From the NCBI GenBank assembly GCA_040954595.2, contig CM082583.2, positions 2,737,060 to 2,801,059 of the forward strand: DNA of 64,000 nucleotides. The letters are read 5' to 3'. How positions within the stretch are numbered: the stretch's first letter is position 1; the number at the start of each line of letters is the position of its first letter. Positions 1-64,000 of the stretch are shown here, in pieces. Source of the stretch: Balanoglossus misakiensis. Its lineage: Eukaryota > Animalia > Hemichordata. The notes beneath the pieces are model-generated. The model had not been told where the DNA came from and made no database searches. It saw only the letters and a program-made list of their open reading frames with translations. The translations under genes were made by a program, and so were the position numbers.

Positions 1-1
1 C

Positions 2-3000
2 ATTGTGTCATATATCTCTAAGGCAGAGAGAGAAATGGGTTTACTGCTGGAAAATGCACAGAGAGAAGCTAACAAAGAAGGAAATATGGATGCGAAATCT
101 GCATTGAAACAGTTGGGCAGTGTTTATCTGCACAACAGAGAAGTGAGTGCCCAGGAGGCTGTATATAGACTGTGTGGATTGAAACTGAAACAATCATCTC
201 GAAAAGTCCAGTTTATTCCAACTGGAGAAACCCCTATCAAAATGAGTTTGCCATTGAGTGTAATACGTAGCAAAATGACAGGAGATGATTTGAATGAAAA
301 TGATATCTGGTATAATAGCATTGTAGACAGATACAAGAACCGACCAAATGGAGACGAGTTTGACGACATGTGTCTTGCGACATTTTGTTCAGAATACCGA
401 ATAGTGTCAAAATCAGAAGTGACAAATACCAGCACTGAGAAACGTGCAAATCCAATAGTCAAGTTGAAAAATGGTGCAGGTTACATGCAAAAAAGATCTC
501 GAACTGATCCAGCTGTCATTAGATATGCAAGATTTTCTGTGACTAAATATCCAGAAAAGTATTACCGCACTATGTTAGAACTCTTCTTGCCACACTGGGT
601 TGACTCCCAATTGAAACCAAATGGGTTTGAAACATATGCAAATTTCTATTCTGTGGGTGCAGTGAAGTGTGGATCTGCCTCGTTACAAACAGTGAAATTG
701 ATAGTAGATGCCAATAAAGCAATGTTTGAGAAAGAGGCTGATGCCGTTGATTTAGCTGAAGAGCTCCTTGAAGGAAGTGGTCCTCTGGAGGACGCATGGG
801 CCCAAATTTGTCCAGAAAGTGAAATAGACAGATTAGAATGCATTGATGAACGTCAACAATTGCCTGATGATGATGATGTAAATGAGGAGGATATTCCAGA
901 TTTGGTGCACAAACCAAAAGGTGATTGCCACATAGAAATTTCTACCTCTGAAGTAAGGAGGGCTGATGTTCAAGCAATGTGTAGGTCACTGAACAGGAAA
1001 CAGGCAGAAGTCTTTTATAGTGTCAGACAGTGGTGTCTGGATAAAAGCAATGGCAAGAACCCAGAATCTTTGTATTTGTTTGTCAGTGGTGGTGCTGGCA
1101 CAGGGAAAAGCCATTTAATTAAAACCATATATCATGAAGCCAAACGAATTCTATCTCGTGTCATGGCTAATCCAGATGAAAAATCAATACAGGTAACAGC
1201 CTCAACTGGAGTTGCAGCATTTAATGTAGGAGGTGAAACTCTCCATCATGCATTTTCAATAGCAGTTGACTCAAAACTACCATATGAGCCACTACGTGAA
1301 GAAAAGCTCAACACTCTTCGTTCCAAATTGGGAAATCTTCAGATTTTAATAATAGATGAGATTTCTATGGTAGACAGAAAATTGTTTCACTATGTACATG
1401 GACGATTACGTCAAATCAAACAAACACCAAGTGGTTCACCATTTGGAAATGTGTGTGTTATTGCTGTGGGCGACTTTTATCAGCTGCCACCTGTGAAAGC
1501 AAGTCCACTGTGTGTGGAAAATGATGCCATCAATATGTGGAATAATTTCAAAATTGTGGAACTCACTGAAATAATGAGACAAAAGGACTGTGCATTTGCA
1601 GAAGCACTAAATAGAGTAAGAATTCACAAGAAAGGGCACACACTGAGTGCAAATGATCTAGAAATGTTTAATAACCGTGTGACTGGTGAAGCATCTGAGG
1701 CAATTCACATCTTTGCTACAAATGCAGAAGTTAACAATTGCAATATCACAATGCTGCATTCCTTGTGCTCTGATCCTGTATGTATTGAAGCACAAGATTT
1801 TAGTAAGAATACTAAAACTGGGAAACTCCAAAGAAAGGAAGGCCATCATGCCAAGGTCTTTAGGACCACTTTACCAAAGACTCTCACTCTAGCTAAGGGT
1901 GCACGAGTGCAACTGACACAAAATATTGATGTCTCTGATGGATTGGTGAATGGTGTATTTGGATCAGTATGTCACATTGATATGAAACCAAATGAAAGCT
2001 TTCCAACTGCTGTTTATGTTGTATTTGACAATGTGAAAGTTGGCCAAGGATTGCGAAACAAGAACCGTGTAAATATATCTGACCTTCCTGAAAACACCAC
2101 CCGTATAGAACCTCAGGAAATGTCTGTTGCAAGTAATGGTGGTATTAGAAGACAGTTTCCTCTGAAACTAGCATGGGCATGTACAGTGCATAAGGTACAG
2201 GGATTAACAGTTGAAAAAGCTGTCGTTAGTTTGAAGAAAATTTTTGCACCAGGACAGGCATATGTTGCACTGAGTCGAGTGACATCATTAGATGGTCTAA
2301 TAATTGATGAATTTAAGACATCTTCTATATATTGCAATGAAAAGGTTCAAGCAGCCTTGGAAATGATGCCAAAGTTTGTTGATGGGTGCTTTGAGCAATT
2401 ACAGCCAAACCATAGATGTTCTTTTATACTTCATAATGTTGAAGGTCTTCTGAACCACATGGAAGATATTCGTAGTGGCAAGGAATACTTGGAGTCAGAC
2501 TTCATTTGTTTGACAGAAACATGGCTAACTGAGAACCAAACAAAATGTGATGTAATAGTGAATGGATTTGAATTCAGTCACAAGCCTCGCTCAAAATCGT
2601 ATAACAACTTTGATATGAATACTTCACAGTTGCAGTTGCAACATCATGGTGGTGTTGGTGTCTACTACAAAGTAGGCCACTCTGTTGAAATTTTGGATTT
2701 GTCTGTTAGTAACTTGGAATATGTTACATTTTATGTCAAAGATATCAATACGGTGGTAGCAGTAATTTACAGACCATCATCCTACAAAGCAGTCGCATTC
2801 AGGAAAAACCTACTTCTGTTGGTGAAGGAAATGTCAAAGTATTCAGGTGCTGCAGTGATCATGGGTGATTTCAATGACAATATTTTAATCTCTTCATCTC
2901 TTGTGAAAATCATGCAAGACCATGGTTTCAAGCAACACGTGAGCAAACCAACCACAGAAGCTGGTACATTGATTGACCATGTGTATGTGAAAGGAACAGG

Positions 3001-3070
3001 AAAGGTGGAAGTTGACATTGTGCCAAAGTACTTCAGTTTTCATGAAGCCATCAGCATCAAAATCTATTGA
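2..3070 (+). CDS. Helentron/Helitron2 Rep-helicase-endonuclease transposase, C-terminal ~1020 aa (5' part outside window)
   Basis: Frame is open from base 2. Contains the Helitron post-Rep motif SAQEAVYRL and PIF1/SF1B helicase motifs GGAGTGKS, IIDEISMV, GDFYQLPPV, QFPLKLAWACTVHKVQGLT, GQAYVALSRV. C-terminal AP-endonuclease (EEP) motifs HNVEGL, LTETWL, GGVGVY, IYRPS, MGDFN, TLIDHVY, FHEAI. The helicase+EN fusion is the Helentron hallmark. Confidence 0.95.
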   Translation: MVSYISKAEREMGLLLENAQREANKEGNMDAKSALKQLGSVYLHNREVSAQEAVYRLCGLKLKQSSRKVQFIPTGETPIKMSLPLSVIRSKMTGDDLNENDIWYNSIVDRYKNRPNGDEFDDMCLATFCSEYRIVSKSEVTNTSTEKRANPIVKLKNGAGYMQKRSRTDPAVIRYARFSVTKYPEKYYRTMLELFLPHWVDSQLKPNGFETYANFYSVGAVKCGSASLQTVKLIVDANKAMFEKEADAVDLAEELLEGSGPLEDAWAQICPESEIDRLECIDERQQLPDDDDVNEEDIPDLVHKPKGDCHIEISTSEVRRADVQAMCRSLNRKQAEVFYSVRQWCLDKSNGKNPESLYLFVSGGAGTGKSHLIKTIYHEAKRILSRVMANPDEKSIQVTASTGVAAFNVGGETLHHAFSIAVDSKLPYEPLREEKLNTLRSKLGNLQILIIDEISMVDRKLFHYVHGRLRQIKQTPSGSPFGNVCVIAVGDFYQLPPVKASPLCVENDAINMWNNFKIVELTEIMRQKDCAFAEALNRVRIHKKGHTLSANDLEMFNNRVTGEASEAIHIFATNAEVNNCNITMLHSLCSDPVCIEAQDFSKNTKTGKLQRKEGHHAKVFRTTLPKTLTLAKGARVQLTQNIDVSDGLVNGVFGSVCHIDMKPNESFPTAVYVVFDNVKVGQGLRNKNRVNISDLPENTTRIEPQEMSVASNGGIRRQFPLKLAWACTVHKVQGLTVEKAVVSLKKIFAPGQAYVALSRVTSLDGLIIDEFKTSSIYCNEKVQAALEMMPKFVDGCFEQLQPNHRCSFILHNVEGLLNHMEDIRSGKEYLESDFICLTETWLTENQTKCDVIVNGFEFSHKPRSKSYNNFDMNTSQLQLQHHGGVGVYYKVGHSVEILDLSVSNLEYVTFYVKDINTVVAVIYRPSSYKAVAFRKNLLLLVKEMSKYSGAAVIMGDFNDNILISSSLVKIMQDHGFKQHVSKPTTEAGTLIDHVYVKGTGKVEVDIVPKYFSFHEAISIKIY

Positions 3071-3071
3071 A

Positions 3072-3600
3072 AGACATCAATGTTTGACCACAACATGGTT
3101 ATCTGAGAAGCATGCAAATATAATGTGAGGTACCAGTGAATGGATTTGAACTCAATCACCAGCCGCTGTCAAAATCATACCATTATTTTGAAATTAATCT
3201 GCAAAAGATATGACTGTGTTGAAATTATGCATTTGCCTGTTTGTAACTTGGAAAATATTACATTTATGTCCAAGATATCAATACGGAGGTAGCAGTAATT
3301 TAAGACCTGCATCATAATACAAAGCAGTGGTGTTCTATAAAACCTAACTTCTGTTGATGAAAGGACATGTCAATTCATGTATCCAGGTGTTGCAGTGATC
3401 ATCAGTGATATGAATGAAAATATTTTCATTATCTCTTATCAAGGTAGTGCAAGACCTTTCAAGCAACATGTGAGCAATCAAACTTAACAGAAGCTGGTAC
3501 ATTGATTGACAATGTGTAATGTGAAAAGAACAGGAAATATTGTTGAAATACTGCCAAAGTACTTCAGTTTTCATGAAGCCATCAGCATTAACAACATTGA
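3072..3600 (+). pseudogene. Degenerate tandem duplicate of the endonuclease-coding segment (~2497-3070)
   Basis: Matching blocks: GTGAATGGATTTGAA (3136 vs 2558), GTAACTTGGAA, AGAAGCTGGTACATTGATTGAC, and GCCAAAGTACTTCAGTTTTCATGAAGCCATCAGCAT (3553 vs 3022). Indels and stops are present. Confidence 0.9.
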
Positions 3601-5732
3601 GGCATTATGCATATAGTAATTAAAACCCGTGTTACATACAACTGGTAAGTGGGGGGGATAATGGGGTTTGAGACTTACGGGTCCCCATTTGGAGATTGTT
3701 GGGCAGGGGGGGGGGGGGGTTGTAAACATTTATTATTTACTCTTAGGTTACCCTGGTGCTAATTGTCACATTTGATATCAAGCTGTTACTGTTTTAGTGT
3801 GATGGGAGACTAGTGTATTTGATTGTCTATCATTTCTGAGCCATTTGTTTGACACGGCTGCAGTGATTTCATTGAAATGACATGGTTCACATGCAATTAG
3901 TTACATGGATCATGATATTATCATGTTGTAGGTGATTGTGCACACATACCTGCTTATTGATGTATTTTAAAGCACAACAATTTATAACATGCTACAAAAG
4001 TAGAAGTCAGTGGTGGCCATGCATTTATGATTTCTGATGCATGTGACTTTTACGTAAATATACCAGAAATATTGTGTTCACACTGGATGTGACCTATTGT
4101 TGTGATGTTATCCATTATATGCACCTGACTGTTATTTCTTGATGATTTTATTTATTCCAGAACTGGCATTTGTGATATGTATTTCAACTGATTCATCAAA
4201 ACTCACACAGTGTTAGTCCTACGTTAATGTATGTCATAATTCCAGCCTGGCACTTTGTCACTATTATTAGCAGACATGCTATCAAAAGTGTGAGTAATAA
4301 CAGTCCCAATAGCCTGCTTACAGTGTTCTCCAGAGTATTTTGGGAAAGCATGGTTGTGAATTTACATAACAATATAATCAATTGTTATGTTAACTAAGTT
4401 ATACAATGTATTATTATGTAGCCTTAATCAGTGGTTCACACTATGTTTTATGTAATACCTATCAGTAAGGCTTATTTAAAGAAACCATTGTAAGTGTAAA
4501 GTTAATAATGACAAATGTGCCAAAATTGTAAATATTCAAGGTTGTATGAAACATTTCAGTCATTTACCAAGGCATTTTTATTCATTTGACAATGAAATGG
4601 AAATTGGTAAATGGAAATTCCATAAGAATAAGGTTCATTTAAGAATAATTACACAACTTAACATTAAAAATGGATTTTTAATTACGCTGTATGTAAAGTA
4701 CCATTAGGGGAAATGTGTTAAACACATAGTTTGATTTACAATTGGTAAAACATTAGCACCAGGGTAGCCTAGATTTATAAATGTTTTAATCCTTTTTGTA
4801 AATTTGTGAAATCTATTTTTATCCATTTTCCTTATGTTATCTACTCAATGACCACATACATTGTATAATACCACTGTCTACCTTTGTGTCTGTCAGGCTG
4901 TCATGAATGGCTTAAGTTAATACACTGAATTAAATTCATTATATAGACATTTGTGAAGCAATTTTAACAACTTGTTTGAAGTATAGTACAGTCTTTCAGT
5001 GCAGGATGGTTGCTTTCAGTTTCACAAAACAATACAAATTGCCCATCAAAGACACAATTTTTGGGGATACATGCACCAAGACAAACATCGTGGAATGGCA
5101 ATCCCAAAATTAAACATATATATCTGGTATTCACACTTGTATTATGTGAATCATCATTGCTATTTATGTAGAACAACATGCTGTAACTCCAGTAGCAATA
5201 TAACTGAACCACTGCGTATAAAGCAAAGAGTGTACACTGAAATGTCACTATTGCTTTAATCCCAAACATTTAGAATGAGCATCATGGTTATTTACAGGTC
5301 CAAAGTAACCCACAAACACTGACACTATCAGGTTTGCATCACAGATGTGTCATTCCCAATAATTTATTAGTTATTTAATTTTTATGTCATTTTATTATAT
5401 TTGTTAGTATAGAGAATCTGATATACACCACAGTACATGAAGGAATTTTACTTTCCTGAATTTTGTTCCCTATTAGTACTACATGTACACTATAAATACG
5501 TGAACTATTTGAAAAATTTCACAGCACTGATTGCAAGAACTTATGTAACTGTATTCATAGCAAAATTTAATATTTAACTATATTTATTCTTGAATTATTG
5601 ACATCAGTTTTGTGTTATTCCATATGCTATTATTGTCAAGAGGTGATTTATATCCTCATGTGACCTGCACTGACCCATACATATACTCAGAATGCCAAAT
5701 GTATTGGGTGTGTTCAACAGTTATGGCCTTAA

Positions 5733-6288
5733 AGGTCCCATGCCATGCCCTATACAACCACGCGTAAAATCACTATTTGGGTCTTGAAGTTAACGTATGT
5801 TACTATCTTGCAATGCGTTTTGCCCCTTGTGCTTAGATTTGTGGGCGTGTACCCCTAACCCAACTCAGTCGAGTTTTTTCGGATTTTCGAAGTTCAGTCG
5901 AAAGCTTATCTTGATGTGAACAAATAGTCTTTCACACCTTCGTAAATCCTCTGCCTGTAATGTGAGGCAAGGGCTTCCTTTGCTTTGAACACTGTTTATA
6001 TAGCTTGTCTTTGTCTGTGGACTTAATTACTCATGGACTGCTAATTACACTTTACTGTTAGCAGAATGGTACACTAGGACGTAGTGTACTTGTTTGTCCA
6101 TATGCAAATACCTTCGCCTGGCTCGAGTGCGAAGTGGCTCCCTGATCACAGACATGAAAAAAGGTGGCAAATTCCGGCATTCGTGCACATTTTTCGGAAC
6201 CGACACAATAGGCAATGCATAGACAGGTACCCTAGGTGAGCTTTTGACGTGGAAAAATGAAAACTTTCCAAAGCATGACATGGGACCT
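5733..6288. mobile_element. Kolobok-type non-autonomous DNA transposon (MITE)
   Basis: 16-bp TIRs AGGTCCCATGCCATGC / GCATGACATGGGACCT (15/16 match), TTAA on both sides (5729-5732, 6289-6292), AG...CT termini. Confidence 0.8.
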
Positions 6289-7299
6289 TTAACTTTCATG
6301 TCACACTATCCTGTTAGTAACTATTCAGATCTTAGAGGTTCTTTTTGTTAATGAACAGGGAGTGAACAATGGGTTATCTTAATGATAACCACACTCATAT
6401 TTATATCAGATTAAGATTGTTTTTCCAGAATATGTCACCTGTCATCACCAATCCATGAATTACTTGTTATAGTCTCAGAAGATGATTTTATAAGTTGATG
6501 ATTTTCCAGAAGGTCCACTATAGTGCACTGACATCAGTGTAATGATTACATAAGATTTAATGTGAGTTTGAATGACTGGGTTCTTCCCATTTGCATATTG
6601 ATATGTTCACACCTGGTATTTATTACTTAGGTGATGAGCTAGTAGTCTGCAAACAATAGAGATTTAAATACAGAGGTCAAGCAGGCCAATCAGTTATGGC
6701 TACCTTTATGTGGGATTTGTCAGTAGACTTTCACATCTCACTGGGAGTGCCTACAAGACAGAACTCTACTTGTTTTCTGTGTCACTCCAATATATTCACT
6801 ACTAGACGACCAGTTCAGCAATATGCAGTCCAGAAAAACTACGAACTGTTCACTCTTAAGCAAGTCCATTATACAGGGGATGCCACTTCTGCAACATTGC
6901 AATCTTTTGCAATTAAAGTCTTACACATTCACACATCGAGCTAATCCTATGCACCTCTCAACTCGGACTTCGCCTGGGACCAATTCTTTGGCATGCTTTG
7001 TGCACGGAATGTTTACAAGACAAGAGATATGGGACTGAATTTAGACAATATGTGATTTAGCTATGGTGTAGGTTTATTCTGCAATGTTGCTACTTGTATT
7101 GTTTGTCAATGAAATTATATTATTTGGTCTTTGACCAAAATGAACGTAATTCAATTCGTGTCAGTGTGGTCTTTTTTCTACGCCAATATTCTATTCTGGC
7201 CACTAATTTTGGTTAGGAATAAATTACATCACAATGTGTAATTTGACCCTTTTGTGACACATAGCTGTTGTATTTTTTAGGTACACAATGCAATTGATA

Positions 7300-9200
7300 A
7301 TATAAGTTGACCTGGAATGAGATATGCACATAATTACTTATGCAAAGTGATTAGGTGCTCCATCCCTCCAAATGCCAAGGCTCTATCTGCTTATAGGATG
7401 CTGAGATATGGGAAAAAGGGTCCAAGGTCCTCTGAGGGAAATAAATGTTGACCCTATACTGGTCCATGTCCAAGGAAAACCAAACCTGTAGCCCTATTGG
7501 TAAGCCAGGAATTGGATATTCATGAGCATAATTAATGAGATAATGTGTATGGTGTTCAATCCGTCCAAATACCAAGGCTCTGTCTGCTCTGGTTGCAGAG
7601 ATGTAGGGAAAGTAGATCAAAGGTCACCCGTGGTCACCTGAAATTCCGGCAAAATTGTGACCCTGTACTGTTCCATGTCCAACAAAAACCAAGCCTCTAG
7701 CCCGATCTGTTTGCCTTTAATTAGGTATGCACATAATTAATGAGTTAAGCAGTTGGGCTTTTTTATTTTGGTCCCTGTAGTGCTCACTGGCCAACACACA
7801 CTTGGCTGAAAAACAAAGCCGTAGCCCTATAGGTTAGCCTTGAATTAGATAAGCAGAAAAATGAAGTGTCAAAAGTAGGTTAAAGGTCATTGCCAAAATA
7901 CCGAAATATTTGGGTCATGTCCTTGCAGCGAAAGTACCTATGTCAATTCAGAACTGTGTTGCTTTTACAACAGGAGCTATAAGGCATATGCACTTATTAT
8001 TAGGTTCTTTACAAACTGGGTCAAAGGTCATGTGAAAATTGCCAACCAGCGAATGCCAAGGCTGTATCTGCTGTGGATACCAAGATATGGGAAAGTAGGT
8101 CAAAGGTCACCTGAGGTCACCCCAAATTTGGGCAAAAAAATCGGACCTCATACTAGTCTAGGTCCAACAAAAACCAGACCCCTAGCTCTATTGGTTCGCC
8201 TAGAATTAGGTATGTGCATAATTAATGAGATCTAGTGTAAGACTCCATATGTGCTCCATCGGCCCCCCCAAAAAGGCAGGACTCTAACTGCTGTGGATGC
8301 TGAGATATGGGGAAAGTAGATCAAAGGTCATCCAAGGTCACCAAAAATTTGGGCATAAAATTTTGACCCCAGAGTGGACCATGTCCAACTAAAACCAGAC
8401 CTCTAGCCCTATTGGTTAGCCTGGAATTAGATGTTTCAGAAATAGGTCAAGGGTCATTGCCAAAATTACCAAAATATTTGTGTCATGTCCTGGCAGCATT
8501 GGTACCCATGTCCACAAAATTCATGACTGTGGTGCTTTGACAAGAGGAGGTATGGGGAATATGCATATATAATTAGTTGTTTTAAAACTGGGTCAAAGGT
8601 CATGTGAAAATTGCCCCGAAAAATTGTGACAACTTCCGGTCATATGATGACTCATATCCAACAAAAGAATTTCCGTGCTGTCAACATTTTGGCTACAAAA
8701 CGGAATTTTCATTTTTCAATGGTTTTCCGAAAATCCAACATGGCCGCCATAATGATCGACCAATCACAGTGCGCTTCGCAAACGTGATAGACATAGGATA
8801 GGTGACCACATACCCCGAATCCCGTGACTCGGCAATCGCTGGTTCTGGAGAAGAAGATTTTTAAAGTTTTAAGTAGTTTTTCAGAAAAACAATTGTAGCA
8901 AAAAAACGGTATGTGTGACGTCATGATTTCAATTGGGTAAAATGATGGACAGAAGGTAGGCTACCTGCACACCAAATTTGAACTCGATCGGCCCAGTAGT
9001 TTTTGAGAAGGACTCGTTTAACGATTTTCAGGAAATCCAATATGGCCGCCAGGTCACGTGACTAATTAAATATTCACGAGCCACTGCACATCTACTCATT
9101 GGCCCCTATCACCCTACCAAGTTTCAGGCCCCTAGGTGCTGCCGTTTTCCAGATCTACCTGGCCGAATTTTGGAGAAGAAGAAGAAGAAGAATAAGAAGA
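7300..9200 (+). repeat. Subterminal region of the autonomous Helentron, diverged homologue of the HINE units
   Basis: Shares AGTAGGTCAAAGGTCA, CCATGTCCAAC, GGTTAGCC, CTGGAGAAGAAGATTTT and CCAATATGGCCGCCAGGTCACGTGACTAATTAA blocks with downstream units and ends in (GAA)n. Left boundary is approximate. Confidence 0.8.
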
Positions 9201-12200
9201 ATTAAAGCTGCAAGCAGCATTGTCCGGGCCCAAGCTCTATTATCTGATCAGATTATTAGATATGCACATAAATAATGAGTAGAAACATAATGCTGTGTTT
9301 TATCCCATGAAATATCAAGGTTATATCTATGTTTGGTGCTGATATAGTGTTAAGTAGGTCAAAGGTCATCTGAGGTCACCCAAAATTTGGGCAGAAAATT
9401 TTGACCCATAGTGGTCCATGTCCAACAAAAACCAGACCTCTAGCCCTTTTGGTTAGCCCGGAATTAGGTATGCACATAAATAATGAGTTAAGCAGGTGTC
9501 ACAGGTGACCCAAAACTTTGACTTTTCATTATGGCCCCATACCTCCAAACGCCAAGGCTGTATCTGCTGTGGATGTCGAGATATGTAAAAGTAGGTCAAA
9601 GGTCACCCGAGGTCACCCAACATTTGGGCAAAAATTTTTGACCCAATACTGGTCCATGTCCAACAGAAACCAAACCTCTAGGTCTATTGGTTCATCTGTA
9701 ATTAGGTATGCACATATTTAATGAGGTCAGCAGAGGTCAAAGGGGTCATGAAAAGTAGCGTAATTTTTTGATCACATACAAATCCACATACATCAAAAAC
9801 CAAAATGATAGCCCTATAGGTTAGCCTGGAATTAGATATGCAGAAAAAACGATGTGTCAAAAGTAGGTCAAAGGTCATTGCCAAAATTACCAAAATATTT
9901 GGGGTAGGTCCTGGCAGGGGTGATACCAATGTGCACAAAAATCAGAACTCTGGTACATTTAGAACATGTAGTATGAGCTATATATGCATATATGCATGTT
10001 CTTAAAAAAGTAGGTCAAAGGTCATGTGAAAATTGCCAAAAAATTTGCAACATATTCTAGTCATATGACGACTCATATCCACAAAAAGAATTTGTATGCT
10101 ATCTATTTTTAGACTAGAAAAATGATTTCTTAATTTTCACTGGTTTTTACAAAATCCAATATGGCCGCCATAATCTTCGACCAATCACAACGCTCTTCGC
10201 AAACTTGATAGACATCAGTTAGGTGATGTCATACCCTAAATCCCATGACTCGGTTATTGCCGGTTCTGGAGAAGAAGATTTTTGAAGATTTTACTGTACT
10301 TTTTGGAAAATCCAATATGGCGGCCAAAGTCATGTGACCGCTCAGGATTTTATTGTCAAACTTTGAAGGGCAGAGGACATGTGTACCATGCACCAAATTT
10401 GAACTTGATTGGCCCTGTGGTTTTTGAGAAGAAGCCATTTAAAGATTTTCAGAAAATCCAATATGGCCGCCAGGTCACGTGACTAATTAAATATTCACAA
10501 GCCACTGCACATCTACTCATTGACCTTGACCACTGTAGCAAGTTTGAGAAGTGTACCTGTAGCCGTTTCAGAGATCTAGGAGAGCAAAGATTGACATAAG
10601 AATAAAGAAAGAAAAACTCCAACGAAACCAATACGGGCCCAAGCCTGGCTTGGCTTGGGCCCGTAATTAAAGCTGCAAGCAGCATTGTCCGGGCCCAAGC
10701 TCTATTATCTGATCTGATTATTAGATATGCACATAATTAATGAGTTGAAACATAATGCTGTGTTTTATCCCCATGAAATATCAAGGTTATATCTATGTTT
10801 GTTGTTGATATAGTGTTAAGTAGGTCAAAGGTCACCCAGAGGTCACCCACAATTTGGGCAAAAAATTTTGACCAACAGTGGTCCATGTCCAACAAAAACC
10901 AGACCTCTAGCCCTTTTGGTTAGCCCGGAATTAGGTATGCACATAAATAATGCATAAAGCAGGTGTCACAGGTGACCCAAAACTTTGGCTTTTCATTATG
11001 GCCCCATACCTCCAAATGCCAAGGCTGTACCTGCTTTGGATGCCGATATATGCAAAAGTAGGTCAAAGGTCATCTGAGGTCATCCAAAATTTGGGCAGAA
11101 AATTTTGACCCATAGTGGTCCATGTCAAACAAAAACCAGACATCTAGCCCTTTTGGTTAGCCCGGAATTAGGTATGCACATAAATAATGAGTAAAGCAGG
11201 TGTCACAGGTGACTCAAAACTTTGGCTTTTCATTATGGCCCCATACCTCCAAACGCCAAGGCTGTATCTGGTGTGGATGTCAAGATATGCAAAAGTAGGT
11301 CAAAGGTCACCCGAGGTCACCCAACATTTGGGCAAAATATTTTGACCCCATACTGGTCCATGTATAACAAAAACAAAACCTCTAGGTCTATTGGTTCATC
11401 ATTAATTAGGTATGCGCATATTTAATGAGGTCACCAGAGGTCAAAGGGTCATGAAAAGTAGCAAAATTGTTTGATCACATACAAATCCACATACATCAAA
11501 AACCAAACTTATAGCCCCATTGGTTAGCCATGAATTAGATATGCAGAAAAATGATTCGTCAAAAGTAGGTCAAAGGTCATTGCCAAAATTACCAAAATAT
11601 TTATAGCTTATTCTTGTCATATGATGATTCATATCCATAAAAAGAATTTCTGTGCTATCAATTTTTAGGCTAGAAAAGGAATTTTTACTTTTTAATCGTT
11701 TTTCACAAAATCCAATATGGCCGCCATAATCTTCGACCAATCACATTCCCCTTCGCAAACTTCATAGACATCTGTTTAATGACCACACACACCAAATCTT
11801 GTGACTCAGTCATCGCCCGTTCTGGAGAAGAAGATTTTTGAAGTTTTACTATGGTTTTTCGAAAATCCAATATGGCCGCCATAATCTTCGACCAATCACA
11901 ATGATCTTCGCAAACTTGATAGACATCAGTTAGGTGACCACATACCCCAAACGGCGTGACTCGGTTATCGCCGGTTCTGGAGAAGAAGATTTTTGAAATT
12001 TTGACCAGATTTCAGAAAAACAACTGTAGCAAAAAAACTGCAACATTGACAGCAAAATATCCAATTACAAAAATGATGGGCAGAGGGTAGTCTACCTGCA
12101 CGCCAAATTTGAAGTTGATCTGACTTGTAGTTTCTGAGATCTGAGATTTGCATTTTTTCAGAAAATCCAAGATGGCCGCCAGGTCATGTGACTAATTAAA

Positions 12201-13887
12201 AATTCATGGGTTCAATGCACGACTACTCATTGACCTTGACCACTGTAGCAAGTTTGAGAACTGTACCTGCAGTGGTGTCTGAGATCTAGAGCGACAAAGA
12301 ATTGACAGAAGAATAAAGAAAGAAGAAAGAAAGAAGGAAAGACAGAAAAACCCCAACGAAACCAATAGGGCCCAAGCGCTGGCTTGCGCTTGGGCCCTAA
12401 TTAAAGCTGCGAGCAGCATTGTCGGGCCCAAGCGCTGATCTTGAATTATATATGCACAGTATGAATGAGAAGAAACAGAATTTTCTATCAGATGTATTAT
12501 CTCATGACATAACAAGGATGTGTGTATTTTTGCTGCTGAAATAGGGTGAAGTAGGTCAAAGGTCACCTGAGGTCACCCAACATTTGGGCAAAAAATTTTG
12601 ACCCCATACTGGTCCATGTCCAACAAAAACCAAAACTCTAGCTCTATTGGTTCGCCTGTAATTAGGTATGTGCATATTTAATGAGGTCAGCAGGTGTCAC
12701 AGGTGACCCAAAAATGTGGCTTTACATTTTGGTCCCATCCTACCAAATGCCATGGCTGTATCTGCTCTGGATGCTGAGATATGCGAAAGTAGGTCAAAGG
12801 TCACCAGAGGTCACCCAACATTTGGGCAAAAAATTTTGATCCCATACTTGTCCATGTCCAACAAAAACCAAACCTCTAGCTCTATTGGTTCGCCTGTAAT
12901 TAGCTATGCACATAATTAATGAGGTCAGCAGAGGTCAAAGGGGTCATGAAAAGTAGCAAAATATTTTGATCACACACTAGTCCACAAGCATCAAAAACCA
13001 AACGTCTAGCCCTATAGGTTAGCCTGGAATTAGATATGCAGAAATAATAATGCGTGATAAGTAGGTCAAAGGTCATGTGAAAAATCGCCAAAAAATTGTT
13101 ACATATTTTAGTCACATGACGATTGATATCCATAAAAAGAATTTGTATGCTATCAATTTTTAGACTAGAAAAAGGAATTTCAATTTTTCACTGCTTTTTA
13201 CAAAATCCAATATGGCCGCCATAATCTTTGACCAATCACAATGCTCTTTGCAAACTTGATAGACATCAGTGTAGTGACCATACTCCCCGAATCTTGTGAC
13301 TCAGTCATCGCCCGTTCTGGAGAAGAAGATTTTTGGAGTTTAACTATGGTTTTTCGAAAATCCAATATGGCCGCCATAATCGTCGACCAATCCCAATGAT
13401 CTTCGCAAACTTGATAGACATCACTTAGGTGACCACATACCCCAAACCCCGTGTCTCAGTTATCATCGGTTCTGGAGAAGAAGATTTTTGAAATTTAAGC
13501 CAGATTTCAGAAAAAAAATTGTAGCAAAAAAACTGCAACATTGACAGCAAAATTTCCAATGACAAAAATGATGGGTAGAAGGTAGTCTACCTGCATGCCA
13601 AATTTGAAGTCGATCTGACTTGTAGTTTCTGAGATCTGAGATTTGTATTTTTTCAGAGAATCCAGTATGGCCGCCAGGTCACGTGACTAATTAAGTATTC
13701 ACAAGTCACTGCACATCTACTCATTGACCTTGACCACTGTAGCAAGTTTGAGAAGTGTACCTGCAGTAGTTTCAGAGATCTCGTTGGCCGAAGAATTGAC
13801 ACAAGAATAAAGAAAGAAAGAAAGAAAGAAAGAAAAATTCCAACGAAACCAATAGGGCCCAAGCGCTTGCTTGCGCTTGGGCCCTAA
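9201..13887. mobile_element. Three head-to-tail non-autonomous Helentron elements (HINEs A1 9201, A2 10666, A3 12400)
   Basis: Each starts ATTAAAGCTGC(A/G)AGCAGCATTGTC(C)GGGCCCAAGC (short hairpin plus subTIR). Each ends with (GAAA)n plus AACGAAACCAATA(G/C)GGCCCAAGC...GCTTGGGCCC(T/G)TA-type long hairpin containing the complementary subTIR. Internal ~237-bp and ~155-bp subrepeats. Confidence 0.9.
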
Positions 13888-13939
13888 ATATTCCAACAAT
13901 ACCAATAGGGGCACAAGCCCGATAGGCTTGTGCCCCTAA
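13888..13939. other. Orphan Helentron terminal hairpin (14-bp stem)
   Basis: TAGGGGCACAAGCC-CGATA-GGCTTGTGCCCCTA preceded by TTCCAACAATACCAA. A variant of the HINE terminal hairpin, seen only once in the window. Confidence 0.85.
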
Positions 13940-13984
13940 ATATGTTAACGATTCCAGGTTTCGTTGTCAACACGTGTCTACATA

Positions 13985-14016
13985 TATATAAAAGCGACCA
14001 GGGTGTAGAAATCAGA
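13985..14016 (+). promoter_or_regulatory. Putative TATA-box core promoter of the mosaic gene
   Basis: TATATAAAAG at 13985-13994, Inr-like TCAG about 27 nt downstream, ATG of the signal peptide at 14026. Confidence 0.5.
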
Positions 14017-14025
14017 GAACTGAAG

Positions 14026-14302
14026 ATGGTGGTCACGCCGCACCCTTTGCGTCTGTTCGCTGGAGTCATCTGCATCTTAGCACTTCAGAGTGGCGTCGTG
14101 CGCGTGCACGCTGGATACAGCGGTCGCCACGGCCCTCTGACGTGTCTGTGTGTCGATGGCTCACTCTACACCTTCGACAGCAGCGCCACCGTCCGAAAAC
14201 ACGGGTGTTCTCTGTTCGATCACTGCGAAACCTGCACCGGCAACGAGCAACGGCCCTGCGGGAGTTGCCCTACAAATCGCTATGGACCGATGTGCGCGGA
14301 CG
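14026..14302 (+). CDS. Exon 1: signal peptide plus Cys-rich EGF-like start
   Basis: MVVTPHPLRLFAGVICILALQSGVVRVHAG...CGSCPTNRYGPMCAD; donor G|GTAAGA, phase 1. Confidence 0.8.
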
Positions 14303-14749
14303 GTAAGACATACCTGGAAAGAATTCGCATGTTTTTTTTCTCTCCCAGAAACACATTGAAGCCAATATTTTTTTTTGCAAACAAGCACATTCAGGTTGTG
14401 TATTGTTACCAAGATGAATCAAGATATGAAATTACAATCCGGTTTTCACATCCATACCGAATAAGCCGACTTCAACAGTTAATGTTCGGTTCTAGAGTAG
14501 GCGTAGCAAAAACCTCCCAAATAAAGAAAGCAAAGTGCCCTCGAAGCTTAGAGCGCTACAACGTTCAGGAAAGCAAATTGGCAGGTGTATGATTGTATCT
14601 TTGGAAAACCATCCCTTGCTCGTATTAAAGGGAAAAGTCACATTCTTGCGGTTTTGACGCGAACCCCGTGAACATTTAATTCTGATCACACCAAACCTCA
14701 TCACTTTACCTCTCCCCTCTCCCCCTACCCTCTCATCCCCTCCCCTCAG

Positions 14750-14854
14750 AATGCGATTGCGGATCTCAGCCGTGCGATGATGGAGTCTACGGTAACGGAG
14801 AATGTCTCTGTTCAACAGAAGACTTGCAGGATGGTGGAAGGTGCGAATCTCTCG
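14750..14854 (+). CDS. Exon 2: EGF-like (ECDCGSQPCDDGVYGNGECLC...RC)
   Basis: Strong polypyrimidine tract plus CAG; donor GTAAGT; 105 nt, phase 1-1. Confidence 0.85.
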
Positions 14855-15303
14855 GTAAGTGTGTGTTGACACTGATATAACATGCTGGTATCTGTTTAGA
14901 AATGAAAGTGTTTTTTTTTAATACTTGGAATACAATGTATCACCGTACTAACCATGATGTGCATAATGCCAAGTAATGATAGAAAGGCAAACAGTCAAGT
15001 TGCAATCTTTCGAACTGAAACTTTTTCAAAGGAGAGTTCACTCCGGGACACTTTCTTTCTCAAAAACAATTGTGTGTTTCCGGTAACACAGTCTACCTTA
15101 GTTCACCCTGACCCAACTTGGCTTTCCATTCTCGCGAGGCTCTGGTCAGAAAGTGAAATTCATTCAATTATAACACGCGTTCGAATAAGATTATTGGGTC
15201 AAAAACATGTAAAATAAAACAAAACCTTTTGTCAACTCAATTTCTAGGGGACAATATTTGTTTTATTCTGGCCTAAAAGTAACACCCTTGTTCATTTTTT
15301 CAG

Positions 15304-15636
15304 CGAAATCGCGGCTAAAGACCATCAAAGAAGACGAACTCTTTCCCGCGCCCACGGTTACTGTAGAATCGGACAAAATCCTCATCTCGTGGCATTTTGT
15401 GTGGTTCAAGCCTGACCCGATAAAGCGGTACGAGCTGGAGTACAAGTTTGCCGACGGGGAGACGTCGCGGTACGATCGCTGGCGCCACTTGCAGGCGACA
15501 TCGAGCCCCAATGAGACCTCTGCGGTGTTTCAGTACCCGCAAAACAGGAACGGATTCTACAAGTTCAGAGTCTCCGCGATACAGAGGGGCGGGCGTAACA
15601 GGAAGGGAATAGCAACGAACGCGGTGAAGGTACCAG
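15304..15636 (+). CDS. Exon 3: fibronectin type III domain
   Basis: PAPTVT..ILISW..YELEY..YKFRVSAI; TTTTTTCAG acceptor, CAG|GTAAGT donor; 333 nt. Confidence 0.9.
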
Positions 15637-15782
15637 GTAAGTTTTTATTTATTTTTTATTTATTCTTTAATTCAGGCCGTATGCCCATACTGTAAAAAAA
15701 AAAAAAAAAAAAAAACATACAAAACAAACCCAGAAACAACTCCATAAAAGAAAGACACAAAAGAAAAAAAAATCCCAAAAAC

Positions 15783-17642
15783 TTAATAAAGAACAACCCT
15801 GCAATGCCCCCAGAATGTAGATAAAAAGTAAGAGTCAGTCTGTATACAGCTGCGGATAACCGGGTTACCGCTTTTTTGTAAGCGTTGGCAAAAGGAAAAA
15901 ACCAATTTTCGATGTAGCGAGGTGAAGTTCAAAATATTCCTACTTACAAAGTTATGACTTATGCTTACATCGCGTTTCAGATTAAAAATCAATCTTAAGG
16001 CATTGTTATACGCAACTTTTAAAGTAGACATTTGTTTGACACTGTAGTTACACCACACGTTAAGACAATAAACACTATATAAAAAAAAACTTTTAAAAAG
16101 AGTGCACTTCACCTTATGTGAGCAATGGCCAAAATTACGCAAAATAAAATTAGCTCTAGCATAAAAGCAACGAAGCTGCCGCTGCATATCACCATCATTC
16201 ATACCCGAAGAGGACATAATATAGCCAAGATACTTTTTTGTACATACATACTTAAGAGGTTTACCATACAAATATACACAAGGAATCCTGTGTGCTTTCC
16301 AAGACTTTGGGAAAATTGCCATACACTCTGTCTTTGCAGTATGAAAAATAATATCATGCTCATTTCCATAAAGTTCACAAATGTTACTCAGTTTCTGTAA
16401 TGCTTTGACCGACGGACAAATCAAGACTAAATCGTCTGCATAGAACAAATGGTTAACAATGGTATTAGCTAGGTAACAGCCAACCCCGGCTGATTGCAGC
16501 TGACCGCTTAAATCATCTACATATATAGCGAACAGTTTGGGTGAAAGAATACTTCCTTGCCGTACACCGTTAATAACACTGAAGGAATTAGAAATTACAG
16601 ATGCCCAGCGCACAGAAAAGCATTGATTACTATACCAATATTGTAAAATACGAATAATAAAAAGAGGTATCTTGCAGTTAATCAATTTTCTAAACAAAGT
16701 CCAGTGGTTGACCCTATCAAAAGCTTTCGTAGCATCCATAAAACAGAGGTAAACTGGCGTATTATGCCTCGTATAAAAGTCAACAATTTCTTTGAGAACA
16801 AAGATACACATGTCGGTAGAGTGATTACTTTTAAAACCAAACTGTAAATTGCTTGTATCTAAGAGTGAATCAATACGAGATAGAATACAAAGTTCCAGAA
16901 CTTTCGAGATGGCCGTGACAATTGCAATGGGCCTATAATTATCCACAGAAGTAAGATCTTTGGATTTATCCTTCACAATAGGACAAATAATGGCGTGCAT
17001 TAAAGTCTCGGGTAAATAACTATGTGTAAAAAAACTAGTAAAACATAAACTCAACATAACGCAAATGATTGGACTTGCATACATGAGATGTTCGGCACCA
17101 AGACCATCATAGCCCAATGCCTTTCCCTTCTCAAGCTTATCAATACACCCTTTTAGTTCCATCGCAGTAACAACCATGGCATTGTTGTGGGAACCAGTTT
17201 TTTTTAACGATGACAGTACAAATGCTCTATCACGACAGTTCGAAACAGAATTCAACAAACTTTCATAATGTTGTTTCCACATATCGGCAACATTTTCATG
17301 ACCGGTGCAGCCACCTACACTGGTCGGAAGCGAAGATAAACAACCACGAGTGGTATGTACAGACTGCCAAAACTTACGTGTACCCCCCTGCGTCAAGTTG
17401 TTGGCCAAAGCCTGGGCCCTGGCTAGGTTTTCATCTCTTCTACACGCCCGTAAAACCGACTTAAATTTTGCACGAGTTCTGCGCATGAGATCAAAGAGCG
17501 GGCCAAACCTAGGCCTGCCATTAGCAGCCCATAATTTAAATGCATCACGAGCGGCATTGTGAAAATCACGTACATGTTCATTCCAACCTGGAACAGTTTT
17601 AAACAGGTTGGTTTATGGACTTTTTTTTTAAAGTCTGAAATA

Positions 17643-17674
<32 letters not shown>

Positions 17675-18672
17675 AAACCCAACCCCTCTGCCTTCGAAGC
17701 AGGAATGCAGTTCAACGCAGCTGATTTAAGAGAAGTAACAATATTCGAATACAAAGAATTTAGACTGCTAATGTGATCTATATTCTTACAGTTAGGATCT
17801 CGACATACAAGAGCAACATTTGGGATATCTAGTCTACGGAGTAAGCACTCCGTCATATGATCATAAGCAGACAAGTTCCTGGGCGTCGCTTTACTCCAGT
17901 TAGGCTTCACATGAGCATTGGTCACATTTTGTGGAATCGGATCTGTATGTACTAACCCAACAATATCAATATTTACAGAAAGAGGAAAATGGTCAGAGGA
18001 CACATAATCATACAAAATACCAATACTAGAAATAGCATTATGTACTGCATGGGTGCTCAAAATATGGTCCAACCAACCTGTACTACCATGTGCATCACTA
18101 ACGAATGTAAAATTATCATTGCATCTACCAAGCTTTTCAACATCGGAGATATACAAATTATGTTCTTTACAAAAAATATCAAGCTCCCTAGCAAATATTG
18201 TACCAAAGTTAGCGTTAAAATCGCCACGAATTATAACATTCGTTGTGTCAATATCATTAATAATGCAATTAATTTTTGCCAAATAATTCATATAAGTGTC
18301 ATAATTTTCTCCAGAACAGGTCGGAAGGTACGCACATAAAATAAAAAGTTTTCCAGAAGATGTAACAATATCAGCACCTAAAAGTCTTGTATCATCTAAA
18401 TATTTTATTGAAAAGTTTTGTCCCAAGGATTTACGCCACATGATTGCAACTCCACCAAATGGACGCCCGATGCGAATTCAACAGTCATCTTGAATGGCAG
18501 AAATACCACATGCATTAAAGTCTTTGTGAATACTCGATAGAAGAGGTAGTTCCGCTTCCGTCAGCCAGTGTTCTTGAACGAGTATAACATCATGATCGTT
18601 ACAGAGAGACATAATAGAGTCTACTGATGACTTTATGCCACGACAGTTATATGTAGAAAGACGTAGTGTCAT
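15783..18672 (-). pseudogene. LINE ORF2 (AP endonuclease plus reverse transcriptase), disrupted
   Basis: APE motifs TYNCRG, VQEHWL, GDFN, LDHI, SDHFP. RT motifs NYRPIA, QFGFK, FMDATKAFD, GVRQGSILSP, YADD, KYLG. One premature TGA at 18478-18480 and a 73-bp frameshifting insertion plus TSD at ~17604-17676. Confidence 0.93.
17604..17671 (+). mobile_element. 68-bp 3'-tail fragment of a related LINE inserted in opposite orientation into ORF2
   Basis: TATGGAC...GTCTGAAATAAAG plus (TAT)n tail; TSD TTAAA (17599-17603, 17672-17676). Removing 73 bp restores the frame GLGFKTVPGWN. Confidence 0.75.
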
Positions 18673-18680
18673 ACAATAAA

Positions 18681-19505
18681 TTAATAGTAACGGCGGATAA
18701 GAATACCATCAGGCCACATCGCAGGGTCACGAATTTTCTCGGCGAACTCACGTGTCGTTTCAACCACAAATGATGAATAAGTATCATATTTGGTTTTCAG
18801 TTGTTCGCATTTAACGGTAACATGACTGCGTTTTTTAATATAAGAAATAACAGCATCTGAAGTCGTTGTGGGTGCAAATCTAGTGACAAAAAATTTAAAA
18901 GGCGGATTAGGGCGAACAGATTTGATAGCAGAATCATCACTGAGTTTTGCTGTGCCAAAAACTGCCTGAGGACGACGTTTAGGTCGGCGAGACACCACAG
19001 TAAACTCTTCTTCTCCATTCCCCGACTGGATTTCAGATACCTTTGTCGATGGTCGGTCCGACTGAACTGGACGCTTGGCTTTCACCGCTGATACACGTGA
19101 TTGAACTATGTCTGCATACGAGCTCGTATGAGGGTCTTTGTTCAGAGAACAATGGGGATCCAATGGTTCACAAACAGCTGGTCTTGGCGGCTCACATTGT
19201 GCCACCTGTGAAACCACGTCGCTTTCAACACCTCCTTTCTGCAAATTATCGACGCAATTTTTCACTTCACAAATTTCTTGCCGCAACAAACTGAGTTCAC
19301 TTGCAAAATCGGTCACCTCGGACCGCACCACAGTGTCTTTCATTTGTGCCATTTCTCGCCTTAGTGACTTCAGTTCTGTCATCAATGTGGAGACGTCAAT
19401 GTGAGACGTATCAATTGGCGGGAGTTTTGCCAAATCTTTAGCAACGAAGCATGGCAGGTCTTCAATGGCAACTTCGTGGAGCAATTTCACCATATCCATC
19501 AAATT
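18681..19505 (-). CDS. LINE ORF1, 5'-truncated
   Basis: LPCFVAKDLAKLPPID motif, coiled coil, and C-terminal FVTRF..CEQLKTKYDTYSSF..WPDGILIRRY typical of non-LTR ORF1. Ends 8 nt before ORF2. Confidence 0.8.
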   Translation of the reverse strand, partial: NLMDMVKLLHEVAIEDLPCFVAKDLAKLPPIDTSHIDVSTLMTELKSLRREMAQMKDTVVRSEVTDFASELSLLRQEICEVKNCVDNLQKGGVESDVVSQVAQCEPPRPAVCEPLDPHCSLNKDPHTSSYADIVQSRVSAVKAKRPVQSDRPSTKVSEIQSGNGEEEFTVVSRRPKRRPQAVFGTAKLSDDSAIKSVRPNPPFKFFVTRFAPTTTSDAVISYIKKRSHVTVKCEQLKTKYDTYSSFVVETTREFAEKIRDPAMWPDGILIRRYY

Positions 19506-21244
19506 GTAAGTAATTAGCCGATTTAAGCGTTGCCCTGCCCGTGCGTACTCTATGCGCTCCCGTGTTTGGAGGGAGTGGGTTAAATTAAAAGAACCCGTGC
19601 GTTGTCGCATATTTGTTGTTATAGACACTTTCCTAGTTATTGCTAGATATTGATAATTACGCTAGCAACGGGTTGCTAGTCAAATAATACAAGTCAAGCT
19701 TTCTGTGAAAATACAATATGTGCATGATTTAACAAAAACGTAACTTATATGCCGTTTCAGTGGTCGTGACATGATCGGCCGTGTGTTGGTTGTCCTGTGC
19801 CACATGTTACGAACCAAAAACTCGCAACACAAACACCCAGACAGCAACAACAATGATACACAGTACACCCAAAGTTATATGTTTCACTGCGAATCTATTT
19901 GTCACAGGAAGAAAAATAATATCATAGTACAAGCACTGAAACTTAAATGTTACTAGGGTTCTTACTCAAATATTGTAATGTCCTCAAGAAACTTGTATCA
20001 GTTCCGCGGTAATATTACACACGTGGTGAGCGGACGCGATAATTCAGTGTTCCGTGAGTTCTCTGCACCGACCCGACGATGGTTCACGCTGGCGTGCTGC
20101 TTTCTCACAAAGTTCTTTCCTGAAGTCCTCTCAGAAGAAATTAACAGGTTCACTTCATTTACAGTTGCTGGCGCATGGCGTAGACATGCATTTGAAGTCC
20201 GAGAGCAACGCTGAATTCAAACCAACAGGACAGCTGAACTTCAACACCGAGCTCCCACGTGGATTACAAGATACCAGTCCACGTCGCTCATGGCCGAGTG
20301 CTCCTTGTCTGTTTTCTGTTCGGCTCACGCCACTTGTTGACTGCCGTTGCTGAGAGTCAAAAATCAAAAACCCTTACGTAATATTCAAAATACCCAGGTG
20401 GACGTCTACTACAGCTAACGCTATGTTAATGACGTACACCCTTATTGTTCATCCACCACTGATATTTAAATTATATGCATTCGTAGTACAATCGCAACAC
20501 AAATAAGAATGTCCTCCCATATAAACTGCCTACCCCAGCGAGATCTCGCAGGGTCTCGTGAAGATCTTAAAACGGTCTATTGTCAAAAGCTATTTCACTT
20601 TTTTTCTTCTTCCGAGTGGGTCGCAATGCATTCAACGAGGGAGTCAGGTTCCTGGAAATCTGGTCATCATGTTGTCGTTGCCGTCCGTTATTTTTGCCAA
20701 CTAAAATAATCTAAGATCCATAAGTTATACAATCGTTTGTGATGACACTTCACCCTTCCTGTATATATCACGCATACACAAGTCTCACGCACAGATTTTA
20801 AGGTTTCGCTCGTATCATAGCGCTATTTTCGCTTGAAGTAATGTACGTACATGAGATCCATCGCCTTCGTATCTGAATGGAATGGTATAGACAGTTCCGA
20901 TGACGACGCTACGATTTCAGTGTTGTTCCCTGTTGGACTTCTCAGTAACCCACCCGTTTCAAAATGCTAATATCAATACATTTTCTCCTATCTTTTCATC
21001 TTCATTGACCACTCGCAGTTTCATTGCACTATTCAGAAAGAAATTATGTATTTTTGTCAAATATGAACTGGGATCATCAAAGTTAGTGTACCTCCCCCCC
21101 CCCCCTCCACAGATAACGACAGCCTTAGCGTGACTGCAAGTGTCCTGTCCACTTCTGGACCTTTATATAGCCGATTATATTTTCCAGGCAAATTTATATG
21201 AAATTATCAATCATTACCAAACTTTGACTCTGATTTTCAACCAG

Positions 21245-21562
21245 GTACACCTGAGGCCCCTGCTGACGTGCGCCTTGTCCCCGTCGGTGTCAACTCAGTG
21301 ACGGTCAAGTGGTCTGACCCCCCGGGGGTGCTGTCCAGTGCCAGTGGCAACGAGGTTATCGGTTACATGGTCCAGTACGTGTCCTTAGACCTTCCCGGCC
21401 AACGTTGGACCACATTCGTGGATGCCAGGTTGGAGGAGAACGCCGTCACGGTGGACATCCTCGAGCCCTCCGGTACGTACAGGTTCAGGGTCGCCGCCAG
21501 GAATAAACTTGGAGTCGGTAGCTGGTCTCAAGAGCAGACGATAACGTTACCGAAACTGGAAG
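21245..21562 (+). CDS. Exon 4: fibronectin type III domain
   Basis: PEAPADV..SVTVKWSDP..IGYMVQY..LEPSGTYRFRVAARNKLGVGSWS; 318 nt, phase 1-1. Confidence 0.93.
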
Positions 21563-21796
21563 GTGAGAAATGATAATCCACTTTGTTCATTCCTGACTTC
21601 TGTGACAAAATTTCAATGTCTCGACTTTTTTTTCTTGAAACGACAAATTTTGTTTCATGATTATTAACTGAGTTGTTGGGCCACAAATGTCATTTCGAAC
21701 TCATGGGTAGTTCCTCGTCTTCTCATCCGACAAGGAAATCTCACAGTCTGTAGTTTTACGGAGATTGTGAAACTTCATTTCCCTCATGTACTGTAG

Positions 21797-22060
21797 AGGC
21801 CATAGAGTGCTACACCCAAGAGGACGGGTCAGACTATCTTGGGAGGGTCTCTACAACCATAAGCGGCCAGCAGTGCCAACCATGGACGACGACGACGCGC
21901 ATCCAACTCTCCTCTACAGGAATGATGTCAGCTCGAGATCGCAATTATTGCCGAAATCCGTCTGGTTACCACAGTTCAGCCTGGTGTTGGACGGGTGCAG
22001 CCGAGTCTGCCCGAGAAAAGTGCCAGATAGGAACGCGTCAGTCTGCTGAATGCCCGAAGG
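21797..22060 (+). CDS. Exon 5: kringle domain
   Basis: ECYTQEDGSDYLGRVSTTISGQQCQPW...NYCRNP...AWCWT...EKC..EC; 264 nt. Confidence 0.92.
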
Positions 22061-22529
22061 GTGAGTTAACTTTATTTTACTGTGTGCCCCCGAAAGACAT
22101 TTGTATCCTGTGGCATCTACATATGTAGCACTTCAATTTTTTGTTTGTGTTGCGTCTTAAAAGGACAGATTCAGAACAAGAAAAAAATTAGAAAAAATAC
22201 AACCGTTGCAAAAAGTGGTAATATTGTTTTTTTTCGAAGCTTCGCGTAAACGCACGTCACATGACCACTGTATAAATATTAATAGTGATTGTGCATTGTA
22301 CACGATCGGGTTTCCCTACATCTGGCATTTCAGAAAATATACACTTTTGGGGGTGAAGGACTTTGATAATTGACAGGAAATGTCGGCATGTATGTTGCAT
22401 TTCCCGCGAGGTACGTGTGGACGTGTTAGAGTCGGACGTCGCGAACTTAGCAATTGCCTGTACACTGTATTTGACCTAGTAAATACCCTTGTCTTCTCTA
22501 ACAAATCATATCGCCCCTTTTCAAAACAG

Positions 22530-22571
22530 CTTGTCCGTCTGGTATGATTCTATCCGCCGAAGACACATGCG
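22530..22571 (+). CDS. Exon 6: 14-codon Cys micro-exon (ACPSGMILSAEDTC)
   Basis: CAG acceptor, G|GTGAGT donor, phase 1-1; resembles the CPxG..L...C half of an EGF module. Confidence 0.65.
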
Positions 22572-22899
22572 GTGAGTATCAATATTTCACGATAGAACAA
22601 AGAGAATGTTGCACACATATGAGCAAACACGTAGGAGTTTCGACAATCTACTCAGAGGTACATGCAAGTTTAGTGTAAATACGTTCAAGTCAATAGAGGG
22701 AATGTGAGCTACTGGCTGCATGAATGAATGCGAAGCACTCTATGACACTCGAAAGGGCAAACAACCTACATCTAATGAAATAATGGTTATCCTAGATAAG
22801 CATTGATTCGACTTCGCCCTCGCATTGAAGGGACAATTTCAAATTTCTATCATTGATCGTTCATTGTTGTACGTGCTGTGCCACTGTCTTTACTTCCAG

Positions 22900-23134
22900 T
22901 TGCGGATGACCAAACTGTGATCTACAACCGAGTCCCGCTTGCGAATGGCGAGGTGTGCACATGCGCCCTCCAGACGGAAGGCGGACCGAACTCGACAGCC
23001 AAATACATCGAACCGCAGTCATTCCTCGGTTGGACGCACGCATGTGCACGGGCTGTGGGCAACAATTCGAGAGTGTTGATCGACAACATATATAACATGG
23101 ACGCCGATGTGTGTTATGAAGAATGTCTGAAAAG
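22900..23134 (+). CDS. Exon 7: N-terminal part of PAN/apple-like domain
   Basis: ...DADVCYEECLK; TTCCAG acceptor; AG|GTGGGC donor, phase 2. Confidence 0.75.
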
Positions 23135-23146
23135 GTGGGCTTTCTG

Positions 23147-23293
23147 TGGACTCTCTCACAACCCACGGTTCGCTACAAGGCTCTTCACTGATGCGCCCTC
23201 AACTGCTTAGCAAAGGAGAAGCCCAATATGGTGTTGTGTAGCGATCAGTCCATAAGCCTGCATGGACGACGAAAGGGGCTGTGAGAGAGTCTA
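23147..23293. mobile_element. Short TIR MITE with 9-bp TSD (AcademH-like), copy 1
   Basis: TIRs TGGACTCTCTCACA / TGTGAGAGAGTCTA; TSD GGCTTTCTG (23138-23146, 23294-23302); homologous to the copy at 29457. Confidence 0.8.
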
Positions 23294-23974
23294 GGCTTTC
23301 TGGTGAACACTACATGTATACTCTGACGTATTCAATGTTAGTTCCAGAGGGGCTTGCGTGGGCAGACTGAATGAAATCTAGGTTTTGCAAGAGTGAATTG
23401 GACAATTTTGGATGGCCTGTCAGTATGTAATAACTCCTACTCTCAATTCAATGACATAGCACCCTTGAAGATGGGCACAGTCATAAACTGAAACCACTCA
23501 CACAAAAATAAAAATGCACTATTATTAATCGACTATTGTAAATATTATTTACAGTGCCTCGTAGCGTATCGTTATGATTAATTGTTAGGTAAACGGAGAA
23601 TCCACAATTGGACGTTTTGTTTAGATCTGTCAGATCTTAAAGTTTATCTGGCACAAAGAGTGATGGGTAAACTTTGTCAGGGTCATTCCCGAGTGTAAAC
23701 TAGCCGATACTTTGCCCGTACTTCTAACTATATATAACCGTTGCAGTAGATGAAACATGCAAATGAAAATTCGTGACGTCACAGCCTGGGTCTGTCAACA
23801 AGGAATGATCTCTTATGTGCAGCAAACTGCACGTATTTTTCAATAAGTGCATCACAGATCAGTGCTATTGAATCAAATTAAATTTACTCTTAAATTTGTT
23901 AATGCATCAATTATACGAGAAATATCATGGAAGATAAACTTTAAGGTCTATTAGTTTTATTTGTTTGTACGTTT

Positions 23975-24004
23975 GCCTGTCTGTCTGGTCGTGTCTGTCT
24001 GTCC

Positions 24005-24048
<44 letters not shown>
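23975..24048. repeat. (GTCT)n microsatellite
   Basis: Read directly from the sequence. Confidence 0.95.
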
Positions 24049-24082
24049 GATTGTGTGTTGTCTGTTGATTTTATATCTGCAG

Positions 24083-24348
24083 TGGGTGTGAAGCTTACAC
24101 GTATTCCACGCGAGGTTACCACTTCGACAACGCAGAAAAAGACGTGAGGCTTTGCACGCTGTTCACAGACCTGAATACCCCAATCGTCCTCAAGAAGCAC
24201 GAGGACTGGACCGACACCTTAGCACAGGACATTGAAGATGGCCAGTACATACTTACATGGGGGTGCTGGGCAAAGTCTGACCCACGAAACCCGGGCGACA
24301 AATGGCGTGGCGTGGGCCTGCAGAATGTCATGGTCTTTCGAACTTTAG
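24083..24348 (+). CDS. Exon 8: C-terminal part of PAN/apple-like domain
   Basis: SGCEAYTYS...RLCTLF; phase 2-1; CAG acceptor, G|GTGAAT donor. Confidence 0.78.
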
Positions 24349-24432
24349 GTGAATATTCCTGCAGTGTTGTGAGGATATCCGCGATTGTCATTCAACGGGG
24401 TGTTGAATTACTGTAATGCATGTTGGTGATAT

Positions 24433-25594
24433 TATGGCGCGTAATCGACGCCAAAATTAACACCTCACTTTTTGAGTGAAACGCATTCGTTTTGAGGCAA
24501 CACATTTGATTTGAAGGTCGAAACTTTTTAATCGTCGAGGACCACATTCGTTTTGAGCTGACACGCATTTGAATCGGACGTGACCTCATTTGAGTTGGGA
24601 CAAACCATTTTTGACTTGGAGTACACTGCATTTGATTTGAGTGACGATACTTTTGAGTTGAGACAAACCGTGTTTGAATTTGAGTCCACCGCATTCCATT
24701 TGAGGCTCAACTTGTGAATGGGACACCATATCATTTGATTTGACTCAGGTTTTTCTTCCAATTGATTGTACCAGAATGTGGCTCTCCGTAAAACAACCCT
24801 TCTTTGTAGCGATTAGCTTTGCCCAGACAACATGAAACGTCACAAAGCGTCATGCCCTACGTCACATGACGTCATTAACCCTTCTTTGTAGCGATTAGCT
24901 CCAATCACTATGCATATTGGGTATGTTTTCCTTTTGAAAAGTAGAAATAGACATTACTTTTTTTCTCTTGTAGGCCTGTCTCATTGTTTCTAATATAACT
25001 TTTTGGGAACTTCAATGCGTTGCCTACGGGCGGGAACCTATTACTGATATGAAACACACAACCTATATATGGTTCCGGGTCAGTCCTTCCAGACCCCCCA
25101 GTTCAGTAACAGAAAACACCTGTATATATTAATGACGTCATGTGACGTTGGGCATGACGCTTTGTGACGTTTCATGTTGTCTGGGCAAAGCTAATCGCTA
25201 CAAAGAAGGGTTGTTTTACGGAGAGCCACATTCTGGTACAATCAATTGGAAGAAAAACCTGAGTCAAATCAAATGAGATGGTGTCCCATTCAAAAGTTGA
25301 GCCTCAAATGGAATGCGGTGGACTCAAATTCAAACACGGTTTGTCTCAACTCAGAAGTATCGTCACTCAAATCAAATGCAGTGTACTCCAAGTCGAAAAT
25401 GGTTTGTCCCAACTCAAATGAGGTCACGTCCGATTCAAATGCGTGTCAGCTCAAAACGAATGTGGTCCTCGGCGATTAAAAAGTGTCGACCTTCAAATCA
25501 AATGTGTTGCCTCAAAACGAATGCGTTTCACTCAAAACGAATGCGTTTCGCTCAAAAAGTGAGGTGTTCATTTTGGCCTCGATTACGCGCCATA
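24433..25594. mobile_element. Foldback-type non-autonomous DNA transposon with ~450-bp TIRs
   Basis: 24433-24878 is the near-perfect reverse complement of 25129-25594. Arms are built of ~20-bp TTTGAG/CTCAAA subrepeats, with a ~250-bp spacer. 7-bp flanking direct repeat GTGATAT. Confidence 0.9.
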
Positions 25595-25800
25595 GTGATA
25601 TGTTAATAGAAGTCAATGACGATCAAATACAAGATAGTATGTTCCATCTAGTGCATGATACCAAGTTCACACGGATTTTTTGAGTCAAGGTTCTATTTAT
25701 CTAGAATGTTATCTACAAAATTTCTTGTGTGTTGTAAAGAAAAGTAAACGTAACATATAAGCTGCTTTTCACCCCGATGGGATTTTACTCTATTTTTCAG

Positions 25801-26018
25801 CGAACAAAAACTACAGTATAAACATATACATGACGGATGGACCGCCCAGCGGACTGCACATAGCGTTGGTGATCATGGGAACTACGGACGACACGACTCC
25901 GATTTATTTGTTCGTCAAGCGGGGAAATCAGCAATTCTACGTCGTTAACAGGAACGTGGGCTTCGTCACGGCGTTGGAGATCGTCGGACAGATCGGAACT
26001 CAAATTACTTTAGAAACG
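25801..26018 (+). CDS. Exon 9: PLAT/LH2-like domain, first part
   Basis: YSINIYMT..HIALVIMGT..NVGFVTALEIV; phase 1-0. Confidence 0.75.
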
Positions 26019-26180
26019 GTAAGGAATACAATGTGTTCCCATGCATGTAGTTGGTCTGTGATTGCGAATAACTTGATTGTTTCTCCACGTATGTTTGTTT
26101 TAATATATGCCCTCATGAGTGACGAAAATCACGCGAAGGAAGGACAGTGAATAAAATGCATCTTTCGCATGATCTCGTAG

Positions 26181-26328
26181 GTTGAAGTCCAACTGGATAG
26201 CGTGGTTTCTTCGTTCAAGTGTGACTGGTGCGGAGAGTCCCATTTCAACTCTTTACACGGGGTGACCGAGTGTCGGAAGAAAGGGTACCTTGGTGGAGAT
26301 ATGCCTAATACACGCGTCATCATGCCAA
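26181..26328 (+). CDS. Exon 10: PLAT-like end (VEVQ..FKCDW) plus linker
   Basis: TAG acceptor, phase 0; donor A|GTGGGT is the least certain junction. Confidence 0.65.
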
Positions 26329-26381
26329 GTGGGTCAATGCTATAGACAGTTAACTTTTTATCAGTCGCATTGGTGCATATC

Positions 26382-26432
26382 GATATCATCATCATCATCA
26401 TCATCATCATCATGAGCATCACCATCATCATC
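26382..26432. repeat. (ATC)n microsatellite
   Basis: Read directly from the sequence. Confidence 0.9.
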
Positions 26433-26737
26433 GACATTACTCGCCAAGTTTACTTTTCTTACTGTTAATTAAAATATGTAAGGAAAGAGTAGTTCTTGAT
26501 GGACAGGATGATGAATGTGGCATCAGAATGGTAACTATTTTTTTTCCCCGCTTGTCGTAAATGGGAAGTGGGTCTCATGATATTAAGGGTAGATGGATAA
26601 TGGACAGCCACTTATTCAGTGAATGCCTTCGCTGGGTCAATGGAGCCATCTCAGCCAAGCTATGCACACATCAGAGCGTTATATGTGGGTGTCGTGGCGA
26701 AAGAGTTGACTATATATTCCTTCCTCTTTTGCACCAG

Positions 26738-26947
26738 CTACCACAGCAATCTTCTCGGACTACCAAGGGTTTGCCTGCACATCGACGGCCTTCTCCTCAA
26801 CCAATACTGGATCTTTCTTCGGTTGGTGCCCTCTACCGCCGCAGTTGATCTCAATCGCGGTGCCGAGTACGGGACACTGGCCGCCCTACTTAGTCGATAT
26901 CTGGGAGAAAGAGGGTCCATATAGACGCCGGAAACGCGATGCTGGCG
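26738..26947 (+). CDS. Exon 11: linker ending in furin-type site RRRKR
   Basis: Polypyrimidine plus CAG; open 70 codons ...WEKEGPYRRRKRDAG; G|GTGAGT donor. Confidence 0.75.
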
Positions 26948-27355
26948 GTGAGTACACGTTTAACAGCAGAAGGTGTTTTTTGATGAGGAACTGTGCATCA
27001 CACTACCAAATGCTGAAGTACCTCTCGGCTGGACACATTCTGATTCACAATTATTAATACCGTCCCATGCACCGATTTGTTTTGTGCAGTACAGGAAACA
27101 AACAAATAAACCAGCTGACTGACTGAAGGACTGATGTTGATTACATGAGGAGTTCGCCAAAATGGCTCTTAACCAAACCTATCGAAATACTGTACGTTAG
27201 TCTCACATGTTTCTATAAGATCCATTGCGGACTTGTGATCGTATTATCCAGTCCTCAGTCAGTAATAAATATGGAGTGCCCATAATTAAATGCCTAATGG
27301 TGTACCTTTACCTCCTTTAAGATATATTGCCAATACGTATTCCTGTTTTGATCAG

Positions 27356-27644
27356 AAGGCGAGGCAAGGTTTCTGATAACCACGGAACAGTTAACCTGGC
27401 AGGAAGCGGTTGATGTCTGCCTACAACACGGGAAAGTCCCCGCCAAGGTTTTTGATGACGAAACGCTGGTCGAAGCCCAGGCAGAAATAGCGAAACAAGG
27501 CTTGACTGGTCACGACCTTTGGGTCAATGGTTACGAAGACGGTACGGGTGTTTGGACAACCCACGACAATCTGCCCCTTTCACTGGAGACCGGTCTCTGG
27601 AATGGCGGGGAACCTAATCGCTCTGTAAAATGTTTGCAGATGTG
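27356..27644 (+). CDS. Exon 12: C-type lectin domain (EPN motif)
   Basis: LTWQEAVDVC..LWVNG..WNGGEPN..KCLQMW; phase 1-2. Confidence 0.9.
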
Positions 27645-27872
27645 GTATGCTGTTATGTTTTTTGTCCTAACGCAATCGTGGGTTGACATACGTCATGTTT
27701 TGTGCTAGTTGCTACTGGTGATTCGAGGTAAAGGTATTGTAACTCCTTGTCGTGTGGTACGACGATTCAGTAATAAAATTTGCCCAATCGTGACTAAAGG
27801 GTAGATTGGTTCGCTATGAACGGGCGTGTGTCCATGGACAGCTATAAGATCAATGCCTCTTTTTTCTTAAAG

Positions 27873-27952
27873 GTATCACCGGGATACAATGGAATACAAG
27901 TTAGATGATACGTCTTGCTCTGTGAGGAAGTATTCAATGTGTGAAACCCAGT
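27873..27952 (+). CDS. Exon 13: C-type lectin C-terminus
   Basis: YKLDDTSCSVRKYSMCE; phase 2-1. Confidence 0.88.
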
Positions 27953-28096
27953 GTAAGTTCACTTCTGTGTTTGATTAATATCACAAAGACTTAGCATAAT
28001 AATAAAATTACTTAAAAGTCATCAGACAAAGAATCTTGGCACGATTAGTGTCTTCTGTGTAACTAGCTAATTCTGAGATGTTTATGCACTTTCCAG

Positions 28097-28428
28097 CCAC
28101 TGCAAAAGCCTCCGATTGCAAGTCTAACAACGACATCTTTGCAAACACCGAATGCGTGGCGCTGCTGAATTTCAGAATAAACAGTCTTAGGAACAGAAAC
28201 TTGGAGGACATGTCCGTCATCGTGGAAAGCGCCGTTTTGGATCTGAACTTCAAGGGAGAGAGACACATACGGTACTTTGCCCTGGAAGGCATAATAGATC
28301 CTTGGACCAGGATATCCTCGTCCAACTCCCGTATTCCACGGGCTGTTTTGATCGACACTATTGATACGAATACAACCAGTCACCTAGGGGTTTCCATCGA
28401 GTCTGATGCGCTGACGGAGTCGATCGAG
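28097..28428 (+). CDS. Exon 14: DNRLRE/CBM96-like beta domain, first part
   Basis: ALLNFRI...IVESAVLDL...DPW; phase 1-0. The domain name is by-eye inference. Confidence 0.7.
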
Positions 28429-28687
28429 GTAGTGTTTTATTTCTTGGTATTTCACGAGAGTTCAAAAATATGTTCCACCAAGACTATAAGAAGCCATTAA
28501 TTAAAATTCTTTACTTGCATTGGTACCGGCTTAGGGGAGAATCATTCGATTTCCTTGGGGAGGGGGATTTGTGTATGTCAGCAAAACAATTCAGCCACAT
28601 TTTTGTCGATTGCTAGTACACCGTTTTTTTTCTCAAGTTAGGTTTCCCCTGCTCCAATCCACAACTTGTGTATGGCTCACTTTTCAG

Positions 28688-28829
28688 GGACAACTGAACG
28701 GGAAGTTCGCTGCCGGACGCAATGGTTACATGATACGTCCGCTCAGGGACCATCAACAGGCTGGATTTGATGACATCGTCGTTTTGGAAAACTCGGGTTT
28801 GAGACCGAGATTAAAGGTCCAACTAAAGC
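28688..28829 (+). CDS. Exon 15: DNRLRE/CBM96-like domain end
   Basis: RNGYMIR...ENSGLRPRLKVQL; phase 0-1. Confidence 0.72.
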
Positions 28830-29267
28830 GTAAGTAGATGACGAGAACAACACTGAATCACACTAAGTTACATGTACTAACCTACGATATGAAGCAATTT
28901 GTAACGAAATATTATGAGTACACGCATTATTTGACGAAATTAGTAGACACCATAACAAAGGCTTGTTATAATGTTTCATTAGCAGTAACTCAGTGCACTC
29001 AAAGATCTGAATGGAATCTTCTTATTGCCGCTTGTTGTTATTCTATTCGAAGTCCTTTTAGTGTTTTCTTCTTAGCTTGTCAACTTCTATTATTTTGTTT
29101 GTTTGTTTTTCCGCATCGTTCAAATTGTTTTGTTCTGACGAATGGTGTTATAAAACGACCAACTACGACGACCTCTACTTAGCCTACTGATAATTGTATT
29201 AATTAGCTGTATACAAAATACACTTGACGTCATCAGACTTGTTCACACGTTTTCCGCCTTACTACAG

Positions 29268-29448
29268 TGTTCAAGTGGTTGGTAGGGCCGTGGAGTGCAT
29301 GTGCCCAAGCTGGATGCATCGAAGGAACACAGTCACGAAGTGTCAAATGCATCGAAGCCCTCACGAATTTGCCCACCGATGAGCACTTCTGCAGATACAA
29401 ATTGCGACCGTACACGAATCAATCTTGTGTTGCTGGCTATCTCGCAAG
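29268..29448 (+). CDS. Exon 16: ADAMTS-type thrombospondin-1 repeat
   Basis: WLVGPWSAC..CIEGTQSRSVKC..C..RP..QSC; phase 1-2. Confidence 0.92.
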
Positions 29449-29456
29449 GTAAGTCC

Positions 29457-29629
29457 TTGACTCTCTCAAAGCCCACGGTTCGCTACAACAAGCTCTTCAC
29501 TGACGCGCCCCCAACCGTTTGGCAAGGGAGAAGCACCGTTTGGTGTTGTGTAGCGAACCTCTCGTCGGGTACACATGCAATCAGACCATAAGCCTGCATG
29601 GACGGCGAGAGGGGCTGTGAGAGAGTCTA
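29457..29629. mobile_element. Short TIR MITE with 9-bp TSD (AcademH-like), copy 2
   Basis: TIRs TTGACTCTCTCAAAGCCC / GGGCTGTGAGAGAGTCTA; TSD GGTAAGTCC (29448-29456, 29630-29638). Confidence 0.85.
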
Positions 29630-29975
29630 GGTAAGTCCTTGCCCCGTCACTGCGGGTCAGTCGATATGCCCTGAAATAATTATTACAATCCTGAAATAAA
29701 ATGCATTTGCGATTATATAACATATCTACTTCTAGACCGAAATTATTGGTTGCTGGAAATAGATACTTTTTTGCAGGTTTGTGTCTATTAAACGAGTCAC
29801 CCTTCTAAAAGCTAACTTACAACAATACCTTGATATCACAGAATTACAGGGAATATGTATTGTAGTGTATACAGCTGCATTCCTGAACACCTGTGCTTTC
29901 CAAAAATATGCAGGTTTTAATAATGGGGTCCATTTTGACTGATTTTATTTTGAATGAACTTTTTTTGATCGGCAG

Positions 29976-30149
29976 TTGCTTCGAATGGCAATACCGACCA
30001 CGCCCAGGTTCACCCTGTACCGGCTCCAACAAGTGTGGTACAGGACGGATGGTGACTGAACTGGTCTGTGTTGATTCACAGACCCTTCAAAATGTTTCAG
30101 AGTACTACTGTACCTACGATAGGCCAGACCGGAGAACTTCGACGATAAC
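29976..30149 (+). CDS. Exon 17: second TSP1-like repeat (gene continues beyond window)
   Basis: FEW...PC..CGTGRMVTELVCVD..VSEYYC..RP; donor AC|GTAAGT. Confidence 0.85.
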
Positions 30150-30359
30150 GTAAGTAGTTTCTTAAGATATTTTGATTAATGGGTCAGTCAGTTAGTTAGT
30201 CAAGAAAAGGGTCAATTTTGCAGTAGATGGGTCGGCTGCTTACAATAAATATAGTTAGTTGACGACATCGCTTATCAAACGCCATCTTGTTCTAGGGCCA
30301 ATCCTGCCAATGGAAAGGCTTATAGTAAGTTCGATGAGGAGACAAGCGTCGGGTTTCAT

Positions 30360-30775
30360 AAAAAGTTTTATTGTTAAAAACTTGTTCTACCAACGTTTCG
30401 ATCCTTCACTGAGGATCTTCTTCAGGGATCTAAAAATAGCAAAATGTAGGTGGAAAATAAAAATGAGCTGTACGGTCAAAAATCTCATTGAGTATTGTAT
30501 AAATAAAGTCTGAAACGAAGACAAAATTAAAAACAGTCGGAACTGCAGTCGGACATGCGGACAAAAAATTAGACTTGAGTAAAATGACAACTTGTAAAAC
30601 GGAATGATAAAAATAAATGTAAAGAGACAAGACAAAAGAAACTTACTCAGCAGTGAAAGTCTGAATGTGGTCTGAATAAAGACAAAGAGGACTCCCTAGT
30701 ATGGGAGGAAAAATCAAACGGACTGCCTAGCAGTAAACAAAGACTATAGGTGGTGGGAAAAATATGAATGAAAGA
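30360..30775 (-). mobile_element. 3' region (pLTR/UTR) of a Penelope-like element
   Basis: Hammerhead-like motif followed by AATAAA (30367-30372, minus strand). Abuts the left end of the HINE array whose right end abuts the GIY-YIG stop codon. Outer boundary is approximate. Confidence 0.7.
30390..30427 (-). ncRNA. Minimal hammerhead ribozyme motif (Penelope type)
   Basis: Minus strand CC-CUGAAGA-A-GAUCC-UCAGUGAA-GGAUC-GAAA-CGUU-GG: core boxes, 5-bp stem II, palindromic AACGUU stem III, weak stem I. Confidence 0.7.
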
Positions 30776-33700
30776 ATTAAAGCTGCGAGCAGCATTGTCG
30801 GGCCCAAGCGCTGATCTTGAATTATATATGCACAGTATGAATGAGAAGAAACAGAATTTTTTATCGGATGTATTATCTCATGACATAATAAGGATGTGTG
30901 TATTTTTGCTGCTGAAATAGGGTGAAGTAGGTCAAAGGTCACCTGAGGTCACCCACAATTTGGGCAATTTTTTTTACCCATACTGGTCCATGTCCAACAA
31001 AAACCAAAACTCTAGCTCTATTGGTTCGCCTGTAATTAGGTATGTGCATATTTAATGAGGTCAGCAGATGTTACAGGTGACCCAAAAATGTGGCTTTACA
31101 TTTTGGTCCCATCCTACCAAATGCCATGGCTGTATCTGCTCTGGATGCTGAGATATGCGAAAGTAGGTCAAAGGTCACCAGAGGGCACCCAACATTTGGG
31201 CAAAAAATTTTGATCCCATACTGGTCCATGTCCAACAAAAACCAAACCTCTAGCTGTATTGGTTCGCCTGTTATTAGCTATGCACATAATTAATGAGGTC
31301 AGCTGAGGTCAAAGGGGTCATGAAAAGTAGCAAAATATTTTGATCACACACTAATCCACATTCATCAAAAACCAATCGTCTAGCCCTATAGGTTAGCCTG
31401 GAATTAGATATGCAGAAATAATAATGCGGGATAAGTAGGTCAAAGGTCATGTGAAAAATCGCCAAAAAATTGTAACATATTTTAGTCACATGACGATTGA
31501 TATCCATAAAAAGAATTTGTATGCTATCAATTTTTAGACTAGAAAAAGGAATTTCAATTTTTCACTGCTTTTTACAAAATCCAATATGGCCGCCATAATC
31601 TTCGACCAATCACAATGCTCTTTGCAAACTTGATAGACATCAGTGTAGTGACCATACTCCCCGAATCTTGCAACTCAGTCATCTCCCGTTCTGGAGAAGA
31701 AGATTTTTGGAGTTTAACTATGGTTTTTCGAAAATCCAAAATGGCCGCCATAATCTTCGACCAATCACAATGATCTTCGCAAACTTGATAGACATTAGTT
31801 AGGTGACCACATACCCCAAACCCCGTGTCTCGGTTATCACCGGTTCTGGAGAAGAAGATTTTTGAAATTTAAGCCAGATTTCAGAAAAAAAATTGTAGCA
31901 AAAAAACTGCAACATTGACAGCAAAATTTCCAATTACAAAAATGATGGGTAGAAGGTACTCTACCTGCATGCCAAATTTGAAGTCGATCTGACTTGTAGT
32001 TTCTGAGATCTGAGATTTGCATTTTTTCAGAAAATCCAATATGGCCGCCAGGTCACGTGACTAATTAAGTATTCACAAGTCACTGCACATCTACTCATTG
32101 ACCTTGACCACTGTAGCAAGTTTGAGAAGTGTACCTGCAGTAGTTTCAGAGATCTCGTTGGCCGAAGAATTGACACAAGAATAAAGAAAGAATTAAAGCT
32201 GCAAGCAGCATTGTCGGGCCCAAGCGCTGATCTTGAATTATATATGCACAGTATGAATGAGAAGAAACATAATTTTCTATCGGGTGTATTATCTCATGAC
32301 ATAACAAGGGCGTATGTATTTTTGCTGCTGAAATAGGGTAAAGTAGGTCAAAGGTCACCTGAGGTCATCCAACATTTGGGCAAAATATTTTGACCCATGC
32401 TGGGCCATGTCCAACAAAAACCAAAACTCTAGCTCTATTGGTTCGCGTGTAATTAGGTATGTGCATATTTAATGAGGTCAGCAGGTGTCACAGGTGAGCC
32501 AAAAATTTGGCTTTACATTTAGGTCCCATCCTGCCAAGTGCCATGGCTGTATCTGCTCTGGATGCTGAGATATGCGAAAGTAGGTCAAAGGTCACCAGAG
32601 GTCACCCAAAATTTGGGCAAAAATTTTGATCCCATACTGGTCCATGTCCAACAAAAATCAAACCTCTAGCTCTATTGGTTCGCCTGAAATTAGCTATGCA
32701 CATAATTAATGAGGTCAGCAGAGGTCAAAGGGGTCATGAAAAGTAGCAAAATATTTTGATCACACACTAATCCACATTCATCAAAAACCAAACCTCTAGC
32801 CCTATAGGTTAGCCTGGAATTAGATACGCAGAAATAATAACGCATGATAAGTAGGTCAAAGGTCATGTGAAAAATCACCAAAAAATTGTAGCATATTTTA
32901 GTCACATGACGACTGATATCCATAAAAAGAATTTGTATGCTATCAATTTTTAGACTAGAAAAAGGAATTTCAATTTTTCACTGCTTTTTACAAAATCCAA
33001 TATGGCCGCCATAATCTTCGACCAATCACAATGCTCTTTGCAAACTTGATAGACATCAGTGTAGTGACCATACTCCCTGAATCTTGCGACTCAGTCATCG
33101 GTCCTTCTGGAGAAGAAGATTTTTGCAGTTTTACTATGGTTTTTCGAAAATCCAATATGGCCGCCATAATCTTCGACCAATCACAATGATCTTCGCAAAC
33201 TTGATAGACATCAGTTAGGTGACCACATACCCCAAACCCCGTGTCTCGGTTATCACTGGTTCTGGAGAAGAAGATTTTTGAAATTTAAGCCAGATTTGAG
33301 AAAAACAACTGTAGCAAAAAAACTGCAACATTGACAGCAAAATTTCCAATTACACAAATGATGGGTAGAAGGTAGTCTACCTGCATGCCAAATTTGAAGT
33401 CGATCTGACTTGTAGTTTCTGAGATCTGAGATTTGATTTTTTTCAGAAAATCCAATATGGCCGCCAGGTCACGTGACTAATTAAGTATTCACAAGTCACT
33501 GCACATCTACTCATTGACCTTGACCACTGTAGCAAGTTTGAGAAGTGTACCTGCAGCGGTGTCTGAGATCTCGTTGCCCAAAGAATTGACACAAGAATAA
33601 AGAAAGAAAGAAAGAAAGAATTAAAGCTGCAAGCAGCATTGTCCGGGCCCAAGCTCTATTATCTGATCTGATTATTAGATATGCACATAATTAATGAGTA

Positions 33701-36700
33701 GAAACATAATGTTGTCTTTTATCGCATGAAATATCAAGGTTATATCTATGTTTGGTGCTGATATAGTGTTTAAAGTAGGTCAAAGGTCACCCAGGGGTCA
33801 CCAAAAATTTGGGGAGAATATTTTGACCCATAGTGGTCCATGTCCAACAAAAACCAGACCTCTAGCCCTTTTGGTTAGCCTGGAATTAGGTATGAACATA
33901 AATAATGAGTTAAGCAGGTGTCACAGGTGACCCAAAACTTTGGCTTTTCATTATGGCCCCATACCTCCAAACGCCAAGGCTGTATCTGCTGTGGATGTCG
34001 AGATATGCAAAAGTAGGTCAAAGGTCACCCGAGGTCACCCAAAATTTGGGCAACAAATTTTGACCCAATACTGGTCCATGTCCAATAAAAACCAAACCTC
34101 TCCGTCTATTGGTTCATCTGTAATTAGGTATGCGCATATTTAATGACGTCAGCAGAGGTCAAAGGGGTCATGAAAAGTAGCGAAATTTTTTGATCACATA
34201 CAAATCCACATACATCAAAACCAAAATGATAGCCCTATAGGTTAGCCTGGAATTAGATATGCAGAAAAAACGATGTGTCAAAAGTAGGTCAAAGGTCATT
34301 GGCAAAATTACCAAAATATTTGGGGTAGGTCCTGGCAGGGGTGATACCAATGTGCACAAAAATCAGAACTCTGGTACATTTAGAACACGTAGTATGAGCT
34401 ATATATGCATATATGCAGGTTCTTTAAAAAGTAGGTCAAAGGTCATGTGAAAATTGCCAAAATATTTGCAACATATTCTAGTCATATGACGACTCATATC
34501 CATAGAAAGAATTTGTATGCTATCTATTTTTAGACTAGAAAAATGATTTCTTAATTTTCACTGGTTTTTACAAAATCCAATATGGCCGCCATAATCTTCG
34601 ACCAATCACAACGGTCTTCGCAAACTTGATAGACATCAGTTAGGTGATGTCATACCCTAAATCCCATGACTCGGTTATTGCCGGTTCTGGAGAAGAAGAT
34701 TTTTGAAGATTTTACTGTACTTTTTTGAAAATCCAATATGGCGGCCAAAGTCACATGACCGCTCAGGATTTTATTGTCAAACTTTGAAGGGCAGAGGACA
34801 TGTGTACCATACACCAAATTTGAACTTGATTGGCCCTGTGGTTTTTGAGAAGAAGCCATTTAAAGATTTTCAGAAAATCCAATATGGCCGCCAGGTCACG
34901 TGACTAATTAAATATTCACAAGCCACTGCACATCTACTCATTGACCTTGACCACTGTAGCAAGTTTGAGAAGTGTACCTGTAGCCGTTTCAGAGATCTAG
35001 GAGAGCAAAGAATTGACATAAGAATAAAGAAAGAAAGAAATATAGCTGCAAGCAGCGATGACGGGCCCAAGCTTAAGCCGAAGGTCAAAGGTCATATGTC
35101 ATCACCCAAAAGTTGGGCAAGAAATTTTGACCCCATACTGGTCCATGTTCAACAAAAATCAAACCTCTAACCCTATTGGTTAGTCTGGAATAAGGTATGC
35201 ACATAATTAATGAGTTCACCAGGTGTTACAGGTGACTTAATAATTTCACTTTTCATTTTCAACCCATCCCTCCAAACGCCAAGGCTGTACTTGCTCTGGA
35301 TGCTGAGATATGGTTAAGTAGGTCAAAGGTCACCTGAGGTCACCCAAAATTTGGGCAAGAAATTTTGACCCTATACTGGTCCATGTCCAATAAGAACAAA
35401 ACCTGTAGCCCTATTAGTTATCCCTGAATTAGGTATGCACATAATTAATGAGATAAGCAGGTGTCACAGGTGACCCCCAATTTTGGCTTTTCAATTTTAG
35501 TCCCAACCCTCCAAACGCCAAGTCTGTACCTGCTCTGAATGCAGAGATATAGGAAAGTAGGTCAAAGGTCACCTGAGGTCACCCAAAATTTGGGCAAACT
35601 TTTTTTGACCCCATACTTGTCCATGTTCCACAAGAACAAAACCTCTAGCCCTAATAGTTAGCCGAAAATTAGGTATGCACATAATTAATGAGATAAGCAG
35701 GTGCCACAGGTGACCCCCAATTTTGGCTTTTCAATTTTAGTCCCAACCATCCAAACGCCAAGTCTGTACCTACTCTGAATGCAGAGATATAGGAAAGTAG
35801 GTCAAAGGTCACCTGAGGTCACCCAAAATTTATTTTGGCGAAATTTTTTGACCCCATACTGATCCATGTTCCACAAGAACAAAACCTCTAGCCCTAATAG
35901 TTAGCCCAAAATTAGGTATGCACATAATTAATGAGTTAAGCAGGTGTTACAGGTGAGCCAAAAATTTTGCCTTTTATTTTGGTCCCATTCTGCTTACAGG
36001 CCAATAGACAGTCACTGTACAGGACCATTGCACAGACGTGGACATAGCGTCATAGCTTAACTATACAGTATAGGCCCTTGGCTTAGTCCAAAAATATGAA
36101 AAACTAATAATATTTAAAAGTCTTCTTCTCAAAATAGACTTGGCCCACGGCCTTGATATTTGGTATGTTGGACACTGACCACATGGTCCACAAAGTATCC
36201 TAACAGAATTTTGATATCTCCATTCATATGCAAATTAGGCCCATTTGAAAACTTTCCCCATATATGGTCAACAGGTCACATGACTAATTAAACATTCACA
36301 AGGGTACTGCACCAGCTCTCATAGGCCTGCACCATTTTGCCAAGTTTGAAATTTGAAGGTTCAGCCGTTTTCAAGATCCTATTGGCCGAAAAAACTACAC
36401 AAGAAAAAAAAGAAGAAAAACCAGGATAATACCAATAGGGCCCAAGCGCTGCATGCGCTTGGGCCCTAAAAACCCCAACGAAACCAATACGGGCCCAAGC
36501 CTGGCTTGGCTTGGGCCCGTAAAAATTCCAACGAAACCAATAGGGCCCAAGCGCTTGCGTGCGCTTGGGCCCTAATTAAAGCTGCGAGCAGCATTGTCGG
36601 GCCCAAGCGCTGATCTTGAATTATATATGCACAGTATGAATGAGAAGAAACAGAATTTTCTATCGGATGTATTATCGCATGACATAACAAGGATGTGTGT

Positions 36701-39700
36701 ATTATTGCTGCTGAAATAGGGTGAAGTAGGTCAAAGGTCACCTGAGGTCACCCAACATTTGGGCAATTTTTTTTTACCCATACTGGTCCATGTCCAACAA
36801 AAACCAAAACTCTAGCTCTATTGGTTCGCCTGTAATTAGATATGTGCATATTTAATGAGGTCAGCAGGTGTCACAGGTGACCCAAAAATGTGGCTGTACA
36901 TTTTTGCCCCATCCTGCCAAATGCCAAGGCTGTATCTGCTCTGGATGCTGAGATATGCGAAAGTGGGTCAAAGGTCACCTGAGGTCACCAAACATTTGGG
37001 CAAAATTTTTTGACCCATACTGGTCCATGTCAAACAAAAACTAAAACTCTAGCTCTATTGGTTCGCCTGTAATTAGGTATGTGCATATTTAATGAGGTCA
37101 GCAGAGGTCAAAGGGGTCATGAAAAGTAGCAAAATATTTTGATCACACACTAATCCACATTCATCAAAAACCAAACCTCTAGCCCTATAGGTTAGCCTGG
37201 AATTAGATATGCAGAAATAATAACGCATGATAAGTAGGTCAAAGGTCATGTGAAAAATCACCAAAAAATTGTAGCATATTTTAGTCACATGACGACTGAT
37301 ATCCATAAAAAGAATTTGTATGCTATCAATTTTTAGACTAGAAAAAGGAATTTCAATTTGTCACTGCTTTTTACAAAATCCAATATGGCCGCCATAATCT
37401 TCGACCAATCACAATGCTCTTTGCAAACTTGATAGACATCAGTGTAGTGACCATACTCCCCGAATCTTGCGACTCAGTCATCGGTCGTTCTGGAGAAGAA
37501 GATTTTTGCAGTTTTACTATGGTTTTTCGAAAATCCAATATGGCCGCCATAATCTTCAACCAATCACAATGATCTTCGCAAACTTGATAGACATCAGTTA
37601 GGTGACCACATACCCCAAACCCCGTGTCTCGGTTATCACTGGTTCTGGAGAAGAAGATTTTTGAAATTTAAGCCAGATTTGAGAAAAACAACTGTAGCAA
37701 AAAAACTGCAACATTGACAGCAAAATAGCCAATTACACAAATGATGGGTAGAAGGTAGTCTACCTGCATGCCAAATTTGAAGTCGATCTGACTTGTAGTT
37801 TCTGAGATCTGAGATTTGATTTTTTTCAGAAAATCCAATATGGCCGCCAGGTCACGTGACTAATTAAGTATTCACAAGTCACTGCACATCTACTCATTGA
37901 CCTTGACCACTGTAGCAAGTTTGAGAAGTGTACCTGCAGCGGTGTCTGAGATCTCGTTGCCCAAAGAATTGACACAAGAATAAAGAAAGAAAGAAAGAAA
38001 GATTAAAGCTGCAAGCAGCATTGTCGGGCCCAAGCGCTGATCTTGAATTATATATGCACAGTATGAATGAGAAGAAACAGAATTTTCTATCGGATGTATT
38101 ATCTCATGACATAACAAGGATGTGTGTATTTTTGCTGCTGAAATAGGGTGAAGTAGGTCAAAGGTCACCTGAGGTCACCCACAATTTGGGCAATTTTTTT
38201 ACCCATACTGGTCCATGTCCAACAAAAACCAAAAGTCTAGCTCTATTGGTTCGCCTGTAATTAGGTATGTGCATATTTAATGAGGTCAGCAGGTGTCACA
38301 GGTGACCCAAAAATGTGGCTTTACATTTTGGTCCCATCCTACCAAATGCCATGGCTGTATCTGCTCTGGATGCTGAGATATGCGAAAGTAGGTCAAAGGT
38401 CACCAGAGGTCACCCAACATTTGGGCAAAAAATGTTGATCCCATACTGGTCCATGTCCAACAAAAACCAAACCTCTAGCTCTATTGGTTCGCCTGTAATT
38501 AGCTATGCACATAATTAATGAGGTCAGCAGAGGTCAAAGGGGTCATGAAAAGTAGCAAAATATTTTGATCACACACTAATCCACATTCATCAAAAACCAA
38601 ACGTCTAGCCCTATAGGTTAGCCTGGAATTAAATATGCAGAAATAATAACGCGTGATAAGTAGGTCAAAGGTCATGTGAAAAATCGCCAAAAAATTGTAA
38701 CATATTTTAGTCACATGACGATTGATATCCATAAAAAGAATTTGTATGCTATCAATTTTTAGACTAGAAAAAGGAATTTCAATTTTTCACTGCTTTTTAC
38801 AAAATCCAATATGGCCGCCATAATTTTCGACCAATCACAATGTTCTTTGCAAACTTGATAGACATCAGTGTAGTGACCATACTCCCCGAATCTTGCGACT
38901 CAGTTATTGCCTGTTCTGGAGAAGAAGATTTTTTGAGCTTTACTATGGTTTTTCGAAAATCCAATATGGCCGCCATAATCTTCGACCAATCACAATGATC
39001 TTCGCAAACTTGATAGACATCAGTTAGGTGACCACATACCACAAACCGCGTGACTCGGTTATCGCCGGTTCTGGAGAAGAAGATTTTTGAAATTTTGACC
39101 AGATTTCAGAAAAACAACTGTAGCAAAAAAACTGCAACATTGACAGCAAAATATCCAATTACAAAAATGATGGGTAGAAGGTACACTACCTGCACGCCAA
39201 ATCTGAAGTCGATCTGACTTGTAGTTTCTGAGATCTGCGATTTGCATTTTTTCAGAAAATCCAATATGGCCGCCAGGTCACGTGACTAATTAAGTATTCA
39301 CAAGTCACTGCACATCTACTTATTGACCTTGACCACTGTAGCAAGTTTGAGCAGTGTACCTGCAGTAGTTTCAGAGATCTCGTTGGCCGAAGAATTGACA
39401 CAAGAAAAAAGAAAGAAAGAAAGAATTAAAGCTGCGAGCAGCATTGTCGGGCCCAAGCGCTGATCTTGAATTATATATGCACAGTATGAATGAGAAGAAA
39501 CAGAATTTAATATCGGATGTATTATCTCATGACATAACAGGGATGTGTGTATTTTTGCTGCTGAAATAGGGTGAAGTAGGTCAAAGGTCACCTGAGGTCA
39601 CCCAACGTTTGGGCAATTTTTTTTACCCATACTGGTCCATGTCCAACAAAAACCAAAACTCTAGCTCTATTGGTTCGCCTGTAATTAGGTATGTGCATAT

Positions 39701-42700
39701 TAAATGAGGTCAGCAGGTGTCACAGGTGACCCAAAAATTTGGCTTTACATTAAGCTCCCATCCTGCCAAATGCCAAGGCTGTATCTGCTCTGGATGCTGA
39801 GATATGTGAAAGTAGGTCAAAGGTCACCAGAGGTCACCCAACATTTAGGCAAAAATTTTGACCCCATACTGGTCCATGTTCAACAAAAACCAAACCTCTA
39901 GCTCTGTTGGTTCGCCTGTAATTAGCTATGCACATAATTAATGAGGTCAGCTGAGGTCAAAGGGGTCATGAAAAGTAGCAAAATATTTTGATCACACACT
40001 AATCCACATTCATCAAAAACCAAACGTCTAGCCCTATAGGTTAGCCAGGAATTAGATATGCAGAAATAATAACGCGTGATAAGTAGGTCAAAGGTCATGT
40101 GAAAAATTGTCAAAAAATTGTAACATATTTTAGTCACATGACGATTGATATCCATAAAAAGAATTTGTATGCTATCAATTTTAAGACTAGAAAAAGGAAT
40201 TTCAATTTTTCACTGCTTTTTACAAAATCCAATATGGCCGCCATAATCTTCGACCAATCACAATGCTGTTTGCAAACTTGATAGACATCAGTGTAGTGAC
40301 CATACTCCCCGAATCTTGCGACTCAGTCATCGCCCGTTCTGGAGTAGAAGATTTTTGGAGTTTAACTATGGTTTTTCGAAAATCCAATATGGCCGCCATA
40401 ATCTTCGACCAATCACAATGATCTTCGCAAACTTGATAGACATCAGTTAGGTGACCACATACCCCAAACCGCGTGACTCGGTTATCGCCGGTTCTGGAGA
40501 AGAAGATTTTTGAAATTTTGACCAGATTTCAGAAAAACAACTGTAGCAAAAAAACTGCAACATTGACAGCAAAATATCCAATTACAAAAATGATGGGCTG
40601 AAGGTACACTACCTGCACGCCAAATCTGAAGTCGATCTGACTTGTAGTTTCTGAGATCTGAGATTTGCATTTTTTCAGAAAATCCAATATGGCCGCCATG
40701 TCACGTGACTAATTAAATATTCACAAGCCACTGCACATCGACTCATTGACCTTGACCACTGTAGCAAGTTTGAGAAGTGTACCTGCAGTAGTTTCAGAGA
40801 TTTAGTTGGCCGAAGAATTGACACAAGAAAAAAGAAAGAAAGAAAGAAAGAAAAACCCCAACGAAACCAATAGGGCCCAAGCGCAAGCAAGCGCTTGGGC
40901 CCTAAAGATTAAAGCTGCAAGCAGCATTGTCCGGGCCCAAGCTCTATTATCTGATCTGATTATTAGATATGCACATAATTAATGAGTAGAAACATAATGC
41001 TGTGTTTTATCCCATGAAATATCAAGTTTATATCTATGTTTGGTGTTGATATAGTGTTAAGTAGGTCAAAGGTCACCCAGAGGTCACCCACAATTTGGGC
41101 AGAAAATTTTGACCCATAGTGGTCCATGTTCAACAAAAACCAGATCTCTAGCCCTTTTGGTTAGCCCGTAATTAGGTATGCACATAAATAATGAGTTAAG
41201 CAGGTGTCACAGGTGACCAAAAACTTTGGCTTTTCATTATGGCCCCATACCTCCAAACGCCAAGGCTGTATCTGCTGTGGATGTCAAGATATGGAAAAGT
41301 AGGTCAAAGGTCACCCGAGGTCACCCAACATTTGGGCAAAATATTTTGACCCCATAGTGGTCCATGTATAACAAAAACAAAATCTCTAGGTCTATTGGTT
41401 CATCTGTAATTAGGTATGTGCATATTTAATGAGGTCAGCAGAGGTCAAAGGGGTCATGAAAAGTATCAAAATTTTTTGATCACATACAAATCCACATACA
41501 TCAAAAACCAAACTTATAGCCCTATTGGTTAGCCTGGAATTAGATATGCAGAAAAAGGATGCGTCAAAAGTAGGTCAAAGGTCATTGTCAAAATTACCAA
41601 AATATTTATAGCTTATTCTTGTCATATGATGATTCATATCCTTAAAAAGAATTTATGTGCTATCAATTTTTAGGCCAGAAAGGGAATTTTTACTTTTTAA
41701 TGGTTTTTCACAAAATCCAATATGGCCGCCATAATCTTCGACCAATCACATTCTTCTTAGCAAACTTGATAGACATCTTTTTAATGACCACACACACCAA
41801 ATCTTGTGACTCGGTTATCGCCGGTTCTTGAGAAGAAGATTTTTGAAATTTTACTAGGGTTTTTCGAAAATCCAATATGGCCGCCATAATCTTCGACCAA
41901 TCACAATGATCTTCGCAAACTTGATAGACATCAGTTAGGTGACCACATACACCAAACCCTGTGTCTCGGTTATCACCGGTTCTGGAGAAGAAGATTTTTG
42001 AAATTTAAGCCAGATTTCAGAAAAAAAATTGTAGCAAAAAACTGCAACTTTGTCAGCATAATTTCCAATTACAAAAATGATGGGCAGAAGGTAGTCTACC
42101 AGCATGCCAAATTTGAAGTCGATCTGACTTGTAGTTTCTGAGATCTGAGATTTGCATTTTTTCAGAAAATCCAAGATGGCCGCCAGGTCACGTGACTAAT
42201 TAAAAATTCAAGGTTCAATGCACGACTACTCATTGACCTTGACCACTGTAGCAAGTTTCAGAAGTGTACCTGCAGCGGTGTCTGAGATCTCGTGGGTCAA
42301 AGAATTGACACAAGAATAAAGAAAGAAAGAAAGAAAGTAAAATTCCAACGAAACCAATACGGGCCCAAGCCTGGCTTGGCTTGGGCCCGTAAAAAACCCC
42401 AACGAAACCAATAGGGCCCAAGCGCAAGCAAGCGCTTGGGCCCTAAAAAATTCCAACGAAACCAATAGGGCCCAAGCGCTTGCGTGCGCTTGGGCCCTAA
42501 TTAAAGCTGCAAGCAGCATTGTCCGGGCCCAAGCTCTATTATCTGATCTGATATTAGATATGCACATAATTAATGAGAAGAAACATAATGCTGTGTTTAT
42601 CCCATGAAATATCAAGGTTATAACTATATTTGGTGCTGATATAGTGTTAAGTAGGTCAAAGGTCACCCAGAGGTCACCCACAATTTGGGCAGAAAATTTT

Positions 42701-45700
42701 GATCCATAGTGGTCCATGTCCAACAAAAACCAGACCTCTTGGCCTTTTGGTTAGCACGGAATTAGGTATGCACATAAATAATGAATTGAGCAGGGGTCAC
42801 AGGTGACCCAAAACTTTGGCTTTTCATTATGGCCCCATACCTCCAAACTCCAAGGCTGTATATGCTGTGGATGTCGAGATATGCAAAAGTAGGTCAAAGG
42901 TCACCCGAGGTCACCCAACATTTGTGCAAAATATTTTGACCCCATACTGGTCCATGTATAACAAAAACCAAACCTCTAGGTCTATTTGTTCATCATTAAT
43001 TAGGTATGTGCATATTTAATGAGGTCAGCAGAGGTCAAAGGGGTCATGAAAAGTAGCAAAATTTTTTGATCACATACAAATCCACATACATCAAAAACCA
43101 AACTTATAGCCCTATTGGTTAGCCTGGAATTAGATATGCAGAAAAATGAAGCGTCAAAAGTAGGTCAAAGGTCATTGCCAAAATTACCAAAATATTTATA
43201 GCTAATTCTTGTCATATGATGATTCATATCCATAAAAAAAATTTCTGTGCTATCAATGTTTAGGCTAGAAAAGGAATTTTTACTTTTTAATCGATTTTCA
43301 CAAAATTCAATATGGCCGCCATAATCTTCGACCAATCACATTCCCCTTCGCAAACTTGATAGACATCTGTTTAATGACCACACACACCAAATCTTGTGAC
43401 TCGGTTATCGCCCGTTCTGGAGAAGAAGATTTTTGAAGTTTTACTATGGTTTTTCGAAAATCCAATATGGCCGCCATAATCTTCGACCAATCACAATGAT
43501 CTTCGCAAACTTGATAGACATCAGTTAGGTGACCACATACCTCAAATGGCGTGACTCGGTTATCGCCGGTTCTGGAGAAGAAGATTTTTGAAAATTTGAC
43601 CAGATTTCAGAAAAACAACTGTAGCAAAAAAACTGCAACATTGACAGCATAATATCCAATTACAAAAATGATGGGCATAAGGTATACTAGCTGCACACCA
43701 AATTTGAAGTCAATCTGACTTGTAGTTTCTGAGATCTGAGATTTGCATTTTTTCAGAAAATCCAATATGGCCGCCAGGTCACGTGACTAATTAAATATTC
43801 ACGAGCCACTGCACATCTACTCATTGGCCCCTATCTGCCTACCAAGTTTCAGCCTGGTTGGTGCTGCAGTTTTTGAGATTTAGGTGGCCGAAAAATGGAA
43901 CCAAGAATAAAGAAGGAAAGAAAGAAAGACTGAATTAAAGCTGCAAGCAGCATTGTCCGGGCCCAAGCTCTATTATCTGATCTGATGCTAATATAGTGTT
44001 AAGTAGGTCAAAGGTCACCCGAGGTCACCCAACATTTGGGCAAAATATTTTGACCCCATACTGGTCCATGTATAACAAAAACAAAACCTCTAGGTCTATT
44101 GGTTCATCATTAATTAGGTATGCGCATATTTAATGAGGTCACCAGAGGTCAAAGGGGTCATGAAAAGTAGCAAAATGTTTTGATCACATACAAATCCACA
44201 TACATCAAAAACCAAACTTATAGCCCTATTGGTTAGCCTGGAATTAGATATGCAGAAAAACGATTCGTCAAAAGTAGGTCAAAGGTCATTGCCAAAATTA
44301 CCAAAATATTTATAGGTTATTCTTGTCATATGATGATTCATATCCATAAAAAGAATTTCTGTGCTATCAATTTTTAGGCTAGAAAAGGAATTTTTACTTT
44401 TTAATCGTTTTTCACAAAATCCAATATGGCCGCCATAATCTTCGACCAATCACATTCCCCTTCGCAAACTTGATAGACATCTGTTTAATGACCACACACA
44501 CCAAATCTTGTGACTCGGTTATCACCCGTTCTGGAGAAGAAGATTTTTGAAGTTTTACTATGGTTTTTCGAAAATCCAATATGGCCGCCATAATCTTCGA
44601 CCAATCACAATGATCTTCGCAAACTTGATAGACATCAGTTAGGTGACCACATACCCCAAACGGCATAACTCGGTTATCGCCGGTTCTGGAGAAGAAGATT
44701 TTTGAAATTTTGACCAGATTTCAGAAAAACAACTGTAGCAAAAAAACTGCAACATTGACAGCAAAATATCCAATTACAAAAATGATGGGCAGAGGGTATA
44801 CTACCAGCACGCCAAATCTGAAGTCGATCTGACTTGTAGTTTCTGAGATCTGAGATTTGCATTTTTTCAGAAAATCCAATATGGCCGCCATGTCACGTGA
44901 CTAATTAAGTATTCACAAGTCACTGCACATCTACTCATTGACCTTGACCACTGTAGCAAGTTTGAGAACTGTACCTGCAGCGGTGTCTGAGATCTAGAGC
45001 GCGAAAGAAATGAACCAAGAATAAAGAAAGAAAGAAAGAAAGAATTAAAGCTGCAAGCAGCATTGTCCGGGCCCAAGCTCTATTATCTGATCTGATGCTA
45101 ATATAGTGTTAAGTAGGTCAAAGGTCACCCGAGGTCACCCAATATTTGGGCAAAATATTTTGACCCCATACTGGTCCATGTATAACAAAAACAAAACCTC
45201 TAGGTCTATTGGTTCATCATTAATTAGGTATGCGCATATTTAATGAGGTCACCAGAGGTCAAAGGGGTCATGAAAAGTAGCAAAATGTTTTGATCACATA
45301 CAAATCCACATACATCAAAAACCAAACTTATAGCCCTATTGGTTAGCCTGGAATTAGATATGCAGAAAAATGATTCGTCAAAAGTAGGTCAAAGGTCATT
45401 GCCAAAATTACAAAAATATTTATAGCTTATTCTTGTCATATGATGATTCATATCCATAAAAAGAATTTCTGTGCTATCAATTTTTAGGCTAGAAAAGGAA
45501 TTTTTACTTTTTAATCGTTTTTCACAAAATCCAATATGGCCGCCATAATCTTCAACCAATCACATTCCCCTTCGCAAACTTGATAGACATCCGTTTAATG
45601 ACCACACACACCAAATCTTGTGACTCGGTTATCGCCCGTTCTGGAGGAGAAGATTTTTGAAGTTTTACTATGGTTTTTCAAAAATTCAATATGGCCGCCA

Positions 45701-48700
45701 TAATCTTTGACCAATCACAATGATCTTCGCAAACTTGATAGACATCAGTTAGGTGACCACATAACCCAAACGGCGTGACTCGGTTATCGCCGGTTCTGGA
45801 GAAGAAGATTTTTGAAATTTTGACCAGATTTCAGAAAAACAACTGTAGCAAAAAAACTGCAACATTGACAGCAAAATATCCAATTACAAAAATGATGGGC
45901 AGAGGGTATACTACCAGCACGCCAAATCTGAAGTCGATCTGACTTGTAGTTTCTGAGATCTGAGATTTGCATTTTTTCAGAAAATCCAATATGGCCGCCA
46001 TGTCACGTGACTAATTAAGTATTCACAAGTCACTGCACATCTACTCATTGACCTTGACCACTGTAGCAAGTTTGAGAACTGTACCTGCAGCGGTGTCTGA
46101 GATCTAGAGCGCGAAAGAAATGAACCAAGAATAAAGAAAGAAAGAAAAACCCCAACGAAACCAATACGGGCCCAAGCCTGGCTTGGCTTGGGCCCGTAAA
46201 AACCCCAACGAAACCAATAGGGCCCAAGCGCTGGTTTGCGCTTGGGCCCTAATTAAAGCTGCAAGCAGCATTGTCGGGCCCAAGCGCTGATCTTGAATTA
46301 TATATGCACAGTATGAATGAGAAATTAAAGCTGCAAGCAGCATTGTCCGGGCCCAAGCTCTATTATCTGATCTGATTATTAGATATGCACATAATTAATG
46401 AGTAGAAACATAATGCTGTGTTTTATCCCATGAAATATCAAGGTTATATCTAGGTTTGGTGTTGACATAATATTAAGTAGGTCAAAGGTCACCCAGAGGT
46501 CACCAATTATTTGGGCAGAATATTTTGACCCATAGTGGTCTATGTCCAACAAAAACCAGATCTCTAGCCCTTTTGGTTAGCCCGGAATTAGGTATGAACA
46601 TAAATAATGAGTAAAGCAGGTGTCACAGGTGACACAAAACTTTGGCTTTTCATTATGGCCCCATACCTCCAAATGCCAACGCTGTACCTGCTTTGGATGC
46701 CGAGATATGCAAAAGTAGGTCAAAGGTCATCTGAGGTCACCCAAAATTTTGGCAGAAAATTTTGACCCATAGTGGTCCATGTCCAACAAAAACCAGACCT
46801 CTAGCCATTTTGGTTAGCCCGGAATTAGGTATGCACATAAATAATGAGTAAAGCAGGTGTCACAGGTGACCCAAAACTTTGGCTTTTCATTATGGCCCCA
46901 TACCTCCAAACGCCAAGGCTGTATCTGGTGTGGATGTCGAGATATGCAAAAGTAGGTCAAAGGTCACCCTAGGTCACCCAACATTTGGGCAAAATATTTT
47001 GACCCCATACTGGTCCATGTATAACAAAAACAAAACCTCTAGGTCTATTGGTTCATCTGTAATTAGGTATATGCATATTTAATGAGGTCAGTAGAGGTCA
47101 AAGGGGTCATGAAAAGTAGCAAAATTTTTTGATCACATACAAATCCACATACATCAAAAACCAAACTTATAGCCCTATTGGTTAGCCTGGAATTAGATAT
47201 GCAGAAAAATGATGCGTCAAAAGTAGGTCAAAGGTCATTGCCAAAATTACCAAAATATTTATAGGTTATTCTTGTCATATGATGATTCATATCCATAAAA
47301 AGAATTTCTGTGCTATCAATTTTTGGGCTAGAAAAGGAATTTTTACTTTTTAATCGTTTTTCACAAAATCCAATATGGCCGCCATAATCTTCGACCAATC
47401 ACATTCCCCTTCGCAAACTTGATAGACATCTGTTTAATGACCACACACACCAAATCTTGTGACTCGGTTATCGCCTGTTCTGGAGAAGAAGATTTTTGAA
47501 GTTTTACTATGGTTTTTCGAAAATCCAATATGGCCGCCATAATCTTCGACCAATCACAATGATCTTCGCAAACTTGATAGACATCAGTTAGGTGACCACA
47601 TACCCCAAACGGCGTGACTCGGTTATCGCCGGTTCTGGAGAAGAAGATTTTTGAAATTTTGACCAGATTTCAGAAAAACAACTGTAGCAAAAAAACTGCA
47701 ACATTGACAGCAAAATATCCAATTACAAAAATGATGGGCAGAGGGTATACTACCAGCACACCAAATCTGAAGTCGATCTGACTTGTAGTTTCTGAGATCT
47801 GAGATTTGCATTTTTTCAGAAAATCCAATATGGCCGCCATGTCACGTGACTAATTAAGTATTCACAAGTCACTGCACATCTACTCATTGACCTTGACCAC
47901 TGTAGCAAGTTTGAGAACTGTACCTGCAGCGGTGTCTGAGATCTAGAGCGCGAAAGAAGTGAACCAAGAATAAAGAAAGAAAGAAAGAAAGAAAGAAAAA
48001 CCCCAACGAAACCAATACGGGCCCAAGCCTGGCTTGGCTTGGGCCCGTAAAAACAGAATTTTCTATCGTATGTATTATCTGATGACATAACAAGGATGTG
48101 TGTATTTTTGCTGCTGAAATAGGGTGAAGTAGGTCAAAGGTCACCAGAGGTCACGCAACATTTGGGCAAAAAATTTTGATCCCACACTGGTCCATGTCCA
48201 ACAAAAAACAAAACTCTAGCTCTATTGGTTCGCCTGTAATTAGGTATGTGCATATTTAATGAGGTCAGCAGGTGTCACAGGTGACTCAAAAATGTGGCTT
48301 TACATTTTGGTCCCATCCTACCAAATGCCATGGCTGTATCTGCTCTGGATGCTGAGATATGCGAAAGTAGGTCAAAGGTCACCAGAGGTCACGCAACATT
48401 TGGGCAAAAAAGTTTGATCTCATACTGGTCTGTGTCCAACAAAAACCAAACCTCTAGCTCTATTGGTTCGCCTGTAATTAGCTATGCACATAATTAATGA
48501 GGTCAGCAGAGGTCAAAGGGGTCATGAAAAGTAGCAAAATATTTTGATCACACACTAATCCACATTCATCAAAAACCAAACGTCTAGCCCTACAGGTTAG
48601 CCTGGAATTAGATATGCAGAAATACTAACGCGTGATAAGTAGGTCAAAGGTCATGTGAAAAATCGCCGAAAAATTGTAACATATTTTAGTCACATGACGA

Positions 48701-51700
48701 TTGATATCCATGAAAAGAATTTGTATGCTATCAATTTTTAGACTAGAAAAAGGAATTTCAATTTTTCACTGCTTTTTACAAAATCCAATATGGCCGCCAT
48801 AATCTTCGACCAATCACAATGCTCTTTGCAAACTTGATAGACATCAGTGTAGTGACCATACTCCCCAAATCTTGCGACTCAGTCATCGCCCGTTCTGGAG
48901 AAGAAGATTTTTGGAGTTTAACTATGGTTTTTCTAAAATCCAATATGGCCGCCATAATCTTCGACCAATCACAATGATCTTCGCAAACTTGATAGACATC
49001 AGTTAGGTGACCACATACCCCAAACCCCGTGTCTCGGTTATCACTGGTTCTGGAGAAGAAGATTTTTGAAATTTAAGCCAGATTTCAGAAAAAAAATTGT
49101 AGCAAAAAAACTGCAACATTCACAGCAAAATTTCCAATTACAAAAATGATGGGTAGAAGGTAGTCTACCTGCATGCCAAATTTGAAGTCGATCTGACTTG
49201 TAGTTTCTGAGATCTGAGATTTGAATTTTTTCAGAAAATCCAATATGGCCGCCAGGTCACGTGACTAATTAATTATTCACAAGTCACTGCACATCTACTC
49301 ATTGACCTTGACCACTGTAGCAAGTTTGAGAAGTGTACCTGCAGTAGTTTCAGAGATCTCGTTGGCCGAAGAAATTGACACAAGAAAAACTAAAGAAAGA
49401 TTAAAGCTGCAAGCAGCATTGTCCGGGCCCAAGCTCTATTATCTGATCTGATATTAGATATGCACATAATTAATGAGTAGAAACATAATGCTGTTTTATC
49501 CCATGAAATATCAAGGTTATATCTATGTTTGGTGCTGTTAAAGTGTTAAGTAGGTCAAAGGTCACCCAGAGGTCACCCAACATTTGGGCAGAAAATGTTG
49601 ACCCATAGTGGTCCATGTCCAACAAAAACCAGACCTCTAGCCCTTTTGGTTAGCCTAGAATTAGGTATGCACATAATTAATGAGTTAAGCAGGTGTCACA
49701 GGTGACCCAAAACTTTGGCTTTTCATTATGGCCCCATACCTCCAAACGCCAAGGCTGTATCTGCTGTGGATGTCGAGATATGCAAAAGTAGGTCAAAGGT
49801 CACCCGAGGTCACCCAACATTTGGGCAAAATATTTTGACCCCATACTCGTCCATGTCCAAAAAACCCAAACCTCTATGTCTATTGGTTCATCTGTAATAA
49901 GGTATGTGCATATTTAATGAGGTCAGGAGAGGTCAAAGGGGTCATGAAAAGTAGCAAAATTTTTGAATCACATACAAATCCACATACATCAAAAACCAAA
50001 CTTATAGCCCTATTGGTTAGCCTGGAATTAGATATGCAGAAAAATCATGCGTCAAAAGTAGGTCAAAGGTCATTGCCAAAATTACCAAAATATTGATAGC
50101 TTATTCTTGGCATATGATGATTCATATCCGTAAAAAGAATTTCTGTGCTATCAATTTTTAGGCTAGAAAGGGAATTTTTACTTTTTAATCGTTTTTCACA
50201 AAATCCAATATGGCCGCCATAATCTTCGACCAATCACATTCCTCTTCGCAAACTTGATAGACATCTGTTTAATGACCACACACACCAAATCTTGTGACTC
50301 AGTTATCACCGGTTCTTGAGAAGAAGATTTTTGAAATTTTACTAGGGTTTTTCGAAAATCCAATATGGCCGCCATAATCTTCGACCAATCACAATGATCT
50401 TCGCAAACTTGATAGACCTCAGCTTGGTGACCAAATACCCCAAACCGCGTGACTCGGTTATCGCTGGTTCTGGAGAAGAAGATTTTTGAAATTTTGACCA
50501 GATTTCAGAAAAACAACTGTAGCAAAAAAACTGCAACATTGACAGCAAAATATCCAATTACAAAAATGATGGGCAAAAGGTACACTACCAGCACACCAAA
50601 TCTGAAGTAAATCTGACTTGTAGTTTCTGAGATCTGAGATTTGCATTTTTTTCAGAAAATCCAATATGGCCGCCATGTCACGTGACTAATTAAAAATTCA
50701 AGAGTTCAATGCACGACTACCCATTGACCTTGACCACTGTAGCAAGTTTGAGAAGTCTACCTGCAGCGGTGTCTGAGATCTAGAGCGACAAAGAAATGAC
50801 AGAAGAATAAAGAAAGAAAGAAAGAATTAAAGCTGCGAGCAGCATTGTCGGGCCCAAGCGCTGATCTTGAATTATATATGCACAGTATGAATGAGAAGAA
50901 ACAGAATTTAATATCGGATGTAATATCTCATGACATAACAGGGATGTGTGTATTTTTGCTGCTGAAATAGGGTGAAGTAGGTCAAAGGTCACCTGAGGTA
51001 ACCCAACATTTGGGCAATTTTTTTTACCCATACTGGTCCATGTCCAACAAAAACCAAAACTCTAGCTCTATTGGTTCGCCTGTAATTAGGTATGTGCATA
51101 TTAAATGAGGTCAGCAGGTGTCACAGGTGACCCAAAAATTTGGCTTTACATTTAGCTCCCATCCTGCCAAATGCCAAGGCTGTATCTGCTCTGGATGCTG
51201 AGATATGCGAAAGTAGGTCAAAGGTCACCAGAGGTCACCCAACATTTGGGCAAAAAATTTTGACCCCATACTGGTCCATGTTCAACAAAAACCAAACCTC
51301 TAGCTCTATTGGTTCGCCTGTAATTAGCTATGCACATAATTAATGAGGTCAGTAGAGGTCAAAGGGGTCATGAAAAGTAGCAAATTTTTTTGATCACACA
51401 CTAATCCACATTCATCAAAAACCAAACGTCTAGCCCTTGAGGTTAGCCTGGAATTAGATATTCAGAAATAATAACGCGTGATAAGTAGGTCAAAGGTCAT
51501 GTGAAAAATCGCCAAAAAAATGTAACATATTTTAGTCACATGACGATTGATATCCATGAAAAGAATTTGTATGCTATCAATTTTTAGACTAGAAAAAGGA
51601 ATTTCAATTTTTCACTGCTTTTTACAAAATCCAATATGGCCGCCATAATCTTCGACCAATCACAATGCTCTTTGCAAACTTGATAGACATCAGTGTAGTG

Positions 51701-54700
51701 ACCATACTCCCCGAATCTTGCGACTCAGTCATCGTCCGTTCTGGAGAAGAAGATTTTTGGAGTTTAACTATGATTTTTCGAAAATCCAATATGGCCGCCA
51801 TAATCTTCGACCAATCACAATGATCTTCGCAAACTTGATAGACATCAGTTAGGTGACCACATACCCCAAACCCCGTGTCTCGGTTATTACCGGTTCTGGA
51901 GAAGAAGATTTTTGAAATTTAAGCCAGATTTCAGAAAAAAAATTGTAGCAAAAAAACTGCAACATTGACAGCAAAATTTCCAATTACAAAAATGATGGGT
52001 AGAAGGTAGTCTACCTGCATGCCAAATTTGAAGTCGATCTGACTTGTAGTTTCTGAGATCTGAGATTTGAATTTTTTCAGAAAATCCAATATGGCCGCCA
52101 GGTCACGTGACTAATTAATTATTCACAAGTCACTGCACATCTACTCATTGACCTTGACAACTGTAGCAAGTTTGAGCAGTGTACCTGCAGTAGTTTCAGA
52201 GATTTAGTTGGCCGAAGAATTGACACAAGAAAAAAGAAAGAAAGAAAGAAAGAAAGAATTAAAGCTGCAAGCAGCATTGTCGGGCCCAAGCGCTGATCTT
52301 GAATTATATATGCACAGTGTGAATGAGAAGAAACAGAATTTTCTATCGGATGTATTATCTCATGACATAACAAGGATGTGTGTATTTTTGCTGCTGAAAT
52401 AGGGTGAAGTAGGTCAAAGGTCACCTGAGGTCACCCAACATTTGGGTAATTTTTTTTTACCCATACTGGTCCATGTCCAACAAAAACCAAAACTCTAGCT
52501 GTATTGGTTCGCGTGTAATTAGGTATGTGCATATTTAATGAGGTCAGCAGGTGTCACAGGTGACCCAAAAATGTGGCTTTACATTTTGGTCCCATCCTAC
52601 CAAATGCCATGGCTGTATCTGCTCTGGATGCTGAGATATGCGAAAGTAGGTCAAAGGTCACCAGAGGTCACGCAACATTTGGGCAAAAAATTTTGATTCC
52701 ATTCTGGTCCATGTCCAACAAAAACCAAACCTCTAGCTCTATTGGTTCGCCTGTAATTAGCTATGCACATAATTAATGAGGTCAGCAGAGGTCAAAGGGG
52801 TCATGAAAAGTAGCAAAATATTTTGATCACACACTAATCCACATTCATCAAAAACCAAACGTCTAGCCCTACAGGTTAGCCTGGAATTAGATATGCAGAA
52901 ATAATAACGCGTGATAAGTAGGTCAAAGGTCATGTGAAAAATCGCCAAAAAATTGTAACACATTTTAGTCACATGACGATTGATATCCATAAAAAGAATT
53001 TGTATGCTATCAATTTTTAGACTAGAAAAAGGAATTTCAATTTTTCACTGCTTTTTACAAAATCCAATATGGCCGCCATAATCTTCGACCAATCACAATG
53101 CTCTTTGCAAACTTGATAGACATCAGTGTAGTGACCATACTCCTCGAATCTTGCGACTCAGTCATCGCCCGTTCTGGAGAAGAAGATTTTTGCAGTTTAA
53201 CTATGGTTTTTCGAAAATCCAATATGGCCGCCATAATCTTCGACCAATCACAATGATCTTCGCAAACTTGATAGACATCAGTTAGGTGACCACATACCCC
53301 AAACCCCGTGTCTCGGTTATCACCGGTTATGGAGAAGAAGATTTTTGAAATTTAAGCCAGATTTCAGAAAAAAAATTGTAGCCAAAAAACTGCAACATTG
53401 ACAGCAAAATAGCCAATTACAAAAATGATGGGTAGAAGGTAGTCTACCTGCATGCCAAATTTGAAGTCGATCTGACTTGTAGTTTCTGAGATCTGAGATT
53501 TGCATTTTTTCAGAAAATCCAATATGGCCGCCAGGTCACGTGACTAATTAAGTATTCACAAGTCACTGCACATCTACTCATAGACCTTGACCACTGTAGC
53601 AAGTTTGAGCAGTGTACCTGCAGTAGTTTCTGAGATTTAGTTGGCCGAAGAATTGACACAAGAAAAAAGAAAGAAAGAAAGAAAGAAAGAATTAAAGCTG
53701 CGAGCAGCATTGTCGGGCCCAAGCGCTGATCTTGAATTATATATGCACAGTATGAATGAGAAGAAACAGAATTTTCTATCGGATGTATTATCTCATGACA
53801 TAACAAGGACGTGTGTATTTTTGCTGCTTAAATAGGGTGAAGTAGGTCAAAGGTCACCTGAGGTCACCCAACATTTGGGCAATTTTTTTGACCCATACTG
53901 GTCCATGTCCAACAAAAACCAAAACTCTAGCTCTATTGGTTCGCCTGTAATTAGGTATGTGCATATTTAATGAGGTCAGCAGGTGTCACAGGTGACCCAA
54001 AAATGTGGCTTTACATTATGGTCCCATCCTACCAAATGCCATGGCTGTATCTGCTCTGGATGCTGAGATATGCGAAAGTAGGTCAAAGGTCACCAGAGGT
54101 CACCCAACATTTGGGCAAAAAATTTTGATCCCATACTGGTCTATGTCCAACAAAAACCAAACCTCTAGCTCTATTGGTTCGCCTGTAATTAGCTATGCAC
54201 ATAATTAATGAGGTCAGCAGAGGTCAAAGGGGTCATGAAAAGAAGCAAAATATTTTGATCACACACTAATCCACATTCATCAAAAACCAAACGTCTAGCC
54301 CTATAGGTTAGCCTGGAATTAGATATGCAGAAATAATAACGCGTGATAAGTAGGTCAAAGGTCATGTGAAAAATCGCCAAAAAATTGTAACATATTTTAG
54401 TCACATGACGATTGATATCCATAAAAAGAATTTGTATGCTATCAATTTTTAGACTAGAAAAAGGAATTTCAATTTTTCACTGCTTTTTACAAAATCCAAT
54501 ATGGCCGCCATAATCTTCGACCAATCACAATGCTCTTTGCAAACTTGATAGACATCAGTGTAGTGACCATACTCCTCGAATCTTGCGACTCAGTCATTGC
54601 CCGTTCTGGAGAAGAACATTTTTGCAGTTTAACTATGGTTTTTCGAAAATCCAATATGGCCGCCATAATCTTCGACCAATCACAATGATCTTCGCAAACT

Positions 54701-57700
54701 TGATAGACATCAGTTAGGTGACCACATACCCCAAACCCCGTGTCTCGGTTATCACCGGTTCTGGAGAAGAAGATTTTTGAAATTTAAGCCAGATTTCAGA
54801 AAAAAAATTGTAGCAAAAAACTGCAACACTGTAGCAAAATTTCCAATTACAAAAATGATGGGTAGAAGGTAGTCTACCTGCATGCCAAATTTGAAGTCGA
54901 TCTGACTTGTAGTTTCTGAGATCTGAGATTTGAATTTTTTCAGAAAATCCAATATGGCCGCCAGGTCACGTGACTAATTAAGTATTCACAAGTCACTGCA
55001 CATCTACTCATTGACCTTGACCACTGTAGCAAGTTTGAGAAGTGTACCTGCAGTAGTTTCAGAGATCTCGTTGGCCGAAGAATTGACACAAGAATAAAGA
55101 AAGAAAGAAAGAAAGAAAGAAAAATTCCAACGAAACCAATAGGGCCCAAGCGCTTGCTTGCGCTTGGGCCCTAAAAACCCCAACGAAACCAATAGGGCCC
55201 AAGCGCAAGCAAGCGCTTGGGCCCTAAAAACCCCAACGAAACCAATAGGGCCCAAGCGCTTGCTTGCGCTTGGGCCCTAAAAAACCCCAACGAAACCAAT
55301 AGGGCCCAAGCGCTTGCGTGCGCTTGGGCCCTAATTAAAGCTGCAAGCAGCATTGTCGGGCCCAAGCGCTGATCTCGAATTATATATGCACAGTATGAAT
55401 GAGAAGAAATAGAATTTTCTATCGGGTGTATTATCTCATGACATAACAAGGACGTATGTATTTTTGCTGCTGAAATAGGGTGAAGTAGGTCAAAGGTCAC
55501 CTGAGGTCACCCAACATTTGGGCAATTTTTTTTTTACCCATACTGGTCCATGTCCAACAAAAAACAAAACTCTAGCTCTATTGGTTCGCCTGTAATTAGG
55601 TATGTGCATATTTAATGAGGTCAGCAGGTGTAACAGGTGACCAAAAAATGTGGCTTTACATTTTGGTCCCATCCTGCCAAATGCCATGGCTGTATCTGCT
55701 CTGGATGCTGAGATATGCGAAAGTAGGTCAAAGGTCACCAGAGGTCACCCAAAATTTGGGCAAAAATTTTGATCCCATACTGGTCCATGTCCAACAAAAA
55801 TCAAACCTCTAGCTCTATTGGTTCGCCTGAAATTAGCTATGCACATAATTAATGAGGTCAGCAGAGGTCAAAGGGGTCATGAAAAGTAGCACAATATTTT
55901 GATCACACACTAATCCACATTCATCAAAAACCAAACCTCTAGCCCTATAGGTTAGCCTGGAATTAGATATGCAGAAATAATAACGCATGATAAGTAGGTC
56001 AAAGGTCATGTGAAAAATCGCCAAAAAATTGTAGCATATTTTAGTCACATGACGACTGATATCCATAAAAAGAATTTGTATGCTATCAATTTTTAGACTA
56101 GAAAAAGGAATTTCAATTTTTCACTGCTTTTTACAAAATCCAATATGGCCGCCATAATCTTCGACCAATCACAATGCTCTTTGCAAACTTGATAGACATC
56201 AGTGTAGTGACCATACTCCCCGAATCTTGCGACTCAGTCATCGGTCGTTCTGGAGAAGAAGATTTTTGCAGTTTTACTATGGTTTTTCGAAAATCCAATA
56301 TGGCCGCCATAATCTTCGACCAATCACACCGATCTTCGCAAACTTGATAGACATCAGTTAGGTGACCACATACCCCAAACCCCGTGTCTCGGTTATCACT
56401 GGTTCTGGAGAAGAAGATTTTTGAAATTTAAGCCAGATTTGAGAAAAACAACTGTAGCAAAAAAACTGCAACATTGACAGCAAAATTTCCAATTACACAA
56501 ATGATGGGTAGAAGGTAGTCTACCTGCATGCCAAATTTGAAGTCGATCTGACTTGTAGTTTCTGAGATCTGAGATTTGATTTTTTTCAGAAATTCCAATA
56601 TGGCCGCCAGGTCACGTGACTAATTAAGTATTCACAAGTCACTGCACATCTACTCATTGACCTTGACCACTGTAGCAAGTTTGAGAAGTGTACCTGCAGC
56701 GGTGTCTGAGATCTCGTTGCCCAAAGAATTGACACAAGAATAAAGAAAGAAAGAAAGAAAGAATTAAAGCTGCGAGCAGCATTGTCGGGCCCAAGCGCTG
56801 ATCTTGAATTATATATGCACAGTATGAATGAGAAGAAACAGAATTTTCTATCGGATGTATTATCGCATGACATAACAAGGATGTGTGTATTATTGCTGCT
56901 GAAATAGGGTGAAGTAGGTCAAAGGTCACCTGAGGTCACCCAACATTTGGGCAATTTTTTTTTACCCATACTGGTCCATGTCCAACAAAAACCAAAACTC
57001 TAGCTCTATTGGTTCGCCTGTAATTAGGTATGTGCATATTGAATGAGGTCAGCAGGTGTCACAGGTGACCCAAAAATTTGGCTTTACATTTTGGTCCCAT
57101 CCTGCCAAATGCCAAGGCTGTATCTGCTCAGGATGCCACGATCTCCGAAAGTAGGTAAAAGGTCACCTGAGGTCACCAAACATTTGGGCAAAATCTTTTG
57201 ACCCATACTGGTCCATGTCAAACAAAAACTAAAACTCTAGCTCTATTGGTTCGCCTGTAATTAGGTATGTGCATATTTAATGAGGTCAGCAGGTGTCACA
57301 GGTGACCCAAAAATGTGGCTGTACATTTTGGCCCCATCCTGCCAAATGCCAAGGCTGTATCTGCTCTGGATGCTGAGATATGCGAAAGTGGGTCAAAGGT
57401 CACCTGAGGTCACCAAACATTTGGGCAAAAATGTTTGACCCATACTGGTCCTTGTCAAACAAAAACTAAAACTCTAGCTCTATTGGTTCGCCTGTAATTA
57501 GGCATGTGCATAGTTAATGAGGTCAGCAGGTGTCACAGGTGACCCAAAAATGTGGCTGTACATTTTGGCCCCATCCTGCCAAATGCCAAGGCTGTATCTG
57601 CTCTGGATGATGAGATATGCGAAAGTGGGTCAAAGGTCACCTGAGATCACCAAACATTTGGGCAAAATTTTTTGACCCATACTGGTCCATGTCAAACAAA

Positions 57701-60700
57701 AACTAAAACTCTAGCTCTATTGGTTCGCCTGTAATTAGGTATGTGCATATTTAATGAGGTCAGCAGGTGTCACAGGTGACCCAAAAATGTGGCTGTACAT
57801 TTTGGCCCCATCCTGCCAAATGCCAAGGCTGCATCTGCTCTGGATGCTGAGATATGCGAAAGTGGGTCAAAGGTCACCTGAGGTCACCAAACATTTGGGC
57901 AAAATTTTTTGACCCATACTGGTCCATGTCAAACAAAAACTAAAACTCTAGCTCTATTGGTTCGCCTGTAATTAGGTATGTGCATATTTAATGAGGTCAG
58001 CAGGTGTCACAGGTGACCCAAAAATGTGGCTGTACATTTTGGCCCCATCCTGCCAAATGCCAAGGCTGTATCTGCTCTGGATGCTGAGATATGCGAAAGT
58101 AGGTCAAAGGTGACCAGAGGTCACCCAATATTTGGGCAAAAAATTTTGTTCCCATAGTGGTCCATGTCCAACAAAAACCAAACCTCTAGCTCTATTGGTT
58201 CGCCTGTAATTAGCTATGTGCATAATTAATGAGGTCAGCAGAGGTCAAAGGGGTCATGAAAAGTAGCAAAATATTTTGATCACACACTAATCCACATGCA
58301 TCAAAAACCAAACGTCTAGCCCTATAGGTTAGCCTGGAAATAGATATGCAGAAATAATAACGTGTGAAAAGTAGGTCAAAGGTCATGTGAAAAATCGTCA
58401 AAAAATTGTAACATAATTTAGTCACATGACGATTGATATCCATAAAAAGAGTTTGTATGCTATCAATTTTTACACTAGGAAAAGGAATTTCAATTTTTCA
58501 CTGCTTTTTACATAATCCAATATGGCCGCCATAATCTTCGACCAATCACAATGCTCTTTGCAAACTTGATAGACATCAGTGAAGTGACCAAACTCCCCGA
58601 ATCTTGCGACTCAGTTATCGCCCGTTCTGGAGAAGAAGATTTTTTGAGTTTTACTCTGGTTTTTCGAAAATCCAATATGGCCGCCATAATCTTCGACCAA
58701 TCACAATGATCTTCGCAAACTTGATAGACATCAGTTAGGTGACCACATACCCCAAACGGCGTGACTCGGTTATCGCCGGTTCTGGAGAAGAAGATTTTTG
58801 AAATTTTGACCAGATTTCAGAAAAACAACTGTAGCAAAAAAACTGCAACATTGACAGCAAAATATCCAATTACAAAAATGATGGGCAGAGGGTATACTAC
58901 CAGCACACCAAATCTGAAGTCGATCTGACTAGTAGTTTCTGAGATCTGAGATTTGCATTTTTTCAGAAAATCCAATATGGCCGCCATGTCACGTGACTAA
59001 TTAAGTATTCACAAGTCACTGCACATCTACTCATTGACCTTGACCACTGTAGCAAGTTTGAGAACTGTACCTGCAGCGGTGTCTGAGATCTAGCGCGCGA
59101 AAGAAATGAACCAAGAATAAAGAAAGAAAGAAAGAAAGAAAGAAAGAAAAACCCCAACGAAACCAATACGGGCCCAAGCCTGGCTTGGCTTGGGCCCGTA
59201 ATTAAAGCTGCAAGCAGCATTGTCGGGCCCAAGCGCTGATCCGGTATTATATATGCACAGTATGAATGAGAAGAAACAGAATGCTCTATCAGGTGTTTTA
59301 TATCATGACATAACAAGGACGTATGTATTTTTCCTGCTGAAATAGTGTAAAGTAGGTCAAAGGTCACCTGAGGTCACCCAACATTTGGGCAAAATTTATT
59401 GACCCATACTGTTCCATGTCCGACAAGAACTAAAACTCTAGTTCTATTGGTTCGTCTGTAATTAGGTATGTGCATATTTAATGAGGTCAGCAGGTGTCAC
59501 AGGTGACTCAAAAATGTGGCTTTACATTTTGGTCCCATCCTGCCAAATGCCAAGGCTGTATCTGCCCTGGATTCTGAGATATGCGAAAGTAGGTCAAAGG
59601 TCACCAGAGGTCACCCAATATTTGGGCAACAAATTTTGACCCCATATTGGTCCATGTCCAACAAAAACCAAACCTCTAGCTCTATTGGTTCGCCTGTAAT
59701 TAGCTATGCACATAATTAATGAGGTCAGCAGAGGTCAAAGGGGTCATGAAAAGTAGCAAAATATTTTGATCACACACTAATCCACATTCATCAAAAACCA
59801 AACGTCTAGCCTTATAGATTAGCCTGGAATTAGATATGCAGAAATAATAACGCGTGATAAGTAGGTCAAAGGTCATGTGAAAAATCGCCAAAAAATTCTA
59901 ACATATTTTAGTCACATGACGATTGATATCCATAAAAAGAATTTGTATGCTATGAATTTTTAGACTAGAAAAAGGAATTTCAATTTGTCACTGCTTTTTA
60001 CAAAATCCAATATGGCCGCCATAATCTTCGACCAATCACAATGCTCTTTGCAAACTTGATAGACATCAGTGTAGTGACCATACTCCCCAAATCTTGCAAC
60101 TCAGTCATCGCCCGTTCTGGAGAAGAAGATTTTTGGAGTTTAACTATGGTTTTTCAAAAATCCAATATGGCCGCCATAATCTCCGACCAATCACAATGAT
60201 CTTCGCAAACTTGATAGACATCAGTTAGGTGACCACATACACCAAACCCTGTGTCTCGGTTATTGCCGGTTCTGGAGAAGAAGATTTTTGAAATTTAAGC
60301 CAGATTTCAGAAAAAAAATTGTAGCAAAAAACTGCAACTTTGTCAGCATAATTTCCAATTACAAAAATGATGGGCAGAAGGTAGTCTACCAGCATGCCAA
60401 ATTTGAAGTCGATCTGACTTGTAGTTTCTGAGATCTGAGATTTGCATTTTTTTAGAAAATCCAAGATGGCTGCCAGGTCACGTGACTAATTAAAAATTCA
60501 AGGGTTCAATGCACGACTACTCATTGACCTTGACCACTGTAGCAAGTTTCAGAAGTGTACCTGCAGCGGTGTCTGAGATCTCGTGGGTCAAAGAATTGAC
60601 ACAAGAATAAAGAAAGAAAGAAAGAAAGAAAGTAAAATTCCAACGAAACCAATACGGGCCCAAGCCTGGCTTGGCTTGGGCCCGTAATTAAAGCTGCAAG

Positions 60701-63700
60701 CAGCATTGTCGGGCCCAAGCGCTGATCTTGAATTATATATGCACAGTATGAATGAGAAAAAACAGAATTTTCTATCGTATGTATTATCTGATGACATAAC
60801 AAGGATGTGTGTATTTTTGCTGCTGAAATAGGGTGAAGTAGGTCAAAGGTCACCAGAGGTCACGCAACATTTGGGCAAAAAATTTTGATCCCACACTGGT
60901 CCATGTCCAACAAAAAACAAAAGTCTAGCTCTATTGGTTCGCCTGTAATTAGGTATGTGCATATTTAATGAGGTCAGCAGGTGTCACAGGTGACTCAAAA
61001 ATGTGGCTTTACATTTTGGTCCCATCCTACCAAATGCCATGGCTGTATCTGCTCTGGATGCTGAGATATGCGAAAGTAGGTCAAAGGTCACCAGAGGTCA
61101 CGCAACATTTGGGCAAAAAAGTTTGATCTCATACTGGTCTGTGTCCAACAAAAACCAAACCTCTAGCTCTATTGGTTCGCCTGTAATTAGCTATGCACAT
61201 AATTAATGAGGTCAGCAGAGGTCAAAGGGGTCATGAAAAGTAGCAAAATATTTTGATCACACACTAATCCACATTCATCAAAAACCAAACGTCTAGCCCT
61301 ACAGGTTAGCCTGGAATTAGATATGCAGAAATACTAACGCGTGATAAGTAGGTCAAAGGTCATGTGAAAAATCGCCGAAAAATTGTAACATATTTTAGTC
61401 ACATGACGATTGATATCCATGAAAAGAATTTGTATGCTATCAATTTTTAGACTAGAAAAAGGAATTTCAATTTTTCACTGCTTTTTACAAAATCCAATAT
61501 GGCCGCCATAATCTTCGACCAATCACAATGCTCTTTGCAAACTTGATAGACATCAGTGTCGTGACCATACTCCCCAAATCTTGCGACTCAGTCATCGCCC
61601 GTTCTGGAGAAGAAGATTTTTGGAGTTTAACTATGGTTTTTCTAAAATCCAATATGGCCGCCATAATCTTCGACCAATCACAATGATCTTCGCAAACTTG
61701 ATAGACATCAGTTAGGTGACCACATACCCCAAACCCCGTGTCTCGGTTATCACTGGTTCTGGAGAAGAAGATTTTTGAAATTTAAGCCAGATTTCAGAAA
61801 AAAAATTGTAGCAAAAAAACTGCAACATTCACAGCAAAATTTCCAATTACAAAAATGATGGGTAGAAGGTAGTCTACCTGCATGCCAAATTTGAAGTCGA
61901 TCTGACTTGTAGTTTCTGAGATCTGAGATTTGAATTTTTTCAGAAAATCCAATATGGCCGCCAGGTCACGTGACTAATTAATTATTCACAAGTCACTGCA
62001 CATCTACTCATTGACCTTGACCACTGTAGCAAGTTTGAGAAGTGTACCTGCAGTAGTTTCAGAGATCTCGTTGGCCGAAGAAATTGACACAAGAAAAAAG
62101 AAAGAAAGAATTAAAGCTGCAAGCAGCATTGTCCGGGCCCAAGCTCTATTATCTGATCTGATATTAGATATGCACATAATTAATGAGTAGAAACATAATG
62201 CTGTTCTATCCCATGAAATATCAAGGTTATATCTATGTTTGGTGCTGATAAAGTGTTAAGAAGGTCAAAGGTCACCCAGAGGTCACCCAACATTTGGGCA
62301 GAAAATTTTAATCCATAGTGGTCCATGTCCAACAAAAACCAGACCTCTAGCCCTTTTGGTTAGCCTATAATTAGGTATGCACATAATTAATGAGTTAAGC
62401 AGGTGTCACAGGTGACCCAAAACTTTGGCTTTTCATTATGGCCCCATACCTCCAAACGCCAAGGCTGTATCTGCTGTGGATGTCGAGATATGCAAAAGTA
62501 GGTCAAAGGTCACCCGAGGTCATCCAACATTTGGGCAAAATATTTTGACCCCATACTGATCCATGTCCAGAAAAAAACAAACCTCTAGGTCATTTGGTTC
62601 ATCTGTAATTAGGTATGCGCATATTTAATGAGGTCAGCAGAGGTCAAAGGGGTCATGAAAATTAGCAAAAATTTTTGATCACATACAAAACCACATACAT
62701 CAAAAACCAAACTTATAGCCCTATTGGTTAGCCTGGAATTAGATATGCAGAAAAATGATGCGTCAAAAGTAGGTCAAAGGTCATTGCCAAAATTACCAAA
62801 ATATTTATAGCTTATTCTTGTCATATGATGATTCATATCCATAAAAAGAATTTCTGTGCTATCAATTTTTAGGCTAGAAACAGAATTTTTACTTTTTAAT
62901 CGTTGTTCACAAAATCCAATATGGCCGCCAAAATCTTCGACCAATCACAATGATCTTCGCAAACTTGATAGACATCTGTTTAATGACCGCACACACCAAA
63001 TCTTGTGACTCGGTTATCGCCGGTTCTTGAGAAGAAGATTTTTGAAATTTTACTAGGGTTTTTCGAAAATCCAATATGGCCGCCATAATCTTCCACCAAT
63101 CACAATGATCTTCGCAAACTTGATAGACCTCAGTTTGGTGACCACATACCCCAAACCGCGTGACTCGGTTATCGCCGGTTCTGGAGAAGAAGATTTTTGA
63201 AATTTTGACCAGATTTCAGAAAAACAACTGTAGCAAAAAAACTGCAACATTGACAGCAAAATATCCAATTACAAAAATGATGGGTAGAAGGTAGACTACC
63301 TGCACACCAAGTTTGAAGTCGATCTGACTTGTAGTTTCTGAGATCTGAGATTTGCATTTTTTCAGAAAATCTAATATGGCCGCCAGGTCACGTGACTAAT
63401 TAAAAATTCAAGGGTTCAATGCACATCTACTCATTGACCTTGACCACTGTAGCAAGTTTGAGAAGTGTACCTGCAGTGGTGTCTGAGATCTAGAGCGACA
63501 AAGAATTGACACAAGAATAAAGAAAGAAGAAGAAAGAAGAAAGAAGGAAAGACAGAAAAACCCCAACGAAACCAATAGGGCCCAAGCGCTGGTATGCGCT
63601 TGGGCCCTAAAAACCCCAACGAAACCAATAGGGCCCAAGCGCTTGCGTGCGCTTGGGCCCTAAAAATTCCAACGAAACCAATAGGGCCCAAGCGCTTGCG

Positions 63701-63716
63701 TGCGCTTGGGCCCTAA
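30776..63716. mobile_element. 33-kb array of 22 same-orientation, nested non-autonomous Helentrons (HINEs)
   Basis: Left termini at 30776, 32192, 33620, 35040, 36575, 38002, 39425, 40908, 42500, 43934, 45044, 46252, 46324, 49400, 50826, 52258, 53691, 55334, 56763, 59201, 60687, 62110. 19 right-terminal hairpins, many stacked (36421-36575 x3, 42340-42500 x3, 46146-46252 x2, 55121-55334 x4, 63557-63716 x3). Confidence 0.92.
57007..58200. repeat. Expanded ~237-bp internal subrepeat in the unit starting at 56763
   Basis: TATTGGTTCGCCTG recurs at 57007, 57244, 57481, 57718, 57955, 58193 (6 copies versus 2 in sister units). Confidence 0.9.
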
Positions 63717-63723
63717 AAAAGTT

Positions 63724-63999
63724 CTACCAGTCCTTTTTGTTGATACCAGTGGGTGAAAGGGTACCAAGTGATTTAATAATTTTCAGTTCCAGTTGCTTTC
63801 TTATTTTGTCGTGTCTCGAATATACCTTGCACAGACCAGTGAATTGGAAATGGTGAATGTTGTGATCAGGTTCATGGAAGTGATGAGCGACTAGAGTGTC
63901 TTTGTGTGTACGGATACTGTAAAGGTGTTCGTTGATTCTGATACGGAGTTCCCGTTTTGTTTCCCCGATGTAAAATTTGTCGCATTTGATACAGACGAT
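63724..63999 (-). CDS. Penelope-like element GIY-YIG endonuclease C-terminus (ORF extends beyond window)
   Basis: Hand translation: IVCIKCDKFYIGETKRELRIRINEHLYSIR..VAHHF..DH..KQLELKIIKSLGTLSPTGINKKDW*. Has CxxC, YIGET, R..EH, HF..H, E and PxGIN motifs of PLE endonucleases. Absent from the ORF track because the start lies outside the window. Confidence 0.9.
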   Translation of the reverse strand: MVCIKCDKFYIGETKRELRIRINEHLYSIRTHKDTLVAHHFHEPDHNIHHFQFTGLCKVYSRHDKIRKQLELKIIKSLGTLSPTGINKKDW

Positions 64000-64000
64000 G

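Follow-up and report, generated by a model that had tools for sequence, protein, structure and literature searches.

Over 32,940 bp, a window of 64,000 nucleotides from the hemichordate Balanoglossus misakiensis is filled with transposon copies that all lie on a single strand. The question that this locus raises is whether the array arose by tandem amplification or, as an earlier note on the sequence had proposed, by insertion of the elements into one another. Our analysis indicates with high confidence that the array was built by recursive insertion. We also consider it probable that it is a nest of non-autonomous Helentrons lodged in the A-runs of their kin or flush at their ends, with a transposase likely drawn to those ends.

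A nested array of HINE/DINE-1-type Helentrons

Positions 30777–63716 contain 22 left ends and 19 hairpin modules; the two counts are unbalanced. In 13 of the 22 units the tract runs directly into the left end of the next unit, and the hairpins lie in stacks of 3, 3, 2, 4 and 3 modules (coordinates below), besides four single hairpins. Nesting reaches a depth of 4–5. By the DINE-1 convention the hairpin marks the 5' end and the elements are minus-strand; we describe them on the plus strand.

30777–63716, minus strand: main nested array, 22 HINE copies, with an empty site
30777–36575, minus strand: Block 1, units 1 (30777, without hairpin), 2 (32193), 3 (33621) and 4 (35040, a divergent subfamily); stack at 36420–36575
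36576–42500, minus strand: Block 2, unit 5 as host of 6 (38003), and 6 as host of 7 (39426; hairpin at 40855–40905) and 8 (40909); stack at 42342–42500
42501–46252, minus strand: Block 3, units 9, 10 (43935) and 11 (45045); stack at 46149–46252
46253–55334, minus strand: Block 4, unit 12 hosting 13 (46325–48050, within the body of 12), 14 (49401), 15 (50827), 16 (52259) and 17 (53692); stack at 55124–55334; one of 14, 15 and 16 without hairpin
55335–63716, minus strand: Block 5, unit 18 hosting 19 (56764–59201), 20 (59202–60687) and 21 (60688), which hosts 22 (62111); stack at 63560–63716

Their sequence features assign these non-coding copies to the non-autonomous Helentrons of HINE/DINE-1 type, in line with the earlier identification: firstly, asymmetric subterminal inverted repeats match over 10–13 bp in 22/22 paired units, lying 3 nt inside one end and 22–24 nt inside the other (four are 10 bp long, the criterion being ~11–15 bp); secondly, perfect 14-bp stems are present in 23/23 hairpin modules (z −4.9 to −7.4 in the three that were folded); thirdly, GAAA tracts are found in 25/25 units, together with central tandem repeats of ~237 bp and ~155 bp and insertion at A^A without duplication. 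A left-end palindrome is present in 25/25, with a stem of only 4 bp that folded no better than shuffled sequence in 2/2 cases. Two other classes were rejected: a canonical Helitron starts with TC, ends with CTRR and has no inverted repeats, whereas the ends here are TT and AA with subterminal repeats; and the 2-bp AA duplication expected of a cut-and-paste MITE fails at 3/10 nests, which have a single A on the left.

The array has an empty site

Public contigs of both deep sequencing runs join position 30776 directly to the sequence at 63717, with neither duplication nor loss, inside a multi-copy repeat that we take to be Penelope-like from its GIY-YIG domain; a further run, X3, covered almost none of the stretch.

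30358–30776, minus strand: left flank, likely the 3' untranslated end of the Penelope-like repeat
63717–64000, minus strand: right flank, GIY-YIG coding end of the same repeat (PF01541, E 5.2e-6), stop at 63724

The left flank terminates in 30766–30776, the sole tract-like 11-mer outside elements in the window, picked after the site had been seen. Read depth at the left end of the array is thousands-fold that of unique DNA, a figure that is not a copy number.

Guests enter a landing pad at fixed register

The earlier note had named the GAAA tract as a landing pad carried by each element. A pad does travel inside the element, but the actual insertion point is the five-A run that closes the tract, and GAAA itself is dispensable: the tract of a divergent host at 9201 is GAA, and related families have AAT or AAG tracts. 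The five-A run of the host is restored exactly in 10/10 testable nests (chance 1/120), split 1+4 in three and 2+3 in seven, and the distance from insertion point to host hairpin stem is 18–19 nt in 11/11 cases. The plus strand reads A^A at all insertions. Bodies contain on average 10.7 further A5+ and 8.3 T5+ runs; the pad was the target of 10/12 non-junction self-insertions (binomial 6e-12 at 1/20). Precise head-to-tail joints account for six further insertions in the array and two in a smaller nest. Insertion without target duplication, which the earlier note had attributed to Helentrons, is borne out by the empty site, the twin units 12 and 21 and the 10/10 rebuilt pads. Unit 17 and the adjoining stack illustrate the parts:

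53692–53726, plus strand: left end of unit 17, a short palindrome followed, at 23 nt from the terminus, by the subterminal inverted repeat
55089–55126, plus strand: intact landing pad of unit 17, a GAAA tract that ends in a five-A run
55124–55174, plus strand: hairpin module, a perfect 14-bp stem that contains the subterminal inverted repeat, at 3 nt from the terminus (−19.1 kcal/mol, z −6.3)

Two insertion sites have no hairpin nearby, the array seed and the site of unit 13. Scored with a matrix derived exclusively from pads, the seed site in the flank ranks 9 of 34,210. Unit 13 is the sole body-internal insertion; a G-to-A change that occurs in 2/14 A-type units creates a six-A run there, and its exact register ranks only 39 of 2,772, the best window lying 3 nt off. 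The altered pads of units 8 and 20 are unused. Pad sequence is confounded with distance from the hairpin.

A second nest and a helicase-endonuclease Helentron

The window holds a second, smaller nest and an open reading frame.

2–3070, plus strand: open frame of 1022 aa, 5' open, with a PIF1 helicase and a C-terminal APE-type endonuclease; any Rep (HUH) domain and the far terminus would lie outside the window
7311–9201, minus strand: body and GAA tract of the divergent element that hosts the second nest
9202–13887, minus strand: second nest, made up of three intact copies joined head to tail (9202, 10667, 12401)
13888–13939, minus strand: displaced divergent hairpin of the host, with a different subterminal repeat

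The subterminal repeat matching this displaced hairpin is found in a loose end at 8044. Both domains of the frame (PF05970, E 5.2e-31; PF03372, E 1e-6) lie in one reading frame, which also matches Helraiser (7LCC, E 5.2e-15); its sequence thus has the predicted layout of a Helentron transposase. Multi-copy contigs cover most of 1–7302, with the bin 3400–3708 nearly uncovered, and the second nest likely sits in the tail of this helicase-endonuclease Helentron. That putative tail has 72–73% identity to the array units (host part 8041–9200) and another subterminal repeat, the criterion for a partner being >95% end identity; it may not be the mobiliser of the array.

Related families also insert at their own ends

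Among the 47 distinct left ends from related animal DNA, 13 lie against an end of their own family, as eight hairpin joints, one joint with a 3-nt spacer and four body-tract joints, and hairpin stacks occur at two related loci. The remaining 34 are dispersed, so the claim that elements home exclusively into their own kind is not supported; homing is strong but not exclusive. The resemblance of these loci to the window is confined to terminal motifs (BLAST at 1e-5 gave no match), and the hairpin motif had no matches in metagenomes.

An alternative is that the transposase, perhaps through its APE domain, reads a tract plus A-run wherever it occurs, nesting being a by-product without any attraction to ends. 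The rank and tract-like sequence of the seed site, the entry of unit 13 into a new six-A run and three dispersed related copies that lie in genomic AAT runs all fit such a sequence preference, and target preservation accounts for Drosophila dimers in the passages available of that study (PMC5932611). The dispersed sites of relatives, however, have a loose, A-rich consensus (57% A vs 30%), and yet 13/47 left ends abut family ends; moreover, tracts vary (GAAA, GAA, AAT) while their position near the hairpin is constant. We therefore regard sequence preference by itself as unlikely, and lean towards an attraction to element ends on top of a preference for A-tracts.

Hairpin-body pairing favours last in, first out

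The body-hairpin pairings quoted by the earlier note are all present in the sequence. The TT..GCGT hairpin goes to units 2, 5 and 18, the GCAAG hairpin to units 6, 7 and 16, and the CCTGG hairpin to unit 3, as it does to its twin at 9202 (2.9% apart); the CC..GCGT hairpin goes to the twins 12 and 21, which show 2 differences in 1402 nt when unit 12 is rebuilt without guest 13. We held constant the 12 pairs in which body and hairpin are directly joined and permuted the 10 displaced hairpins 5000 times; the bracket parse of the earlier note gave a nearest-body hairpin distance of 1.4–2.1, as compared to 4.0–4.4 in shuffles (p 0.0006–0.0056, 5/5 body segments). A rank-correlation measure of the same parse was weaker, with p<0.05 in 3/5 segments only (range 0.025–0.44). 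Among 48 within-stack orders, last-in-first-out ranked 1–3 and first-in-first-out 42–48 by the nearest-body measure, while by rank correlation last-in-first-out came just 9–18.

The pairing rule of the earlier note thus beats chance, but its full parse, [1-2(3(4))][5(6(7)(8))][9(10-11)][12(13)(14(15-16(17)))][18(19)(20)(21(22))], is not unique: it tied 5th–8th among 191 bracket parses, and the better-scoring ones differ solely in the choice of the hairpin-less unit among 9/10 and among 14/15/16. Of 9 and 10, tract sequence favours the former, and unit 10 is the likely copy without a hairpin in Block 3. The assumption that each of the three missing hairpins had the same sequence as an adjacent one accounts for unit 10, comes close for unit 1 and accounts for 15/16 solely on condition that 14 has a hairpin. 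The body-end tree clusters 2/5/18, a/3 (a being the second-nest copy), 8/20 and 10/11/13/19, each with one hairpin type, but only 4/20 inner branches are well supported.

Three hairpin-less bodies match composites proposed for FoHeli and maize, and could instead mean that nests formed elsewhere were moved whole and their bodies reshuffled by recombination, in which case local order would not be local history. Units 5, 9, 19 and 20 are mosaic, and units 14 and 22, the guests of the twins 12 and 21, are each other's nearest relatives, as imports of this kind might be. Against this, 14 and 22 differ at 60 positions whereas 12 and 21 differ at 2, their registers are unlike, and neither a lag period nor a higher-order period was found in the array; besides, importation would relocate the targeting rather than remove it. 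We consider ready-made composites improbable.

Neighbouring units are not close kin

Guests are unrelated to their hosts: the host is the guest's nearest relative in just 2/17 pairs. Head-to-tail partners differ by 3.5–15.3% (9 pairs) and are therefore not concatemers of one circle, and neighbouring units are 1–30% apart, which argues against tandem amplification. Ordinary amplification by unequal exchange or rolling-circle concatemers, with later hairpin loss and local duplication, would suit the single orientation, the 1.3% distance between units 10 and 11 and a slight likeness of adjacent units (10.5% vs 12.0%, p 0.039). It is contradicted by the register and pairing tests, as hairpins within a stack differ from one another and match distant bodies, the register holds in 10/10 nests and first-in-first-out lies near the bottom of 48 orders, and we give it very little credence. 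A satellite produced by such amplification was likewise rejected on the 2/17 pairs and the absence of a lag period in the array. The register, the pairing and the distances between neighbours together uphold the earlier proposal of growth by recursive self-insertion. An assembly artefact is the least credible reading: no contig spans the array, and missing modules could be collapsed duplicates, but every unit differs, pairing and register remain consistent across as much as 9 kb, the flanks join as a real empty site and the same joints occur in unrelated data.

A model for the growth of the nest

The insertions were likely made in trans by a Helentron transposase, which would cleave A-rich strands between two As and is likely drawn to the ends of resident elements. 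The first copy would have been seeded at the tract-like site of the Penelope-like repeat. Because each insertion would leave the host tract and both host ends intact and bring a new pad, the site would renew itself and depth would increase. The three missing hairpins may reflect loss of one 53-bp module from a stack, or transposition of a two-body composite from an older nest.

The earlier note read the array as a record of insertion order. Nest geometry does place outer before inner copies, and nesting likely records part of the order of arrival; left-right order of siblings does not follow from it, three hairpins are missing and whole nests may have been imported. The distance of a unit to its nearest relative within the window reflects how subfamilies happen to be sampled and does not bear on whether inner copies are younger than outer ones. 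More tentatively still, and with somewhat more doubt than confidence, self-homing to resident ends at a fixed hairpin distance may be a general safe-site strategy of this animal Helentron clade, producing parsable multi-kilobase arrays by recursion rather than tandem amplification.

Relation to known systems

Self-insertion is already published as scattered cases. Available passages on HINE/DINE-1 elements describe clustering and T-rich targets (PMC4067079, PMC2374699; oyster Cg_HINE, PMC7492417) and non-coding elements with subterminal repeats, an adjacent hairpin and microsatellite, central tandem repeats, a small palindrome at the other end and T-T insertion without duplication, all as in the array; unlike the elements described there, the array shows recursive insertion at a fixed site in the element's own microsatellite. 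For FoHeli, a Helitron2-type element, the text seen attributes short duplicated hairpin ends (31–85 nt) to self-insertion and predicts a composite with unequal end numbers (PMC5148889); it presents one nested case and orphan ends, whereas the array keeps its host bodies, is 4–5 deep and has a site defined to within 1 nt. Maize Helitrons whose multiple termini are ascribed to nested intermediates (PMC3288121) and Xenopus HelenXT233 with two left ends (10.1101/2024.02.08.579435) resemble the array in their stacked ends of related subfamilies; as far as the passages go, these are canonical Helitrons or single doubled ends with hypothesised intermediates and no defined pad. Double insertion as a satellite seed (PMC5932611), MITE self-insertion multimers (PMC5172404) and telomere-targeting Paramecium Helitrons (PMC13085455) similarly combine, in the portions consulted, site preference and a preserved target into one-orientation tandem or nested multimers, but involve other transposon classes or a host-repeat target, whereas here the target lies inside the element and no duplication separates the copies. 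Our literature search brought up neither an account of Helentrons nesting recursively at a fixed site, which subscription papers, Repbase reports or supplements (such as the FoHeli termini table) may hold, nor any biochemistry of Helentron targeting.

The locus bears on Helentron target choice and the role of the extra endonuclease, as it offers the target at one-base resolution, and the natural mutant site in unit 12 and the unused altered pads of 8 and 20 allow a direct test of sequence preference against end attraction. It displays the full nested intermediate previously postulated for multi-end elements, and suggests how transposons could give rise to long arrays with no need of unequal exchange. 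Annotation would take loci of this kind for tandem copies that are truncated, accompanied by a 53-bp satellite.

Architecture and composition of the array

In a motif scan of the window, the left ends in 30777–63716 numbered 22 and the hairpin modules 19, all on a single strand; three left ends, three hairpins and one divergent hairpin lay on the same strand in 9202–13939. On the minus strand, each copy carries TT and a subterminal repeat within a 14-bp hairpin, then a microsatellite of TTTC and internal repeats of 155 bp and 237 bp, and after these another subterminal repeat and a palindrome, which is small and folds no better than shuffled sequences. In layout this is the DINE-1/HINE (non-autonomous Helentron) plan, as given in the available portions of three accounts (PMC4067079, PMC2374699, PMC7492417); the hairpin that the earlier note called terminal is present, and is the 5' end under the DINE-1 convention.

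In 13 of the 22 array units (numbered left to right), the tract runs directly into the next left end, with no hairpin between. The earlier note had read left ends as open brackets and hairpins as close brackets, last in, first out, and all the body–hairpin pairings it named were found in the sequence. Holding the 12 directly joined pairs constant, we permuted the 10 displaced hairpins among its 10 hosts (outer copies) in 5000 rounds: its parse yielded a nearest-body hairpin distance of 1.4–2.1 versus 4.0–4.4 in shuffles (p 0.0006–0.0056 in all five body segments), while a rank-correlation version was weaker (p 0.025–0.44; below 0.05 in three of five segments). Among 48 within-stack orders, last-in-first-out ranked 1–3 and first-in-first-out 42–48 by the nearest-body measure, and last-in-first-out ranked 9–18 by rank correlation. 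Last-in-first-out pairing was thus borne out by one measure and partly by the other. The complete parse tied for 5th–8th among 191 bracket parses, the higher-ranked ones altering only the hairpinless unit in 9/10 and 14/15/16. The tract of unit 9 is irregular and similar to tracts of intact units bearing the same hairpin type, a likeness favouring unit 9 of 9/10 as the probable hairpin owner.

Register of insertion and the empty site

Five As separate tract from hairpin module in 10 of 12 intact copies. The run is altered, with a T before four As, in units 8 (42311–42345) and 20 (60602–60640), both unfilled, though these are two cases only. In all ten nests the As left and right of the guest (inner copy) sum to five, as 1+4 in three and 2+3 in seven; random assignment would produce such a result with a frequency of 1 in 120, and 54 of the 191 bracket parses share it. 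Because single-A cases exist, a 2-bp target duplication is excluded. The distance from cut to host stem is 18–19 nt for all 11 displaced hairpins.

Contigs of a multi-copy repeat, from two public sequencing runs of one sample that both contain the locus and may be where it came from, join the sequence at 30776 to that at 63717 without duplication or loss; they represent a paralogue, which shows several differences, rather than an allele. To the right, the array is flanked by the terminal part of a minus-strand GIY-YIG frame; the 32,940-bp array therefore interrupts a repeat that we take to be Penelope-like. Together, a real, recursively nested array is well supported.

Tandem amplification is contradicted: a guest's nearest relative is its host in only 2 of 17 pairs, head-to-tail partners diverge by 3.5–15.3%, and a search across array units found no higher-order period. 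Adjacent units average 10.5% divergence versus 12.0% overall (p 0.039). The earlier claim that the array is not a simple tandem amplification thus holds. Homologous recombination of a circle would, by reasoning, predict tandem copies with exchanged hairpins, not body-body-hairpin-hairpin.

Several units are mosaic. Unit 19 (56764–59201) begins like unit 5, contains the 237-bp repeat in 5.6 copies and ends like unit 13; the end of unit 20 (59202–60687) resembles unit 8, and that of unit 9 (42501–43934) is similar to the divergent host at 9040–9185.

Target choice

By motif-scan count, the 22 array events comprise 13 at the pad (the A-run closing a GAAA tract, next to the end hairpin), one a repeat upstream in the tract, six flush joints, one within a body, and the seed (first copy) at 30776. 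Each body offers about 19 alternative A or T runs of at least five; among register-checked nests only, 10 of 12 lie at the pad (binomial probability 6e-12). Sequence matters to target choice, since the seed site ranks 9 of 34,210 under a pad-derived matrix (six higher windows being a single poly-A run), it is the sole match outside elements among 54 to a tract 11-mer (a pattern picked after the site was known), and the unit 13 site has six As created by a change found in 2 of 14 A-type units, though its exact register ranks only 39 of 2,772 under that matrix.

A left-end scan of metagenome contigs gave 50 loci, likely host-animal DNA. Of 51 related left ends, 10 lie flush after a hairpin, one after 3 nt, four after a family body and tract without hairpin, and 36 are dispersed; AA precedes 47 of the 51. 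With four redundant pairs merged, 13 of 47 distinct left ends adjoin a family end, short contigs skewing these counts, probably in favour of solo copies. Two loci (L002, L023) carry hairpin stacks. Nesting is thus shared across this clade, yet homing is not exclusive, the other 34 of the 47 being dispersed, and GAAA, the landing pad of the earlier note, is not the key, since these relatives have AAT or AAG tracts. A loose A-rich consensus by itself is unlikely to account for so large a share of insertions, over a quarter, falling precisely at ends; we therefore infer end attraction.

Proposed mechanism and chronology

A Helentron transposase, acting in trans, would insert precise ends between two As of an A-rich strand, strongly biased towards resident element ends, where the tract would provide the best A-rich site adjoining the hairpin. 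Each insertion would preserve the old tract and gain a new one.

Outer copies arrived before inner ones. Left–right sibling order is not readable from the array, because a flush joint can come from insertion to the left or to the right; the place of unit 7, a single repeat upstream of unit 8, is a hint that siblings were added leftward. With guest 13 taken out, unit 12 matches unit 21 at all but 2 of 1402 positions, unit 21 showing the empty state of that site, and the guests of these twins, we suggest, came within a short time, barring conversion homogenising the twins. Loss of modules would account for the missing hairpins, as would composite transposition of the kind proposed in PMC5148889.

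Available portions of earlier work report self-insertion and multiple ends in FoHeli (PMC5148889) and in maize Helitrons (PMC3288121), one doubled end in a frog Helentron (10.1101/2024.02.08.579435), self-insertion multimers of MITEs (PMC5172404), Drosophila dimers attributed to double insertion (PMC5932611) and, in a review, oyster Helitron loci that are nested and shuffled (PMC12628747). Self-insertion itself is thus known; deep recursive nesting at one site in HINEs may be new, no account of it having been found in the main texts of the open literature.

A second nest and a putative autonomous Helentron

A divergent body (7311–9201) contains three intact copies, followed by the host's own hairpin (13888–13939). 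A loose end at 8044, seen in two contigs, bears the subterminal repeat of that hairpin, supporting the pairing. The GAA tract and body end of this host (9150–9201) resemble a nested host in the related locus L048; the bodies do not align. To the left of this host lies:

2–3070: frame of 1022 aa, encoding a PIF1 helicase and an APE-type endonuclease

The divergent body is likely the tail of a putative autonomous Helentron with this frame, because most of the intervening sequence is found in multi-copy contigs. The frame runs against DINE-1 orientation, like the D. ananassae case in the available text of PMC4067079. At 72–73% identity to array units, this putative element would be their relative, and a candidate mobiliser at most. 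Directly after the transposase stop, 3071–3600 is a decayed duplicate (75–80%) of the endonuclease-coding tail.

Other features of the window

The window is animal DNA, with exon-like frames and a LINE among its features:

13909–30150, plus strand: exon-like frames from a multidomain gene of extracellular type, with fibronectin III and kringle domains and a weak match (E 0.039) to thrombospondin-1
15783–19661, minus strand: LINE whose long frames encode reverse transcriptase and APE domains, within the host gene region
5729–6288: 560-bp element, terminal inverted repeats between TTAA copies, skipped exactly by contigs
29459–29630: 170-bp inverted-repeat element, high depth

An ORF1-like frame upstream in the LINE had no Pfam match. 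The 9-bp direct repeat flanking the 170-bp element copies a splice-donor-like site.
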